From: Rebecca billardiae RCC1528
Taxonomy: Eukaryota; Protista; Haptophyta
Length of the DNA stretch: 64,000 nt
Assembly: GCA_965240325.2 (NCBI GenBank)
Contig: OZ251238.1
Location: 1-64,000 of the forward strand
Direction of reading: 5' to 3'
Shown piece after piece: positions 1 to 64,000 of this stretch. The notes beneath the pieces are model-generated. The model was not told the origin of the DNA. It did no database searches and saw only the letters and a list, made by a program, of their open reading frames with translations. Numbering within the stretch: position 1 is the stretch's first letter; each line of letters begins with the position of its first letter. Position numbers and translations under genes: made by a program.

Positions 1-13620: not shown

Positions 13621-15002
13621 CCCCGTTGCTGCAGCGGATGAGTCTGAGGCGTTCACTGTGCTGACTCGCCAACCTGCCTGACAGCGTCGCTATGGTGCAG
13701 CTGCAGCCCTCTGCTGGCTCAGCACAGTCCACTACGAGCGATGGCACAGTGATGACCTCATCAGCTTATCCGCGCCAGCGGCTGGCAAGCCTCGTCTCTG
13801 CTCGCCGCCACGCCGGCCCTGACAGAGCCCAACGGCCGGGCCGGCGGCCGTCAGCTGGTGCCATCGTCATCGCTGGCGTGCTGCCAGGATTCCGATCCGA
13901 CGCCTGCGTTGCACTATATATATACGACGTGGCGGCACAGACTCCAGCTCGCGCGCGCTCGGCGCGGCGCGCGCGGTTTCCGCTCACTACGTGCACCAGG
14001 GGCAGGTAGGGCGAAGAATGAGATGGGGGGTCGGGGCGGGGGCAGCTTTGATCAGGGCGAGGCGCTGGGACGGCTGTGGCGCTCCACGTCCGCAGCTCCC
14101 TGGCGTGCACTTCACGTCGGGCTGTACTCCTCACTCAGCACTCGGCTGTCTCTGCAGCAGCAGCCATGATGCAGTAGCAGCACACGGCGGGCGCCGCCGC
14201 GCGCGCCGAGCGCTCCGCTCGAGCGCGGCGCGGTCGCGGCCGCGTTGGTGCAGCGGGAGCGCGCGCGACTGGACGCGGGCTCACGCGTCCCAAAGTGCAA
14301 GAGCAGTGCCATCGAGGCAGCAGTGATGCGCTGCTCTGGGCAGCCCCTCGCCGCACGCGGGGATGCCCTCGCGGCTGGGGCCTGGAGCCAGTTCAACCAC
14401 CAGCTCGGCAGTCCGCGTACCGGATCGCCCGCGTACAGAAGCAGTGGCGTGCTGCGCCACACATAGCGCAAGGGCTTCCGCCAGTGCAGAAAGGCAGAAG
14501 CCGCAGAAGCCAGCAGCAGTCGCAGTGTGTCGCCGGGACACTTGCAGGCCGTGCGCGGCGACGGAGGCTTCACATGGCGGCGGTGGGCGCGGGCGCTGGC
14601 GATGGCTACTGACTAGACGATGCGAACGATGCAGCCAAGGCTCGCCTATAGACGCCCATCATCGCTGATGACTCCCCGCCCACATAACCGCCCGGCGGGC
14701 TCATCGGTGGCCGGTCGGACGACGAGTGAGACGGGGGGCGGGGGCGGGGTAGCCCATGGGCTGGTGCGAGGCGTTGGGGCGGAGGCGCGGCTGCAGCTGG
14801 GCCTGGTGCGAAGCGCCGGGGCGGCTGCGCGCAGCACTGCCGCATGTGTGTGGCTCCCGGCGGGTGGCAGCCACGTCCATCGCCGCGTTGCGAGTCCGGC
14901 CGGTGGGACGTCCGCGCGATCCTGATTCCTCCATCTCCCGCGCTTTTAATCATCAGGTCTCGGATTCGGTTGGGCTTCGTCCCGCGCCGGAGGGAACGAA
15001 CC

Positions 15003-16653
15003 ATGGAGGGCGTCGACGAGCCGCAGCAGGAGCTGGCGACGCTGCGCCCGTACATCAAGGGCAGCCCGCAGCTGCCGCGCCACCCGGCGGCGCTGTCGAA
15101 GCAGGGCCGCCGCGCGAGCTTCGTCGACCCGGCCACGCGCAACCCCGGGCGCAAGGTGGGCATCCCGCTCGCGACGGTCGCCATCTTTGCGCTCTCGTGC
15201 GACGCGCTGCTCATCAAGCTCGCGGGCGAGGCGGGCGCGTCGACGGCGGTGGTGATCATCGTCAAGTACGGCGCGACGACCTGTGTGACCGGCTGCATCG
15301 TCGTCGGCATGTACGTCGTCGACCGCGTGCGCCCGCTGTCCAGCGGGCTGCTGCTCGACGCGCCCACGCCGCGCGGCCGCTGGTTCATGGCGTACGCCGC
15401 GGTGCTCGGCACGATCGAGGGGCTGTGCTACACGCTCGGCTTCGCGTACACGACGAGCGCCAACGTGCTCGCCTTCGCCGCCCTCGCGCCCATGTGGAGC
15501 GCGCTCTTCACCTGGGTCTACCTCTCGATCGTCGTGCCGATGCGCACGCGCGTCGCCGTCAGCGTCGCGCTGCTCGGCAGCGGCGTCGTGGCGTACGGCG
15601 TGCGCAACGAGTTCGGCGCGGACGGCAGCTTCGACTCGGTCTTCGGCATCATCTGCGCCATCGCCGCCGGCGTCGTCGGCGCGGCCAACTTCACCGTGTA
15701 CCAGGTGCGCGCGCGCGCGCGCGCGGCCGCCGCCGCCGCCGCCGCCGCGCGCTCACGGCGCGCGCCTCGCGCCGCGCGCTCGCGCGCCGCAGGCCGCGTC
15801 GATCACGGCGCCGACCGCGCCGATGATGCTCGCCGAGCTCGCGGGCGGCCTGCTGTCGTTCGCGGTCGGCTGGGCGTTCCTGCTCAACCTGCACCCGCCG
15901 GGCGCGCCGCTGATGCCCGCCGACCCGCTCGGCCTGGTGTACCTCTGCCTGAGCGGCAGCTCGGCCGTCTTTGACGCGATGATGGTGGCCGCGTCGCTGC
16001 TCGTCTCGGGCACCGAGCTCGCGCTGGTCTGCCAGGTCGAGGCGTTCCTCAGCCCGATGCTCACCTTCCTCGTGCTCGCCGAGGTGCCCTCGCTCTTCAC
16101 GATGGCGGGCGGGCTGCTGATCATCAGCGTGGTCGGCGTGAACGAGGTGGCGGCGGTGGCGTACCCGGACGAGCGCATCGCGCAGCGCATCCACGCGCTC
16201 ACGATGGTCGGGCTGCGCGAGTACGTCGACCCGACCATACAGCTCGAGCCGCTCTCGTCGATGGGCTCGCTGCCCAAGCTGCCGCACGTCTCGCTCACGA
16301 CGATGCGCTCGCTGCCGCACGTGCGCGGCCGGCACAGCCGCGTCTCCGACCTGTCGAGCGTGGGCGGGGCGGACGACAAGCCGCGCGCCGAGGGGCAGCC
16401 CACCTCTGTCGGCGCGGGCAGCTCGCGCAGCACGACGGCGTGGCTGCAGGCGCTCTCGCCACCGCGCACGCCCGCCAAGCGCGCGCCGACGACGCCCGGC
16501 GCGGAAGCCGCCGCCGGCGACGCCGAGCAGGCGCACTCGACCCAGCTGCCCGCGCAGGTGACGGCCGCGTTGGCGTCGCCGCGGCGCATGCCTGCCGACG
16601 CTGACGATGCCGCCGACGCTGCGGCCGCGCCCGTCAGCAGCGATACGCGCTAG
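15003..16653 (+). CDS. EamA/DMT-superfamily multi-pass membrane transporter; exons 15003-15704 and 15793-16653
   Basis: About ten hydrophobic helices with DMT-like motifs (GFAYTTSANVLAFAALAPMWSALF; ELALVCQVEAFLSPMLTFLVLAEVPS). A GT..AG intron at 15705-15792 with a CTCAC branch site joins the ORFs at 14844 and 15823 in frame. Confidence 0.8.
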
Positions 16654-16781
16654 CGCAGTACTGTCTGATGACTGTCTCATCAGCGCTGGTGGCATTCAGC
16701 AGTCGCGTCATCGTCGCGATGATTCCGGTTGACCAGCATCATCAGCGCAGTCGTAACTATGCATCAACGCCATATTAGTCG

Positions 16782-16811
16782 TATATATGTCGTATATATA
16801 TATATATATAT
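16782..16811. repeat. (TA)n microsatellite between convergent gene 3' ends
   Basis: TATATATGTCGTATATATATATATATATAT, an AT island in otherwise GC-rich DNA. Confidence 0.85.
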
Positions 16812-17019
16812 CGATATGACGAGGGCGGTACGAATAATAAGCTTGCTTGCATGTATTGCATCAGTATACAGTCAGAGTCGTCGCACCGCGAGTAGCAGTG
16901 AGTAGTGAGCAGCGCCGCGCGCTGCCCCCTGCTGCTGGCGCATATCAGCAGCACTCGAGTGACCGCCTCGCGCCGCGCGGCTCGCTCGTCGGGCGGGCGT
17001 CGGCGCGCGCGCCTGCCGC

Positions 17020-19182
17020 TCACCGCCCCCTCCGGCCCGCCGCCGCGGGCCGCGCGGGCCACTCAAACGCCGGCGCGTCGCGCCACGGCCGCACGCCGTA
17101 CGCGGGCAAGGCCGCCCACGGCCGCACGGGGCTCGCGCCGCCGCGCCGGCCCGCGCACGGCCGGTGCTCGCAGCCCGCGGGCTGGAAGGTGTCGAGCGGC
17201 GAGGCGCGCTGCAGCTCGTCGAGGCGCGTGCGCGCGCGCAGCTGCTGCGCGAGCACCTCGCACATCGCCGCGCCCACCGCGGGGCGCGCCAGCGCCCAGT
17301 CGTTCGCCTCGGGGTCGGCGGCGGCCTCGGCGCGCGCCGCACCCGCGCCGCCGCCGCCGCCGCCGCCGTCCGCCGCGCCGCCGGCGGGCTGCGGCGGCTG
17401 CAGCTCGAAGAGCGCGACGGGCGCGTCGGCCGCGCGCGCGCCGAGCGCCGCGCCGAGCGCCTCCTGCAGCAGCGCGACCACGCGCGCGCCGCCGAGCTCG
17501 CGGCACGTCGGCGGCGGCGCGAGGTGCGCGGCGGCGGCGGCGGCGCCGCTGCCGTTGGCCGCGCGCGGCGCGGGCGCGCGCGCGACGCGCGCGTCCGCCG
17601 CGCTCAGGTTGAGCGCCATGCGCACGCGGCGCTCGGCGGGGGCGCGGGGCGGCGCGCCCGGCGCGGCGGGCTGCGGCGCGAGCACCACGCCCGCGCCCGC
17701 CGGCGCGCTCGGCACGCGCGGCGCGGAGAGGCTGGGCGCGTGCGTGGCGAGCAGCAGCTTCCAGCGGCGCGTGCGCACGGCCACGCGCACACTCACGGCC
17801 AAAGCCGCGGCGCGCGCCGCCTCGGCGCCGCGCGGCCGCGCGGGGCGGCGCGCCGGGTGGCGCGCGAGCTGCTTGGCCGGCGCGGCGGGCGCGAGCTGCG
17901 CGTCGAGCAGCAGCCCCTGCCGCTCGCGCGCGCGCAGCGCGGCCGAGGGCGTGGCGGTGGCGAGCGCCGCCCACAGCGGCGCGCCGTCCGTCTGCGCCGG
18001 CAGCAGCGGCGCGCGCGCCAGCCGCAGAAACGTGGGCGCCCAGTCGACGGCGTGGAGCAGCGCGGCGCAGGCGGGCGCGGCGGGGCCGCCGCGCGCGCCG
18101 CCGCGGCGCCACGCGCGCTCGCCCGCCCAGACGAACGCGCGCGCGCGCACGCCGCCCTCGAAGGCGTCGGCCTTGCCGCCGCGCAGCGGCCAGTTGCGCG
18201 CGCCGTTGTAGTCGGCAGAGCCGCCGGCCGACGGCGGCCGCCCGCCGTTGTCCGAGGTGACGAGCACGACGGCGTCGCGCGCGAGGCCCGTGTCGTGCAG
18301 CGCGCGCATCAGCGCGCCGAACGCCAGGTCCACCTGCGCCAGCGCGCCGCCGTACGCCGCGCGCGTCGGGTCGGCCGCCTGCAGCCGCGCGGCGCCGTCC
18401 GCGCCGCCGGGGTGCGCCGCGCGCCTCGCGTCGTGCGGCGACTCGACGGCCGAGTGCAGCGCGCCGAAGGCGAGGACGAGGAAGAGCGGCGCGGCGGTGG
18501 CGTTGGGCGCGGCCTGGCGCACGATCCGCGCCGCCTCCTCGCCGAACAGCTCGGTGTGGTACGCGCCGTCCGCGTCCGCGTCCGCCGCGCAGGTCGGGCC
18601 GCACGCGGGGCCGCTCGCGTTCACGTACGGCCGGCCCCCGCCCGTGTACGCGTGCCAGCCGTTGTAGAAGCCGAAGAAGCGCTCGAAGCCGCGGAAGGTG
18701 GGCGTCTGCGCCGGCGCGGCGTGGCCCAGGTGCCACTTGCCCACCAGCGCCGTGCGGTACCCCGCGTCGCGCAGCCGCTCGGCGAGCGTGGGCGTGTCCG
18801 CGCGCAGCCCGCGCTCGTCCGCGTTGCGCAGGAACGTGCACAGGCCGTGGTGGTGGCAGTAGCGGCCGGTGAGCAGCGCGGCGCGCGAGGGCGTGCACAG
18901 CGGGTGCACGTAGTGCGCGTCCAGCCGCACGCCCGCGCCCGCGTACCGGTCGAGGTTGGGCGTGCGGAACGCGCCGGGCTGCGCGCCAAAGCCGACGTCG
19001 CTCCAGCCGAGGTCGTCCACCAGCACCATCAGCAGGTGCGGACGGCCCGAGAGCGACGCGCCGGCGAGCGCGGTGCGGCGCAGGTCGCCCAGCCCGTGGT
19101 GCGACGGCCGCGGCGCCGCGGGCGCCGCGCCCCAGCCCGCGCACAGCGCGAGCAGCAGCGCGCGCCGCGCCGCGCCGCCCAT
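17020..19182 (-). CDS. Secreted formylglycine-dependent (S1) sulfatase, arylsulfatase B/I/J-like
   Basis: Signal peptide MGGAARRALLLALCAGWG. Motifs: VLVDDLGWSDVGF, catalytic CTPSRAALLTGRY, GKWHLG, SDNGG and NWPLRGGKADAFEGGVR. The 3' part is low-complexity and may hide introns. Confidence 0.92.
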   Translation of the reverse strand: MGGAARRALLLALCAGWGAAPAAPRPSHHGLGDLRRTALAGASLSGRPHLLMVLVDDLGWSDVGFGAQPGAFRTPNLDRYAGAGVRLDAHYVHPLCTPSRAALLTGRYCHHHGLCTFLRNADERGLRADTPTLAERLRDAGYRTALVGKWHLGHAAPAQTPTFRGFERFFGFYNGWHAYTGGGRPYVNASGPACGPTCAADADADGAYHTELFGEEAARIVRQAAPNATAAPLFLVLAFGALHSAVESPHDARRAAHPGGADGAARLQAADPTRAAYGGALAQVDLAFGALMRALHDTGLARDAVVLVTSDNGGRPPSAGGSADYNGARNWPLRGGKADAFEGGVRARAFVWAGERAWRRGGARGGPAAPACAALLHAVDWAPTFLRLARAPLLPAQTDGAPLWAALATATPSAALRARERQGLLLDAQLAPAAPAKQLARHPARRPARPRGAEAARAAALAVSVRVAVRTRRWKLLLATHAPSLSAPRVPSAPAGAGVVLAPQPAAPGAPPRAPAERRVRMALNLSAADARVARAPAPRAANGSGAAAAAAHLAPPPTCRELGGARVVALLQEALGAALGARAADAPVALFELQPPQPAGGAADGGGGGGGAGAARAEAAADPEANDWALARPAVGAAMCEVLAQQLRARTRLDELQRASPLDTFQPAGCEHRPCAGRRGGASPVRPWAALPAYGVRPWRDAPAFEWPARPAAAGRRGR

Positions 19183-19294
19183 CCCAGTGTGGGGCCGCCG
19201 AGGGCGCTCGCGAGGTGGGCGCCGGTCGCTCCGGGAGTTGAGAGGCTGGAGCAGACGAGCAGTCCGGCGCCTTTCTGGCCGAGGCAACCTCTTC

Positions 19295-20407
19295 ATGACG
19301 CACGCCATGGCGGCGGACGCGCCGGTCATCCGGCCGCTGCCGCACGAGACGGAGGACGGCAGCGACGACGAGGAGGGCGGCGGCGGCGCGCTGCTGGGCG
19401 AGCCGCGCATCCTCACCGCCGCCGCCGCGCTCGCGCTCGCCGCGCTGGTGCGGCGCGCGGCGGGCGCGCCGCTCGACGAGCTCGCGGCCGCGTGCGGCGC
19501 GGTCGGCGCGGGCGCGGCCGCGCTCTCGCTCGCCGGGCTCGCGCTGCGCGGCCGCCGCGCCGCGCGGCCGGCCGCCGCGCCGCGCGTGTACTTTGTGCGC
19601 GACGACCACACCAGCACCGCCGAGCAGCGCCGCCTCGAGGCCGACGTCTCGCGCGGCGCGTTTGCGCGTGGCGTGCTGTGGGTCGAGTTTGTGTACGAGC
19701 AGCAGCTCTCCGCGCTGCGCGAGGCGTGGGGCGGCGCGCGCGCGGAGGAGGGCGGCGCGGCGGAGGCGGCGGAGGCGGCGCTGCGCGAGCTCGAGGCCGG
19801 GCTGGCGCACGACGGCTGGGGCGCCGAGTACAACCGCGCGGTCGTGCGGCTGCTGCGCGCGGCGCACGCGCACGGCATGGGCGTGCGCGCGCTCGACGAC
19901 GAGGCGTGGTCGCTCGGGGCGTTCGAGGCGCGCCACGGCAAGTTCCGCGGCGGGCTCAAGTACCTGCGCAACCGCGCGTCGCCGCAGGACGACGGCGAGG
20001 CCGCCTCCTCGCGCTGGGCGCGCAAGGTGCTCGCCGGGCTCGCTGCCGACGGCGCGGCGCGCGGCCCGGTGGTGGTGGTGGGCGGCGCGGAGCACGGCAC
20101 GCCGATGGCGCGCATCCTCGCCGCCCACGGCGTGCGCGTCGACTTCCTGTACGAGCCGGCGGAGGCGGTGCACTCGAGCGCGGCGGAGAAGCTGCACGCC
20201 GCGCTCGAGCGCACGCAGTCGGAGCGCAGCCTGCACGACACGGACGACGACGACGACCACGGCGCGGTGCGCGCGCTCATCGCCGCGCTCCGGCAGCGCT
20301 GCCGCGAGGCGAGCGCGCACACCCGCGCGCACCGCGAGCACACCGCACACCCGCGCGCGCCCGACGGCGGCGCACCCGCCGCGGCCGCGGCGCCGGGCGG
20401 GGCGTGA
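19295..20407 (+). CDS. Putative TIKI/TraB/EreA/ChaN-superfamily protein with an N-terminal hydrophobic segment
   Basis: GC3-rich coding frame. The motif order YFVRDDH ... LWVEF ... LLRAAHAHGMGVRALD ... RN ... VVVVGGAEHG resembles this alpha/beta superfamily. The start could be 19295 or 19307. Confidence 0.6.
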   Translation: MTHAMAADAPVIRPLPHETEDGSDDEEGGGGALLGEPRILTAAAALALAALVRRAAGAPLDELAAACGAVGAGAAALSLAGLALRGRRAARPAAAPRVYFVRDDHTSTAEQRRLEADVSRGAFARGVLWVEFVYEQQLSALREAWGGARAEEGGAAEAAEAALRELEAGLAHDGWGAEYNRAVVRLLRAAHAHGMGVRALDDEAWSLGAFEARHGKFRGGLKYLRNRASPQDDGEAASSRWARKVLAGLAADGAARGPVVVVGGAEHGTPMARILAAHGVRVDFLYEPAEAVHSSAAEKLHAALERTQSERSLHDTDDDDDHGAVRALIAALRQRCREASAHTRAHREHTAHPRAPDGGAPAAAAAPGGA

Positions 20408-21692
20408 CGCGTCGCGGCGGCGGCCGCCGTGGTCGCCTGGCCGCCGTGGCGGCGTAGCAGCAGCACTGCAGTAGTTACTACTGAGTCGCCTAGGGTACTC
20501 CGTACTGTACGGTCCGCGCGACGACCGGACGGACCGAGGCTTCGCAGTTCGCAGCCGCGACGACCGATGAGTAGTGCGCGCTGACATAATGTATCATGCG
20601 GCTGCTGTACTGACGAGCAGATTGCCCGCTGCGAGCAGTCATCATGCCGCGCCAGCAGTCGTATACTCATGCGGCAGCCCCGGGCCGCCCGGCCGCCCAC
20701 TGCGGAGTGCGTGCATCGTGGGCCGCGCCCGCCGCGCCACTCGCTGTCTCGGCCGCGTCGTCCGCGCTGCTCGCGGGAGCGGGCCAGCGGCGCGGCAATA
20801 CTGCAGTAAGCGTCGCCGCGGCCCTACTGTGAGTACTGACATGATGACGACGATATACTGATGCTTATACATACTCGGCTTCCGCGCACTCACGCATCGG
20901 CATGCAGCACCGCAACGCGCCGGGCGCGAGTCCGAGCCCGCGCAGGCTCGACCGTCCGAGTGACCGCCACTGTCCGACGCGGACCGCGTGGCAGCGGCCA
21001 GCGGCCGTGCCAATAAGGCCGGCGACGAGACCGAGTGCGGCTGAGCCCTGCTTACATATATATATATACTACTACTACGCGGAGGAGCGCAGCTGGTTGT
21101 CCGTGCGGCTGCTCGGCGCCAAGCGTGGCCCGTCGGCTGGGTTTGGTAGTCGGGCGGCGGTCCGGTCGGCGGTCGGGCAGGGCGAGGTGCGCCGTGCGGT
21201 CGGGCGGGAAAGCGGACGGCTGCTGGGCGAAACTCGCTCCTGTTCGCCAAAGCCGGTCACTGCCCGTCAACTCCCGGCGCGCGCTCACTTTTCTGCGGTC
21301 CGCGCCAAAAGCGAGCTGCCACACGCTCGGAACGCTGTCCGGGGGCGCGCTGCGAGCTCCGAGCTCCGAGCCCGTCCGGGCGGGGGTGCGGTCGGAGGGG
21401 CGCTGGAGGAGGGTATCGGGCGGCGGCGAAGCGGCGCCGGCAGTCATAACGCGATAACCGCCGCAGACTGCCAAACCCGCCACTCCCGTCGCGTCGGCCA
21501 TCGCCCCTATACTAATAATGATGGCGGGGCCGCGGGGCCGGACTCGACGCGGCCGCGGCCGCGCAGGCGGACACAGCGCCGCGCGTGATCACAGATCTGA
21601 GATCAGCGCCGCCGGCAGCGCGGCGCAGCAGGCCGCCGGCCTCATTATTAATATATGCGGCGGCCTGCGGCCGCCGAGCAGTGGTGGCGGCC

Positions 21693-23176
21693 TCAGAGCT
21701 TGCTCGGCGGCGCGGTCGGCGCGTCGGGGCGGCCGCTGGCGAGCAGCTGCTCTGCGGAGGGCAGCGCGCTGCACGCCTCGAAGCGGATGCCCGCTGCGCT
21801 CAGCCGCTCGAGCAGCACACTGCCGAGCGCGCTCGCCGGCGTGAGCACGCCGCCCGCGCGCGGCAGCCGCGCGCGGCACTCGGGCAGCGCGAGGCACAGC
21901 GCCGCCTCCGCGACCATCTTGGCCGTCTCGTCGTACCCGGGGTCGCCGCCGCGCACCGCGCTCACGACGGCTGTCCCGTCCTCCGCGGTCGCTCTGAGCG
22001 CGAAGTGGAACCACGAGGCTGTGCGCAGCTGCTCCGAGGGGCCCTCGCCCGGCCGAGGCAGCTTGCCGCGCTCGATCAGCGCCTCGCGCTTCGCGATCGG
22101 CGCGGGGGGCGCGGCGAGGCTGCGCGCCACCGCCTCGTCCCTCGCCACCGCCACCTCCGAGTAGCAGAAGGCGCGCCCAAACAGCGGAGGCTCCGCCACC
22201 TCGCACGGCGCGCCCGCGGAGCCGCGGCACAGCGGCGCGCCCGGCGCGCGCAGCAGCTCGGCCGAGCGCCTGCGAGCAGCGCGCGCGGCGCGGCGCGGGC
22301 GCGGCGCGCGCGGGGGGGGGCGCGTTTCGGCGGCGGTGCGGCGCGCGCGCCCCGTGCTCGGCTTGCGCTGGGCGCGCGCGCCCCCCACCTGACGACGCGC
22401 GTGTTGATGGGCGCCATCATGAAGGGCGCCACCCAGCCCCCCAGCACAGAGTCGTGCGACGCGCGCTCGCACTCGAGCTCGCGCTCGCGCGGCGCGTCCG
22501 CGCCGTCGAGCGGCCGGCCGCCGAGGAGGTAGTGGTCCGCGCGCTGCGCGGCCACCTCCTCGCCCAGCCGGTCCATCAGCAGCCCCGTCGCCATCGTGCC
22601 GCCCGAGAGGCGGCCGTGCATGCTCACGTAGCAGCGCACGTCTGCGCACGCCGAGGCGGTGCGCGTGCGCAGCAGCAGCGCGGCGTGGAGCGTGCCCAGG
22701 TCGGAGGGGACGGAGTCGAAGCCGCACGCCGGCACGATGTGCACGCCCTTCTCGCGCGCCGCCGCGTCGTACGCGTCGAGCAGCAGCCGCATCCACGGCG
22801 TCTCTCCGGCGATGTCGACGTAGTCCGCGCCCAGCCGCACGCACGCGTCCACGACCGGGCGGCCGTGCGCCCAGAACGGGCCGGCGGTGGAGAGCAGGAC
22901 GCGCGTCTCGCCCACGATCCGGTCGACCGACTCCTGCTCGCGCGCGTCCCCCACCAGGATCGCCGGCTCGGACGCGCCCGCCGGCAGCGGGCCGGCGCGC
23001 GCGCGCGCCCACGCGCGCACCTCCTCCGCGCGCCCGCGGTCGCGCGCGGCGATCGCCCAGCGGAGGGTCGGGTGCTCGCGCTGCACCGCGCGGCAGATGT
23101 ACTCGACGACCAGCCGGCCCGTGAACCCGGCGCCGCCCCACACCACGATGTCGAAGAGGCGGCCGTGGCGGCTCAT
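21693..23176 (-). CDS. Saccharopine dehydrogenase-like oxidoreductase (SCCPDH / trans-acting enoyl reductase family); exons 23176-22389 and 22269-21693
   Basis: Motifs FDIVVWGGAGFTGRLV, AGPFWAHGRPVVDAC, YVDIAGE, CGFDSVPSDLG, SGGT, GDPGYDETAKMVAEAAL and GGVLTPASALG. A GT..AG intron at 22388-22270 restores the conserved NTRVVRRS. Confidence 0.9.
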
Positions 23177-23453
23177 GCCCGCAGACCGCGCTGCCGCTGC
23201 GTGATGCCGTCGTCGCCGCCTTTCCTTGCGTCCGGCCGGTGCGCGCGAATTGGTCCGGCCGATCGGCAAAAGGCGGACTACGAAAAGCAGGCCGCGAACG
23301 CTGTGATGAGACCCCACGATGGCGACCGGTCGCGGCCGCTTGACTACTCGCGTCGGACTCCGGTCGAACGGCGATGATCATACGGACGTCTGGAGCGATG
23401 GCATGCACATCAGCTCCACACGCGTGCTGTCCACAGCCCACACGCACGGCTCG

Positions 23454-26400
23454 TCATTTGCTCGACTCGGCGGCGCTCCCCAGGCTGACGCGCGAGTTGC
23501 GGTCGGGGACGGACTCGCGCATGCGCGCCTGCTTGGGCAGGAAGCGGTTGATCGAGCCCTGGCTGCCCTCGGGCCCGAGGACGAGCAGCAGCGGCAGCAG
23601 CAGCCCGAACGCGTACACGATCGCCCACAGGCTGGTGAACACGATGAAGAAGCCGAACTTGAAGAAGAAGGACGCGGCGCAGCCGAAGAGCGGCAGCCCG
23701 GCAAACGCGGTCGTGATCGCGCCGCCCACCACCGAGACGCCCACCTTGCCCAGCGACTCCTGCACGCGCTCGTACCGGCTGCCGTCCGCGTGCGCGTAGA
23801 AGTGCGACAGGTGCACGCTGTAGTCGATCGACAGCCCGATCGTCAGCACCGTGTACGTCGCCTCGATGCTGCACGCGCGTGGTCGCGCGCGCGCGGGCGG
23901 CGCGGGCGGGCTGGCTGATGCACGCGCGCACGCGCGCGCGCATGCGCGGCGCGGCGCGCGGCGCGCGCGCGGCGCGCGGCGCGTACGCGCCAATCTTGTT
24001 GCCCGCGGCGAGCACGCACGCGAGCGCGGAGAGCACGGTCGCCATGATGGTGCCGATCACGAGCAGCGCGAGCACCCAGTTGCGCGTGGAGAGCAGCAGC
24101 AGCACGGTCGCCACCAGCAGCGAGTAGCCGATGCTCGAGCCAAACTCGCGCAGCAGCTCGGAGAAGAAGCGCAGCTGCGCCCACGACGCCGTGCCGATGT
24201 TGTAGCTCGAGTACTGCAGCATCACGTGGAAGCACTGCGGCGCGCAGCGCGCCGCCGCCCACTCGTCCCACCGCTCGTACCACACGCCGAGCGAGGTGGG
24301 CGCGGACGAGGCCTCGCGCGGCACGGTCGCGTTGAAGAGCTGCCACACCGCCTTGATGCCGTCAGAGCCGTCCGGCACGAAGCCCGTCTTGGTGCGCCAC
24401 GCGCCGTCCAGGTCGGCGAGGTCGGCGAAGTGCTGCGACTCGTAGAAGCTCTCGAGCGCCTTGCGCAGCGCCTTCTCGTCCTTGTACGGCCACGCGCCGC
24501 CCGCCCACTTGCGCAGCTCGGAGAGCAGGCAGTAGCCCTCGCGCTCGTGCACGAGCGTGCGGTTCTTCTTGGTCGCCGCGCAGTCGTCGTGGATGCGCCG
24601 CTGCGCGGACTCGCCAAAGTCGAAGGGCACGTAGCGCAGCGTCTCGTCCTCCTTCTCCGGCACGATCTGCCCGTTCGACGGGTACGCGATCGGCTGCTCC
24701 GCGTCGAGGCCGTACACGAAGTACACGCCGTACTGCCAGTCCTCCGCGACCAGGAACTGCGTGCGGTCGTTCTCGAGCAGCTGGCCGCGCGGCTGGTGCA
24801 CCACAAAGCCGCGCACCGGGTCGACCTCGTCGCTGAGGTCGAAGAGGAAGACGAAGGTGAGCGTCATCGCGACGATCGCGCACGCCGAGAAGCCGATCAG
24901 CGGGTACCGCCACCGGTGCAGCGCGGGCGCGAGCCTCTCGCGCATCACGCGCACGCGCGCCGCCTCCTCGGCCGGGCCGGCGGGCGGCGCGCCGTCCGCG
25001 CCCGCGGCTTTGGCCTCGGGCTTGCACGGCGCCAGGCAGCCGCAGCAGCTGCTCTGCTCGAAGTGGCGGTTGTACAGCACCACGCAGCACGGGAACCACG
25101 TCATCACCTGCCGCCGGCCGCGCGGCGGGTGCGCGCGCCCCGGGCGGAGGGTGAGCGAGGCGGCCGCGCGCGGCGCGGCGCGGCGCGCGACGGGCAGCGC
25201 GGCGCAGCGCGCGCGGCAGCGCGCCCTTGGCGCCGCGCGCGCGCGCGCACCAGCAGATAGTCGGTGAAGACGACGAGCGCGTTGAAGATGCCAAAGGCCT
25301 GGATGGAGGGCACGGTCGAGAAGCCCGAGATGATGAGGCACGAGAAGGTCGTCGCCGTCGTGACGAACATGGCGGAGCCCGCCTGCGCGTACGTCCACTT
25401 GAGGCGCGTCTCGACCGAGCCCGAGACGGCGCTTGGCAGCGTGCCCGACTCCTTCCAGCTGTCCATGAAGACGAAGATGTCGTCCGCGCCGATGCACATG
25501 ATGAGGAAGACGGAGAGGAAGTTGAAGATCACGAAGCGGACCTGGTTGCCCACGATCGAGAAGAAGAAGTACGCGAGCGGCACCGAGAAGATGATCTCGA
25601 ACAGCCCCGCGGCCGCGAGGAAGAGCGAGCCGACGTTGAGCCAGATGTACACAAACACAAACCCAAACGAGAGCAGCGCAAACATCGCGTCGAGGATGAC
25701 GGACTCGAAGACCTGCGTCGAGTAGGCGAAGACCCACGCGTACGCGTTCATCGTCTTGCCGCCCGTCGGCGTGAACGTCACCAGCGGCCGCCCGCTCGAG
25801 GGCGTGGCGGAGACGTCGTCGATCGCGCCCACGACCGCGCGCTCGAGCTTGGCCGCGTACGAGTCCTGCGCGTACAGCGTGCCCACCTCCGCGTCCTGCG
25901 CGTCGAAGCGGTCGTCGCGGTTGCGGTAGCCCTTGCGCGGCAGGCCGGTGAAGTACACCGAGCGCGTGTGCTCCGAGCGCACGCTGAGCCGGCTGCAGTT
26001 CGCGTCCTTGTCGAGCAGGTAGCCGCGGTAGTACTCGACCGAGCACACGCGCGTCGCGAGCAGCAGCGACCACTCCGACTCGGGCGCGAGCTCGCCACGC
26101 CGCCAGTCGTACACGGTGGAGACGCACGGCGGCTGGCCCCACGGCGTCTGCCCGGCGCCGTCGCCGCACATCAGGTCGCTCACGCCCGACGGCGCCTGGC
26201 ACAGCCCGCGCCGGCACCCCTTCTTGTGCTCGTCCGCGCTCACGTACAGAAAGTTGAGGATGGTCGTGGGCGACTCGCACCCGCGCTCCTGCCCGTTCCC
26301 CGAGTACTGCGGCGCCGGCCGCGCGGGCGGGGGCGAGGGGCGCGGCGGCGGCGGCGAGGGCGCGGCGCGGCGCGCGCGCGGCGGTCAGCCCCAGCCGCGA

Positions 26401-26977
26401 GCGGCGTTGGCGGTGCGTTGGCGGTGCGTTGGCGCGCGCGCGCGCTCGCCTTGAGCCTGCAGAAGGCGCCCCACGAGCCCGCGTCCAGCAGCGCGCGCTC
26501 CACCTGCGCGATGCGCAGCACGTGCTCGCGCGTGAGCATCTGGCGCTCGCGGAGCAGGTCGGCGTACGAGAGCCAGACCACGCCGCCCACCCACTCGCGC
26601 TCGCGCTCGACCGGGTCGTCGTCCTCCTCGTCCTCGTCCTCGCCCACGTACCGGTCCTGCAGCATCCGCACCAGCGCGTCCTCGCGCAGCTGCTCGGCGG
26701 AGAAGGGCACGGTGTTCGCCGCGTCGGCGAAGAAGTTGGACGCGGACGAGTCGCGCCCGAACGCGAGCACCACGATGATCACGCCCATCGAGGCCCAGCA
26801 CAGGAAGAAGATGAGGCCGGCGCACAGGGCCGGCCGGTGCGCGACCAGCTTGGTCAGCCGGCCGACGTGCACCTCCTCCACGTGCGCGTGCTGCGCCGAG
26901 CCCGGGGCGGGCGCGGCGTGCGCGCGCGCGTCGCCCTCCCCCGCGGGCTCGGGCTCGTCCACGCCGTGGTTGGGCAT
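23454..26977 (-). CDS. Dispatched/Patched-family sterol-sensing RND membrane protein; exons 26977-26450, 26306-25251, 25107-23987 and 23868-23454
   Basis: Two RND halves with the hallmark TM4 motif CIGADDIFVF and TM10 motif IGLSIDYSVH, plus large Cys-containing luminal loops. Three introns (26449-26307 GC-AG, 25250-25108, 23986-23869) stitch four ORFs into one frame. Confidence 0.88.
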
Positions 26978-27193
26978 GACCGGCGGCGCGCTCGTCACCC
27001 TGCTCCGGAGCGCCGCCCCTCGGTCGGGCAGCTTGAAGTGGTCGTGGGCGCTTTTGGCCGCGCGCGCGCTCGCAATCTTGGAAAGCTCTAATGAGCGGGT
27101 ACGACTCGCAACCGTAGTAAAGCAATGTTCACAATCCGTCAATCCCGTACGCCAACCACCCGAGCGACCACCTATATGCCGCCTATGAATAAC

Positions 27194-27224
27194 GAAAGGG
27201 AGGGTTAGGGTAACCCTCCCTTTC
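27194..27224. other. Perfect 14-bp inverted repeat with a 3-nt spacer, built around telomere-type motifs
   Basis: GAAAGGGAGGGTTA-GGG-TAACCCTCCCTTTC. The arms are exact reverse complements and the element contains GGGTTAGGG and TAACCCT. Confidence 0.9.
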
Positions 27225-27993
27225 ATAAGCGTTGCGGGTAGTCTCTCCCAGGTTTCAATAGTCGGCGTGTTTACGTCGGTCGTCGGCCAATAGGAAATCG
27301 AACCTTCTCATCAGGCGGACGACTCCACCGCACCGCCCGGCACCGCTTCCCTTCGCCCATCACCCGACGCGTGCGTTGGCACGCGCGGCGGGGTCGCCCC
27401 CCAACCGCGAGTTACACTGGTGCTTCAAGCGCGCCGCGCGGCTGCTGCATCGCTGCGCTCGGGTACCGGTCCCGACGCCAGTCGGCGGCGGTCCGTAACC
27501 GCGAGTGGCGGGCATGATGGCGGCTCGGCTTCTGCAGTACGAGCGCGCGCGTGCGAGCTCACGTTGCCGCTGCGCAGCGCGATCAGGTGAGATCAATCGA
27601 GCTCGCCGCCGGGCCGCGCATCGCCGCCTCGCCCCTCGGCTGGCGGCGCCGCTCTCATGACCGCGCCGGGAGGCGCCGCGAGCCCGCCGTCCTTTGAGGG
27701 GCACGGCACGGCCGGTCGAGACGTGGACGGGCACGCGCCCGACGCGCCGACCGCTCGCTCGTTGTGTCGGGCTCCTTTCCAACCACCGGGCAACGAGTCC
27801 GGCCGTGGCAGGCGCGTGCCAAGCCCTTGAACCCATCGGGGCGCCGCCATCTTGCGGCGGCCAACTGTGACTGGCATTGCTGACGAGTGACGACCCGCGC
27901 AGGGCGTGACTGGGTTGACGGCACCCGCGCATCCTCAGTGTGCAGCCTGTGCAGCGGCCTCCATCCTCGCCGGGGAGGGCGGGCGCCACAAGC

Positions 27994-28736
27994 ATGTCGT
28001 TCGCGGACGCGTACCGTCCGCGGAGCCCGGAGACGCCGTACCAGGCGCTCGGCGTGCCCGCCGGCGCGAGCTTCTCCGCGGTGAAGAAGGAGGTGCGCGC
28101 GTCGCTCAAGGCCATCAACGAGCAGAGCACGGGTGCGCGCGCGCGGGCCGGCGCCGCGCGCTGTGCGCGCTCGCGCGCTCGCGGCATGTGCTCACCGGCG
28201 CGGCGCGGCGCGGCGCGGCGCGGCGCGCAGAGCTGGGCAAGCTCACGCGCGCGCTCGAGGGCGGGCGCGACGTGCCGAACGCGCGCGAGCGCGTCTTTGC
28301 GCTGATCAACGCGGCGCGTGAGCGCGCTCGCTCGTCGATGGGCGCGCTCAAGCACGCGGCCGACACCGCGTCGGCGGCGCAGCAGGTGGAGGTGAGCTGC
28401 GTGCAGGAGGAGCTGCGCGCCGCGCTCGCGTCGTTTCACACCGCCGCCGAGAGCGCCTCGCACGCCGTCGCCGCGCGCGCCGAGCTGGCGAACGCGTCCG
28501 CGGGCGCGGGCGGCGTGCCGCTGGGCGCGGTGGGCGTGCGCGTCGACTCGGACGAGCCGACAGCGCCGCTCATGGTGCGCGCGCAACCGCACGGGCGCGC
28601 GCGCGCACCGCGCGTGGCGGGGCTGAGGGATGCGCGCGCATGCGCCCCTGACCGCGCTCGATGCCCTCTTGCGCGCGCGGCGCGGCGCGCAGGCGGCGGC
28701 CATCCGCGGGGGCGGGGGCGCGTGTGCCGGGCAGCC

Positions 28737-28776
<40 letters not shown>

Positions 28777-29097
28777 CTGCAGGCGGTGGCGCTGCGGCAG
28801 GAGCAGATCGAGGAGCGGAGCGAGGGGATCGCCGCGATCTCGCAGTCGGTGCGCGAGGTGCACGAGATCTTCACCGACCTCGCGCTGCTCGTGCAGGAGC
28901 AGGGCTCGCAGATCGACAACATCCAGACCAACGTCGAGAGCGCCACCACGCGCGTCGCCAGGGGCGTGGGCGAGCTCGAGACGGCCTCGCGGCACCAGAG
29001 GCGGTACCGCGGCAGGCTGTGCACGATGGCGGCGCTCGCCGTGATCGGGCTGGTCGCATTCATCGCCGTGCTCAAATTCGCGCTAGGGGTGATCTGA
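27994..29097 (+). CDS. Qa-SNARE syntaxin (Syntaxin-7/12, SYP2-like); exons 27994-28132, 28231-28574 and 28693-29097
   Basis: SNARE motif IAAISQSVREVHEIFTDLALLVQEQGSQIDNIQTNVE followed by a C-terminal TM helix. GT..AG introns at 28133-28230 (CTCAC) and 28575-28692 (CTGAC) give a continuous frame. Confidence 0.88.
28738..28773 (+). repeat. (CAG)12 polyglutamine tract in the syntaxin linker
   Basis: Twelve consecutive CAG codons, in frame, just before the SNARE motif. Confidence 0.95.
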
Positions 29098-30449
29098 GGC
29101 CGGCTGCGAGTGCCGCCCGCGTGCCAGCCGCATTGGACGAGGTGACGCGTGAGGTCCCGGGGCCCGGGATGACCGCGCACTTTGTAGCTATTATAGTGTG
29201 TAGCTTATTATTATTACCATGGCGGCGCGCCTTATCACGGCGGCGCTGCTCTGACAGGACTGGCGCGCGGCCAGCCTCACGGCCGCCCGCCGCGCTGCCC
29301 CGCGCGGCGCCGGGGCCCCAGGCGGGGCACGGCCGCACGGCACGGGGGCCAATAGTGGCGGGCGGGTCGCAGAGCTCCGACCGTTACACTCCCGATGAGT
29401 GACACAATCTCCCGAATAAATCTCGAAATATGAACTATCTCGATCCTCGGTTTGTAGTAACTGTTTATTGAGTCCGTTTAAGTTCCGGTTAGTTCAGGCA
29501 TAATAATTATAGATAGGGTGTAGAATACGCCAATATGTGCCAATTTCAGCAGACGACTGCCAACTAATGTGCTGATGATCTAGATTATTCTAGACTGGGC
29601 GGTGCGATTCTGGTGCAAATAGCGAGATCACCTCGGAGATCGTGTATCTCCCCTACTAATGTTGCCGAGATCGCGTCGAGATTGAGGTCGTATATCTCCA
29701 GTATGCATGTGACATTTTTTCGCAAAACTTGTCAGCGTGACCCCAGCTCATTTCAGACGATCGAATATTGACATCCCGAAGAATTTGAGAGCCGTAGTCA
29801 TCTCAAGACGACAGGAAGTTGGATTTTGGGCGGCGCCACGCACCCCCCAGTGGGGCTCTGACCCCTCGGGGGAATGCGGCTCGCCCCGGGCCGCCCGGGT
29901 CACTAGCACTGCCCCCGGACTCTCCGGAGTGCCTGACTTGCCGTACGACCGCGTACTGACCGGCCGCCGCCGCATCACTAAATCATCATCGATCGACGAC
30001 CATAATCGCGTCGTCATGCAGCATCATATCGTCGTCGTCAGCAGCAGATCATCACCAAGCGCGGTGGTCACACCTCGCCGCCTTACGGCTCGTCAGAGTG
30101 CCAGTCAGACGGTCACGGATCGCGCGGGGCCGTGCTGCGGCGCTGCCGAGCCCGAGATTGCCCCGAGTTCTGCCGGCGGGCCGTCACTCGGCCGTCGGCA
30201 GGCTAACTCACGGGCTTCGGTGGCGGTACTGTACTGCTGCTGCGTACAGTAGTAGATGATGATGATATCGCGATATATATATGACTTATTTAGATCGACG
30301 ATGCGATGATATGGCAGCAGCATAAGTAGCAGATTATTGTTAAGCAGTAGTGGCACTCGACGAGATAGAACCGTCGTAAGTATCTGCCCGAGCGCTGTAA
30401 TAACAGCGCGGCTCGGCGGCCGCCGACTCGTCTCCCCGCGCTCAGCCGC

Positions 30450-31621
30450 TCAGCTCGGCAATGGCGCGGCGCGACTCGGCGCGCTGAGCGCGCCGCCGCG
30501 TTTGGCGGCGAGTGTGCCGTCGTGCTGAGACTGCTCGGCAGAGGAGGAGGGCGGCGAGGCACGCTCGCGCCGGCGCCGGAGGTGGGCGGCGCCGCGAGCG
30601 CTCCGCTTCGGCGGCGCGGCCTCGGCGGCCGAGCGGCCGGCCTCGCCGCCGTCGCGCTCGGCGGCGCGGGCGGGCATCGCGCCGTCGAGCTGCGGCGGAG
30701 CGGCGCCGCGCGTGCGGCGCTGCGCGGCGCGCGCGAGGTGCAGCTGGCGCGCGCGCCGCTGCCGCTCGAGCGCGGCGCCCTCGAGCAGCAGCGGGCGCGC
30801 CACCTCGTGCTGCGCCGCGTCGGGCGCGGCCCAGTCCCACTCCGCCTCGGCGAGCCCGCCGCTCTCCTCGCCGCCGGGCGGCGCGCCGAGGCCCGCCGCG
30901 TCCGCGCCCGGCCGCGCGTCGCGCGCGGTGCGCAGGTGGCGCGCGTGCTCGGCGAGCGCGCGCAGCAGCGACGGCGGCGGCGGCGGCGGCGGCGCGGTGG
31001 CGAAGAGGTCGGGCGGCGAGGCGGCCCCGCCCGCGCCCGCCGCCGCGCTCGCCTTGGCGCGCGGCGGCGGCGACGCCGCCCCGGCCGCGGGCCGCGCGAG
31101 CTCGGCGTGCGCCGCGTGGAGCGCCTGCGCTGCGGCCACCTGCCAGAAGGGGTGCGCGCTCACCTCCGCCAGCGAGCGCGCGCGCTGCTTCGGCTCGGCG
31201 CACAGCAGCTGCTGGCACAGGTGCGCGCCCTCCGCCGTGAGCTCGGCGCGCAGGAAGGGCGGGCGCAGCCCGGCGGGCGGCGCGGGCGGCAGCCGGCCCG
31301 GCGCGTGCGCGTACGGGTGCGGGTGCGGCACGCGGTGCGCCAGCACCAGACCGCCCACGCGAGCACCCCACGCGCGCACGCCCGCCTCGCGCGCGCCCGG
31401 CTCGGCCGGCGGCGCCGGACCGCCGCCGCCGCCGAGCCCGGCGGCGGCGCGCAGCTGCGCGCGCTCCGCGTCGGGGATGAGCCGCGTGTACGGGTGCCGC
31501 CCGGCGAGCGCGCAGTACAGCGTCGCGCCGAGCGCCCACCAGTCGGCCGCCTCGTCGACGCGCACGCCCGACGCGGCCGACACGGCGCCGCCGCCACCGC
31601 GCTGCTGCGCCTGCTGCTGCG

Positions 31622-31656
<35 letters not shown>

Positions 31657-32594
31657 GCCTGCTGCAGCGCCTCGGGCGGCTGGAAGCCCACCGAGCCGCC
31701 GAGCCCGCGCCGCCCCGCGGCGGCGAGCGTGGCGGGCGCCGCCGCGCCCAGGTCGGCGATCACCACGCGGCCGTGCTCCGAGAGCAGCACGTTGGCGGGC
31801 TTGGGGTCGCGGTGCACCCAGCCCGCGCGGTGCAGCGCGCACAGGCCGACGCACGCGCGCGCGCACACGTACGCGGCCGCGCCCGGGGGGAGCGCGCCGT
31901 ACCGCACGAGCAGCGCCTCGAGCGAGCCGCCGTCGAGCCGCTCGAGCAGCAGCGCCGGGCCCGCGTCCGTGCGCAGCGCGTACGCCAGCCGCACGACGCA
32001 CGGCCGCCCGGCGACCGCGAGCAGCGCGGCGCGCTCGGCGCGCGCGTGCTCGAGCGCGCCCGCGCTGCCGCGCGCGTACAGCTTGGCGGCGTACGGCTGC
32101 CCGCTGCCCGCGCGGCGCACGGCGTGCACCGTCGCGAACGCGCCGCGCCCGAGCGCGCCGCCGAGCACCTCGAGCTCCTCCGCGCCGGGCGGGTGCGCGT
32201 GCGCGGCGGTGTGCCTGCACAGCCGCACAAAGTGGCGGCTGCGCGCAAACGCGCGCCCCGCGCCCGCCTCGAAGCGCGCGCGCTCGGCGGGCGTGCGCAG
32301 CAGGTCCTGCAGCGCGTCGACCCGCCCCTCGAGCACGGCGTCCTCGAGCGCGTCCGTCGGCGCGTGCGCGTGCGCGTGCGCGTGCCCCGCGCCCTCGAGC
32401 AGCCAGCGGCCGTACAGCGCGCAGCCGAGCGCAGAGCCGCACAGCGCCTCGTGCGAGAACGAGGCGCGCTGCGCGGCGAGCCGGCGGCGCGCGGCGGCGG
32501 CGGAGGGCAGGCGGAACTGCCGCTCGGCGCGCCGGCTGGCCAGGCCCGCCGCGCCCGGCATGCAGCCGCCGTCGCCGAGCAGCGCGGCCAGCAT
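30450..32594 (-). CDS. Ser/Thr protein kinase of the AGC group, GRK-like and divergent
   Basis: GRGAFATV glycine loop, YAAK, ERAALL (alphaC Glu), HRDPKPANVLL, DLG, GGSVGFQPPE, DWWALG. The start is placed at the ATG at 32594. Confidence 0.85.
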
Positions 32595-33102
32595 TGGGCG
32601 CGAGCCGCCGCCGGAGGAATCCTCCTCGCGATGGGCCGATGGCCGGCACCGCAAACAAAAAAAAGCCGCGCGCCCGCCGTGGTTCTCGAGCGAATTTCTC
32701 GCTGCTGGCCTCCGTTGCAGACCGTTCCCGCGGTTCCCGTTTAGGCCGCCACTCGCGTCGACGACCTGTCGCCGTCGGGACCGGTCGTCCCGGCGTGCAG
32801 CCTGCCGTCGCACTCGCGAAGCTCCGAGTACTCGGGCGGCGGACTGCCCTGCTCGACTCTAGTGCGCCATGCATGGACTTGCCGGAGCGTTTCAGACTGA
32901 TTGACGCGGCTGCCGAACGGCTATGATTTTCATCATATTTGACCCCGTGGCCGTCACCCCGCCCGCCCCGGGCCCCCCTCCCCCACGGTGTGAGTGTCCG
33001 TCGTCGCGAGGCCGCCTCCGCCAGTCCGCGGATCCGACTGCCAGCGCGGCGGTCCAGGCGGTGGTCGGCCTCGCCGGGCGTCAGTACTGCGCTCAGTGGC
33101 CA

Positions 33103-34590
33103 TCAGTACCAGTTCTGCACGTAGGGCGCGTTGTCGCAGCCGCGCGTGCTGGGCTCGCGGAAGGGGAACATGTGCAGCCAGAAGTTGGCCCCGTACTTGA
33201 CGGCCCCCTCGCCCTCGCCCTCCACCGGCAGCGCCTCGTGGTCGGTCCGCTCGTCGCGGCTCCACGGGTCCTCGTCCAGCACGCTCGGCCAGAGCAGCGC
33301 GCGGCCCTTCTTGGGCGCGACGGTGAGGTTGAGCTTGGGGAAGCGCGTGCCGCCCCCCGCGGCCACGTCCGAGAGGTACATGTACACCGTGTACAGCCGA
33401 GGGCCCCACGCGGACGCGCGCGGCGAGTTCTGGTCCTGCGCGCACACACGCACACAAGCAGACGCGCAGACGCGCAGACGCCGGAGGGGGCGGTGGGCGA
33501 GGCGGGCGGCGGCGGCGCGGTGGCGACGCGGCGCCGCCGGCGCGCGCGCGCGCGCGCCGGCGTGCTTGCCCCTTGCGCGCACGTGGTGTGTGCGGTAGAA
33601 CTGCCCGCGCGTGTACTGCAGCAGCTGCAGCCACTCGCCATGCTCGGCAGGCACGTCCGTGAGGGCGCTCACGCGCGCCTGCACCGCGCCGACGGTCGCG
33701 TCGCCCAGGCACGCGCCCGTGCACCAGGCGGTGGACGAGGTGCGCACCTCCTGCTCGCCGTCGCCCGCGAGCGAGCGCGTCCACCCGCGCCCGCCCGCGC
33801 GCAGCAGCGCGTCCGCCTCCGCGCCGCTCAGGAAGTCGTCGATGGCCACCAGCCACGGCGAGCTGCAGAGCACGCGCGCGCTGCCGTTGCGCGCGGCGCC
33901 GAGCGCGCGCGACGAGGCGATGCGCTTGAACATCGCGTTCACCGACCCCTTCACCGCCGCCGGGCGCGCGTCGCGCGAGCGCGCGCACTTGGGCTCGGAG
34001 CGCGCGGCGCACGAGACGCACGTCCACGCGCACTGCGCGCGCATGCGCTCGCCGTCAGAGTAGCAGCCGCCGTCGGCAGCGCGCGCGGCGCAGTCGGGCG
34101 CGACGTCGTGGCACGCGTCGGACTGGCACAGCCGGCACGCCACGCGGCACTGCGCGTGCATGAACTTTGGGTTCGTCCCGCACTCGCCGATCGACGCCCA
34201 GGTGGCGCACATGCGGTGCAGGTCGGAGCACGTGCGCCGCTCGGCCGCGGCGCGCTCCTCGGCCGTGGGCGTGCACTCGCCGCACGCGGCGCGGCACGCG
34301 GTGCGCATGTACGACGGGTTCGCCTCGCACTCGCCGCTCGCCGCCCACGCCGCGCAGTCGCCGCTCTGGTCGGCGCACGTCGGCGCGGCCGCGGCGGGCG
34401 CGGCCGAGGCCGCGCCCGCCGCGCCCGCGGCCGGCTCGGCGGCGGGCGCGCGCGGCGAGCTGTCGGCGATCGGCTCGTGCGCGGGGGCCGACGTCGGCCC
34501 GACGCTCACGCGCACCGTCTGCCCCGGCGCCGCGTGCGCTCCGAGCAGCTGCGCGAGGAGCGCGCAGCAGACGCCGAGTCGGGGCGCCAT
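33103..34590 (-). CDS. P4H: Secretory prolyl 4-hydroxylase with three N-terminal ShK (ShKT) domains; exons 34590-33583 and 33435-33103
   Basis: Signal peptide; three 6-Cys ShK repeats (e.g. CADQSGDCAAWAASGECEANPSYMRTACRAACGEC); P4Hc motifs DDFLS, RTSSTAW, EWLQLLQYTRGQFYRTHH|D, YLSDVAAGGGTRFP, TDHEALPV and KYGANFW. Intron at 33582-33436. Confidence 0.93.
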   Translation of the reverse strand: MAPRLGVCCALLAQLLGAHAAPGQTVRVSVGPTSAPAHEPIADSSPRAPAAEPAAGAAGAASAAPAAAAPTCADQSGDCAAWAASGECEANPSYMRTACRAACGECTPTAEERAAAERRTCSDLHRMCATWASIGECGTNPKFMHAQCRVACRLCQSDACHDVAPDCAARAADGGCYSDGERMRAQCAWTCVSCAARSEPKCARSRDARPAAVKGSVNAMFKRIASSRALGAARNGSARVLCSSPWLVAIDDFLSGAEADALLRAGGRGWTRSLAGDGEQEVRTSSTAWCTGACLGDATVGAVQARVSALTDVPAEHGEWLQLLQYTRGQFYRTHHVRARGKHAGARARAPAAPRRHRAAAARLAHRPLRRLRVCASACVRVCAQDQNSPRASAWGPRLYTVYMYLSDVAAGGGTRFPKLNLTVAPKKGRALLWPSVLDEDPWSRDERTDHEALPVEGEGEGAVKYGANFWLHMFPFREPSTRGCDNAPYVQNWY

Positions 34591-35427
34591 GGTTGGGCGA
34601 GCGAACGGGCGGCGTGAGCTGATTGGCGCACCGAGCACGATTCCGAATACAAAATGAGCGCGGCGGTTGCCGTGTCGTCGGCCAATGAATCGACGACGAC
34701 GAGCTGCCCGCTCTACTTGCGAGTATACAGCAACAAGTCGTAGCGCGATGAATCGTAACCGTAACAGGTACTCGAACTGATGAATACACTCGCACGGCGG
34801 CGTGCGCGCGCGAGGCGCAGCGCGCTCGGGTGCTCGGCGCACTGCGGCGGTGGCCGCGCTGGCTGGCCTGGGCGCCTTTGACGGCGCGGTGCGCGCGCTT
34901 AGCTGCACGAGCGGGGCGGTGGTCCGCGACGCGGCGCCGGGCCCGAACGGTCCGGGCTTAATTTTGGCCGTCGCCCAGCAGCGTTATGACATGACACCCC
35001 GTCCCCGGCACTTCTGGCTCGCGTAAGCGGCAGCGGGCAGTGCAGGGCGTTGGGCGTGTGCGGCTTAGGCACGCGCCTCGTCAACCTCGCCGCATGGGCG
35101 GCCTCGCGGGCGACGCGCCGCCCGCGCCCTTCCGTGCTGGCCGCGCGCCGTGCCACGGTCAGTTGCGGCCCCACTCCTGGCACTCCGGCCGCGCAGCCTC
35201 GGGCGGTCTACTCTTTCAGTCTTTGCGGAGCGGCCTTGGGGTGGCTCGGGGGGCGTGGCCTATCCATGCGCCTGAACCGTCGCGCGCTCGATGGGTGGTG
35301 GGCTCGCCGGCCACAGCAACGTCGTCGGGCTGACCGAGTCGTCGCGAGAGAGTTGCTCGCCTGATTGGCTTGGCCGGTCGGGCGGCAGCTTGCTGCTTGC
35401 GGAATATGTCCGCGTGGCGCGCACTGG

Positions 35428-37683
35428 ATGCGCGAACGGTCGCCATCGTCGACGGCCGCCGCCGGGCCGACGACTCGACGCGCGACGGCGACAGCGCGGA
35501 GCGGGTGGCGGCGCGCCGAGGCCGCGCCGCCGCGCCGCGCCACGCCGCGCCGCGCCCTCGCCCTCGCCGCGTGCTGCTGCTGCTGCTGCGCTGGCCCCAC
35601 GCCGCTCGGCGGCGCCGCGGCGGCGGCGGCCGCGGCCGCGGCCGACGCTTCCGCCGGCGGCGCGCCACGCTTCCGCGGCGGCGACCTGGAGGACCCCGCG
35701 GTGTTCCGCGAGCTGCTCGCGTGGGCGGTGGAGGGCGAGCTCGTCCTGCTCACGACGAACGGGCCGGGCCTCCCCGACGCCGTGCACGCCGCGCTGCAGC
35801 TGCGCGCGCTCGGCGTGGCGCACGTGCTCGCGCACGGCGCCTCGCCCGCCGCGTGCGCCGCGTACACGGCGGCGCTGCCGGCGCACGGCGCGTGCGTCAC
35901 GTCGTCGTGGGCGCCGCGCGGCGCGGGCGGCGGCGCGTGGCGCCCGCGCAACTTCCGCTCGGCGCTCTTCATCGCGCGCAAGCACGCGCTGTACGTGCTG
36001 TGCGCGCGCGGCGGGCTGGGCGTGCTGCAGGCGGACAGCGACACGCTCTGGCTGGCGCACCCGCTCGCGCTCTTCCGCGCGCCCGCGCTGCGCAAGTACG
36101 ACGTGATCGTGCAGAAGGACGTGCCGTACGCCAACGCGGGCGTGCTGTACGTGCGCAACGCGCGCAACGGCACCGGCGCCGCGTGGGTGCTGGCCGAGCT
36201 CGTCGCGACGCTCGCGGAGCTCGGCGGCGACGCGGCGGGCGCGCTCGCGGCCGCGCGCGCGGTCGTGCCCTCGGCGGCTGCGCTGGTGGACAAGCTGGAG
36301 AACGAGCAGATGGTGCTGAACGACGTGCTCGCGTCCGCCGTGCTGCGCCGCCGCGAGTGGGCCTTCTCCGTGCAGCGCGCGTACGCCAGCGCGCCGGGCG
36401 CGCCCGGCTCGCTGCGCGCGGCGCAGGCGCGCGCCGCGGCCGCGCAGGCGCTGGCCATGCGCGCCGCCATGCGCGCGGTCGCACTCGACACGCGCGGCGC
36501 GGCGGGCGCGGGGCCGGCGGTGCTCGGGCTGGGCACGTGCGCGCACCGCTGGGCCAAGCTGGGCCTCGAGGCGCGGCTCTGGCCGCTCGACGCGCCCGCG
36601 GGCCGCGCCGTCGCCTCGTGGGCCCTGCTGGCGCCGCCCTCGCTGCTCGCGCACCTGCGCCAGTACGCGGCGATGGCGCACGGCTGCGCGCACACGCGCT
36701 GCTCCGCGCTCACGCGCGCCGGGGCGGGGGCGGGCGCGCGCGCCGCGCCGGTGGTGACGGCGGTGGTGCACCTCGCCTCGCTCTCCGCCGCGCGGCACAT
36801 GCGGCCCGTCATGCTGCAGGCGCTGGGCAGCTGGGACGCGCGCGCGGACGGCGCGGCGGGCGCGCTGGCCGCGGCTCGGTTTGGGCGCGCCAGCCGCGCG
36901 CTCACGCTCGCCGGCTTCGACCTGGGCGAGGCGCTGGACGCGCGGAACGAGAGCGCGATCACCGAGGCGGTGGTCGCGCCGCTCGTGCGCCTCGCGCTCG
37001 CCGCGCGCCGCCGGCCCGCGCTGCCGCCGCTGCCGTGCCCCGCGCGGCCGTGGAGCGCGCGCGAGGCGGCCCGGCGCGCGCTGGTGGCGGACTCGGACTG
37101 CGAGCCCGCGCGCGCGCTGCCCGGCGACGCGTCCGGCCGGGGCGCGGCGCACGGCGAGTGCGGCTGGCTCGGCGACGCGCCGTGCCAGAGGATCGCGCTC
37201 TCGCGCTTCGAGACCGACCGGCTGCGCGCGCTGCTCAGCGCGCCCGCGCCCCCGCCGGCCGAGGGCGCGCCAGCCGGGGCCGGGGCGGGGTCGGGCGTCG
37301 CGTCCGCGCCCGCGCCCGCGCCCGCGTCTGTCGCTGTGGTGCGGCTGCAAGCGCTGCTCGGCGGAGGCGGCGCGCAGCAGCCGGCGGGGGTCGAGGCGGA
37401 GGGGCTCGCCGAGCGCGTGGCCGCGCTGCTCGGCGCGGCCGCGCAGCCCGCCGCGCTCGTCGTGCTCGACGGCGGCGGCGCGCCCGTGCGGCTGCTGCGC
37501 GAGGCGGTGGCAGCGCTCGCGGCCGAGCAGCACTCATCGCAGCAGCGGCCCTCGCGCCACACGGCCGCGCCGCGCCCGCGCGGCCGGCCGCGCGCGCTGC
37601 TCGGCGGCATGGGCCATGCCGACGAGCCGCTCGGCGCCACGTGCAAGCGCGCGCAGCGCGAGATGCCGCAGCTGCTGGTCTGA
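35428..37683 (+). CDS. Nucleotide-diphospho-sugar transferase (GT77 / Nucleotid_trans-like), type II membrane glycosyltransferase
   Basis: Basic N-terminus plus a hydrophobic anchor. Motifs ARK..L, GLGVLQADSDTLWLAHP (DxD), YDVIVQKD, ANAGVLYVR and NEQMVLNDVL are typical of GT77. Confidence 0.8.
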   Translation: MRERSPSSTAAAGPTTRRATATARSGWRRAEAAPPRRATPRRALALAACCCCCCAGPTPLGGAAAAAAAAAADASAGGAPRFRGGDLEDPAVFRELLAWAVEGELVLLTTNGPGLPDAVHAALQLRALGVAHVLAHGASPAACAAYTAALPAHGACVTSSWAPRGAGGGAWRPRNFRSALFIARKHALYVLCARGGLGVLQADSDTLWLAHPLALFRAPALRKYDVIVQKDVPYANAGVLYVRNARNGTGAAWVLAELVATLAELGGDAAGALAAARAVVPSAAALVDKLENEQMVLNDVLASAVLRRREWAFSVQRAYASAPGAPGSLRAAQARAAAAQALAMRAAMRAVALDTRGAAGAGPAVLGLGTCAHRWAKLGLEARLWPLDAPAGRAVASWALLAPPSLLAHLRQYAAMAHGCAHTRCSALTRAGAGAGARAAPVVTAVVHLASLSAARHMRPVMLQALGSWDARADGAAGALAAARFGRASRALTLAGFDLGEALDARNESAITEAVVAPLVRLALAARRRPALPPLPCPARPWSAREAARRALVADSDCEPARALPGDASGRGAAHGECGWLGDAPCQRIALSRFETDRLRALLSAPAPPPAEGAPAGAGAGSGVASAPAPAPASVAVVRLQALLGGGGAQQPAGVEAEGLAERVAALLGAAAQPAALVVLDGGGAPVRLLREAVAALAAEQHSSQQRPSRHTAAPRPRGRPRALLGGMGHADEPLGATCKRAQREMPQLLV

Positions 37684-38031
37684 TTCGCGCCGCCGACGGC
37701 CCGGCCGGGGCGGGCGGGCGTGTCGCCCCGAGTTGGGCGACACGCCGGCCGGGGCGGTTTCAAGTCCGGGGCGGCCAACCACGAAAAGCCGTGCCAAAAA
37801 AAGCCTCATGAGTGCTTCCGCAGCGGCCGAACTATCGCGCGGGTACACGCATGGCGTGATTGGTATTGGGCACTATCATACTGTACATATCGGCACGGAG
37901 CTGCTTGGAGGTGCGGTGCGCCGGCTCCAGCTGCTCATGGTCGTTTTGCACCGGGGCGAGAGAGGCCGAGCCGCACCCGCCACCTGCCACAACCGCGCCG
38001 TGTGTGGGTGTGGCAAGCCGCCATCGCCATC

Positions 38032-41000
38032 ATGGAGCTCACGCTGGACGAGCAACGCGCCTCGCGCGGAGCCGCGCGCAGGCGAGGCGCTGCCGACCCG
38101 CGCGACGGCGGGAACGCCGCCGCACGCGCCCTCGACGCCGCAGCCCACCCGGGCGAGGCGTGGCCGCGGCTCATCGCCCCAGCCGCTGCGCCGCGCTCAG
38201 ACGCGGCCGCGTGCCGCCGGCCGCATCCGACGCGGCACGGCGGCGCGGCCGACGCCGCCCGCGTGGGCAGCCCGGCGCAGCCCGAGCGGGACAAGGCGGC
38301 CAGTGCGCGCGCCGCCCGCCCCCGCTCGCGGCCGGCGCCGTCCGCGCGCGGATCGGCGCGCTGGCTCCCGAGCGCGCTCGCGGCCGCGGCGCTGCTGCTC
38401 GGCTGCGCGCCGCGCGCGGCCGCGCAATCGACAGCGACGTGCACCGAGCTGCGCACGCTGTACGGCCTGTCCGACTCGTGGCAGCTCTCGGCCGCCGCGG
38501 GCTTCGAGCGCGTCTGCGGCGAGTCCCGCCACCCGTGGGGCACGGGCTTCAGCTCGTACGAGGCCATCACCAACTGGGACATCTGCCCCGCGTCCGTGTG
38601 GTTTGTGTGGCAGGACGCCAACACCGCGTGCACCGACATCGGCGCGCGGCTGTGCACGCAGGCGGAGGTCGAGGCGGACGTCGCGGCGAACGGCGACGGC
38701 CAGTGCGGCACGTACGACGGCACGCCGTGGGACCAGCACCGCTTCTGGACGAGCACGCAGTGCGGCAAGAACGCGGACAACCGGCGGCGCGTGCCGGGCG
38801 CGTCCGCGTACGCGGCCGAGGGCGCGCAGTGCAAGAACGGCGTGAGCGGCATCAACAACGCGGGGATCAAGTGCTGCGCCGACGAGCCCGCGCCGCCGCC
38901 CTCGCCGCCCGCGCCGCCGCCGAGCCCGCCGAGCCCGCCGCCCAGCCCGCCGCCCTCGCCCGCGCCGCCGCCGAGCCCGCCGCCCTCGCCCGCGCCGCCG
39001 CCGAGCCCGCCGCCGTCGCCGCCGCCGAGCCCACCGCCGTCACCGCCGCCGTCGCCGCCGCCGAGCCCGCCGCCGCAGCCGCCGGTGCCGCCGCCGCCCG
39101 TCCCGCCACCGTCGCCCCCGCCCGGCGCGCCGCCCGGCGCGCCGCCCAGCCCGCCGCCGAGCCCGCCGCCGAGCCCGCCGCCCTCGCCGCCGCCCTCGCC
39201 GCCGCCGCCCTCGCCGCCGCCCTCGCCGCCGCCCTCGCCGCCGCCCTCGCCACCACCCAGCCCGCCGAGCCCGCCGCCCTCGCCGCCGCAGGCGACGACG
39301 TCGTGCGCGACGCTGCAGTCCCTCTACGGCGGCTGGCCGCTCGCCTCCGACCCCGGCTTCGCGCTGGTGTGCGGCGAGAGCAACAACGGGCTCGACGGCT
39401 CGGGCGGCAGCCAGTGCTCGGGGCTGCGCGACCACAACTCCGCCATCGAGTTCTGCCAGCGCGTGAACGCGCGGCTGTGCACGTACCAGGAGCTGCAGGC
39501 TGACGTGGCGGCGAACACGGGGTGCGACCTCGAGAACGCGCGCGTGTGGACCAACCAGGCGTGCTCCAACCCCGCCGCCCCGGACGTGGACAACTTCTGG
39601 AGCGTGGGCGGCTCCAACGCGTCCACGCTGCCGCTGCGCTGCCGCACGTGGGACAAGACGTACAGCGTGCGCTGCTGCGCGGACGTGCTCGAGTCGCCGC
39701 CGCCGCCGCTGCCGCCGCCGAGCCCGCCGCCCACGCCGCCGCCCAGCCCGCCGCCCAGCCCGCCGCCGCCGCTGCCGCCGCCGTCGCCGCCGCCGAGCCC
39801 GCCGCCGAGCCCGCCGCCGTCGCCGCCGCCGAGCCCGCCGCCGTCGCCGCCGCCGTCGCCGCCGCCGAGCCCGCCGCCGGGCTCGCCACCGCACCCGCCG
39901 CCGAGCCCGCCGCCGAGCCCGCCGCCGGGCTCGCCACCGCACCCGCCGCCGTCGCCGCCGCCCGGCCAGCCGCCATCGCCGCCGCCGAGCCCGCCGCCGA
40001 GCCCGCCGCCGTCGCCGCCGCCGAGCCCGCCGCCCAGCCCGTCGCCGCAGCCGCCGCCGAGCCCGCCACCGTCGCCTCCGCCGAGCCCGCCGCCGTCGCC
40101 GCCGCCCGGCCAGCCGCCATCGCCGCCACCGAGCCCGCCGCCGAGCCCACCACCAAGCCCGCCGCCTTCGCCGCCGCCGTCGCCACCACCGAGCCCACCG
40201 CCGAGCCCGCCGCCAAGCCCGCCGCCCTCGCCGCCGCCGAGCCCGTCGCCGCAGCCACCGCCGAGCCCGCCGCCCGCCTCGCCGCCAAGCCCGCCGCCAT
40301 CGCCGCCGCCCAGCCCACCGCCGCCGTCGCCGCCGCCGAGCCCGCCGCCGAGCCCGCCGCCACGGCCGCCGCCCAGCCCGCCGCCGAGCCCGCCGCCCAG
40401 CCCGCCGCCCAGCCCGCCCCCGCCGGCTGTGGAGCCGTCGCCACCGCCCTCGCCGCCACCGCAGGCCCCGCCTTCTCCGCCGCCGAGCCCACCGCCGAGC
40501 CCACCGCCGGGCGCGCCGCCGGGCCCGCCGCCGAGCCCGCCACCGACCCCGCCGCCACCAGCGCCGCCTCCAAGCCCGCCTCCGTCTCCGCCGCCATCGC
40601 CACCGCCGTCGCCACCGCCGTCGCCTTTCCCGAGCCCTCCGCCGAGCCCACCGCCCCCGGGCGCGCCGCCAACGCCGCCTCCGTCGCCTCCCCCCGCGCA
40701 GCCTCCACGCCCACCGCCGTCACCCCCGCCGTCACCCCCGCCGTCGCCCCCGCCGTCGCCCCCGCCGTCGCCCCCGCCGTCGCCCCCGCCGTCGCCTCCG
40801 CCGACAGCCGCGCCGTCACCGCCGCCGTCGCCGCCACCAAGCCCGCCCCCTTCGCCGCCGCCGAGCCCACCGCCGCCCGACCCGCCACCCTCGCCGCCGC
40901 CTAGCCCGCCCCCTAGCCCGCCGCCGTGGCAGCCACCTTCGCCGCCGCCGAGCCCGCCCCCGTCGCCGCCGCCGTCGCCGCCACCGGCGGCATCGCCGCT

Positions 41001-44000
41001 GCCACCGCCGTCCCCGCCACCGCGGCCTCCGCCGAGCCCGCCTCCATCACCACCGCCCTCGCCACCGCCGAGCCCGCCGCCGAGCCCGCCTCCGTCGCCA
41101 CCGCCGTCGCCGCCACCGGCAGCCTCGCCGCTGCCACCACCGTCCCCGCCGCCGTCGTCGCCGCCGAGCCCGCCACCATCACCACCGCCCTCGCCGCCGC
41201 CCTCGCCGCCGCCCTCGCCGCCGCCGAGCCCGCCTCCGTCGCCACCGCCGTCGCCGCCACCGGCAGCCTCGCCGCTGCCACCGCCGTCCCCGCCGCCATC
41301 GCCGCCGCCGAGCCCGCCGCCATCACCACCGCCTTCGCCTCCTCCCAGCCCACCGCCGCCAGTCCCACCGCTCTCGCCGCCCCCTAGCCCTCCGCCCAGC
41401 CCGCCGCCGTCGCCACCGCCGGCGCCGCCACCGCCACCGAGGGCGCAGCCCTTCCCACCGCCGAGCCCACCTGCGCCGCCGCCCAGCCCTCCGCCGAGCC
41501 CGCCGCCTGTGCCGCCACCGAGCCCGCCACCGGCGTCACCTCCGCGGCCACCGCCCTCGCCACCGCCGAGTCCACCGCCGCCAGTCCCGCCGCCCTCACC
41601 TCCGCCGCAGCCACCGCCGAGCCCGCCACCGACGCAGCCGCCGTCCCCGCCACCCTCGCCGCCACCTTCGCCACCGCCGAGCCCGCCGCCGAGCCCGCCT
41701 CCGTCGCCACCGCCGTCGCCGCCACCGGCAGCCTCGCCGCTGCCACCGCCGAGCCCGCCGCCATCGCTGCCGCCGAGCCCGCCGCCATCACCACCGCCCT
41801 CGCCGCCGCCCTCGCCGCCGCCGAGCCCGCCTCCGTCGCCACCGCCGTCGCCGCCACCGGCAGCCTCGCCGCTGCCACCGCCGTTCCCGCCGCCATCGCC
41901 GCCGCCGAGCCCGCCGCCATCACCACCGCCTTCGCCTCCTCCGAGCCCACCGCCGCCAGTCCCACCGCCCTCGCCGCCCCCTAGCCCTCCGCCCAGCCCG
42001 CCGCCGTCGCCACCGCCGGCGCCGCCACCGCCACCGAGGGCGCAGCCCTTCCCACCGCCGAGCCCACCTGCGCCGCCGCCCAGCCCTCCGCCGAGCCCGC
42101 CGCCTGTGCCGCCACCGAGCCCGCCACCGGCGTCACCTCCGCGGCCACCGCCCTCGCCACCGCCAAGCCCACCGCCGCCAGTGCCGCCGCCGTCCCCTCC
42201 TCCACAGCCGCCGCCGAGCCCGCCACCGACGCAGCCGCCGTCCCCGCCGCCCTCGCCACCGCCTTCGCCGCCGCCGAGCCCGCCGCCGTCGCCGCCGCCA
42301 TCGCCACCACCGTCGCCGCCACCGGCAGCCTCGCCGCTGCCACCACCGTCCCCGCCGCCATCGCCACCGCCGAGCCCGCCACCATCACCACCGCCCTCGC
42401 CGCCGCCTTCGCCGCCGCCCTCGCCGCCGCCCTCGCCGCCGCCGAGCCCGCCTCCGTCGCCACCGCCCTCGCCGCCACCGGCAGCCTCGCCGCTGCCACC
42501 ACCGTCCCCGCCGCCATCGCCACCGCCGAGCCCGCCGCCATCACCACCGCCCTCGCTGCCGCCTTCGCCGCCGCCCTCGCCGCCGCCCTCGCCGCCGCCT
42601 TCGCCGCCGCCCTCGCCGCCGCCCTCGCCGCCGCCGAGCCCGCCTCCGTCGCCACCGCCCTCGCCGCCACCGGCAGCCTCGCCGCTGCCACCGCCGTCCC
42701 CGCCGCCATCGCCGCCGCCGAGCCCGCCGCCATCACCACCGTTCTCGCCGCCGCCTTCGCCGCCGCCCTCGCCGCCGCCCTCGCCGCCGCCGAGCCCACC
42801 TCCGTCGCCACCGCCGTCGCCGCCACCGGCAGCCTCGCCGCTGCCACCGCCGAGCCCGCCGCCATCGCTGCCGCCGAGCCCGCCGCCATCACCACCGCCC
42901 TCGCCGCCGCCCTCGCCGCCGCCGAGCCCGCCTCCGTCGCCACCGCCGTCGCCGCCACCGGCAGCCTCGCCGCTGCCACCGCCGTTCCCGCCGCCATCGC
43001 CGCCGCCGAGCCCGCCGCCATCACCACCGCCTTCGCCTCCTCCGAGCCCACCGCCGCCAGTCCCACCGCCCTCGCCGCCCCCTAGCCCTCCGCCCAGCCC
43101 GCCGCCGTCGCCACCGCCGGCACCGCCACCGCCACCGAGGGCGCAGCCCTTCCCACCGCCGAGCCCACCTGCGCCGCCGCCCAGCCCTCCGCCGAGCCCG
43201 CCGCCGCAGCCGCCGCCGAGCCCGCCACCGGCGTCACCTCCGCTGCCACCGCCCTCGCCACCGCCGAGCCCACCGCCGCCAGTGCCGCCGCCGTCCCCTC
43301 CTCCACAGCCGCCGCCGAGCCCGCCACCGACGCAGCCGCCGTCCCCGCCGCCCTCGCCACCGCCTTCGCCGCCGCCGAGCCCGCCTCCGTCGCCGCCGCC
43401 ATCGCCACCAACGTCGCCGCCACCGGCAGCCTCGCCGCTGCCACCACCGTCCCCGCCGCCATCGCCACCGCCGAGCCCGCCGCCATCACCACCGCCCTCG
43501 CCGCCACCTTCGCCGCCGCCGAGCCCGCCTCCATCGCCACCGCCGAGCCCGCCTCCGTCGCCACCGCCGTCGCCGCCACCGGCAGCGTCGCCGCTGCCAC
43601 CGCCGTCTCCGCCCCCATCGCCGCCGCCGAGCCCGCCGCCATCACCACCGCCTTCGCCTCCTCCGAGCCCACCGCCGCCAGTCCCACCGCCCTCGCCGCC
43701 CCCTAGCCCTCCGCCTAGCCCGCCGCCGTCGCCACCGCCGGCACCGCCACCGCCACCGAGGGCGCAGCCCTTCCCACCGCCGAGCCCACCTGCGCCGCCG
43801 CCCAGCCCTCCGCCGAGCCCGCCGCCGCAGCCGCCGCCGAGCCCGCCACCGGCGTCACCTCCGCTGCCACCGCCCTCGCCACCGCCGAGCCCACCGCCGC
43901 CAGTGCCGCCGCCGTCCCCTCCTCCACAGCCGCCGCCGAGCCCGCCACCGACGCAGCCGCCGTCCCCGCCGCCCTCGCCACCGCCTTCGCCGCCGCCGAG

Positions 44001-47000
44001 CCCGCCTCCGTCGCCGCCGCCGTCGCCGCCACCGGCAGCCTCGCCGTTGCCACCGCCGTCCCCGCCGCCATCGCCACCGCCGAGCCCGCCGCCATCACCA
44101 CCGCCCTCGCCGCCGCCCTCGCCGCCGCCCTCGCCGCCACCCTCGCCGCCGCCGAGCCCGCCTCCGTCGCCACCGCCGTCGCCGCCACCGGCAGCCTCGC
44201 CGTTGCCACCGCCGTCCCCGCCGCCATCGCCGCCGCCGAGCCCGCCGCCATCACCACCGCCTTCGCCTCCTCCAAGCCCACCGCCGCCAGTCCCACCGCC
44301 CTCACCGCCCCCTAGCCCTCCGCCCAGCCCGCCGCCGTCGCCACCGCCGGCACCGCCACCGCCACCGAGGGCGCAGCCCTTCCCACCGCCGAGCCCACCT
44401 GCGCCGCCGCCCAGCCCTCCGCCGAGCCCGCCGCCGCAGCCGCCGCCGAGCCCGCCACCGGCGTCACCTCCGCGGCCACCGCCCTCGCCACCGCCGAGCC
44501 CACCGCCGCCAGTGCCGCCGCCGTCCCCTCCTCCACAGCCGCCGCCGAGCCCGCCACCGACGCAGCCGCCGTCCCCGCCGCCCTCGCCACCGCCTTCGCC
44601 GCCGCCGAGCCCGCCTCCGTCGCCGCCGCCATCGCCACCACCGTCGCCGCCACCGGCAGCCTCGCCGCTGCCACCGCCGTCCCCGCCGCCATCGCCGCCG
44701 CCGAGCCCACCGCCATCACCGCCGCCCTCGCCGCCGCCCTCGCCGCCGCCGAGCCCGCCTCCGTCGCCACCGCCGTCGCCGCCACCGGCAGCCTCGCCGC
44801 TGCCACCGCCGTCCCCTCCGCCATCGCCGCCGCCGAGCCCGCCGCCATCACTACCGCCCTCGCCTCCTCCGAGCCCACCGCCAAGCCCGCCGCCATCGCC
44901 ACCGCCATCGCAGCCACCGGCGGCCTCGCCACTGCCGCCGCCCTCTCCGCCGCCTTCACCGCCGCCGAGCCCGTCACCATTGCCACCGCCCTCGCCGCCG
45001 CCCTCGCCGCCGCCCTCCCCGCCGCCAAGCCCACCGCCGAGCCCACTGCCGAGCCCGCCTCCGTCGCCACCACCGTCGCCACCACCGGCGGCCTCGCCGC
45101 TGCCGCCGCCCTCTCCGCCGCCTTCGCCGCCGCCCTCGCCGCCGCCCTCGCCGCCGCCCTCGCCGCCGCCCAGCCCAGTGCCCTCCCCGCCGCCATCGCC
45201 GCCGCCATCGCCGCCGCCCTCCCCGCCGCCCAGCCCACCGCCGAGCCCACCGCCGAGTCCGCCTCCGTCGCCGCCGCCGTCGCCACCGCCGGCCTCGCCA
45301 CTGCCGCCGCCCTCTCCGCCGCCTTCGTCTCCGCCGAGCCAGCCGCCCTCACCGCCGCCCTTGCCGCCGCCCTCGCCGCCGCCCTCGCTGCCGCCCTCGC
45401 CGCCTCCTCACCCGCCGCCCAGCCCACCGCCGAGCCCACCGCCGAGTCCGCCTCCGTCGCCGCCGCCGTCGCCACCGCCGGCCTCGCCACTGCCGCCGCC
45501 CTCTCCGCCGCCTTCACCGCCGCCGAGCCCGTCACCATTGCCACCGCCCTCGCCGCCGCCCTCGCCGCCGCCCTCCCCGCCGCCCAGCCCACCGCCGAGC
45601 CCACTGCCGAGCCCGCCTCCGTCGCCACCACCGTCGCCACCACCGGCGGCCTCGCCGCTGCCGCCGCCCTCTTCGCCGCCTTCGCCGCCGCCCTCGCCGC
45701 CGCCCTCGCCGCCGCCCTCGCCGCCGCCCAGCCCAGTGCCCTCCCCGCCGCCATCGCCGCCGCCATCGCCGCCGCCCTCCCCGCCGCCCAGCCCACCGCC
45801 GAGCCCACCGCCGAGTCCGCCTCCGTCGCCGCCGCCGTCGCCACCGCCGGCCTCGCCACTGCCGCCGCCCTCTCCGCCGCCTTCGTCTCCGCCGAGCCAG
45901 CCGCCCTCACCGCCGCCCTTGCCGCCGCCCTCGCCGCCGCCCTCGCTGCCGCCCTCGCCGCCTCCTCACCCGCCGCCCAGCCCACCGCCGAGCCCGCCTC
46001 CGTCGCCGCCGCCGTCGCCACCCCCGGCACCACCGCCGTCGCCGCCGCCGTCGCCGCCGCCTTTGCCGCCGCCGAGCCCGCCTCCATCACCACCGCCCTC
46101 GCCGCCACCGTCGCCGCTTCCCAGCCCGCCACCAAGCCCTCCGCCAACGCTGCCGCCGTCCCCTCCGCCCTCGCCACCGCCGTCTCCTCCGCCGAGCCCG
46201 CCGCCTTTGCCGCCGCCGCCCCGGCCACCGCCCTCCCCTCCTCCCAGCCCCCCACCAAGCCCGCCACCGTCGCCCCCTCCATCGCAGCCGCCGCAGCCAC
46301 CGCCCTCCCCACCGCCATCCCCACCGCCATCCTCGCCTCCTGCACCGCCGCCGCCACGCCCGCCGCCGTCGCCTCCTCCGTCCTTGCCACCATCCCCACC
46401 GCCGTCCCCGCCACCGTCAGCACCACCCGCGCCACCGCCAAGCCCACCGCCATCACCGCCACCTGCTCCGCAGCCGCCGTCTCCGCCGCCGTCGCCGCCG
46501 CCGAGCCCACCCCCTTCACCGCCGCCCAGCCCGCTGCCACCGCTCCCGCCGCCGTCGCCGCCGAGTCCGCCGCCGCCGCGCACGCTGCCATTCCCGCCGC
46601 CGTCGCCGCCGTCGCCGCCGCTTCCGCCGTTCGCGTTTGGCGCGGACGCGCTGGTCTCTGACGCGCAGATCACGCTGTACACGACGAGCAGCAGCCCGGG
46701 CGCGGCTGTGCACGGCACGGTCAGCAGCGCCGGCAACCGGCACAACTTGACGGTGGGCTTCTTGGCGGGCGCGTCTGCCGGCGCGTCCGGCACTGTGCGC
46801 GCCGCGTCGCACGGCATCGATCTCGGCGTGGCGAGCAGCTACAGCGTGACCGCCGAGCAGGCGGCGAGCGTGGAGTGCGCGGTGCGCACGCCGACGGCGT
46901 ACGCGGACCGCACAGGCGTGCGCGTCGCGTACCAGCTTCGCGATGCGGCGCACCGCTCGTCCGTGCTCACCACGGGTCTGAGCGTGAGCCTGACGCTGTC

Positions 47001-50000
47001 GCTGGTCGGCGGCTCCGACCAGAGCTTCTCGTGCGGCTCGCCGGGCGCGACGACGGGCGTGGGCGAGTGCTCGGCCACCGTGAGCGCGGGCTGGTTCAGC
47101 ACGGCCGCAGCGGGCAGTGTCGACGTGCTCGTCGAGTTCAACTACGGCGGCGGCACCGTCGGCTCGTGCTCTCGTGCGGGCGCGGTTACGCTCGCCGAGA
47201 GCCCGACCGCGTACACACTCCCGTCGGTCGGCCTGCTGGGCCAGATGGCGCAGTCGCCCGTGTTTGCGGGCGACAGCTTCGAGCTGGTGATGTACGCGCA
47301 CACGGGCGGCGTCGCGCTCATCACCTGGCAGATCAACATTGCGTACGACTCGAGCGTGCTCAGCGTCGCCAGCACGTCGGTCGCGAGCACGTACAACTCG
47401 CCGGAGGTGAGCGACAACGCGGCCGGCCTCGTGTCGATCATCGCGACGGGGCTCACCGGTGGCACGACCAACGCGCAGGTGACAGGCACGGCCGTGGAGC
47501 TGATCACGCTGACGATGAGCGTGGCAGGGGGCGCCTCCGCGGGCAGCTACGCCGGCGCCATCTCGGTCGAGATCGAGCAGTATGTGAACGACGCGACGCA
47601 GGTGTACGTGAGCGAGCAGGCGGGCGTGGTTGCCGACGCGGACGATGGCGCGTCAGCGAGCGGCACGCTCGTGGTGGAGACGGTGGCTGTGCAGGGCTGG
47701 CTCGCATACGTCGCCTCGGGCGAGCTGGTCAACACAGCGCCGCTCTCCGGCACCGACGTGACCACCGCGCTCAGCGTGCTTGAGCTGTACAGCCGCGCGG
47801 CCACTTCGTCTGCCACTCAGTCGAGCGGCTACTCGTGCCTCGCGCTCGACTCGAGCGTGCTCAGCACCAGCGCAGGGTCGCCGTGCACGGTGGTGGCGAG
47901 CAGCTCGAGCACGTCGGGCGCCGCGACGGCCCTCGTGAACGTGACGCGCGACTCGAGCGGCGCTGTGGTCGCGAGCGTGCCGCTGCGCGTGTGGCACCCG
48001 CTGTCCGCAGAGATCCGCTTTGGGCATGGCACGCTCTTCGCCATCAAGGGCGCGTCGCAGCCCGGCCAGTGTGGCACGCAGGCGTTCCAGTCGACGACGG
48101 CCAGCCTCGTCGCGTCGTTTGGAGGGTCGGACCTGAGCACGGTGAGCGACGTGGACGTGACGCGCGAGGCGACGCTCGCCTCGGGCGACGCCGGCGTCGC
48201 GAGCATCTCCACGTCCAGCACGACCGGCGTGGCGACGGTGGCGGGCGTGGGCGTCGGCTCGGCTGCTATCAGCGCATCCGGCTCGAGCCCGTCGATCTCG
48301 TCGACGATTGTGGTGTCGGCGGACGTGGAGCGCCGCATCGCATCGCTCCGGCCAGTGGCATTCAACTCGATCGCCTTCGTCGACTCGCCGTCGACGCTGA
48401 GTGTGGGCGCGACGAGCGGCTTCGATGCGTCGGCTGCTCTCGGGCAGACGCTCACAGCCGAAGGGCAGACGGTGAGCGTGTACACGTACGCGTACCTCGG
48501 CGACGGCTCGTACGAGCTCGTGCCGTCGACGGAGGTCACGCTGACGAGCCGCACGTCGAGTCTCACCGTCGCTGCACCCGGCGACGCATCGTCGCCGTGG
48601 ACGGCTACAGTGGCCACGTTTGCCACGTCGCAGGAGGGCCTGCTCCTCGACGCGAGCTGGATCGACTCGTGCAGCGCCGTGCTGGCAACGGGCCGCGCAC
48701 GCGTGGATCTGGAGTTGCCCAACGCGGTGAGCGTGGCAGTGAGCGCATCGGCCGACGAGGTGACAGTGCCGGGCGACCCTGCCGCAGAGCCGCCGACGTC
48801 GCTGCCCACGTCGCTCACCGTCACGATCACGGTCACGTTTGAAGACGAGTCGCAGGTGGACTTCACCACCGACCCGCGCACCAACATCACACTCTCGGTG
48901 CCGTCGTCGTGCGCCACGTTCGACGGCGTGAACCAGGTGACGATGACGAGCGGCGCGACGTGCACTGCTCTCAACGTGACCGTCTTTGTCGACTCGTACC
49001 TCCTGAGCGGCTTCGTCGAGGTGCCGGTCGTGACGGCTGCTGGCGCGTCATTCGAGATCACGCTCGAGGACGACACGCTCGGGCTGATCGGCGCGTCCGC
49101 CACGTTCCAGCGCACGGCCACGACGCCATCGGCCACGCTGAGCGACGGTACGGTGGTCTCTCCTACGCTGCTGGCTGCTGAGATGGTGCTGGCGTCGAAC
49201 GACACGCTCGTTGCGACCACGTCAGGCAGCACTGTCATCGGCGTGGGCGCTGGCGTTGCGCTCATCAACGCGACGTGGGGCACGCTCACAGCGTCAGCCA
49301 CCGTCTACGTCGACGCGACTGCGGTGAAGGTGACGGCGCTGACGCTGGGCCTGGGCGGCTTGACGTCTGGCGCGTCGCTGCTTGCCAGCAACGGCACGTC
49401 GAGCACGCTGAGCGCGCTCGTCACGCTCGAGGACGGCGTGCAGTACACCAACCTGATGTCGCTGGGGTACGTGAGCGTGTCAGAGGTGCTCAGCTTCGAG
49501 AGCGACGACGCGGCCGTGCTCGGCGTCGACCCGAACGGTGGGGTGACAATCGCTGGCAACAGTCGCGACTCGGCAAACACGATCACAGCGACGTCGCTCG
49601 ATGCTGGCGCGGTCGCAGACGCCCTCGACGTGACGGCGAACCTGCAGCCTGGCACGCACGACGTGGACCTCGGCTCGGCGAGCGGACTGCAGCTCCAGCA
49701 GTCGGGCAACTCTCTCACAGTGCCAGTGCGCGTGAACACGGGCGGCAGCTCGGAGTACCTGGTCAACTTCCAGATCGAGCTGGCCATCGACAGCGCTGTC
49801 CTGGTCGCGACGTCGTGCAGCACGCTCTCGTGGGCCGAGTGCACGATCAACGACCCGCTCAACGAGGTCAGGTTTGTGGGCAACACGGCGTCACAAATCA
49901 CCAGCGGCACTGCCGCCTCGATCGGCTCCGTCACGTTCGACGTGCTGTCCTCGGCGAGCACGTCGCTGACGGGAAGCATCGTCGAGCTCGTGACAGTGCA

Positions 50001-53000
50001 GGGTGCGACAGAGACGCGCGTGCAGAACGCCGACATCTTCGCGGGCGCAGGCGGCCTCACGACGACCGTCAGCCGGCGGCGCGCGCTCGCGCTGGCAGCT
50101 GAGTACGTTCCGCCCCTGTTCGTGCCGACCGAGCCGAGCCGGGCGGCGCGCGCGCGGCGGCTGGCGGAGTGCTCGGGCTGCTCCGCTGCCATCGTCGGCG
50201 ACGTGAATGGCGACTGCGCCCTGACCTCATTTGACGTGCGCGTGCTCTCGCAGTTCGTCATCGGCGTGTCCGGGCTGACGACGTGCACATCCGCGCTCGA
50301 CCCGACGCTGGACAACAGCACGGGTGCGCAGGATGTGCAGTACCAGCTGCGCGCGGTCGCGGGCAAGTACCGCTTCCTGACGAGCTACAGCATCACGTCG
50401 GGCGCCATCGGCGTCGGCACGAGCGAGCCGCTCGTTGCGTCCGTCGTCGTGACGAAGGACGACAACACAGTCGCCGACGACAGCCAGACGAGCGTCTTCT
50501 TCGAGATCGGAGTGGCAGCTGCGTCGCACACGCCCGTGTACGTGAACGGCACGGACAACGGCACCTCTGCCGAGGGCTTCTGGGTGGGGCGCGGCGAGTA
50601 CACCAACGGCGTGTTCAGCGTTGGAGTGTACCCGAGCGGCGGGTGGCCGCAGGCGCTCAGCGGGTCGCTGGGTGTTGCTGTGATGATCGAGACGACGGAC
50701 GCGCTGGGGAACGGCGCTGACGACCGCAAGTTCCCGTTCCTCGGCTCGTCCGCGCAGTTCTACGCCGACTTCCTGTACACGTTCAGCCCGCTGCTCTCGA
50801 CAGCGGTGATCGGGCCTCCGCTGCCACCGCCACCGCTGCCGCCGCCGTCGCCGCCGCCTCCGGCGCCACCGCCGAGCCCGCCGCCTCCAGCGCCGCCGCC
50901 CACCCCACCTCCCCTGCCACCGCCTACGCCGCCGCCTTCACCGCCACCTTCGCCGCCTCCATCGCCGCCGCCGCTGCCGCCGGTTCCGCCCCCTTCGCCG
51001 CCGCCGCTGCCGCCGCCATCGCCTCCGCCATCCCCGCCGCCGTCGCCTCCCCCTGCCCCGGCTCCGCCGCCCAGCCCACCGCCCACCCCGCCACCGTCCC
51101 CGCCGCCGCGGCCAGCGCCACCCCCGTCCCCGCCGCCTGCCCCGCCGCCTTCGCCGCCGCCGTCGCAGCCGCCATCGCCGCCGCCGTCGCCACCACCGTC
51201 TCCGCCACCATCTCCGCCGCCAAGCCAGCCGCCCAGCCCACCGCCTAGCCCGCCGCCGTCACCACCACCAGCGCCCTCGCCGCTGCCACCGCCATCTCCG
51301 CCGCCGCGGCCGCCGCCGAGCCCGCCGCCATCGCCACCGCCCTCGCCGCCCCCCTCGCCGCCGCCCTCGCCGCCGCCCTCGCCGCCGCCGAGCCCACCGC
51401 CGTCGCCGCCGCCGTCGCCACCACCAGCGCCGCGGCCGCCGCCAAGCCCGCCGCCATCACCACCGCCCTCGCCGCCGCCGTCGCCGCCGCCCTCGCCGCC
51501 GCCGAGCCCGCCTCCGTCGCCACCGCCGTCGCCGCCACCGGCAGCCTCGCCGCTGCCACCACCGTCTCCGCCACCGTCGCCGCCACCGAGCCCGCCGCCA
51601 TCACCACCGCCCTCGCCGCCGCCCTCGCCGCCGCCCTCTCGGCCGCCCTCGCCGCCGCCGAGCCCGCCGCCATCGCCGCCGCCGAACCCGCCGCCATCGC
51701 CACCGCCTTCGCCGCCGCCCTCTCCGCCGCCGAGCCCGCCTCCGTCGCCACCGCCGTCGCCGCCACCGGCAGCCTCGCCGCTGCCACCACCGTCGCCGCC
51801 GCCATCGCCGCCACCGAGCCCGCCGCCATCACCACCGCCTTCGCCGCCGCCCTCTCCGCCGCCCTCGCCGCCGCCGAGCCCGCCTCCGTCGCCACCGCCA
51901 TCGCCGCCACCAGCAGCCTCGCCGCTGCCGCCGCCGTCGCCGCCGCCATCGCCGCCGCCGAGCCCGCCGCCATCACCGCCGCCCTCCCCGCCGCCCTCGC
52001 CGCCGCCGAGCCCGCCTCCGTCGCCACCGCCGTCGCCGCCGCCCTCTCCGCCGCCGAGCCCGCCTCCGTCGCCACCGCCGTCGCCGCCACCGGCAGCCTC
52101 GCCGCTGCCGCCACCGTCGCCGCCGCCATCGCCGCCGCCGAACCAGCCGCCATCACCACCGCCTTCGCCGCCGCCCTCTCCGCCGCCGAGCCCGCCTCCG
52201 TCGCCACCGCCGTCGCCGCCACCGGCAGCCTCGCCGCTGCCACCACCGTCGCCGCCGCCATCGCCGCCGCCGAGCCAGCCGCCATCACCACCGCCTTCGC
52301 CGCCGCCCTCTCCGCCGCCGAGCCCGCCTCCGTCGCCACCGCCGTCGCCGCCACCGGCAGCCTCGCCGCTGCCACCGCCTTTGCCGCCGCCCTCTCCGCC
52401 GCCGAGCCCGCCTCCGTCGCCACCGCCGTCGCCGCCACCGGCAGCCTCGCCGCTGCCACCACCGTCGCCGCCGCCATCGCCGCCACCGAGCCCGCCGCCA
52501 TCACCACCGCCTTCGCCGCCGCCCTCTCCGCCGCCGAGCCCGCCTCCGTCGCCACCGCCATCGCCGCCACCGGCAGCCTCGCCGCTGCCACCACCGTCCC
52601 CGCCGCCATCGCCGCCGCCGAGCCAGCCGCCATCACCACCGCCTTCGCCGCCGCCCTCTCCGCCGCCGAGCCCGCCTCCGTCGCCACCGCCGTCGCCGCC
52701 ACCGGCAGCCTCGCCGCTGCCACCACCGTCGCCGCCGCCATCACCACCGCCTTCGCCGCCGCCCTCCCCGCCGCCCTCGCCGCCGCCGAGCCCGCCTCCG
52801 TCGCCACCGCCATCGCCGCCACCGGCAGCCTCGCCGCTGCCACCGCCGTCGCCGCCGCCATCGCCGCCGCCGAGCCCGCCGCCATCACCACCGCCTTCGC
52901 CGCCGCCCTCTCCGCCGCCGAGCCCGCCTCCGTCGCCACCGCCGTCGCCGCCACCGGCAGCCTCGCCGCTGCCACCACCGTCGCCGCCGCCATCGCCGCC

Positions 53001-56000
53001 GCCGAGCCCGCCGCCATCACCACCGCCTTCGCCGCCGCCCTCCCCGCCGCCCTCGCCGCCGCCGAGCCCGCCTCCGTCTCCACCGCCATCGCCGCCACCG
53101 GCAGCCTCGCCGCTGCCACCACCGTCGCCGCCGCCATCGCCGCCGCCGAGCCCGCCGCCATCACCACCGCCTTCGCCGCCGCCCTCCCCGCCGCCCTCGC
53201 CGCCGCCGAGCCCGCCTCCGTCGCCACCGCCGTCGCCGCCACCGGCAGCCTCGCCGCTTCCACCACCGTCCCCGCCGCCGTCGCCGCCGCCGAGCCCGCC
53301 GCCATCACCACCGCCTTCGCCTCCTCCGAGCCCACCGCCGCCAGTCCCACCGCCCTCGCCGCCCCCTAGCCCTCCGCCCAGCCCGCCGCCGTCGCCACCG
53401 CCGGCACCGCCACCGCCACCGAGGGCGCAGCCCTTCCCACCGCCGAGCCCACCTGCGCCGCCGCCCAGCCCTCCGCCGAGCCCGCCGCCGCAGCCGCCGC
53501 CGAGCCCGCCCCCGGTGTCACCTCCGCTGCCACCGCCCTCGCCACCGCCCAGCCCACCGCCGCCGGCGCCGCCGCCGTCCCCTCCTCCACAGCCGCCGCC
53601 GAGCCCGCCACCGACGCAGCCGCCGTCCCCGCCACCCTCGCCGCCACCTTCGCCGCCGCCCAGCCCGCCTCCGACGCCACCGCCATCGCCACCACCGTCG
53701 CCGCCACCGGCAGCCTCGCCGCTGCCACCACCGTCTCCGCCGCCGTCGCCGCCGCCGAGCCCGCCGCCATCACCACCGCCTTCGCCGCCGCCCTCCCCGC
53801 CGCCCTCGCTGCCGCCGAGCCCGCCTCCGTCGCCACCGCCGTCGCCGCCACCGGCAGCCTCGCCGCTGCCACCGCCGTCGCCGCCGCCATCGCCGCCGCC
53901 GAGCCCGCCGCCATCACCACCGCCTTCGCCGCCGCCCTCCCCGCCGCCCTCGCCGCCGCCGAGCCCGCCTCCGTCGCCACCACCATCGCCGCCACCGGCA
54001 GCCTCGCCGCTTCCACCACCGTCGCCGCCGCCATCGCCGCCGCCGAGCCCGCCTCCGTCGCCACCGCCATCGCCGCCACCGGCAGCCTCGCCGCTGCCAC
54101 CACCGTCCCCGCCGCCATCGCCGCCGCCGAGCCAGCCGCCATCACCACCGCCTTCGCCGCCGCCCTCTCCGCCGCCGAGCCCGCCTCCGTCGCCACCGGA
54201 TTCGCCGCCACCGGCAGCCTCGCCGCTGCCACCACCGTCGCCGCCGCCATCGCCGCCGCCGAGCCCGCCGCCATCACCACCGCCTTCGCCGCCGCCCTCC
54301 CCGCCGCCCTCGCCGCCGCCGAGCCCGCCTCCGTCTCCACCGCCATCGCCGCCACCGGCAGCCTCGCCGCTGCCACCACCGTCGCCGCCGCCATCGCCGC
54401 CGCCGAGCCCGCCGCCATCACCACCGCCTTCGCCTCCTCCGAGCCCACCGCCGCCAGTCCCACCGCCCTCGCCGCCCCCTAGCCCTCCGCCCAGCCCGCC
54501 GCCGTCGCCACCGCCGGCACCGCCACCGCCACCGAGGGCGCAGCCCTTCCCACCGCCGAGCCCACCTGCGCCGCCGCCCAGCCCTCCGCCGAGCCCGCCG
54601 CCGCAGCCGCCGCCGAGCCCGCCCCCGGTGTCACCTCCGCTGCCACCGCCCTCGCCACCGCCCAGCCCACCGCCGCCGGCGCCGCCGCCGTCCCCTCCTC
54701 CACAGCCGCCGCCGAGCCCGCCACCGACGCAGCCGCCGTCCCCGCCACCCTCGCCGCCACCTTCGCCGCCGCCCAGCCCGCCTCCGACGCCACCGCCATC
54801 GCCACCACCGTCGCCGCCACCGGCAGCCTCGCCGCTGCCACCACCGTCTCCGCCGCCGTCGCCGCCGCCGAGCCCGCCGCCATCACCACCGCCTTCGCCG
54901 CCGCCCTCCCCGCCGCCCTCGCCGCCGCCGAGCCCGCCTCCGTCGCCACCGCCATCGCCGCCACCGGCAGCCTCGCCGCTTCCACCACCGTCGCCGCCGC
55001 CATCGCCGCCGCCGAGCCCGCCGCCATCACCACCGCCCTCGTCGCCGCCCTCTCGGCCGCCCTCGCCGCCGCCGAGCCCGCCTCCGTCGCCACCGCCATC
55101 GCCGCCACCGGCAGCCTCACCGCTGCCACCGCCGTCCCCGCCGCCGTCGCCGCCACCGAGCCCGCCGCCATCACCACCGCCTTCGCCGCCGCCCTCCCCG
55201 CCGCCCTCGCCGCCGCCGAGCCCGCCTCCGTCGCCACCGCCGTCGCCGCCACCGGCAGCCTCGCCGCTGCCACCGCCGTCCCCGCCGCCGTCGCCGCCGC
55301 CGAGCCCGCCGCCATCACCACCGCCTTCGCCTCCTCCGAGCCCACCGCCGCCAGTCCCACCGCCCTCGCCGCCCCCTAGCCCTCCGCCCAGCCCGCCGCC
55401 GTCACCACCGCCGGCACCGCCACCGCCACCGAGGGCGCAGCCCTTCCCACCGCCGAGCCCACCTGCGCCGCCGCCCAGCCCTCCGCCGAGCCCGCCGCCG
55501 CAGCCGCCGCCGAGCCCGCCCCCGGCGTTACCTCCGCTGCCACCGCCCTCGCCACCGCCGAGCCCACCGCCGCCGGCGCCGCCGCCGTCCCCTCCTCCAC
55601 AGCCGCCGCCGAGCCCGCCTCCGTCGCCGCCGCCATCGCCACCACCGTCGCCGCCACCGGCAGCCTCGCCGCTGCCACCACCGTCTCCGCCGCCGTCGCC
55701 GCCGCCGAGCCCGCCGCCATCACCACCGCCTTCGCCGCCGCCCTCTCCGCCGCCCTCGCCGCCGCCGAGCCCGCCTCCGTCGCCACCGCCGTCGCCGCCA
55801 CCGGCAGCCTCGCCGCTGCCACCGCCGTCGCCGCCGCCATCGCCGCCGCCGAGCCCGCCGCCATCACCACCGCCTTCGCCTCCTCCGAGCCCACCGCCGC
55901 CAGTCACACCGCCCTCGCCGCCCCCTAGCCCTCCGCCTAGCCCGCCGCCGTGGCCACCGCCGGCACCGCCACCGCCACCGAGGGCGCAGCCCTTCCCACC

Positions 56001-59000
56001 GCCGAGCCCACCTGCGCCGCCGCCCAGCCCTCCGCCGAGCCCGCCGCCGCAGCCGCCGCCGAGCCCGCCCCCGGTGTCACCTCCGCTGCCACCGCCCTCG
56101 CCACCGCCCAGCCCACCGCCGCCGGCGCCGCCGCCGTCCCCTCCTCCACAGCCGCCGCCGAGCCCGCCACCGACGCAGCCGCCGTCCCCGCCACCCTCGC
56201 CGCCACCTTCGCCGCCGCCCAGCCCGCCTCCGACGCCACCGCCATCGCCACCACCGTCGCCGCCACCGGCAGCCTCGCCGCTGCCACCACCGTCTCCGCC
56301 GCCGTCGCCGCCGCCGAGCCCGCCGCCATCACCACCGCCTTCGCCGCCGCCCTCCCCCGCCGCCCTCGCCGCCGCCGAGCCCGCCTCCGTCGCCACCGCC
56401 ATCGCCGCCACCGGCAGCCTCGCCGCTTCCACCACCGTCGCCGCCGCCATCGCCGCCGCCGAGCCCGCCGCCATCACCACCGCCCTCGTCGCCGCCCTCT
56501 CGGCCGCCCTCGCCGCCGCCGAGCCCGCCTCCGTCGCCACCGCCATCGCCGCCACCGGCAGCCTCACCGCTGCCACCGCCGTCCCCGCCGCCGTCGCCGC
56601 CGCCGAGCCCGCCGCCATCACCACCGCCTTCGCCGCCGCCCCTCCCCGCCGCCCTCGCCGCCGCCGAGCCCGCCTCCGTCGCCACCGCCGTCGCCGCCAC
56701 CGGCAGCCTCGCCGCTGCCACCGCCGTCCCCGCCGCCGTCGCCGCCGCCGAGCCCGCCGCCATCACCACCGCCTTCGCCTCCTCCGAGCCCACCGCCGCC
56801 AGTCCCACCGCCCTCGCCGCCCCCTAGCCCTCCGCCCAGCCCGCCGCCGTCACCACCGCCGGCACCGCCACCGCCACCGAGGGCGCAGCCCTTCCCACCG
56901 CCGAGCCCACCTGCGCCGCCGCCCAGCCCTCCGCCGAGCCCGCCGCCGCAGCCGCCGCCGAGCCCGCCCCCGGCGTTACCTCCGCTGCCACCGCCCTCGC
57001 CACCGCCGAGCCCACCGCCGCCGGCGCCGCCGCCGTCCCCTCCTCCACAGCCGCCGCCGAGCCCGCCTCCGTCGCCGCCGCCATCGCCACCACCGTCGCC
57101 GCCACCGGCAGCCTCGCCGCTGCCACCACCGTCTCCGCCGCCGTCGCCGCCGCCGAGCCCGCCGCCATCACCACCGCCTTCGCCGCCGCCCTCCCCGCCG
57201 CCCTCGCCGCCGCCGAGCCCGCCTCCGTCGCCACCGCCGTCGCCGCCACCGGCAGTCTCGCCGCTGCCACCGCCGTCGCCGCCGCCATCGCCGCCGCCGA
57301 GCCCGCCGCCATCACCACCGCCTTCGCCGCCGCCCTCCCCGCCGCCCTCGCCGCCGCCGAGCCCGCCTCCGTCGCCACCGCCGTCGCCGGCACCGGCAGC
57401 CTCGCCGCTGCCACCGCCGTCATCGCCGCCGCCGAGCCCGCCGCCATCACCACCGCCTTCGCCGCCGCCCTCTCCGCCGCCGAGCCCGCCTCCGTCGCCA
57501 CCGCCGTCGCCGCCACCGGCAGCCTCGCCGCTGCCACCACCGTCGCCGCCGCCATCGCCGCCGCCGAGCCCGCCGCCATCACCACCGCCTTCGCCGCCGC
57601 CCTCCCCGCCGCCCTCGCCGCCGCCGAGCCCGCCTCCGTCTCCACCGCCATCGCCGCCACCGGCAGCCTCGCCGCTGCCACCACCGTCGCCGCCGCCATC
57701 GCCGCCGCCGAGCCCGCCGCCATCACCACCGCCTTCGCCGCCGCCCTCCCCGCCGCCCTCGCCGCCGCCGAGCCCGCCTCCGTCGCCACCGCCGTCGCCG
57801 CCACCGGCAGCCTCGCCGCTTCCACCACCGTCCCCGCCGCCGTCGCCGCCGCCGAGCCCGCCGCCATCACCACCGCCTTCGCCTCCTCCGAGCCCACCGC
57901 CGCCAGTCCCATCGCCCTCGCCGCCCCCTAGCCCTCCGCCCAGCCCGCCGCCGTCGCCACCGCCGGCACCGCCACCGCCACCGAGGGCGCAGCCCTTCCC
58001 ACCGCCGAGCCCACCTGCGCCGCCGCCCAGCCCTCCGCCGAGCCCGCCGCCGCAGCCGCCGCCGAGCCCGCCCCCGGTGTCACCTCCGCTGCCACCGCCC
58101 TCGCCACCGCCCAGCCCACCGCCGCCGGCGCCGCCGCCGTCCCCTCCTCCACAGCCGCCGCCGAGCCCGCCACCGACGCAGCCGCCGTCCCCGCCACCCT
58201 CGCCGCCACCTTCGCCGCCGCCCAGCCCGCCTCCGACGCCACCGCCATCGCCACCACCGTCGCCGCCACCGGCAGCCTCGCCGCTGCCACCACCGTCTCC
58301 GCCGCCGTCGCCGCCGCCGAGCCCGCCGCCATCACCACCGCCTTCGCCGCCGCCCTCTCCGCCGCCCTCGCCGCCGCCGAGCCCGCCTCCGTCGCCACCG
58401 CCGTCGCCGCCACCGGCAGCCTCGCCGCTGCCACCGCCGTCGCCGCCGCCATCGCCGCCGCCGAGCCCGCCGCCATCACCACCGCCTTCGCCGCCGCCCT
58501 CCCCGCCGCCCTCGCTGCCGCCGAGCCCGCCTCCGTCGCCACCGCCGTCGCCGCCACCGGCAGCCTCGCCGCTGCCACCGCCGTCGCCGCCGCCATCGCC
58601 GCCGCCGAGCCCGCCGCCATCACCACCGCCTTCGCCGCCGCCCTCCCCGCCGCCCTCGCCGCCGCCGAGCCCGCCTCCGTCGCCACCACCATCGCCGCCA
58701 CCGGCAGCCTCGCCGCTTCCACCACCGTCGCCGCCGCCATCGCCGCCGCCGAGCCCGCCTCCGTCGCCACCGCCATCGCCGCCACCGGCAGCCTCGCCGC
58801 TGCCACCACCGTCCCCGCCGCCATCGCCGCCGCCGAGCCAGCCGCCATCACCACCGCCTTCGCCGCCGCCCTCTCCGCCGCCGAGCCCGCCTCCGTCGCC
58901 ACCGCCGTCGCCGCCACCGGCAGCCTCGCCGCTGCCACCACCGTCGCCGCCGCCATCGCCGCCGCCGAGCCCGCCGCCATCACCACCGCCTTCGCCGCCG

Positions 59001-62000
59001 CCCTCCCCGCCGCCCTCGCCGCCGCCGAGCCCGCCTCCGTCTCCACCGCCATCGCCGCCACCGGCAGCCTCGCCGCTGCCACCACCGTCGCCGCCGCCAT
59101 CGCCGCCGCCGAGCCCGCCGCCATCACCACCGCCTTCGCCGCCGCCCTCCCCGCCGCCCTCGCCGCCGCCGAGCCCGCCTCCGTCGCCACCGCCATCGCC
59201 GCCACCGGCAGCCTCGCCGCTTCCACCACCGTCCCCGCCGCCGTCGCCGCCGCCGAGCCCGCCGCCATCACCACCGCCTTCGCCTCCTCCGAGCCCACCG
59301 CCGCCAGTCCCACCGCCCTCGCCGCCCCCTAGCCCTCCGCCCAGCCCGCCGCCGTCGCCACCGCCGGCACCGCCACCGCCACCGAGGGCGCAGCCCTTCC
59401 CACCGCCGAGCCCACCTGCGCCGCCGCCCAGCCCTCCGCCGAGCCCGCCGCCGCAGCCGCCGCCGAGCCCGCCCCCGGTGTCACCTCCGCTGCCACCGCC
59501 CTCGCCACCGCCCAGCCCACCGCCGCCGGCGCCGCCGCCGTCCCCTCCTCCACAGCCGCCGCCGAGCCCGCCACCGACGCAGCCGCCGTCCCCGCCACCC
59601 TCGCCGCCACCTTCGCCGCCGCCCAGCCCGCCTCCGACGCCACCGCCATCGCCACCACCGTCGCCGCCACCGGCAGCCTCGCCGCTGCCACCACCGTCTC
59701 CGCCGCCGTCGCCGCCGCCGAGCCCGCCGCCATCACCACCGCCTTCGCCGCCGCCCTCTCCGCCGCCCTCGCCGCCGCCGAGCCCGCCTCCATCGCCACC
59801 GCCGTCGCCGCCACCGGCAGCCTCGCCGCTGCCACCGCCGTCGCCGCCGCCATCGCCGCCGCCGAGCCAGCCGCCATCACCACCGCCTTCGCCGCCGCCC
59901 TCTCCGCCGCCCTCGCCGCCGCCGAGCCCGCCTCCGTCGCCACCGCCATCGCCGCCACCGGCAGCCTCGCCGCTGCCACCGCCGTCCCCGCCGCCGTCGC
60001 CGCCGCCGAGCCCGCCGCCATCACCACCGCCTTCGCCTCCTCCGAGCCCACCGCCGCCAGTCCCACCGCCCTCGCCGCCCCCTAGCCCTCCGCCCAGCCC
60101 GCCGCCGTCGCCACCGCCGGCACCGCCACCGCCACCGAGGGCGCAGCCCTTCCCACCGCCGAGCCCACCTGCGCCGCCGCCCAGCCCTCCGCCGAGCCCG
60201 CCGCCGCAGCCGCCGCCGAGCCCGCCCCCGGCGTCACCTCCGCTGCCACCGCCCTCGCCACCGCCGAGCCCACCGCCGCCGGCGCCGCCGCCGTCCCCTC
60301 CTCCACAGCCGCCGCCGAGCCCGCCACCGACGCAGCCGCCGTCCCCGCCACCGTCGCCGCCACCTTCGCCGCCGCCCAGCCCGCCTCCGACGCCACCGCC
60401 ATCGCCACCACCGTCGCCGCCACCGGCAGCCTCGCCGCTGCCACCACCGTCTCCGCCGCCGTCGCCGCCGCCGAGCCCGCCGCCATCACCACCGCCTTCC
60501 CCGCCGCCCTCTCCGCCGCCCTCGCCGCCGCCGAGCCCGCCTCCGTCGCCACCGCCATCGCCGCCACCGGCAGCCTCGCCGCTGCCACCGCCGTCCCCGC
60601 CGCCGTCGCCGCCGCCGAGCCCGCCGCCATCACCACCGCCTTCGCCTCCTCCGAGCCCACCGCCGCCAGTCCCACCGCCCTCGCCGCCCCCTAGCCCTCC
60701 GCCCAGCCCGCCGCCGTCGCCACCGCCGGCACCGCCACCGCCACCGAGGGCGCAGCCCTTCCCACCGCCGAGCCCACCTGCGCCGCCGCCCAGCCCTCCG
60801 CCGAGCCCGCCGCCGCAGCCGCCGCCGAGCCCGCCCCCGGCGTTACCTCCGCTGCCACCGCCCTCGCCACCGCCGAGCCCACCGCCGCCGGCGCCGCCGC
60901 CGTCCCCTCCTCCACAGCCGCCGCCGAGCCCGCCTCCGTCGCCGCCGCCATCGCCACCACCGTCGCCGCCACCGGCAGCCTCGCCGCTGCCACCACCGTC
61001 TCCCCCGCCATCGCCGCCGCCGAGCCCGCCGCCATCACCAGCGCCCTCGCCGCCGCCCTCGCCGCCGCCCTTGCCGCCGCCGAGCCCGCCTCCGTCGCCA
61101 CCGCCGTCGCCGCCACCGGCAGCCTCGCCGCTGCCACCGCCGTCCCCGCCACCATCGCCGCCGCCAAGCCCGCCGCCATCACCACCGCCCTCGCCGCCGC
61201 CCTCTCGGCCGCCCTCTCCGCCGCCGAGCCCGCCTCCGTCGCCACCGCCATCGCCGCCACCGGCAGCCTCGCCGCTTCCACCACCGTCCCCGCCGCCGTC
61301 GCCGCCGCCGAGCCCGCCGCCATCACCACCGCCTTCGCCTCCTCCGAGCCCACCGCCGCCAGTCCCACCGCCCTCGCCGCCCCCTAGCCCTCCGCCCAGC
61401 CCGCCGCCGTCGCCACCGCCGGCACCGCCACCGCCACCGAGGGCGCAGCCCTTCCCACCGCCGAGCCCACCTGCGCCGCCGCCCAGCCCTCCGCCGAGCC
61501 CGCCGCCGCAGCCGCCGCCGAGCCCGCCCCCGGCGTCACCTCCGCTGCCACCGCCCTCGCCACCGCCCAGCCCACCGCCGCCGGCGCCGCCGCCGTCCCC
61601 TCCTCCACAGCCGCCGCCGAGCCCGCCACCGACGCAGCCGCCGTCCCCGCCACCCTCGCCGCCACCTTCGCCGCCGCCCAGCCCGCCTCCGACGCCACCG
61701 CCATCGCCACCACCGTCGCCGCCACCGGCAGCCTCGCCGCTGCCACCACCGTCTCCGCCGCCGTCGCCGCCGCCGAGCCCGCCGCCATCACCACCGCCTT
61801 CCCCGCCGCCCTCTCCGCCGCCCTCGCCGCCGCCGAGCCCGCCTCCGTCGCCACCGCCGTCGCCGCCACCGGCAGCCTCGCCGCTGCCACCGCCGTCGCC
61901 GCCGCCATCGCCGCCGCCGAGCCAGCCGCCATCACCACCGCCTTCGCCGCCGCCCTCTCCGCCGCCCTCGCCGCCGCCGAGCCCGCCTCCGTCGCAACCG

Positions 62001-64000
62001 CCATCGCCGGCACCGGCAGCCTCGCCGCTGCCACCGCCGTCCCCGCCGCCATCGCCGCCGCCGAGCCCGCCGCCATCACCACCGCCTTCGCCGCCGCCCT
62101 CTCCGCTGCCCAGCCCGCCTCCGTCGCCACCGCCGTCGCCGCCACCGGCAGCCTCGCCGCTGCCACCACCGTCGCCGCCGCCATCGCCGCCGCCGAGCCC
62201 GCCGCCATCACCACCGCCTTCGCCGCCGCCCTCGCCGCCGCCCTCGCCGCCGCCGAGCCCGCCTCCGTCGCCACCGCCGTCGCCGCCACCGGCGGCCTCG
62301 CCGCTGCCACCACCGTCGCCGCCGCCATCGCCGCCGCCGAGCCCGCCGCCATCACCACCGCCTTCGCCGCCGCCCTCCCCGCCGCCCTCGCCGCCGCCGA
62401 GCCCGCCTCCGTCGCCACCGCCATCGCCGCCACCGGCAGCCTCGCCGCTGCCACCGCCGTCCCCGCCGCCGTCGCCGCCGCCGAGCCCGCCGCCATCACC
62501 ACCGCCTTCGCCTCCTCCGAGCCCACCGCCGCCAGTCCCACCGCCCTCGCCGCCCCCTAGCCCTCCGCCCAGCCCGCCGCCGTCGCCACCGCCGGCACCG
62601 CCACCGCCACCGAGGGCGCAGCCCTTCCCACCGCCGAGCCCACCTGCGCCGCCGCCCAGCCCTCCGCCGAGCCCGCCGCCGCAGCCGCCGCCGAGCCCGC
62701 CCCCGGCGTCACCTCCGCTGCCACCGCCCTCGCCACCGCCGAGCCCACCGCCGCCGGCGCCGCCGCCGTCCCCTCCTCCACAGCCGCCGCCGAGCCCGCC
62801 ACCGACGCAGCCGCCGTCCCCGCCACCCTCGCCGCCACCTTCGCCGCCGCCCAGCCCGCCTCCGACGCCACCGCCATCGCCACCACCGTCGCCGCCACCG
62901 GCAGCCTCGCCGCTGCCACCACCGTCTCCGCCGCCGTCGCCGCCGCCGAGCCCGCCGCCATCACCACCGCCCTCGCCGCCGCCCTCCCCGCCGCCCTCGC
63001 CGCCGCCGAGCCCGCCTCCGTCGCCACCGCCGTCGCCGCCACCGGCAGCCTCGCCGCTGCCACCACCGTCGCCGCCGCCATCGCCGCCGCCGAGCCCGCC
63101 GCCATCACCACCGCCTTCGCCGCCGCCCTCCCCGCCGCCCTCGCCGCCGCCGAGCCCGCCTCCGTCGCCACCGCCATCGCCGCCACCGGCAGCCTCGCCG
63201 CTGCCACCGCCGTCCCCGCCGCCGTCGCCGCCGCCGAGCCCGCCGCCATCACCACCGCCTTCGCCGCCGCCCTCCCCGCCGCCCTCGCCGCCGCCGAGCC
63301 CGCCTCCGTCGCCACCACCATCGCCGCCACCGGCAGCCTCGCCGCTTCCACCACCGTCGCCGCCGCCATCGCCGCCGCCGAGCCCGCCTCCGTCGCCACC
63401 GCCATCGCCGCCACCGGCAGCCTCGCCGCTGCCACCACCGTCCCCGCCGCCATCGCCGCCGCCGAGCCAGCCGCCATCACCACCGCCTTCGCCGCCGCCC
63501 TCTCCGCCGCCGAGCCCGCCTCCGTCGCCACCGCCGTCGCCGCCACCGGCAGCCTCGCCGCTGCCACCGCCGTCCCCGCCACCATCGCCGCCGCCAAGCC
63601 CGCCGCCATCACCACCGCCCTCGCCGCCGCCCTCTCGGCCGCCCTCTCCGCCGCCGAGCCCGCCTCCGTCGCCACCGCCATCGCCGCCACCGGCAGCCTC
63701 GCCGCTTCCACCACCGTCCCCGCCGCCGTCGCCGCCGCCGAGCCCGCCGCCATCACCACCGCCTTCGCCTCCTCCGAGCCCACCGCCGCCAGTCCCACCG
63801 CCCTCGCCGCCCCCTAGCCCTCCGCCCAGCCCGCCGCCGTCGCCACCGCCGGCACCGCCACCGCCACCGAGGGCGCAGCCCTTCCCACCGCCGAGCCCAC
63901 CTGCGCCGCCGCCCAGCCCTCCGCCGAGCCCGCCGCCGCAGCCGCCGCCGAGCCCGCCCCCGGCGTTACCTCCGCTGCCACCGCCCTCGCCACCGCCGAG
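38032..64000 (+). CDS. Giant extensin/HRGP-like Ser-Pro glycoprotein with lectin-like, cohesin, Ig-like and dockerin-like domains (3'-incomplete)
   Basis: The frame from ATG 38032 (MELTLDEQ...) is stop-free through the Cys modules, the (SPPP)n tracts and a ~1,390-aa globular block. Two single-C insertions near 56356 and 56640 shift the frame, probably through sequencing error. No stop is reached before the window end, which explains its absence from the ORF track. Confidence 0.88.
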   Translation, partial: MELTLDEQRASRGAARRRGAADPRDGGNAAARALDAAAHPGEAWPRLIAPAAAPRSDAAACRRPHPTRHGGAADAARVGSPAQPERDKAASARAARPRSRPAPSARGSARWLPSALAAAALLLGCAPRAAAQSTATCTELRTLYGLSDSWQLSAAAGFERVCGESRHPWGTGFSSYEAITNWDICPASVWFVWQDANTACTDIGARLCTQAEVEADVAANGDGQCGTYDGTPWDQHRFWTSTQCGKNADNRRRVPGASAYAAEGAQCKNGVSGINNAGIKCCADEPAPPPSPPAPPPSPPSPPPSPPPSPAPPPSPPPSPAPPPSPPPSPPPSPPPSPPPSPPPSPPPQPPVPPPPVPPPSPPPGAPPGAPPSPPPSPPPSPPPSPPPSPPPPSPPPSPPPSPPPSPPPSPPSPPPSPPQATTSCATLQSLYGGWPLASDPGFALVCGESNNGLDGSGGSQCSGLRDHNSAIEFCQRVNARLCTYQELQADVAANTGCDLENARVWTNQACSNPAAPDVDNFWSVGGSNASTLPLRCRTWDKTYSVRCCADVLESPPPPLPPPSPPPTPPPSPPPSPPPPLPPPSPPPSPPPSPPPSPPPSPPPSPPPSPPPSPPPGSPPHPPPSPPPSPPPGSPPHPPPSPPPGQPPSPPPSPPPSPPPSPPPSPPPSPSPQPPPSPPPSPPPSPPPSPPPGQPPSPPPSPPPSPPPSPPPSPPPSPPPSPPPSPPPSPPPSPPPSPSPQPPPSPPPASPPSPPPSPPPSPPPPSPPPSPPPSPPPRPPPSPPPSPPPSPPPSPPPPAVEPSPPPSPPPQAPPSPPPSPPPSPPPGAPPGPPPSPPPTPPPPAPPPSPPPSPPPSPPPSPPPSPFPSPPPSPPPPGAPPTPPPSPPPAQPPRPPPSPPPSPPPSPPPSPPPSPPPSPPPSPPPTAAPSPPPSPPPSPPPSPPPSPPPPDPPPSPPPSPPPSPPPWQPPSPPPSPPPSPPPSPPPAASPLPPPSPPPRPPPSPPPSPPPSPPPSPPPSPPPSPPPSPPPAASPLPPPSPPPSSPPSPPPSPPPSPPPSPPPSPPPSPPPSPPPSPPPAASPLPPPSPPPSPPPSPPPSPPPSPPPSPPPPVPPLSPPPSPPPSPPPSPPPAPPPPPRAQPFPPPSPPAPPPSPPPSPPPVPPPSPPPASPPRPPPSPPPSPPPPVPPPSPPPQPPPSPPPTQPPSPPPSPPPSPPPSPPPSPPPSPPPSPPPAASPLPPPSPPPSLPPSPPPSPPPSPPPSPPPSPPPSPPPSPPPAASPLPPPFPPPSPPPSPPPSPPPSPPPSPPPPVPPPSPPPSPPPSPPPSPPPAPPPPPRAQPFPPPSPPAPPPSPPPSPPPVPPPSPPPASPPRPPPSPPPSPPPPVPPPSPPPQPPPSPPPTQPPSPPPSPPPSPPPSPPPSPPPSPPPSPPPAASPLPPPSPPPSPPPSPPPSPPPSPPPSPPPSPPPSPPPSPPPSPPPSPPPAASPLPPPSPPPSPPPSPPPSPPPSLPPSPPPSPPPSPPPSPPPSPPPSPPPSPPPSPPPSPPPAASPLPPPSPPPSPPPSPPPSPPFSPPPSPPPSPPPSPPPSPPPSPPPSPPPAASPLPPPSPPPSLPPSPPPSPPPSPPPSPPPSPPPSPPPSPPPAASPLPPPFPPPSPPPSPPPSPPPSPPPSPPPPVPPPSPPPSPPPSPPPSPPPAPPPPPRAQPFPPPSPPAPPPSPPPSPPPQPPPSPPPASPPLPPPSPPPSPPPPVPPPSPPPQPPPSPPPTQPPSPPPSPPPSPPPSPPPSPPPSPPTSPPPAASPLPPPSPPPSPPPSPPPSPPPSPPPSPPPSPPPSPPPSPPPSPPPSPPPAASPLPPPSPPPSPPPSPPPSPPPSPPPSPPPPVPPPSPPPSPPPSPPPSPPPAPPPPPRAQPFPPPSPPAPPPSPPPSPPPQPPPSPPPASPPLPPPSPPPSPPPPVPPPSPPPQPPPSPPPTQPPSPPPSPPPSPPPSPPPSPPPSPPPAASPLPPPSPPPSPPPSPPPSPPPSPPPSPPPSPPPSPPPSPPPSPPPSPPPAASPLPPPSPPPSPPPSPPPSPPPSPPPSPPPPVPPPSPPPSPPPSPPPSPPPAPPPPPRAQPFPPPSPPAPPPSPPPSPPPQPPPSPPPASPPRPPPSPPPSPPPPVPPPSPPPQPPPSPPPTQPPSPPPSPPPSPPPSPPPSPPPSPPPSPPPAASPLPPPSPPPSPPPSPPPSPPPSPPPSPPPSPPPSPPPSPPPAASPLPPPSPPPSPPPSPPPSLPPSPPPSPPPSPPPSPPPSQPPAASPLPPPSPPPSPPPSPSPLPPPSPPPSPPPSPPPSPPPSPLPSPPPSPPPSPPPAASPLPPPSPPPSPPPSPPPSPPPSPPPSPVPSPPPSPPPSPPPSPPPSPPPSPPPSPPPSPPPSPPPASPLPPPSPPPSSPPSQPPSPPPLPPPSPPPSLPPSPPPHPPPSPPPSPPPSPPPSPPPSPPPASPLPPPSPPPSPPPSPSPLPPPSPPPSPPPSPPPSPPPSPLPSPPPSPPPSPPPAASPLPPPSSPPSPPPSPPPSPPPSPPPSPVPSPPPSPPPSPPPSPPPSPPPSPPPSPPPSPPPSPPPASPLPPPSPPPSSPPSQPPSPPPLPPPSPPPSLPPSPPPHPPPSPPPSPPPSPPPSPPPAPPPSPPPSPPPLPPPSPPPSPPPSPPPSPLPSPPPSPPPTLPPSPPPSPPPSPPPSPPPLPPPPRPPPSPPPSPPPSPPPSPPPSQPPQPPPSPPPSPPPSSPPAPPPPRPPPSPPPSLPPSPPPSPPPSAPPAPPPSPPPSPPPAPQPPSPPPSPPPSPPPSPPPSPLPPLPPPSPPSPPPPRTLPFPPPSPPSPPLPPFAFGADALVSDAQITLYTTSSSPGAAVHGTVSSAGNRHNLTVGFLAGASAGASGTVRAASHGIDLGVASSYSVTAEQAASVECAVRTPTAYADRTGVRVAYQLRDAAHRSSVLTTGLSVSLTLSLVGGSDQSFSCGSPGATTGVGECSATVSAGWFSTAAAGSVDVLVEFNYGGGTVGSCSRAGAVTLAESPTAYTLPSVGLLGQMAQSPVFAGDSFELVMYAHTGGVALITWQINIAYDSSVLSVASTSVASTYNSPEVSDNAAGLVSIIATGLTGGTTNAQVTGTAVELITLTMSVAGGASAGSYAGAISVEIEQYVNDATQVYVSEQAGVVADADDGASASGTLVVETVAVQGWLAYVASGELVNTAPLSGTDVTTALSVLELYSRAATSSATQSSGYSCLALDSSVLSTSAGSPCTVVASSSSTSGAATALVNVTRDSSGAVVASVPLRVWHPLSAEIRFGHGTLFAIKGASQPGQCGTQAFQSTTASLVASFGGSDLSTVSDVDVTREATLASGDAGVASISTSSTTGVATVAGVGVGSAAISASGSSPSISSTIVVSADVERRIASLRPVAFNSIAFVDSPSTLSVGATSGFDASAALGQTLTAEGQTVSVYTYAYLGDGSYELVPSTEVTLTSRTSSLTVAAPGDASSPWTATVATFATSQEGLLLDASWIDSCSAVLATGRARVDLELPNAVSVAVSASADEVTVPGDPAAEPPTSLPTSLTVTITVTFEDESQVDFTTDPRTNITLSVPSSCATFDGVNQVTMTSGATCTALNVTVFVDSYLLSGFVEVPVVTAAGASFEITLEDDTLGLIGASATFQRTATTPSATLSDGTVVSPTLLAAEMVLASNDTLVATTSGSTVIGVGAGVALINATWGTLTASATVYVDATAVKVTALTLGLGGLTSGASLLASNGTSSTLSALVTLEDGVQYTNLMSLGYVSVSEVLSFESDDAAVLGVDPNGGVTIAGNSRDSANTITATSLDAGAVADALDVTANLQPGTHDVDLGSASGLQLQQSGNSLTVPVRVNTGGSSEYLVNFQIELAIDSAVLVATSCSTLSWAECTINDPLNEVRFVGNTASQITSGTAASIGSVTFDVLSSASTSLTGSIVELVTVQGATETRVQNADIFAGAGGLTTTVSRRRALALAAEYVPPLFVPTEPSRAARARRLAECSGCSAAIVGDVNGDCALTSFDVRVLSQFVIGVSGLTTCTSALDPTLDNSTGAQDVQYQLRAVAGKYRFLTSYSITSGAIGVGTSEPLVASVVVTKDDNTVADDSQTSVFFEIGVAAASHTPVYVNGTDNGTSAEGFWVGRGEYTNGVFSVGVYPSGGWPQALSGSLGVAVMIETTDALGNGADDRKFPFLGSSAQFYADFLYTFSPLLSTAVIGPPLPPPPLPPPSPPPPAPPPSPPPPAPPPTPPPLPPPTPPPSPPPSPPPSPPPLPPVPPPSPPPLPPPSPPPSPPPSPPPAPAPPPSPPPTPPPSPPPRPAPPPSPPPAPPPSPPPSQPPSPPPSPPPSPPPSPPPSQPPSPPPSPPPSPPPAPSPLPPPSPPPRPPPSPPPSPPPSPPPSPPPSPPPSPPPSPPPSPPPSPPPAPRPPPSPPPSPPPSPPPSPPPSPPPSPPPSPPPSPPPAASPLPPPSPPPSPPPSPPPSPPPSPPPSPPPSRPPSPPPSPPPSPPPNPPPSPPPSPPPSPPPSPPPSPPPSPPPAASPLPPPSPPPSPPPSPPPSPPPSPPPSPPPSPPPSPPPSPPPSPPPAASPLPPPSPPPSPPPSPPPSPPPSPPPSPPPSPPPSPPPSPPPSPPPSPPPSPPPSPPPAASPLPPPSPPPSPPPNQPPSPPPSPPPSPPPSPPPSPPPSPPPAASPLPPPSPPPSPPPSQPPSPPPSPPPSPPPSPPPSPPPSPPPAASPLPPPLPPPSPPPSPPPSPPPSPPPAASPLPPPSPPPSPPPSPPPSPPPSPPPSPPPSPPPSPPPSPPPAASPLPPPSPPPSPPPSQPPSPPPSPPPSPPPSPPPSPPPSPPPAASPLPPPSPPPSPPPSPPPSPPPSPPPSPPPSPPPSPPPAASPLPPPSPPPSPPPSPPPSPPPSPPPSPPPSPPPSPPPSPPPAASPLPPPSPPPSPPPSPPPSPPPSPPPSPPPSPPPSPPPSPPPSPPPAASPLPPPSPPPSPPPSPPPSPPPSPPPSPPPSPPPSPPPSPPPSPPPAASPLPPPSPPPSPPPSPPPSPPPSPPPSPPPPVPPPSPPPSPPPSPPPSPPPAPPPPPRAQPFPPPSPPAPPPSPPPSPPPQPPPSPPPVSPPLPPPSPPPSPPPPAPPPSPPPQPPPSPPPTQPPSPPPSPPPSPPPSPPPTPPPSPPPSPPPAASPLPPPSPPPSPPPSPPPSPPPSPPPSPPPSLPPSPPPSPPPSPPPAASPLPPPSPPPSPPPSPPPSPPPSPPPSPPPSPPPSPPPSPPPSPPPAASPLPPPSPPPSPPPSPPPSPPPSPPPAASPLPPPSPPPSPPPSQPPSPPPSPPPSPPPSPPPSPPDSPPPAASPLPPPSPPPSPPPSPPPSPPPSPPPSPPPSPPPSPPPSPPPSPPPAASPLPPPSPPPSPPPSPPPSPPPSPPPSPPPPVPPPSPPPSPPPSPPPSPPPAPPPPPRAQPFPPPSPPAPPPSPPPSPPPQPPPSPPPVSPPLPPPSPPPSPPPPAPPPSPPPQPPPSPPPTQPPSPPPSPPPSPPPSPPPTPPPSPPPSPPPAASPLPPPSPPPSPPPSPPPSPPPSPPPSPPPSPPPSPPPSPPPSPPPAASPLPPPSPPPSPPPSPPPSPPPSSPPSRPPSPPPSPPPSPPPSPPPAASPLPPPSPPPSPPPSPPPSPPPSPPPSPPPSPPPSPPPSPPPSPPPAASPLPPPSPPPSPPPSPPPSPPPSPPPSPPPPVPPPSPPPSPPPSPPPSPPPAPPPPPRAQPFPPPSPPAPPPSPPPSPPPQPPPSPPPALPPLPPPSPPPSPPPPAPPPSPPPQPPPSPPPSPPPSPPPSPPPAASPLPPPSPPPSPPPSPPPSPPPSPPPSPPPSPPPSPPPSPPPSPPPAASPLPPPSPPPSPPPSPPPSPPPSPPPSPPPPVTPPSPPPSPPPSPPPWPPPAPPPPPRAQPFPPPSPPAPPPSPPPSPPPQPPPSPPPVSPPLPPPSPPPSPPPPAPPPSPPPQPPPSPPPTQPPSPPPSPPPSPPPSPPPTPPPSPPPSPPPAASPLPPPSPPPSPPPSPPPSPPPSPPPSPAALAAAEPASVATAIAATGSLAASTTVAAAIAAAEPAAITTALVAALSAALAAAEPASVATAIAATGSLTAATAVPAAVAAAEPAAITTAFAAAPPRRPRRRRARLRRHRRRRHRQPRRCHRRPRRRRRRRARRHHHRLRLLRAHRRQSHRPRRPLALRPARRRHHRRHRHRHRGRSPSHRRAHLRRRPALRRARRRSRRRARPRRYLRCHRPRHRRAHRRRRRRRPLLHSRRRARLRRRRHRHHRRRHRQPRRCHHRLRRRRRRRARRHHHRLRRRPPRRPRRRRARLRRHRRRRHRQSRRCHRRRRRHRRRRARRHHHRLRRRPPRRPRRRRARLRRHRRRRHRQPRRCHRRHRRRRARRHHHRLRRRPLRRRARLRRHRRRRHRQPRRCHHRRRRHRRRRARRHHHRLRRRPPRRPRRRRARLRLHRHRRHRQPRRCHHRRRRHRRRRARRHHHRLRRRPPRRPRRRRARLRRHRRRRHRQPRRFHHRPRRRRRRRARRHHHRLRLLRAHRRQSHRPRRPLALRPARRRRHRRHRHRHRGRSPSHRRAHLRRRPALRRARRRSRRRARPRCHLRCHRPRHRPAHRRRRRRRPLLHSRRRARHRRSRRPRHPRRHLRRRPARLRRHRHRHHRRRHRQPRRCHHRLRRRRRRRARRHHHRLRRRPLRRPRRRRARLRRHRRRRHRQPRRCHRRRRRHRRRRARRHHHRLRRRPPRRPRCRRARLRRHRRRRHRQPRRCHRRRRRHRRRRARRHHHRLRRRPPRRPRRRRARLRRHHHRRHRQPRRFHHRRRRHRRRRARLRRHRHRRHRQPRRCHHRPRRHRRRRASRHHHRLRRRPLRRRARLRRHRRRRHRQPRRCHHRRRRHRRRRARRHHHRLRRRPPRRPRRRRARLRLHRHRRHRQPRRCHHRRRRHRRRRARRHHHRLRRRPPRRPRRRRARLRRHRHRRHRQPRRFHHRPRRRRRRRARRHHHRLRLLRAHRRQSHRPRRPLALRPARRRRHRRHRHRHRGRSPSHRRAHLRRRPALRRARRRSRRRARPRCHLRCHRPRHRPAHRRRRRRRPLLHSRRRARHRRSRRPRHPRRHLRRRPARLRRHRHRHHRRRHRQPRRCHHRLRRRRRRRARRHHHRLRRRPLRRPRRRRARLHRHRRRRHRQPRRCHRRRRRHRRRRASRHHHRLRRRPLRRPRRRRARLRRHRHRRHRQPRRCHRRPRRRRRRRARRHHHRLRLLRAHRRQSHRPRRPLALRPARRRRHRRHRHRHRGRSPSHRRAHLRRRPALRRARRRSRRRARPRRHLRCHRPRHRRAHRRRRRRRPLLHSRRRARHRRSRRPRHRRRHLRRRPARLRRHRHRHHRRRHRQPRRCHHRLRRRRRRRARRHHHRLPRRPLRRPRRRRARLRRHRHRRHRQPRRCHRRPRRRRRRRARRHHHRLRLLRAHRRQSHRPRRPLALRPARRRRHRRHRHRHRGRSPSHRRAHLRRRPALRRARRRSRRRARPRRYLRCHRPRHRRAHRRRRRRRPLLHSRRRARLRRRRHRHHRRRHRQPRRCHHRLPRHRRRRARRHHQRPRRRPRRRPCRRRARLRRHRRRRHRQPRRCHRRPRHHRRRQARRHHHRPRRRPLGRPLRRRARLRRHRHRRHRQPRRFHHRPRRRRRRRARRHHHRLRLLRAHRRQSHRPRRPLALRPARRRRHRRHRHRHRGRSPSHRRAHLRRRPALRRARRRSRRRARPRRHLRCHRPRHRPAHRRRRRRRPLLHSRRRARHRRSRRPRHPRRHLRRRPARLRRHRHRHHRRRHRQPRRCHHRLRRRRRRRARRHHHRLPRRPLRRPRRRRARLRRHRRRRHRQPRRCHRRRRRHRRRRASRHHHRLRRRPLRRPRRRRARLRRNRHRRHRQPRRCHRRPRRHRRRRARRHHHRLRRRPLRCPARLRRHRRRRHRQPRRCHHRRRRHRRRRARRHHHRLRRRPRRRPRRRRARLRRHRRRRHRRPRRCHHRRRRHRRRRARRHHHRLRRRPPRRPRRRRARLRRHRHRRHRQPRRCHRRPRRRRRRRARRHHHRLRLLRAHRRQSHRPRRPLALRPARRRRHRRHRHRHRGRSPSHRRAHLRRRPALRRARRRSRRRARPRRHLRCHRPRHRRAHRRRRRRRPLLHSRRRARHRRSRRPRHPRRHLRRRPARLRRHRHRHHRRRHRQPRRCHHRLRRRRRRRARRHHHRPRRRPPRRPRRRRARLRRHRRRRHRQPRRCHHRRRRHRRRRARRHHHRLRRRPPRRPRRRRARLRRHRHRRHRQPRRCHRRPRRRRRRRARRHHHRLRRRPPRRPRRRRARLRRHHHRRHRQPRRFHHRRRRHRRRRARLRRHRHRRHRQPRRCHHRPRRHRRRRASRHHHRLRRRPLRRRARLRRHRRRRHRQPRRCHRRPRHHRRRQARRHHHRPRRRPLGRPLRRRARLRRHRHRRHRQPRRFHHRPRRRRRRRARRHHHRLRLLRAHRRQSHRPRRPLALRPARRRRHRRHRHRHRGRSPSHRRAHLRRRPALRRARRRSRRRARPRRYLRCHRPRHRR
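38425..38883 (+). other. Cys-rich C-type-lectin-fold-like module 1 of the giant protein
   Basis: TCTEL..W...VCGES...ANTACTDIGARLCTQAEV...FWTSTQC...IKCCAD. Confidence 0.6.
39289..39684 (+). other. Cys-rich C-type-lectin-fold-like module 2 of the giant protein
   Basis: SCATL..W...VCGES...AIEFCQRVNARLCTYQEL...GCDLENARVWT...VRCCAD, a clear paralogue of module 1. Confidence 0.6.
39690..46625 (+). repeat. Coding Ser-Pro repeat tract (~2,300 codons)
   Basis: Near-continuous CCG/CCA/CCC plus TCG/AGC codons reading SPPP, with PPPAASPL and PPRAQPFPP sub-units. Confidence 0.95.
46630..50810 (+). other. Central globular block: TMEM132-like cohesin + Ig (Big_2-like) domains, second cohesin, dockerin-like domain
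   Basis: Beta-strand-rich sequence. Motifs PVFAGDSFELVMY..WQINIAYDSSVL, ELVNTAPLSG, LRVWHP..LFAIKG, LASNDTLVAT..GVGAG, GNSLTVPVRVN..FQIELAIDSAVL and GDVNGDCALTSFD. Confidence 0.72.
50815..64000 (+). repeat. Coding Ser-Pro repeat tract (>4,300 codons, continues beyond the window)
   Basis: Same SPPP / PPPAASPL / PPRAQPFPP units as the 39690-46625 tract. Confidence 0.95.

What the first reader, a model, noticed from the sequence alone, without database searches (positions are those of the whole stretch)
33103..64000. Enzyme-enzyme-substrate gene cluster: prolyl 4-hydroxylase + GT77 glycosyltransferase + giant (SPPP)n protein
Seen: three adjacent genes. P4H and GT77 are head-to-head across ~840 bp, and the Ser-Pro giant starts 348 bp after the GT77 stop. 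Established: extensin maturation requires P4H to form hydroxyproline and then arabinosylation, in which the GT77 members RRA1-3 and XEG113 act in plants. Inference: this is an operon-like eukaryotic biosynthetic cluster for one surface glycoprotein in a lineage that appears not to be a green plant. Chance adjacency is possible, since both enzyme families can be large in algae.
Basis: partly seen in the sequence, partly recalled or inferred. Interest (0 to 1): 0.85.

Follow-up and report, generated by a model that had tools for sequence, protein, structure and literature searches.

The report
Hydroxylase, glycosyltransferase and giant proline-rod neighbours
Near a chromosome end of a very GC-rich haptophyte alga, a prolyl 4-hydroxylase gene, a GT77-family glycosyltransferase gene and a giant Ser-Pro-Pro-Pro rod protein gene do lie side by side, but related algae keep the two enzyme genes apart, so a dedicated gene cluster is not shown.

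Summary
The P4H gene runs 34590->33103 on the minus strand, with three ShK domains, a catalytic domain and one verified 147-nt intron. It lies head-to-head, 834 bp away, with a secretory glycosyltransferase gene (35425-37683). A reading frame of at least 8,600 codons starts 348 bp after that gene's stop and holds about 1,170 SPPP units.

The "GT77" label is only indirectly supported. The direct Pfam hit is below threshold, but the orthologue and 56 of 73 homologues are PF03407, the DxD motif is invariant, and the fold is retaining GT-A. Its subclade (RRA, XEG113 or other) could not be determined.

The lineage is a pavlovophyte-like haptophyte, not a green plant.

The "operon-like cluster" reading is not supported:
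- In Diacronema lutheri the two enzyme orthologues lie on different contigs.
- In D. lutheri and a second relative the transferase keeps FKBP/SNARE neighbours.
- No homologue locus examined (Prymnesium, Emiliania, environmental contigs) pairs the enzymes or carries an SPPP rod.
- No sequencing runs were listed, so co-expression is untested.

SPPP giants are very common in this genome. The scan noted three other enzyme-beside-SPPP-gene loci in the same genome, so a genome-wide permutation test is the decisive step.

The giant's frame has two +1 shifts at C-runs near 56.35 and 56.64 kb.

The parts
33103..34590 (-). Prolyl 4-hydroxylase gene. Exon 1 is 34590-33583, the intron is 33582-33436 (147 nt), exon 2 is 33435-33103. 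The spliced product is 446 aa: signal peptide, three ShK domains and a 2OG-Fe(II) catalytic domain with H-H-D, a distal His (DHEALPV) and Lys (VKYGANFW).
   Evidence: Pfam; PDB sequence search; homologues 73% (P0001), 62% (D. lutheri) and 50% (P. parvum) identical; intron verified by alignment.
34591..35424 (.). Divergent (head-to-head) spacer of 834 bp between the P4H and GT start codons; GC 0.69.
   Evidence: Sequence. It shares no k-mers with the giant's upstream spacer beyond shuffles.
35425..37683 (+). Secretory glycosyltransferase of the Nucleotid_trans (PF03407, CAZy GT77) family, 752 aa. It has a weak N-terminal hydrophobic or signal segment, a GT-A catalytic domain with DSD (DxD), and a conserved C-terminal extension.
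   Evidence: Pfam direct hit sub-threshold. Exhaustive HMMER search found 112 homologues, best 46% identical. 56 of 73 homologues match PF03407, and D145/D147 are invariant. AF2 model pLDDT 78, pTM 0.83. Foldseek top hits are Gat1 (6mw5) and glycogenins. ESM Atlas PF03407 clusters: TM 0.55 by shape, 0.96-0.97 by features.
37684..38031 (.). 348-bp spacer between the GT stop and the giant's first ATG.
   Evidence: Sequence.
38032..38886 (+). Giant gene N-terminus: about 110 basic or Ala-rich residues, a hydrophobic segment (38362-38424, WLPSALAAAALLLGCAPRAAA), and then Cys-rich globular domain 1.
   Evidence: Translation. No Pfam or PDB sequence match. ESM Atlas gives only haptophyte hypothetical clusters, plus weak leads to DUF7495 and Lcl_C.
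38884..39300 (+). Short (SPPP)n linker of about 139 aa.
39301..39690 (+). Cys-rich globular domain 2, which I read by eye in the translation as a second copy of domain 1; the two were not aligned.
   Evidence: Translation.
39691..46590 (+). Rod 1: 2,300 aa, 70% Pro and 20% Ser, 387 SPPP units, no Tyr, Cys or Lys.
46591..50814 (+). Central non-repeat block of about 1,400 aa, rich in Ser, Ala, Val, Thr and Gly, with a TMEM132-type Ig domain at about 47707-48000.
   Evidence: Composition; Pfam PF16070 E 2.6e-09.
50815..56353 (+). Rod 2, first part, in the same frame as the start codon: 1,839 aa, 320 SPPP units.
56354..56647 (+). Zone with two +1 frame shifts. Each is one extra C, at 56350-56358 and at 56639-56647, in two copies of a roughly 140-nt repeat unit.
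   Evidence: Sequence; frame tracking.
56625..64000 (+). Rod 2, continued in the third frame: at least 2,458 aa and 426 SPPP units. It runs off the window end, so the C-terminus is unknown.

Best explanation
These are three real, adjacent secretory-pathway genes, 33 kb and more from a telomere of a pavlovophyte-like haptophyte.

The genes.
- The P4H is a member of a P4H orthogroup conserved across haptophytes.
- The transferase is a divergent, haptophyte-type member of the GT77 (Nucleotid_trans) family.
- The giant is one of this genome's many giant head-on-rod proteins. Its (SPPP)n rods are the kind of sequence that plant and algal P4Hs hydroxylate and that arabinosyl- or galactosyltransferases then coat.

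Likely mechanism (inferred, not shown). In the ER and Golgi the P4H converts rod prolines to hydroxyproline. Hyp-glycosyltransferases, possibly including this GT77-family enzyme, then build short glycans that stiffen the polyproline-II rod.

How I read the adjacency. The two enzymes most probably serve all such rods in the cell, not just the neighbouring gene. The side-by-side layout is a lineage-specific, derived arrangement. It may be fortuitous, or it may reflect local co-regulation. It is not a conserved operon-like unit.
For: Gene identities.

Secretory targeting: the P4H has a signal peptide. GT orthologues start with signal peptides followed by the conserved 'PRF.GGDLE'.

Enzymes are conserved orthologues with other neighbours elsewhere:
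- D. lutheri P4H lies between a kinase and aspartate-semialdehyde dehydrogenase on contig 8.
- D. lutheri GT lies next to FKBP, SNARE and, further on, GT47 on contig 4.
- The FKBP/SNARE context recurs in a second relative.
- P. parvum, E. huxleyi and environmental loci show no pairing and no rod.

Rod genes are very numerous in this genome: 93 'extensin' and 19 'SPPP' scan notes.

The pathway logic (P4H, then HPAT, then GT77 RRA/XEG113, then GT47 ExAD) comes from PMC5371791. Hyp-glycan-coated SPPP helices in algae come from PMC11015965.
Against: A specific P4H + GT77 + rod triple is a priori unlikely by chance. My rough estimate is well under 1 expected per genome, but it uses guessed family sizes.

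The scan's unchecked notes list three more loci in this genome where a Hyp-pathway enzyme sits beside an SPPP gene. That hints at real enrichment.

Synteny between this genome and D. lutheri is eroded in general: no shared neighbours at all. Loss of adjacency there is therefore only moderate evidence.

No expression data could be obtained.
Confidence: 0.6

Rival explanations
1. It is a genuine, recently assembled enzyme-enzyme-substrate module. The P4H and GT share a bidirectional promoter and are co-regulated with the downstream giant, and selection keeps the enzymes next to a very demanding substrate gene.
For: Tight spacing and head-to-head layout. All three products enter the secretory pathway. 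The GT has left its conserved FKBP/SNARE context and now sits between a P4H and a rod gene. Three other enzyme-beside-SPPP loci are noted in the same genome. The triple has a low a-priori chance.
Against: The adjacency is not conserved in any relative examined. The two promoter regions share no motif beyond shuffles. Both enzymes are single conserved orthologues that must also serve the many other rod genes. Intergenic distances of 0.2-0.8 kb are simply the norm in this window. Expression is untested.
Confidence: 0.2
2. It is pure coincidence with no shared pathway for the transferase. The GT77-family enzyme works on another acceptor, such as a polysaccharide or a scale or mucilage glycan, and only the P4H-rod relation is meaningful.
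For: Known GT77 activities are diverse: RG-II xylosyltransferase, Skp1 alpha-galactosyltransferase and Hyp-arabinoside extension (PMC5371791, and general knowledge). This protein is so divergent that it misses the Pfam threshold. Its close relatives are all uncharacterised haptophyte or environmental proteins. Another GT77 domain in this genome sits in a sulfotransferase/fucosyltransferase megaprotein.
Against: Family-level homology to the only known Hyp-arabinoside-extending enzymes, and secretory location. Chlorophyte homologues of similar length exist (Chlamydomonas eustigma, Tetraselmis), and chlorophytes do make Hyp-arabinosides.
Confidence: 0.2

Closest known systems
Plant and green-algal extensin/HRGP maturation pathway: P4H, then HPAT (GT95), then RRA1-3 and XEG113 (GT77), then ExAD (GT47-E)
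   Same: It has the same enzyme families (collagen/plant-type P4H with ShK/Tox1-type domains; PF03407/GT77), the same Ser-Pro3-4 substrate motif, and secretory location.
   Different: I know of no clustering of these genes in plants (general knowledge, not checked here). Here the GT is a divergent haptophyte clade not shown to be RRA or XEG113. The rods have no Tyr cross-linking motifs and are thousands of residues long. The lineage is a haptophyte.
Chlamydomonas fibrous HRGPs: mastigoneme protein MST1 (PMC11015965) and, from my own knowledge, the sexual agglutinins
   Same: Globular heads on long hydroxylated, glycosylated polyproline-II shafts containing SPPP(P) motifs; extracellular filaments.
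   Different: The rods here are far longer (at least 6,800 rod residues in the window). The head domains are different and uncatalogued. No biochemical data exist.
Cytoplasmic Skp1 hydroxyproline glycosylation pathway of Dictyostelium, Toxoplasma and Pythium (PhyA P4H plus GTs including GT77 AgtA or the GT8-like Gat1)
   Same: A prolyl hydroxylase works with retaining GT-A transferases on a Hyp-linked glycan. Gat1 (6mw5) is the top structural match of the GT model.
   Different: Those enzymes are cytoplasmic and act on one proline of Skp1. Both enzymes here carry secretory signals, and the P4H is of the collagen/plant type with ShK domains.
Eukaryotic metabolic gene clusters (plant and fungal specialised metabolism)
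   Same: Physical adjacency of non-homologous genes that could act in one pathway.
   Different: Those clusters are defined by co-expression and often by conservation, and they encode enzymes for small molecules. Here neither conservation nor co-expression is shown, and one member would be the protein substrate itself.

Membership tests
Collagen/plant-type prolyl 4-hydroxylase (PF13640 catalytic domain with ShK domains) | 2OG-Fe(II) double-stranded beta-helix catalytic domain homologous to known P4Hs | tested here: met
   Pfam 2OG-FeII_Oxy_3 35.1 bits, above the cut-off of 27. PDB hits are B. anthracis P4H, human C-P4H alpha-2 and Chlamydomonas P4H-1.
Collagen/plant-type prolyl 4-hydroxylase (PF13640 catalytic domain with ShK domains) | Fe(II) triad His-x-Asp...His and the 2OG-binding Lys | tested here: met
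   After splicing, the residues are THH-D, DHEALPV and VKYGANFW. They sit in columns conserved with D. lutheri, P. parvum and diatom homologues.
Collagen/plant-type prolyl 4-hydroxylase (PF13640 catalytic domain with ShK domains) | Hydroxylation of (SPPP)n peptides | not testable with these tools
   Needs an enzyme assay.
CAZy GT77 / Pfam PF03407 Nucleotid_trans | Significant match to the family profile | tested here: inconclusive
   Direct hit E 0.031, 14.7 bits, below the cut-off of 22. However, 56 of 73 homologues match PF03407, and so does the D. lutheri orthologue.
CAZy GT77 / Pfam PF03407 Nucleotid_trans | GT-A fold with a DxD metal and nucleotide-sugar motif | tested here: met
   D145 and D147 are invariant in 73 sequences. 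The AF2 model has pLDDT 78. Foldseek top hits are retaining GT-A enzymes: Gat1, glycogenin and LgtC. An ESM Atlas PF03407 cluster matches with TM 0.55 over 453 residues.
GT77 clades RRA (A) or XEG113 (Hyp-arabinoside beta-arabinosyltransferases) | Phylogenetic grouping with RRA1-3 or XEG113 rather than RGXT, RAY1 or AgtA | not tested
   No named reference sequences could be obtained. Word-indexed searches were swamped by low-complexity candidates. Named relatives are only hypothetical proteins of haptophytes and chlorophytes.
Extensin sensu stricto | Repeated Ser-Pro(3-5) motifs | tested here: met
   About 1,166 SPPP units. Pro-runs of length 3 dominate and are preceded by Ser in about 80% of cases.
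Extensin sensu stricto | Tyr-based cross-linking motifs (YXY, VYK) | tested here: not met
   There is no Tyr or Lys in about 6,800 rod residues.
Eukaryotic functional gene cluster | Adjacency conserved in related genomes | tested here: not met
   D. lutheri orthologues lie on different contigs. No pairing or rod was seen in P. parvum, E. huxleyi or environmental loci.
Eukaryotic functional gene cluster | Co-expression of the members | not testable with these tools
   No sequencing run was listed for the locus.
Eukaryotic functional gene cluster | Adjacency exceeding chance, given family sizes | not tested
   Only this window of the genome was available. The scan notes indicate many rod genes and three other enzyme-rod adjacencies.

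The most novel reading that the evidence does not exclude
In this pavlovophyte, genes for hydroxyproline-glycan maturation enzymes (P4H, GT77, HPAT, GT47) have repeatedly been brought next to the giant (SPPP)n rod genes they serve. That would make several lineage-specific enzyme-plus-protein-substrate neighbourhoods, of which this subtelomeric P4H<->GT77->giant triple is one. I know of no described eukaryotic gene cluster that includes its own protein substrate.
Probability: 0.15. Interest if true: 0.7.

Novelty: new member of a known kind. Interest (0 to 1): 0.4.

Why it matters
The locus shows that a haptophyte carries a plant-like hydroxyproline-glycoprotein toolkit (ShK-type P4H, GT77-family transferase) together with enormous SPPP rods. 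This bears on how old Hyp-glycan chemistry is outside green plants, and on what the surface or flagellar hairs of these algae are made of.

If enzyme-substrate clustering proved non-random genome-wide, it would be an unusual form of eukaryotic genome organisation. It would also give a shortcut for assigning functions to uncharacterised algal glycosyltransferases.

As it stands, the adjacency alone is a hypothesis generator. It is not evidence of a dedicated unit.

Tried and rejected
- Word-indexed homologue searches for the GT returned nothing useful, once with the single sequence and once with the profile. The 8,000 candidate slots filled with Ala-rich low-complexity proteins. The exhaustive HMMER search was what worked.
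- Single-sequence AF2 of the GT failed (pLDDT 38). The alignment-based model succeeded.
- A profile search of PDB sequences found no GT relative.
- The first metagenome scan attempt failed for lack of conserved columns. The second gave only seven loci, mostly short.
- The look-up of sequencing runs listed no run, so read laying was never run. Neither expression nor the two frame shifts could be checked against reads.
- A search for shared promoter k-mers between the two intergenic regions found nothing above shuffles.
- The search of earlier findings by sequence was blank, which means nothing.
- I considered that the window kinase downstream of the P4H might match the kinase upstream of the D. 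lutheri P4H, which would be partial synteny. tblastn shows only a 27-residue generic kinase match, so I rejected this.
- I considered that the minus-strand ORFs at 47832-50384 might be a separate gene splitting the giant in two. I rejected this because the plus frame is continuous and carries the Pfam Ig hit.
- The telomeric TTAGGG-type repeat (1-1630) resembles the human telomere. I read it only and sent none of it to any search tool.

Full report
**Setting**

The window starts with about 1.6 kb of CCCTAA telomeric repeat. A 194-bp satellite of 59 copies follows at 2060-13562. Genes then follow in DNA of 70-80% GC.

The best named relatives of the encoded proteins are the haptophytes Diacronema lutheri and Prymnesium parvum.

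Other genes between the satellite and the finding are a sulfatase (17023-20823, minus), a sterol-sensing-domain fragment (25107-26384, minus) and a protein kinase (30453-32858, minus).

**The prolyl 4-hydroxylase**

The minus-strand ORF from ATG 34590 to the stop at 33103 has three ShK domains and a 2OG-FeII_Oxy_3 domain. It matches solved P4Hs from Bacillus anthracis, human C-P4H alpha-2 and Chlamydomonas P4H-1.

The continuous ORF hides an in-frame 147-nt intron (33582..33436, GTGCG donor). Homologues lack exactly these 49 residues. Removing them restores the conserved 'THHDQNSPRASAWGPR', which holds the Asp of the His-x-Asp iron motif.

The spliced 446-aa protein is 73% identical to an unnamed JGI sequence (P0001). 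It is 62% identical to the D. lutheri protein KFE25_002102 and 50% identical to a P. parvum protein. It therefore belongs to an orthogroup conserved across haptophytes.

**The transferase**

The plus-strand ORF 35425-37683 (752 aa) gives only a sub-threshold Pfam hit to Nucleotid_trans/PF03407: E 0.031, over the DxD region. Two word-indexed searches failed.

An exhaustive HMMER search found 112 homologues, and three were full-length at 40-46% identity. Of 73 aligned homologues, 56 match PF03407, and the two Asp of 'DSD' are invariant. The D. lutheri orthologue carries a precomputed PF03407 hit.

An alignment-based AlphaFold model reached pLDDT 78 and pTM 0.83. Its best PDB matches are retaining GT-A enzymes: the Skp1 glycan alpha-galactosyltransferase Gat1 (6mw5), then glycogenins and LgtC. 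Its best ESM Atlas matches are about 700-aa PF03407 clusters from Chlorophyta and Haptophyta.

Orthologues begin with signal peptides followed by the conserved 'PRF.GGDLE', so the enzyme is secretory.

My conclusion is that it is a divergent member of the GT77 family. I could not test whether it groups with the Hyp-arabinoside extenders RRA or XEG113, because no reference sequences were obtainable.

**The giant**

One frame is open from 37684 to the window end. The first ATG, at 38032, is exactly 348 bp after the GT stop. The parts, in order, are:
- about 110 residues, then a hydrophobic segment;
- a Cys-rich domain, a 139-aa SPPP linker, and what I read by eye as a second copy of the Cys-rich domain;
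- a 2,300-aa rod;
- a roughly 1,400-aa non-repeat block with a TMEM132-type Ig hit;
- a second rod that runs off the window.

The rods are about 70% Pro and 20% Ser. They hold about 1,166 SPPP units and no Tyr, Cys or Lys. They have the extensin repeat but lack extensin cross-linking motifs.

The Pro frame is unbroken for 17.4 kb. It then shifts by +1 twice within 300 nt, each time at one extra C in two copies of a roughly 140-nt unit (56350-56358 and 56639-56647). After that it runs unbroken for another 7.4 kb. Homopolymer assembly errors are the simplest reading, but I could not check reads.

**Is it a cluster?**

The layout is as described: the spacers are 834 bp (head-to-head) and 348 bp. 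Conservation is absent.

- In D. lutheri the P4H orthologue sits between a kinase and aspartate-semialdehyde dehydrogenase on contig JAGTXO010000008.
- The D. lutheri GT orthologue sits on JAGTXO010000004. A chromodomain ORF lies upstream and FKBP, SNARE, a thioesterase and a GT47 lie downstream.
- The FKBP/SNARE neighbours recur beside the GT orthologue of a second relative. None of these neighbours is in the window. The window's arrangement is therefore derived.
- P. parvum, E. huxleyi and environmental loci of GT homologues carry no P4H and no SPPP rod within the flanks held, which reach 5-10 kb on each side. This was checked by tblastn and by scanning all frames.
- The P4H homologue loci that I could scan as DNA (D. 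lutheri, P. parvum) carry no GT77 gene and no rod. Two further P4H loci were judged from their called genes only.
- The two promoter regions share nothing beyond shuffles.
- No sequencing run was listed.

**Chance**

The scan's unchecked notes show that SPPP/extensin-like giants are extremely common in this genome: 93 and 19 notes. That raises the chance of any gene lying beside one.

A specific P4H + GT77 + rod triple is still unlikely under my rough, assumption-laden arithmetic. Three further notes describe Hyp-pathway enzymes beside SPPP genes elsewhere in this genome (s1-365602, s1-363366, s1-346304). One follow-up, on s1-346304, also found no evidence of a dedicated unit. I therefore keep a 15-20% probability that enzyme-rod neighbourhoods are non-random here. 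That can only be settled with the whole genome.

**Verdict**

The gene identities are largely confirmed, though the GT77 subclade is unknown.

The functional link is plausible by analogy with the plant and Chlamydomonas pathways (PMC5371791; PMC11015965). The 'operon-like cluster for one glycoprotein' is not supported.

The most likely picture is two general HRGP-maturation enzymes that happen, in this lineage, to lie beside one of their many giant substrates.

The human-like telomeric repeat was read but not sent to any search tool.

Noticed in passing
window 1-1630 and 2060-13562: The chromosome end carries about 1.6 kb of CCCTAA (TTAGGG-type) telomere, followed by a 194-bp subtelomeric satellite of about 59 copies at 94% identity. 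The finding therefore lies 33 kb and more from a telomere.
   Followed up: partly
window 56350-56358 and 56639-56647: There are two single extra C's, about 290 nt apart, in two copies of a roughly 140-nt repeat unit. They move the Pro/Ser frame by +1 twice, after 17.4 kb in one frame and before 7.4 kb in another. They look like homopolymer assembly errors, but this is unverified.
   Followed up: partly
window 17023-20823 (-), 25107-26384 (-), 30453-32858 (-): Other genes in the window are a sulfatase (Pfam E 9e-41), a sterol-sensing/Patched-type domain fragment, and a protein kinase directly downstream of the P4H.
   Followed up: partly
L004:12142-13229 and L022:2917-3961: The GT77 orthologue keeps FKBP and SNARE-like neighbours in Diacronema lutheri and in a second pavlovophyte-like organism (Logan SRR30872635). 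The order and orientation of those neighbours differ between the two.
   Followed up: yes
L009:43-969 and L014:18120-19879: In two more distant, probably prymnesiophyte, homologue loci the GT lies near an RRM+WW-domain gene. This suggests a second, different conserved neighbourhood.
   Followed up: no
L004:16527-18233; L010:18386-19528: In D. lutheri a GT47 (exostosin) gene lies 4.4 kb from the GT77 orthologue. In P. parvum a GT31 Galactosyl_T gene lies 6.5 kb from the P4H homologue. Both families include Hyp-glycan enzymes in plants. This may be coincidence.
   Followed up: no
window 38428-38886 and 39301-39690: Two Cys-rich domains of about 130-150 aa, which look to me like copies of one another (not aligned), head the giant. 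They have no Pfam or PDB sequence match. ESM Atlas gives only haptophyte hypothetical clusters, plus weak leads to DUF7495 and Lcl_C (a C-type-lectin-like fold).
   Followed up: partly
window 33436-33582: The P4H intron is in frame and free of stops, so the gene reads as one continuous ORF and the intron is easily missed. Its donor is GTGCG, and it is CA-rich at the 5' end and GC-rich in the middle.
   Followed up: yes

What the first reader, a model, noticed from the sequence alone, without database searches (positions are those of the whole stretch)
46630..50400. Cohesin, furin-type site and dockerin in tandem inside one eukaryotic giant HRGP: a possible cellulosome-like self-assembling surface scaffold
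Seen in sequence (frame of 38032): (i) A cohesin-like domain at ~49700-50070 (SGNSLTVPVRVNTGGSSEYLVNFQIELAIDSAVL...NEVRFVG...IGSVTFDV). (ii) Basic sites SRRRAL (50074) and RARR|L (50149-50160). (iii) Immediately after, a duplicated 12-residue Ca-loop/helix: GDVNGDCALTSFDVRVLSQFVIG (50197) and LDPTLDNSTGAQDVQYQLRAVAG, with Asp at loop positions 1, 5 and 12 in both. Established: this duplicated loop-helix is the dockerin signature; cohesin-dockerin is the Ca-dependent assembly pair of bacterial cellulosomes; R-X-K/R-R is the furin/kexin consensus. Inference: cleavage at RARR would give an N-chain ending in a cohesin and a C-chain starting with a dockerin, each carrying a very long Pro-rich rod. 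These could re-dock or, using the first cohesin (~47230-47680), branch into a Ca-controlled mesh.
Basis: partly seen in the sequence, partly recalled or inferred. Interest (0 to 1): 0.92.

Follow-up and report, generated by a model that had tools for sequence, protein, structure and literature searches.

The report
Cohesin-dockerin clasp in algal rod protein
A giant proline-rich surface protein of a haptophyte-type alga carries one TMEM132-like cassette with two genuine cohesin domains and a genuine calcium-loop dockerin, the bacterial "cellulosome glue" pair. The cohesin and dockerin are joined by an exposed loop whose conserved signal is RR-x-L rather than a furin site, and whether that loop is cut, and what binds what, is still untested.

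Summary
The stretch 46630-50811 is one open, homology-supported globular insert between SPPP rods.

- **Cohesins:** both modelled cohesins (47221-47685 and 49651-50073) superimpose on solved cohesins at Z 13-14.
- **Dockerin:** the dockerin (50197-50365) has two 12-residue loops with Asp at positions 1, 5 and 12. Its family profile matches solved type I dockerins at E 3e-7.
- **TMEM132 half:** the N-terminal half of the insert is a complete TMEM132-type ectodomain (Foldseek E 1e-34).
- **Family:** the cassette is a conserved ~1,400-residue unit in haptophytes, Cymbomonas, Mesostigma and marine metagenomes.

- The furin consensus is not conserved: 3 and 7 of 39 homologues, against about 2 in shuffles.
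- The conserved signal is RR-x-L, present twice and bracketing a low-confidence 42-73-residue loop (23 of 39 at each site, against about 3 in shuffles).
- The cohesin-2, dockerin and C-terminal domains model as one compact body (pTM 0.90), and 130 of 143 complete cohesin-2 copies are directly followed by a dockerin. This favours a cis clasp over a free mesh.
- There are no enzymes, so it is not a cellulosome.

Cleavage, calcium dependence and binding are untested. The scan already found this cassette on other pieces of this genome.

The parts
38032..63999 (+). Giant open reading frame (first in-frame ATG at 38032; frame open from 37684). It runs off the window end. The start codon and the C-terminus are unresolved.
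   Evidence: 8772 codons without a stop. Coding is shown by homology for 46630-50811 only.
38362..38430 (+). Hydrophobic signal-peptide-like stretch ending AAA-QS. It lies about 110 residues after the first ATG, so the true start or a 5' exon is unresolved.
   Evidence: Read from the translation. No predictor was run.
38434..38883 (+). Cys-rich globular domain 1, possibly lectin-like.
   Evidence: No Pfam hit. The nearest Atlas clusters are haptophyte hypotheticals (0.90); Lcl_C and DUF7495 clusters score 0.81-0.86 and are leads only.
39295..39687 (+). Cys-rich globular domain 2, a paralogue of domain 1 by eye.
   Evidence: translation; no Pfam hit.
38884..46629 (+). N-terminal Ser-Pro3 (SPPP) repeat rods, interrupted by Cys-rich domain 2.
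   Evidence: GC 0.81-0.84, strong C skew, SPPP repeats.
46630..47220 (+). N-terminal beta domains of the TMEM132-type ectodomain. They correspond to the TMEM132 region that precedes its cohesin.
   Evidence: AF2 model pLDDT 93.3. Foldseek alignment to TMEM132A-E begins at query residue 1-14.
47221..47685 (+). Cohesin-1, in the TMEM132 cohesin position.
   Evidence: VIA Z 11.4-14.4, with the top 32 rows all cohesins. Pfam Cohesin E 4.2e-4 for this copy, and 17 of 59 homologues match, best 1.5e-7.
47707..48000 (+). Ig domain matching Pfam Ig_TMEM132_4th.
   Evidence: E 2.5e-9, 37.4 bits against a cutoff of 27. 55 of 59 homologues match.
48001..48831 (+). Two further Ig domains, counterparts of the TMEM132 5th and 6th domains.
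   Evidence: The Foldseek alignment to TMEM132 extends to query residue ~700. Among homologues, 5 match Ig_TMEM132_5th and 2 match the 6th.
48832..49629 (+). Additional Ig-like domains between the TMEM132-type half and cohesin-2.
   Evidence: The A2 Ig profile re-matches nt ~48937-49347 at iE 3.3e-6. This stretch was not modelled.
49651..50073 (+). Cohesin-2.
   Evidence: VIA Z 10.5-13.0, with the top 28 rows all cohesins. 11 of 39 homologues match Pfam Cohesin, best 9.7e-8. It cross-matches the cohesin-1 profile at iE 8.5e-5.
50074..50085 (+). RR-x-L motif, site A (RRAL, within SRRRAL), at the exit of cohesin-2.
   Evidence: RR.?L is present here in 23 of 39 homologues, against 2.5 +/- 1.5 in shuffles. 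Logo: P4 R, P3 R, P1 L/M/V.
50086..50148 (+). Variable spacer of the linker, mostly low confidence. Across the family the whole linker is 42-73 residues.
   Evidence: pLDDT 52-54 for model residues 160-180. Sequence is not conserved.
50149..50163 (+). Site B: RARRL. It contains this copy's furin-type RARR and the family-conserved RRL.
   Evidence: RR.?L in 23 of 39 homologues against 2.9 +/- 1.6 in shuffles; strict furin motif in 7 of 39.
50170..50365 (+). Dockerin: a CxxC lead-in, Ca loop 1 (50200-50235), helix, Ca loop 2 (50299-50334), helix. Extra conserved cysteines at C181, C184, C196 and C219.
   Evidence: The family profile matches solved type I dockerins at E 2.6e-7 to 1.5e-5 over both repeats. 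G190, D191, D202 and D235 are invariant in 39 sequences. 7 of 39 homologues match Pfam Dockerin_1, best 1.1e-5.
50374..50811 (+). C-terminal beta-sandwich that always follows the dockerin.
   Evidence: AF2 strands 249-392 at pLDDT mostly above 90. There are 113 copies in the 150 representatives.
50812..63999 (+). C-terminal SPPP rod. The repeat's reading frame moves by +1 at about 56351 and again at about 56640, both in C runs.

Best explanation
**Shown**
- The insert 46630-50811 is one copy of a conserved ~1,400-residue extracellular cassette.
- The cassette consists of a complete TMEM132-type ectodomain (N-terminal domains, cohesin-1, three Ig domains), two more Ig-like domains, and then a fixed trio: cohesin-2, a two-loop calcium-type dockerin and a beta-sandwich.

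**Inferred from the model and the family**
- The trio folds as one compact body in which the dockerin is held in cis, most likely on cohesin-2.
- The 42-73-residue loop joining cohesin-2 to the dockerin is exposed.
- The loop carries two conserved RR-x-L motifs that look like secretory-pathway processing sites cut after Leu.

**Inferred, not shown**
- Cutting or excising that loop would leave two chains. One would be lectin-like heads, rod, TMEM132 half and cohesin-2. The other would be dockerin, sandwich and rod.
- These two chains would be held together only by a calcium-dependent, mechanically strong cohesin-dockerin clasp.
- The clasp would be a breakable joint in a very long polyproline fibre of the cell covering.
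- Cohesin-1 would then have no partner in cis and would remain free for an unknown ligand, as in animal TMEM132.
For: **Domain identities**
- Cohesin folds at Z 13.0 and Z 14.4, with solved cohesins filling the top 28 and top 32 rows.
- The dockerin profile matches solved dockerins at E 2.6e-7 over both repeats.
- The Asp ligand positions are invariant in 39 homologues.
- Pfam Cohesin and Dockerin_1 are met by 11 and 7 of the 39 homologous modules.
- The N-terminal half matches TMEM132 at Foldseek E 1e-34, TM 0.51-0.53, against 5e-15 and 0.16 for the next family.

**Compact cis unit**
- pTM is 0.90 for 394 residues spanning three domains. The only low-confidence stretch is residues 160-180.
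- Of 143 complete cohesin-2 copies in the 150 representatives, 130 are followed by a dockerin within 150 residues. Only 2-5 dockerins lack a preceding cohesin.

**Processing**
- RR.?L occurs at both ends of the linker in 23 of 39 homologues each, against 2.5-2.9 in shuffles (sd 1.5).
- R.L occurs in 28 and 31 of 39.
- The logo is P4 R, P3 R, P1 L.
- These are the only RR(x)L motifs in the 1394-residue insert.
- The spacer between them varies in length and sequence.

**Precedents for cutting after RR(x)L in secretory pathways**
- Removal of the diatom RXL domain that ends in RRL (PMC5525289).
- The Golgi protease ASP5 of Toxoplasma (PMC4764566).
- The plant S1P subtilase at RR/RRLL sites (PMC9933782).

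**Strength of the bond**
- Bacterial cohesin-dockerin rupture forces above 120 pN are quoted in PMC6030884.
Against: - No coordinates or PAE were returned, so which surface the dockerin touches is not known. A high pTM shows fixed packing, not the canonical cohesin-dockerin interface.
- No proteomic, RNA or read data could be obtained; no runs were listed. Expression and cleavage are therefore unshown.
- Site A lies at the start of a modelled helix (149-158, pLDDT ~77-90). It may be structural rather than accessible.
- The second Ca loop has Thr at position 3 and Asn at position 6, and in some lineages it carries long insertions. Calcium binding there is assumed.
- The start codon, the signal peptide and the C-terminal end of the gene are unresolved.
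- The downstream rod changes frame twice.
Confidence: 0.5

Rival explanations
1. After cleavage the dockerin leaves its own chain and binds cohesin-1 or cohesin-2 of other molecules, polymerising the rods into a calcium-controlled branched mesh.
For: - Each cassette has two cohesins for one dockerin: 305 cohesins against 135 dockerins in the 150 representatives. One cohesin is therefore always spare.
- The two cohesins are recognisably related to each other (iE 8.5e-5 and 3.4e-4).
- The linker carries conserved cleavage-like motifs.
- Some relatives hold cohesin-2 copies without a dockerin, for example five in P0005.
Against: - Cohesin-2, dockerin and sandwich are predicted as one rigid body (pTM 0.90).
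- The 1:1 cohesin-2 to dockerin adjacency in a fixed order (130 of 143) is unlike the free module combinations of cellulosomes.
- Only one cassette lies in the 8,700 codons seen here, which gives low valency.
- No binding data exist.
Confidence: 0.2
2. There is no cleavage. The trio is a static, calcium-stabilised structural head in an uncut chain. The RR-x-L motifs serve another purpose, such as folding contacts, binding of anionic polysaccharide or mineral, or sorting.
For: - High-confidence compact packing.
- Site A lies within a modelled helix.
- Conserved extra cysteines suggest the dockerin is disulfide-stapled as a structural element.
- Non-cellulosomal dockerins and cohesins with unknown roles are common in bacteria. 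The nearest Atlas clusters are small bacterial cohesin/dockerin proteins.
Against: A motif conserved twice, at both ends of a spacer that is otherwise variable in length and sequence and modelled at low confidence, is typical of processing sites. Arg is enriched twofold in the linker relative to the module (0.106 against 0.052).
Confidence: 0.25
3. The gene is not functional as drawn. It would be a subtelomeric pseudogene or an assembly chimera, with the cassette a relic.
For: - The locus starts about 36 kb from a telomere, behind an 11.5-kb satellite.
- The SPPP frame shifts twice, at about 56351 and 56640.
- No Met lies next to the signal-like segment.
- No RNA run could be listed.
Against: - All 1394 codons of the insert are open.
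- All family-invariant residues are kept (G190, D191, D202, D235, and the Cys pattern).
- AF2 confidence is 91-93.
- Both frame shifts lie in C runs of a repeat, which is typical of homopolymer miscounts.
- At 80% GC an open frame alone proves little, but conservation does.
Confidence: 0.05

Closest known systems
Bacterial cellulosomal type I cohesin-dockerin pair (e.g. C. thermocellum 1ohz, 2ccl, 4fl4)
   Same: The cohesin beta-sandwich is the same (Z 11-14). The dockerin has the same duplicated 12-residue Ca loop plus helix, with profile matches at E 1e-5 to 3e-7 over both repeats.
   Different: - The host is eukaryotic.
- No enzymes, carbohydrate-binding module or scaffoldin logic are present.
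- Cohesin and dockerin lie on the same chain in a fixed order.
- The dockerin carries conserved cysteines, including Cys instead of Gly at loop position 6, and Thr at position 3 of loop 2.
- Binding is untested.
Non-cellulosomal cohesin and dockerin modules on one polypeptide (Peer et al. 2009, cited in PMC6030884; A. fulgidus cohesin 2xdh; small bacterial cohesin/dockerin proteins)
   Same: Cohesin directly followed by a dockerin, outside any cellulosome. These are the nearest Atlas clusters (0.93), and 2xdh aligns at Z 11.1-12.5.
   Different: - The bacterial and archaeal proteins are about 200-280 residues and are not part of a TMEM132 cassette.
- No rigid-body match of the whole trio was found (TM 0.2-0.47).
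- An RR-x-L linker was not examined in them.
- Peer et al. could not be read here.
Animal TMEM132A-E and the TMEM132-like regions of choanoflagellate and sponge cadherins (PMC6030884)
   Same: Same ordered ectodomain: N-terminal region, cohesin, three Ig domains (Foldseek E 1e-34, TM 0.52). Pfam Ig_TMEM132_4th scores above threshold.
   Different: - No transmembrane helix or WIRS/PP1 tail follows.
- Instead come two Ig domains, a second cohesin, a dockerin and a sandwich, all embedded in SPPP rods.
- The paper states that no dockerin is detectable in vertebrates and treats the architecture as holozoan. Here it occurs in haptophytes and green algae.
Cut-but-held-together extracellular joints: the Notch S1-cleaved heterodimerisation domain, and SEA and GAIN domains (own knowledge)
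   Same: Proposed mode of action: an exposed loop is cut in the secretory pathway, and the two chains stay joined non-covalently. In Notch the association is calcium-dependent and acts as a force-sensitive link.
   Different: - The folds are unrelated.
- Notch uses furin; SEA and GAIN cut themselves.
- Cleavage here is only inferred.
Leu-terminated basic processing motifs: the diatom RXL domain (PMC5525289), Toxoplasma ASP5 RRL (PMC4764566) and plant S1P RR/RRLL (PMC9933782)
   Same: Consensus R-R-x-L in a secreted protein, with P4/P3 Arg and P1 Leu.
   Different: - Those motifs sit near N-termini or in pro-peptides of unrelated proteins in other lineages.
- The protease in haptophytes is unknown.
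- P2 is not hydrophobic here.
Extensin-type hydroxyproline-rich glycoproteins
   Same: Thousands of Ser-Pro3 repeats flank the cassette.
   Different: - Hydroxylation and glycosylation are untested.
- Tyr cross-link motifs were not seen.
- Only 4 of 150 homologues carry Pro-rich stretches longer than 100 residues.

Membership tests
Cohesin (Pfam PF00963) | Beta-sandwich superimposable on solved cohesin modules over the whole domain | tested here: met
   - Cohesin-1: Z up to 14.4, rmsd 2.1-3.0 A, 128-137 of ~140 residues aligned.
- Cohesin-2: Z up to 13.0.
- Cohesins fill the top 32 and top 28 rows respectively.
Cohesin (Pfam PF00963) | Sequence match to the family profile at the curated threshold | tested here: inconclusive
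   - This copy: cohesin-1 scores 21.0 bits against a cutoff of 24.1 (E 4.2e-4), and cohesin-2 has no hit.
- Homologues aligned at 26-51% identity pass: 17 of 59 (best 1.5e-7) and 11 of 39 (best 9.7e-8).
Cohesin (Pfam PF00963) | Binds a dockerin | not testable with these tools
   No multimer prediction or coordinates were available.
Dockerin type I (Pfam PF00404) | Two tandem segments, each a 12-residue Ca loop followed by a helix | tested here: met
   Loops lie at module residues 191-202 and 224-235. Helices 200-210 and 233-243 start at loop position 10.
Dockerin type I (Pfam PF00404) | Ca-ligand pattern: Asp/Asn at positions 1, 3 and 5, and Asp at position 12, in both loops | tested here: met
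   - Loop 1: D, N, D, D.
- Loop 2: D, T, D, D. Thr at position 3 is the family norm (21 of 39).
- D191, D202 and D235 are invariant, and D195 is present in 36 of 39.
Dockerin type I (Pfam PF00404) | Significant profile similarity to known dockerins | tested here: met
   - The family profile matches 4fl4_A at 2.6e-7, 2ccl_B at 2.1e-6 and 1daq_A at 1.5e-5, over both repeats.
- This copy alone is below the Pfam cutoff: 15.1 bits against 22.9.
Dockerin type I (Pfam PF00404) | Calcium-dependent folding and cohesin binding | not testable with these tools
   Needs ITC or CD with calcium against EDTA.
TMEM132 | Ordered ectodomain: N-terminal region, cohesin, three Ig domains | tested here: met
   - Foldseek matches TMEM132A-E of human, mouse, rat, fish and worm at E 1.7e-34 to 2.5e-32, TM 0.51-0.53, query residues 1/14 to ~700.
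- Pfam Ig_TMEM132_4th scores 37.4 bits against a cutoff of 27.
TMEM132 | Single transmembrane helix and a cytoplasmic tail with PP1 and WIRS motifs after the third Ig domain | tested here: not met
   After the third Ig domain come further Ig domains, cohesin-2, the dockerin, a sandwich and then SPPP repeats to the window end.
Cellulosome (scaffoldin plus dockerin-bearing enzymes) | Dockerins borne by enzymes; a scaffoldin with several cohesins and a carbohydrate-binding module | tested here: not met
   Pfam and NCBIfam find no enzyme or carbohydrate-binding module in the insert. The dockerin is on the same chain as the cohesins.
Furin/kexin-type proprotein site | R-x-K/R-R conserved at the site in homologues | tested here: not met
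   The motif is present in this copy (RARR, 50149-50160). In the family it occurs in only 3 of 39 (site A) and 7 of 39 (site B), against 1.9-2.1 in shuffles.
Leu-terminated RR-x-L processing site (S1P / RXL / ASP5 type) | Conserved P4/P3 Arg and P1 Leu in an exposed region | tested here: met
   - RR.?L occurs in 23 of 39 homologues at each site, against 2.5-2.9 in shuffles.
- The logo is P4 R in 20-25, P3 R in 28-30 and P1 L in 24-29 of 32-33 anchored sites.
- pLDDT is 52-54 around site B.
Leu-terminated RR-x-L processing site (S1P / RXL / ASP5 type) | Actual cleavage by a secretory-pathway protease | not testable with these tools
   No proteomic data; no runs were listed.
Extensin-type HRGP | Long arrays of Ser-Pro(3-4) | tested here: met
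   SPPP arrays at 38884-46629 and from 50812 onward.
Extensin-type HRGP | Prolyl hydroxylation and O-glycosylation | not testable with these tools
   This is a biochemical property.

The most novel reading that the evidence does not exclude
The algal cassette preserves the ancestral state of the TMEM132 family, in which a dockerin on the same protein is the native ligand of a TMEM132-type cohesin. After the RR-x-L loop is excised, the calcium-dependent clasp would work as a force-bearing, reversibly opening joint, or by domain swapping as a polymerising link, in the cell covering. That would give the orphan cohesin of human TMEM132 proteins a concrete class of partner to look for, and would be the first cohesin-dockerin system with a function in a eukaryote.
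Probability: 0.15. Interest if true: 0.85.

Novelty: new variant of a known kind. Interest (0 to 1): 0.62.

Why it matters
- **Cohesin-dockerin outside bacteria.** The pair is the textbook high-affinity, very force-resistant glue of bacterial cellulosomes. A conserved eukaryotic version, wired in cis inside a TMEM132-type ectodomain and separated by a probable processing loop, would be a new use of the pair as a structural joint rather than an enzyme dock.
- **An open question about TMEM132.** The paper that defined the TMEM132 architecture states that the ligand of its cohesin is unknown, because no dockerin is detectable in vertebrates. It also places the architecture's origin in holozoans (PMC6030884). 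Here the same ectodomain occurs in haptophytes, a prasinophyte and Mesostigma, together with a dockerin.
- **A directly testable module.** The 394-residue module 49630-50811 models with high confidence and could be expressed for binding, calcium and cleavage tests.
- **Literature.** No paper in the searched library links dockerins to haptophytes or other algae.

Tried and rejected
- Single-sequence phmmer of the insert against PDB sequences found nothing.
- NCBIfam found nothing.
- Pfam on this copy of cohesin-2 found nothing. Homologue profiles and structure were needed.
- The rigid-body comparison gave TM 0.2-0.47 and aligned mainly the cohesin. I compared the cohesin-2/dockerin/sandwich trio with bacterial cohesin-dockerin proteins in the ESM Atlas and AlphaFold DB clusters. 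It says nothing on cis against trans binding.
- The search for homologous proteins, both with the C-module as a region of a 3000-residue reference and with alignment A1, returned only 5 proteins and 1 protein.
- The look-up of sequencing runs listed no run for 46630-50811 (RNA) or 49630-50811 (any kind). Read laying was therefore not used, and expression, introns and the two frame shifts remain unchecked.
- Peer et al. 2009 (PMC3035643) is not held.
- The furin reading was rejected as a family feature.
- I considered a coevolution analysis between the dockerin and the cohesins and dropped it. About 130 cassette copies are too few for some 210 columns, and it could not separate cis from trans contacts.
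- The telomere repeat (1-1630) was sent to no search tool.

Full report
**Setting**

The window is a chromosome end.
- A CCCTAA telomere array runs to about 1630. I sent it to no search tool.
- A 194-bp satellite of 59 copies lies at 2060-13562.
- The remaining DNA is very GC-rich, 68-84%.

One frame is open from 37684 to the window end, 8772 codons. It reads, in order:
- a hydrophobic signal-like stretch (38362-38430);
- two Cys-rich globular domains;
- thousands of Ser-Pro3 repeats;
- a 1394-residue non-repetitive insert (46630-50811);
- Ser-Pro3 repeats again.

At this GC content an open frame proves nothing by itself. Coding is shown for the insert by homology. A HMMER search of 47212-50811 against 1.84 billion cluster representatives gave 685 hits at E <= 1e-3 and 155 at E <= 1e-30. 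Many of these cover query residues 3-1196 as one unit.

Named relatives come from:
- Diacronema lutheri (42% identity), Pavlovales sp. CCMP2436, Prymnesium parvum and Chrysotila carterae, all haptophytes;
- Cymbomonas tetramitiformis and Mesostigma viride, both green algae;
- an MMETSP transcript and many marine metagenome contigs.

The window's organism is therefore probably a Pavlovales-like haptophyte. That is an inference.

**Check of the observation**

*Cohesin-2.*
- I aligned 39 homologous C-terminal modules (A1, 26-51% identity to the window) and modelled 49630-50811 with AlphaFold2. The model has mean pLDDT 91.4 and pTM 0.90.
- Residues 8-148 (49651-50073) superimpose on solved cohesins. 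The top 28 VIA-align rows are all cohesins, at Z 10.5-13.0, rmsd 2.5-3.5 A (2xdh 5.2) and about 125-130 of 140 residues aligned.
- Foldseek gives TM-by-target 0.55-0.65.

*Cohesin-1.*
That model covers 46630-48831, with 59 sequences, pLDDT 93.3 and pTM 0.84.
- Z reaches 14.4, and cohesins fill the top 32 rows.

*Pfam on this copy.*
- Cohesin-1 scores E 4.2e-4 (21 bits against 24.1).
- Cohesin-2 has no hit.
- Dockerin_1 scores E 0.027 (15.1 bits against 22.9).
- The homologues do pass: Cohesin in 17 of 59 and 11 of 39, and Dockerin_1 in 7 of 39.

*Dockerin.*
- A profile of A1 hits solved type I dockerins over both repeats: 4fl4_A at 2.6e-7, 2ccl_B at 2.1e-6 and 1daq_A at 1.5e-5.
- Loop 1 is D-V-N-G-D-C-A-L-T-S-F-D and loop 2 is D-P-T-L-D-N-S-T-G-A-Q-D.
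- Each loop runs into a helix that starts at loop position 10.
- G190, D191, D202 and D235 are invariant in 39 sequences, and D195 is present in 36.

*Basic sites.*
- SRRR (50071-50082) and RARR (50149-50160) are real.
- Three of the five dibasic positions in the insert, and its only two RR(x)L motifs, lie in this linker.

The first 734 residues of the insert are a complete TMEM132-type ectodomain.
- Foldseek against Swiss-Prot models returns TMEM132A-E of human, mouse, rat, zebrafish and C. elegans as the top 13 hits.
- Those hits have E 1.7e-34 to 2.5e-32 and TM 0.51-0.53, over query residues 1/14 to ~700 and hit residues ~40-800.
- The next family scores E 5e-15 and TM 0.16.
- Pfam Ig_TMEM132_4th is above threshold for this copy and for 55 of 59 homologues.
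- Two more Ig-like domains follow, and then the trio of cohesin-2, dockerin and beta-sandwich.
- There is only one cassette in the window.

**The linker**

I defined the linker from the alignment columns, from the end of cohesin-2 to the Gly-Asp that opens loop 1. It is 42-73 residues long.

| Motif | Site A (of 39) | Site B (of 39) | Composition-preserving shuffles |
|---|---|---|---|
| R-x-[KR]-R (strict furin) | 3 | 7 | about 2 |
| RR.?L | 23 | 23 | 2.5 and 2.9, sd 1.5 |
| R.L | 28 | 31 | about 10-11 |

- Anchored logos give P4 Arg, P3 Arg, a variable P2 and P1 Leu/Met/Val. The anchoring used a regular expression, so the logo is descriptive only.
- In this copy the motifs are RRAL (within SRRRAL) and RRL (within RARRL).
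- The spacer between them is not conserved. Model residues 160-180 have pLDDT 52-54.
- Site A sits at the start of a short modelled helix.

The family signal is therefore a pair of Leu-terminated RR-x-L motifs bracketing an exposed, disposable spacer. The furin consensus in this copy is incidental.

Cutting after RR(x)L is known in other secretory systems:
- diatom biosilica proteins lose an 'RXL domain' ending in RRL, through an unknown protease (PMC5525289);
- the Golgi aspartyl protease ASP5 of Toxoplasma cuts a constrained RRL motif (PMC4764566);
- the plant subtilase S1P acts at RR/RRLL sites of RALF precursors (PMC9933782).

These are precedents. They are not evidence for this alga.

**Cis or trans**

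Two results favour a cis unit.
1. A pTM of 0.90 over three domains means their mutual arrangement is predicted with confidence. The dockerin therefore sits in a fixed place between cohesin-2 and the C-terminal sandwich.
2. The architecture is near-obligate. In the 150 representatives I counted 165 cohesin-2, 135 dockerin, 140 cohesin-1 and 113 C-terminal domains. Of the cohesin-2 copies, 130 are followed by a dockerin within 150 residues, 22 lie at truncated ends and 13 lack one (five of these in one protein). Only 2-5 dockerins lack a preceding cohesin.

Cellulosomal modules combine freely, and these do not. However, I had no coordinates or PAE, so the contact surface is unknown. Rigid-body searches against bacterial cohesin-dockerin proteins aligned mainly the cohesin.

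**Best explanation, confidence about 0.5**

- The trio is a calcium-type cohesin-dockerin clasp formed in cis.
- The RR-x-L loop is processed in the secretory pathway.
- The result is a two-chain molecule whose halves, each carrying a very long polyproline rod, are held together non-covalently. By analogy with bacterial pairs, which rupture above 120 pN (PMC6030884), that hold would be strong.
- It would work like the Notch S1-cut heterodimerisation domain, or like SEA and GAIN joints (own knowledge).
- Cohesin-1 would stay unpartnered, as in animals.
- What is shown: the domain identities, the conservation and the compact prediction.
- What is inferred: cleavage, calcium dependence, the interface and surface location.

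**Rivals**

- A trans-polymerising mesh, about 0.2.
- A static uncut head with RR-x-L serving another role, about 0.25.
- A non-functional subtelomeric gene, about 0.05.

**Comparison with what is known**

- The cohesins and the dockerin pass the structural and profile tests of their families.
- The cassette fails the TMEM132 test for a membrane anchor and tail.
- It fails every test for a cellulosome.
- PMC6030884 states that eukaryotic cohesins were thought restricted to choanoflagellates, sponges and animals, and that no dockerin is detectable in vertebrates.
- Full-text searches found no paper that links dockerins with haptophytes or other algae in this sense.
- Public databases name relatives only as hypothetical proteins or as 'TMEM132 fourth domain-containing' proteins.
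- I class it as a new variant of a known kind.

**Relation to earlier notes of this scan**

- The same cassette was reported on several other pieces of this genome, with follow-ups reaching similar domain assignments and a 'cut then held together' reading.
- I re-derived the domain identities independently for this locus.
- The RR-x-L reading had not been noted before; the word met no earlier finding.
- Their claim of a choanoflagellate homologue was not tested here.

**Limits**

- There is no expression or read evidence; no runs were listed.
- The start codon is unresolved, since the signal-like stretch lies about 110 residues after the first ATG.
- The gene end lies outside the window.
- The downstream SPPP frame moves by +1 at about 56351 and again at about 56640, both within C runs. 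These could be homopolymer errors or real frame shifts.

Noticed in passing
window 1-13562: This is a chromosome end. A CCCTAA (TTAGGG-type) telomere array runs to about 1630. It is followed by a 194-bp satellite of 59 copies at 94% identity (2060-13562). The giant gene begins about 24 kb further in.
   Followed up: partly
window 56345-56365 and 56635-56655: The SPPP repeat continues seamlessly, but its reading frame moves by +1 at each of two places. Both lie at a run of C in an otherwise repeated unit (CCCTCCCCCGCC and GCCCCTCCCCGCC). They could be homopolymer miscounts in the assembly or real frame shifts. The original frame stays open only because of the GC content.
   Followed up: partly
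window 38434-38883 and 39295-39687: There are two related Cys-rich globular domains at the N-terminus, before and between the first proline rods. They have no Pfam hit. The nearest Atlas clusters are haptophyte hypothetical proteins (0.90), with weaker similarity to DUF7495 and Lcl_C (lectin-like) clusters. They may be a carbohydrate-binding head.
   Followed up: partly
window 38032-38430: The only in-frame ATG upstream of the signal-like hydrophobic segment lies about 110 Arg/Ala-rich codons before it. The true start may be on an unseen 5' exon, or the segment may not be a cleaved signal peptide.
   Followed up: no
window 50170-50295 (dockerin) and alignment A1: Unlike bacterial dockerins, this family has conserved cysteines: a CxxC or Cx4-8C lead-in, Cys at position 6 of Ca loop 1 (29 of 39 copies; Gly in 8), and a Cys after helix 1. 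The Cys counts co-vary between lineages, which suggests one or two disulfide staples.
   Followed up: partly
alignment A1, second Ca loop (Cymbomonas clade: P0011, P0016, P0019, P0028, P0030, P0072): In a green-algal clade the second dockerin loop carries a 15-20-residue insertion with two extra cysteines between loop positions 6 and 12. The canonical 12-residue geometry is therefore lost there, while the flanking Asp residues are kept.
   Followed up: no
representative proteins P0001-P0150: Only 4 of 150 homologues contain Pro-rich stretches longer than 100 residues. Embedding the cassette in thousands of SPPP repeats is therefore either particular to this genome or lost in other assemblies and gene models. 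One relative (P0172) combines the cassette with a CAP domain (PF00188).
   Followed up: no

What the first reader, a model, noticed from the sequence alone, without database searches (positions are those of the whole stretch)
47230..49660. TMEM132-like ectodomain in a non-animal protein
Seen: a cohesin-like strand pattern (PVFAGDSFELVMYAH...AYDSSVL), then ELVNTAPLSG (47722), C..LDSSVL...C, LRVWHP (47983), TLFAIKG, C..QAFQ, DVT, and Big_2-like repeats. Established: animal TMEM132 adhesion proteins have a cohesin followed by Ig domains. From memory they carry NTAxLxG, VWxP and IKG motifs in this order. Inference: an ancient homologue that still has a dockerin beside it, which could hint at the ancestral ligand of the TMEM132 cohesin.
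Basis: partly seen in the sequence, partly recalled or inferred. Interest (0 to 1): 0.72.

Follow-up and report, generated by a model that had tools for sequence, protein, structure and literature searches.

The report
Algal TMEM132-like cohesin-dockerin adhesion cassette
A giant proline-rich surface-protein gene of a Pavlova-type haptophyte alga contains a 1,380-residue module; its first half is built like the outer part of animal TMEM132 adhesion proteins and its second half adds a second cohesin and a real calcium-loop dockerin, a candidate binding partner that TMEM132 research lacks.

Summary
All the quoted motifs are at the stated coordinates. They lie in one stop-free frame with GC3 of 0.90, inside a + strand reading frame of more than 26 kb made mostly of (SPPP)n repeats.

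The cassette family is large: 1,735 clusters at 50% identity. Named members come from haptophytes and green algae. The nearest is Pavlovales sp. CCMP2436.

This is a TMEM132-type ectodomain core, not a TMEM132 family member. No membrane anchor, cytoplasmic tail or TMEM132 N-terminal domain was found.

Whether the dockerin binds either cohesin is untested, and it sits next to cohesin 2, not the TMEM132-type cohesin 1.

The scan had already noted this cassette on other DNA pieces of the same genome.

No paper searched describes it. UniProt names some relatives automatically.

The parts
37684..63999 (+). Giant stop-free reading frame of a hydroxyproline-rich-glycoprotein-type gene. It runs off the window end, about 36 kb from a chromosome end.
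   Evidence: 8,772 codons without a stop; per-100-residue view. The proline reading slips frame at about 56355 and again at about 56640.
38359..38424 (+). Signal-peptide-like hydrophobic stretch (…LPSALAAAALLLGCAPRAAAQ). The start codon is not resolved.
   Evidence: Read from the translation; inference only.
38425..38883 (+). First Cys-rich globular module of about 150 residues at the N-terminus. A second copy lies at about 39290-39690.
   Evidence: No Pfam match.
38884..46650 (+). (SPPP)n polyproline repeat array upstream of the cassette, interrupted by the second Cys-rich module.
   Evidence: proline fraction about 0.7. GC 0.81-0.84 with GC skew about -0.42.
46843..47199 (+). First Ig-like beta-sandwich of the cassette, in the position of the TMEM132 'conserved region'/2nd Ig. 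Carries conserved Cys77 and Cys89.
47221..47685 (+). Cohesin 1, in the position of the TMEM132 3rd (cohesin-like) domain.
47695..48003 (+). Ig domain matching the TMEM132 fourth domain (BIG1). Holds ELVNTAPLSG, LRVWHP and the conserved Cys345/Cys361 pair.
   Evidence: PF16070 at 41.2 bits against a cut-off of 27. 60 of 64 relatives match, best 7.2e-25.
48013..48333 (+). Ig domain in the position of the TMEM132 fifth domain (BIG2), with conserved Cys423 (C..QAFQ).
   Evidence: No Pfam hit in the window copy. 17 of 64 relatives match PF23486, best 4.5e-9, and two inspected segments score above the cut-off. Mapped through alignment A5.
48340..48672 (+). Ig domain in the position of the TMEM132 sixth domain (BIG3), with conserved Cys623.
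   Evidence: 17 of 64 relatives match PF23487, best 6.7e-6. The two segments inspected score below the cut-off. Mapped through A5.
48712..49044 (+). Further Ig-like domain of the Big_2 / LigB type.
49114..49434 (+). Big_2-type Ig domain(s). Not modelled here.
   Evidence: Family profile A4 hits LigA at 4.6e-10, LigB at 2.9e-5 and a teneurin-like protein at 1.6e-20, at profile positions 761-864. Mapped to the window.
49651..50076 (+). Cohesin 2.
50077..50187 (+). Linker with two basic clusters (SRRRA at about 50074, RARR at 50149-50160) and a Cys-x2-Cys. A candidate proprotein-convertase-type cleavage site.
   Evidence: An R-x-[KR]-R motif is present in 19 of 38 relatives. Model pLDDT is 56-61 here. 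Cleavage is inference only.
50188..50382 (+). Dockerin with two calcium loops (50200-50235 and 50299-50334).
50371..50748 (+). C-terminal beta-sandwich of the cassette. Its type is unresolved.
50830..63999 (+). Downstream (SPPP)n array with a 144-nt higher-order period. It continues past two frame slips to the window end.

Best explanation
The stretch encodes one copy of a conserved extracellular cassette of about 1,380 residues. The cassette is set between long (SPPP)n polyproline rods in a giant subtelomeric surface or matrix glycoprotein of a pavlovophyte-type haptophyte alga.

Shown: the first half of the cassette has the order Ig, cohesin and three BIG-type Ig domains. It is homologous to the TMEM132 ectodomain core at least across the three BIG domains, and it shares that core's cysteine pattern. 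The second half adds Big_2-type Ig domains, a second cohesin, a flexible basic linker, a canonical two-loop dockerin and a beta-sandwich.

Inferred mechanism: the dockerin binds calcium and plugs into a cohesin. The likeliest partner is the adjacent cohesin 2 in the same chain, forming a compact unit. A partner on another chain is the alternative. Either way the rods would be clasped or cross-linked into the cell covering. Cohesin 1 and the Ig array would then stay free as an adhesion face. The RARR-type site may allow the chain to be cut while the cohesin-dockerin grip keeps the pieces together.
For: Coding and intact.

TMEM132 link: PF16070 scores 41.2 bits against a cut-off of 27 in the window. 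Among 64 relatives the 4th domain matches in 60, the 5th in 17 and the 6th in 17, against Big_2 in only 1. The matches keep the same order and map onto window 47695-48672. Cysteines conserved in at least 90% of sequences number two in BIG1, one in BIG2 and one in BIG3. This is the pattern predicted for TMEM132 in PMC6030884.

The dockerin belongs to the cassette: local HMMs count about 1 Ig4, 2 cohesins and 1 dockerin per cassette, and 101 of 140 proteins carrying Ig4 also carry a dockerin.

Compact unit: model 2 has pTM 0.85 over three domains.

Host lineage: the cassette sits in a fully supported haptophyte clade next to Pavlovales sp. CCMP2436.

Context: a gene with ShK domains and a 2OG-Fe(II) oxygenase domain, of the algal prolyl-4-hydroxylase type, lies 3 kb upstream.
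Against: No binding, calcium dependence, cleavage, hydroxylation or expression was tested.

In the window copy only the 4th TMEM132 domain is significant by itself. The TMEM132 2nd and 3rd models are essentially unmatched. By sequence features, cohesin 1 looks closest to bacterial-type cohesins.

No animal TMEM132 sequence or structure could be fetched, so no direct profile-to-profile or structural superposition was done.

I had no coordinates or PAE, so cis docking is inferred from pTM alone.

The gene's start and end are unresolved. Two frame slips lie downstream.
Confidence: 0.72

Rival explanations
1. Generic adhesin: the cassette is an independent assembly of common Big_2-type Ig domains and a bacterial-type cohesin. 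Its likeness to TMEM132 would then be shared fold plus a chance match of domain order, not common descent of the architecture.
For: The TMEM132 BIG domains are themselves Big_2 relatives (PMC6030884). The family profile also finds bacterial Big_2 proteins and LigA/LigB. TMEM132_2nd and TMEM132_3rd are matched in only 1 of 64 each. Cohesin 1 is nearest to bacterial cohesin clusters.
Against: For the same segment, 60 of 64 relatives choose Ig_TMEM132_4th (down to 7e-25) and only 1 chooses Big_2. Three consecutive TMEM132-specific models match in order. The 2+1+1 cysteine pattern is the same.
Confidence: 0.12
2. One reading: the dockerin is the retained ancestral ligand of the TMEM132-type cohesin (cohesin 1), so it points to what the orphan animal TMEM132 cohesin once bound.
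For: The dockerin is a constant part of the cassette, at about one per Ig4 domain. Relatives with the strongest TMEM132 matches and 13-15 classical cadherin repeats also carry it. PMC6030884 states that no dockerin is detectable in vertebrates.
Against: Each cassette has two cohesins. The dockerin follows cohesin 2 after a 38-residue linker and is modelled in one compact unit with it. Nothing ties it to cohesin 1. The direction of evolution (loss in animals or gain in algae) is not resolved.
Confidence: 0.2
3. Dead or mis-assembled locus: the cassette is part of a decaying subtelomeric repeat gene or an assembly artefact, and makes no protein.
For: The proline reading slips frame twice, at about 56355 and about 56640. 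No clean start codon precedes the signal-like stretch. The locus is 36 kb from a telomere.
Against: The cassette has 1,378 codons without a stop, GC3 of 0.90 and an unbroken alignment to relatives with all conserved Cys and calcium ligands intact. Single-base slips in C-runs are typical long-read errors, and all three frames stay open there.
Confidence: 0.06

Closest known systems
Animal TMEM132A-E ectodomain (Sanchez-Pulido & Ponting 2017, PMC6030884)
   Same: The order is the same: Ig-like region, cohesin, then three tandem BIG Ig domains. Pfam models of the 4th, 5th and 6th TMEM132 domains match the family in order. There are two conserved Cys in BIG1 and one each in BIG2 and BIG3.
   Different: No TMEM132 N-terminal domain, transmembrane helix or cytoplasmic tail with PP1/WIRS motifs was found. 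The cassette lies inside a polyproline giant. It continues with more Ig domains, a second cohesin, a dockerin and a beta-sandwich. By sequence its cohesin is nearer to classical cohesins than to the TMEM132 3rd-domain model.
Premetazoan cadherins with the TMEM132 architecture (coherins, lefftyrins, hedglings of choanoflagellates and sponges; cited in PMC6030884)
   Same: The TMEM132-type module is used as an internal cassette of a much larger extracellular protein. Environmental relatives found here (P0070, P0083) combine 13-15 classical cadherin repeats with two such cassettes each.
   Different: The window protein has no cadherin repeats; its spacers are (SPPP)n rods. The organisms of the cadherin-bearing relatives are unknown. 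Whether published coherins carry the dockerin was not checked.
Bacterial cellulosome type I cohesin-dockerin pairs (for example C. thermocellum 1ohz, 2ccl, 4fl4)
   Same: Both folds are present with whole-domain superpositions. The dockerin has the two duplicated calcium loops, with 22-30% identity to solved dockerins.
   Different: The host is eukaryotic and no enzymes are attached. Cohesins and dockerin are in the same chain. Loop 1 carries a conserved Cys at position 6, and there are upstream Cys residues. Binding is untested.
Algal fibrous hydroxyproline-rich glycoproteins (Chlamydomonas/Volvox HRGPs such as the sexual agglutinins; from my own knowledge)
   Same: Long Ser-Pro-rich shafts carry globular adhesive heads. 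A prolyl-hydroxylase-type gene lies next door.
   Different: A different lineage (haptophyte), and a head made of a TMEM132-like plus cohesin-dockerin cassette. Hydroxylation and glycosylation were not shown.
Database relatives named automatically: 'Transmembrane protein family 132 fourth domain-containing protein' (Prymnesium parvum KAL1521827.1; Cymbomonas tetramitiformis KAK3258399.1)
   Same: The same cassette family.
   Different: Only the 4th domain is flagged by the automatic name. No description of the full cassette or its dockerin was found in the papers searched.

Membership tests
TMEM132 (animal TMEM132A-E) | Fourth domain (BIG1, PF16070) above Pfam's cut-off | tested here: met
   41.2 bits against a cut-off of 27, E 1.7e-10, nt 47707-48000. 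60 of 64 relatives match.
TMEM132 (animal TMEM132A-E) | Fifth domain (BIG2, PF23486) directly after the fourth | tested here: inconclusive
   No hit in the window copy. 17 of 64 relatives match, best 4.5e-9, and two inspected segments score 30.8 bits against a cut-off of 28. These map to window 48013-48333.
TMEM132 (animal TMEM132A-E) | Sixth domain (BIG3, PF23487) after the fifth | tested here: inconclusive
   No hit in the window copy. 17 of 64 relatives match, best 6.7e-6. The inspected hits score 22.0 and 16.3 bits against a cut-off of 27.8. They map to 48340-48672.
TMEM132 (animal TMEM132A-E) | Cohesin-like third domain immediately before BIG1 | tested here: met
TMEM132 (animal TMEM132A-E) | Conserved region / second Ig (PF23481) before the cohesin | tested here: inconclusive
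TMEM132 (animal TMEM132A-E) | Conserved cysteines: one pair inside BIG1 and one BIG2-BIG3 pair (PMC6030884) | tested here: met
   Cys345 and Cys361 lie in BIG1, Cys423 in BIG2 and Cys623 in BIG3, each in at least 90% of 64-68 sequences. Distances in the model could not be read.
TMEM132 (animal TMEM132A-E) | Single transmembrane helix and cytoplasmic tail (PF15706, PP1 and WIRS motifs) right after BIG3; N-terminal domain PF15705 | tested here: not met
   Neither PF15705 nor PF15706 appears in the window or in the 64 relatives' segments. BIG3 is followed by more extracellular domains and (SPPP)n. The gene's true C-terminus is outside the window.
Cohesin (PF00963) | Nine-stranded jelly-roll cohesin fold over the whole domain | tested here: met
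Cohesin (PF00963) | Pfam score above the cut-off | tested here: not met
   21.2 and 18.7 bits against a cut-off of 24.1 in the window. The family profile hits a solved cohesin (7uvg) at E 4.2e-4.
Dockerin type I (PF00404) | Two tandem calcium loops with D/N at positions 1, 3, 5 and 12, each followed by a helix | tested here: met
   Loop 1 reads D-V-N-G-D-…-D, with D/N at these positions in 38 of 38 sequences. Loop 2 reads D-P-T-L-D-…-D, with D at position 12 in 37 of 38. Helices 218-229 and 251-261 follow the loops.
Dockerin type I (PF00404) | Dockerin fold and sequence-profile match | tested here: met
Dockerin type I (PF00404) | Calcium-dependent binding to a cohesin | not testable with these tools
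   Needs a binding assay or a complex model with interface scores.

The most novel reading that the evidence does not exclude
The TMEM132-type ectodomain began as a self-contained cohesin-dockerin cassette that was already present before algae and holozoans diverged, or that moved between them. Animals then kept only the first half. On this reading the orphan cohesin of human TMEM132 proteins descends from a module that bound a dockerin in the same chain, and the algal and cadherin-linked cassettes provide a working cohesin-dockerin pair from which to look for the animal ligand.
Probability: 0.2. Interest if true: 0.8.

Novelty: new variant of a known kind. Interest (0 to 1): 0.6.

Why it matters
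[quoted passage not shown] Their cohesin domain has no known partner, because vertebrates have no detectable dockerin (PMC6030884).

Here the same domain core occurs in algae inside one cassette together with a canonical dockerin and a second cohesin, and the dockerin is a constant part of that cassette in hundreds of relatives. The question 'what can a TMEM132-type cohesin bind?' therefore becomes testable with a few recombinant domains.

The finding also shows that cohesin-dockerin modules, best known from bacterial cellulosomes, are a common building block of giant eukaryotic surface proteins in haptophytes and green algae. This may explain how their polyproline fibres are joined into a cell covering.

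Tried and rejected
- The first large HMMER job failed because the profile had more than 1,200 positions. I ran it again with a shorter alignment.
- The top 150 hits were all full cassettes, so animal TMEM132 sequences never surfaced. Three word searches gave only haptophyte relatives and bacterial Big_2 proteins. No direct profile-to-profile comparison with TMEM132 was therefore possible.
- The PDB holds no TMEM132 detectable by sequence.
- Foldseek with the 760-residue model gave only generic multi-Ig chains such as NUP210, S-layer proteins and alpha-2-macroglobulins, which was uninformative.
- The Atlas fold search did not run.
- The Atlas feature search of the N-terminal half gave only leads below 0.9, pointing to classical cohesins.
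- The supplement of PMC6030884 held no species lists.
- Rejected readings: animal contamination (GC3 of 0.90, embedded in (SPPP)n, haptophyte clade), a chance ORF, and a plain Big_2 adhesin (see rivals).
- The many long antisense or off-frame 'ORFs' listed (Gly- or Ala-rich) are by-products of the GC-rich repeat.
- The telomeric repeat at 1-1630 resembles human telomere sequence and was not sent to any search tool.

Full report
**What is there.** The window starts with about 260 copies of CCCTAA (1-1630). It has 72-84% GC, so it is the end of a chromosome of a GC-rich eukaryote. A single + strand frame is free of stops from 37684 to the window end.

Read in that frame, the gene runs as follows:
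- a signal-like hydrophobic stretch;
- two Cys-rich modules of about 150 residues with no Pfam match;
- about 2,300 residues of (SPPP)n;
- a 1,378-residue non-repetitive island at 46657-50790;
- more (SPPP)n to the end of the window.

The proline reading slips frame at about 56355 and again at about 56640, while all three frames stay open. These could be long-read errors in C-runs or real changes. I could not tell which.

**Observation check.** The island is coding. GC3 is 0.90. It has no stop in 1,378 codons against 7 to 54 stops in the other frames. It aligns without breaks to proteins of Prymnesium polylepis and of an ENA metagenome at 33-34% identity.

**The family.** A profile of the island against 1.84 billion cluster representatives gave 1,735 hits at E ≤ 1e-3 and 555 at E ≤ 1e-30. 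The best 150 are all near-full-length matches, often two to five per protein, in proteins of up to about 8,000 residues.

Named members are:
- Prymnesium parvum, P. polylepis and Chrysotila/Pleurochrysis;
- Pavlovales sp. CCMP2436 and Diacronema lutheri;
- the green algae Cymbomonas tetramitiformis and Mesostigma viride.

In a FastTree of 68 cassettes the window copy lies in a fully supported 17-row haptophyte clade. It is next to Pavlovales sp. CCMP2436 at 38% identity. This agrees with earlier scan notes that call this genome a pavlovophyte.

A separate 26-row clade gives the strongest TMEM132 scores. Two of its members carry 13-15 classical cadherin repeats plus two cassettes each. They lie on sparse, retroelement-bearing, eukaryote-like contigs of unknown origin.

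**Relation to TMEM132.** The window copy passes Pfam's cut-off for Ig_TMEM132_4th, with 41.2 bits against 27. Scanning 64 aligned relatives one by one gave these counts:

| Pfam model | Relatives matched (of 64) | Best E-value |
|---|---|---|
| Ig_TMEM132_4th | 60 | 7.2e-25 |
| Ig_TMEM132_5th | 17 | 4.5e-9 |
| Ig_TMEM132_6th | 17 | 6.7e-6 |
| Cohesin | 12 | 2e-6 |
| Big_2 | 1 | 0.021 |
| Ig_TMEM132_2nd | 1 | 0.031 |
| TMEM132_3rd | 1 | 0.034 |

In individual relatives the hits keep the same order: 4th at about 270-370, 5th at about 380-490, 6th at about 480-580. Through the alignment they map to window 47695-48003, 48013-48333 and 48340-48672.

The cysteines conserved in at least 90% of sequences are two in the 4th domain, one in the 5th and one in the 6th. 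Sanchez-Pulido and Ponting predicted exactly this pattern for TMEM132: one bridge inside BIG1 and one between BIG2 and BIG3 (PMC6030884).

The order Ig, cohesin, BIG1, BIG2, BIG3 is therefore the published TMEM132 core. Homology is well supported for the three BIG domains at the family level. It is supported in the window copy itself for BIG1 only.

This is not a TMEM132 family member. No TMEM132D_N or TMEM132D_C match was found and no membrane helix follows BIG3. The cohesin looks closer to classical cohesins than to the TMEM132 3rd-domain model.

I could not obtain any animal TMEM132 sequence or structure.

A second model covering 405 residues from nt 49576 has pLDDT 86.7 and pTM 0.85. It shows these parts:
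- a low-confidence basic linker;
- a beta-sandwich of unclear type.

Independently of the model, the family profile finds solved dockerins at E 1.3e-7 to 3.3e-6 across both repeats.

Both calcium loops are canonical. In loop 1, D/N occupies positions 1, 3, 5 and 12 in 38 of 38 sequences. In loop 2, D is at position 12 in 37 of 38.

HMMs that I built locally count about one dockerin and two cohesins per 4th-domain hit. 101 of 140 proteins with a 4th domain have a dockerin, and many of the rest are fragments. The dockerin is thus an integral part of the cassette.

The linker carries R-x-[KR]-R in 19 of 38 sequences; in the window it is RARR at 50149-50160.

**How it probably works.** These points are shown:
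- the protein is extracellular in style, with Ig, cohesin and dockerin domains, conserved cysteines and polyproline rods;
- the calcium ligands are intact;
- the arrangement of cohesin 2, dockerin and sandwich is confidently compact.

These points are inferred:
- the dockerin binds calcium and a cohesin, most simply cohesin 2 in the same chain;
- if instead the partner is in another chain, the rods would be cross-linked into a covering;
- the basic site could be cut by a kexin- or furin-type protease, with the cohesin-dockerin grip holding the pieces together.

A neighbouring gene has ShK domains and a 2OG-Fe(II) oxygenase domain (33106-34983). It is of the algal prolyl-hydroxylase type and fits a hydroxyproline-rich product.

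Nothing here shows binding, cleavage, modification or expression.

**Novelty.** No paper in the library links TMEM132 to algae or to a dockerin partner. PMC6030884 places the origin of the architecture in early holozoans and notes only that the N-terminal region and the cohesin occur in 'more diverse eukaryotes'.

Public databases already hold relatives. UniProt names some of them automatically after the 4th domain.

The scan itself had already reported the same cassette on other pieces of this genome. My results agree with those notes on the two cohesins, the dockerin and the haptophyte and green-algal spread. I did not test their claim of a choanoflagellate member.

I class this as a new variant of a known kind.

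**Limits.** No model coordinates or PAE could be read. The gene's ends lie outside what could be resolved. The telomeric repeat was kept out of all searches.

Noticed in passing
window 1-1630: About 260 copies of CCCTAA: a TTAGGG-type telomere, so the window is a chromosome end and the giant gene is subtelomeric. The repeat is human-like and was not sent to any search tool.
   Followed up: partly
window 33106-34983 (-): An open frame with two ShK domains (E 1e-19) and a 2OG-Fe(II) oxygenase domain (E 5e-8). This is the make-up of algal prolyl 4-hydroxylases. It lies 3 kb upstream of the (SPPP)n giant, so it may be a functional neighbour.
   Followed up: partly
window ~56355 and ~56640: The (SPPP)n reading shifts by one base twice, while all three frames remain stop-free. 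Either long-read errors in C-runs or real frameshifts.
   Followed up: partly
window 38425-38883 and ~39290-39690 (+): Two related Cys-rich modules of about 140-150 residues at the N-terminus of the giant protein, ending in CCAD. No Pfam match; possibly a lectin-like head.
   Followed up: partly
window 25107-26384 (-) and 30453-32858 (-): Open frames with a sterol-sensing/Patched domain (E 1e-13) and a protein kinase domain (E 9e-28).
   Followed up: no
L003 (ENA ERZ26694059, 535-kb contig) and L004 (ENA ERZ21742408, 1.2-Mb contig): Environmental eukaryote-like contigs (GC 45%, sparse small ORFs, a reverse-transcriptase fragment) encode tandem giants. Each combines 13-15 classical cadherin repeats with TMEM132-like cohesin-dockerin cassettes. 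They recall choanoflagellate 'coherin'-type cadherins, but the organism is unknown.
   Followed up: partly
window 50830-63999 (+): The downstream proline array has a 144-nt higher-order period marked by AASPLPPP, and longer periods of about 750-1,400 nt. This points to recent tandem amplification.
   Followed up: partly
window 50170-50220 (+): Conserved cysteines just before and inside the first dockerin loop (C-x2-C upstream; Cys at loop position 6 in 31 of 38 relatives). They suggest a disulphide clasp not seen in classical bacterial dockerins.
   Followed up: no
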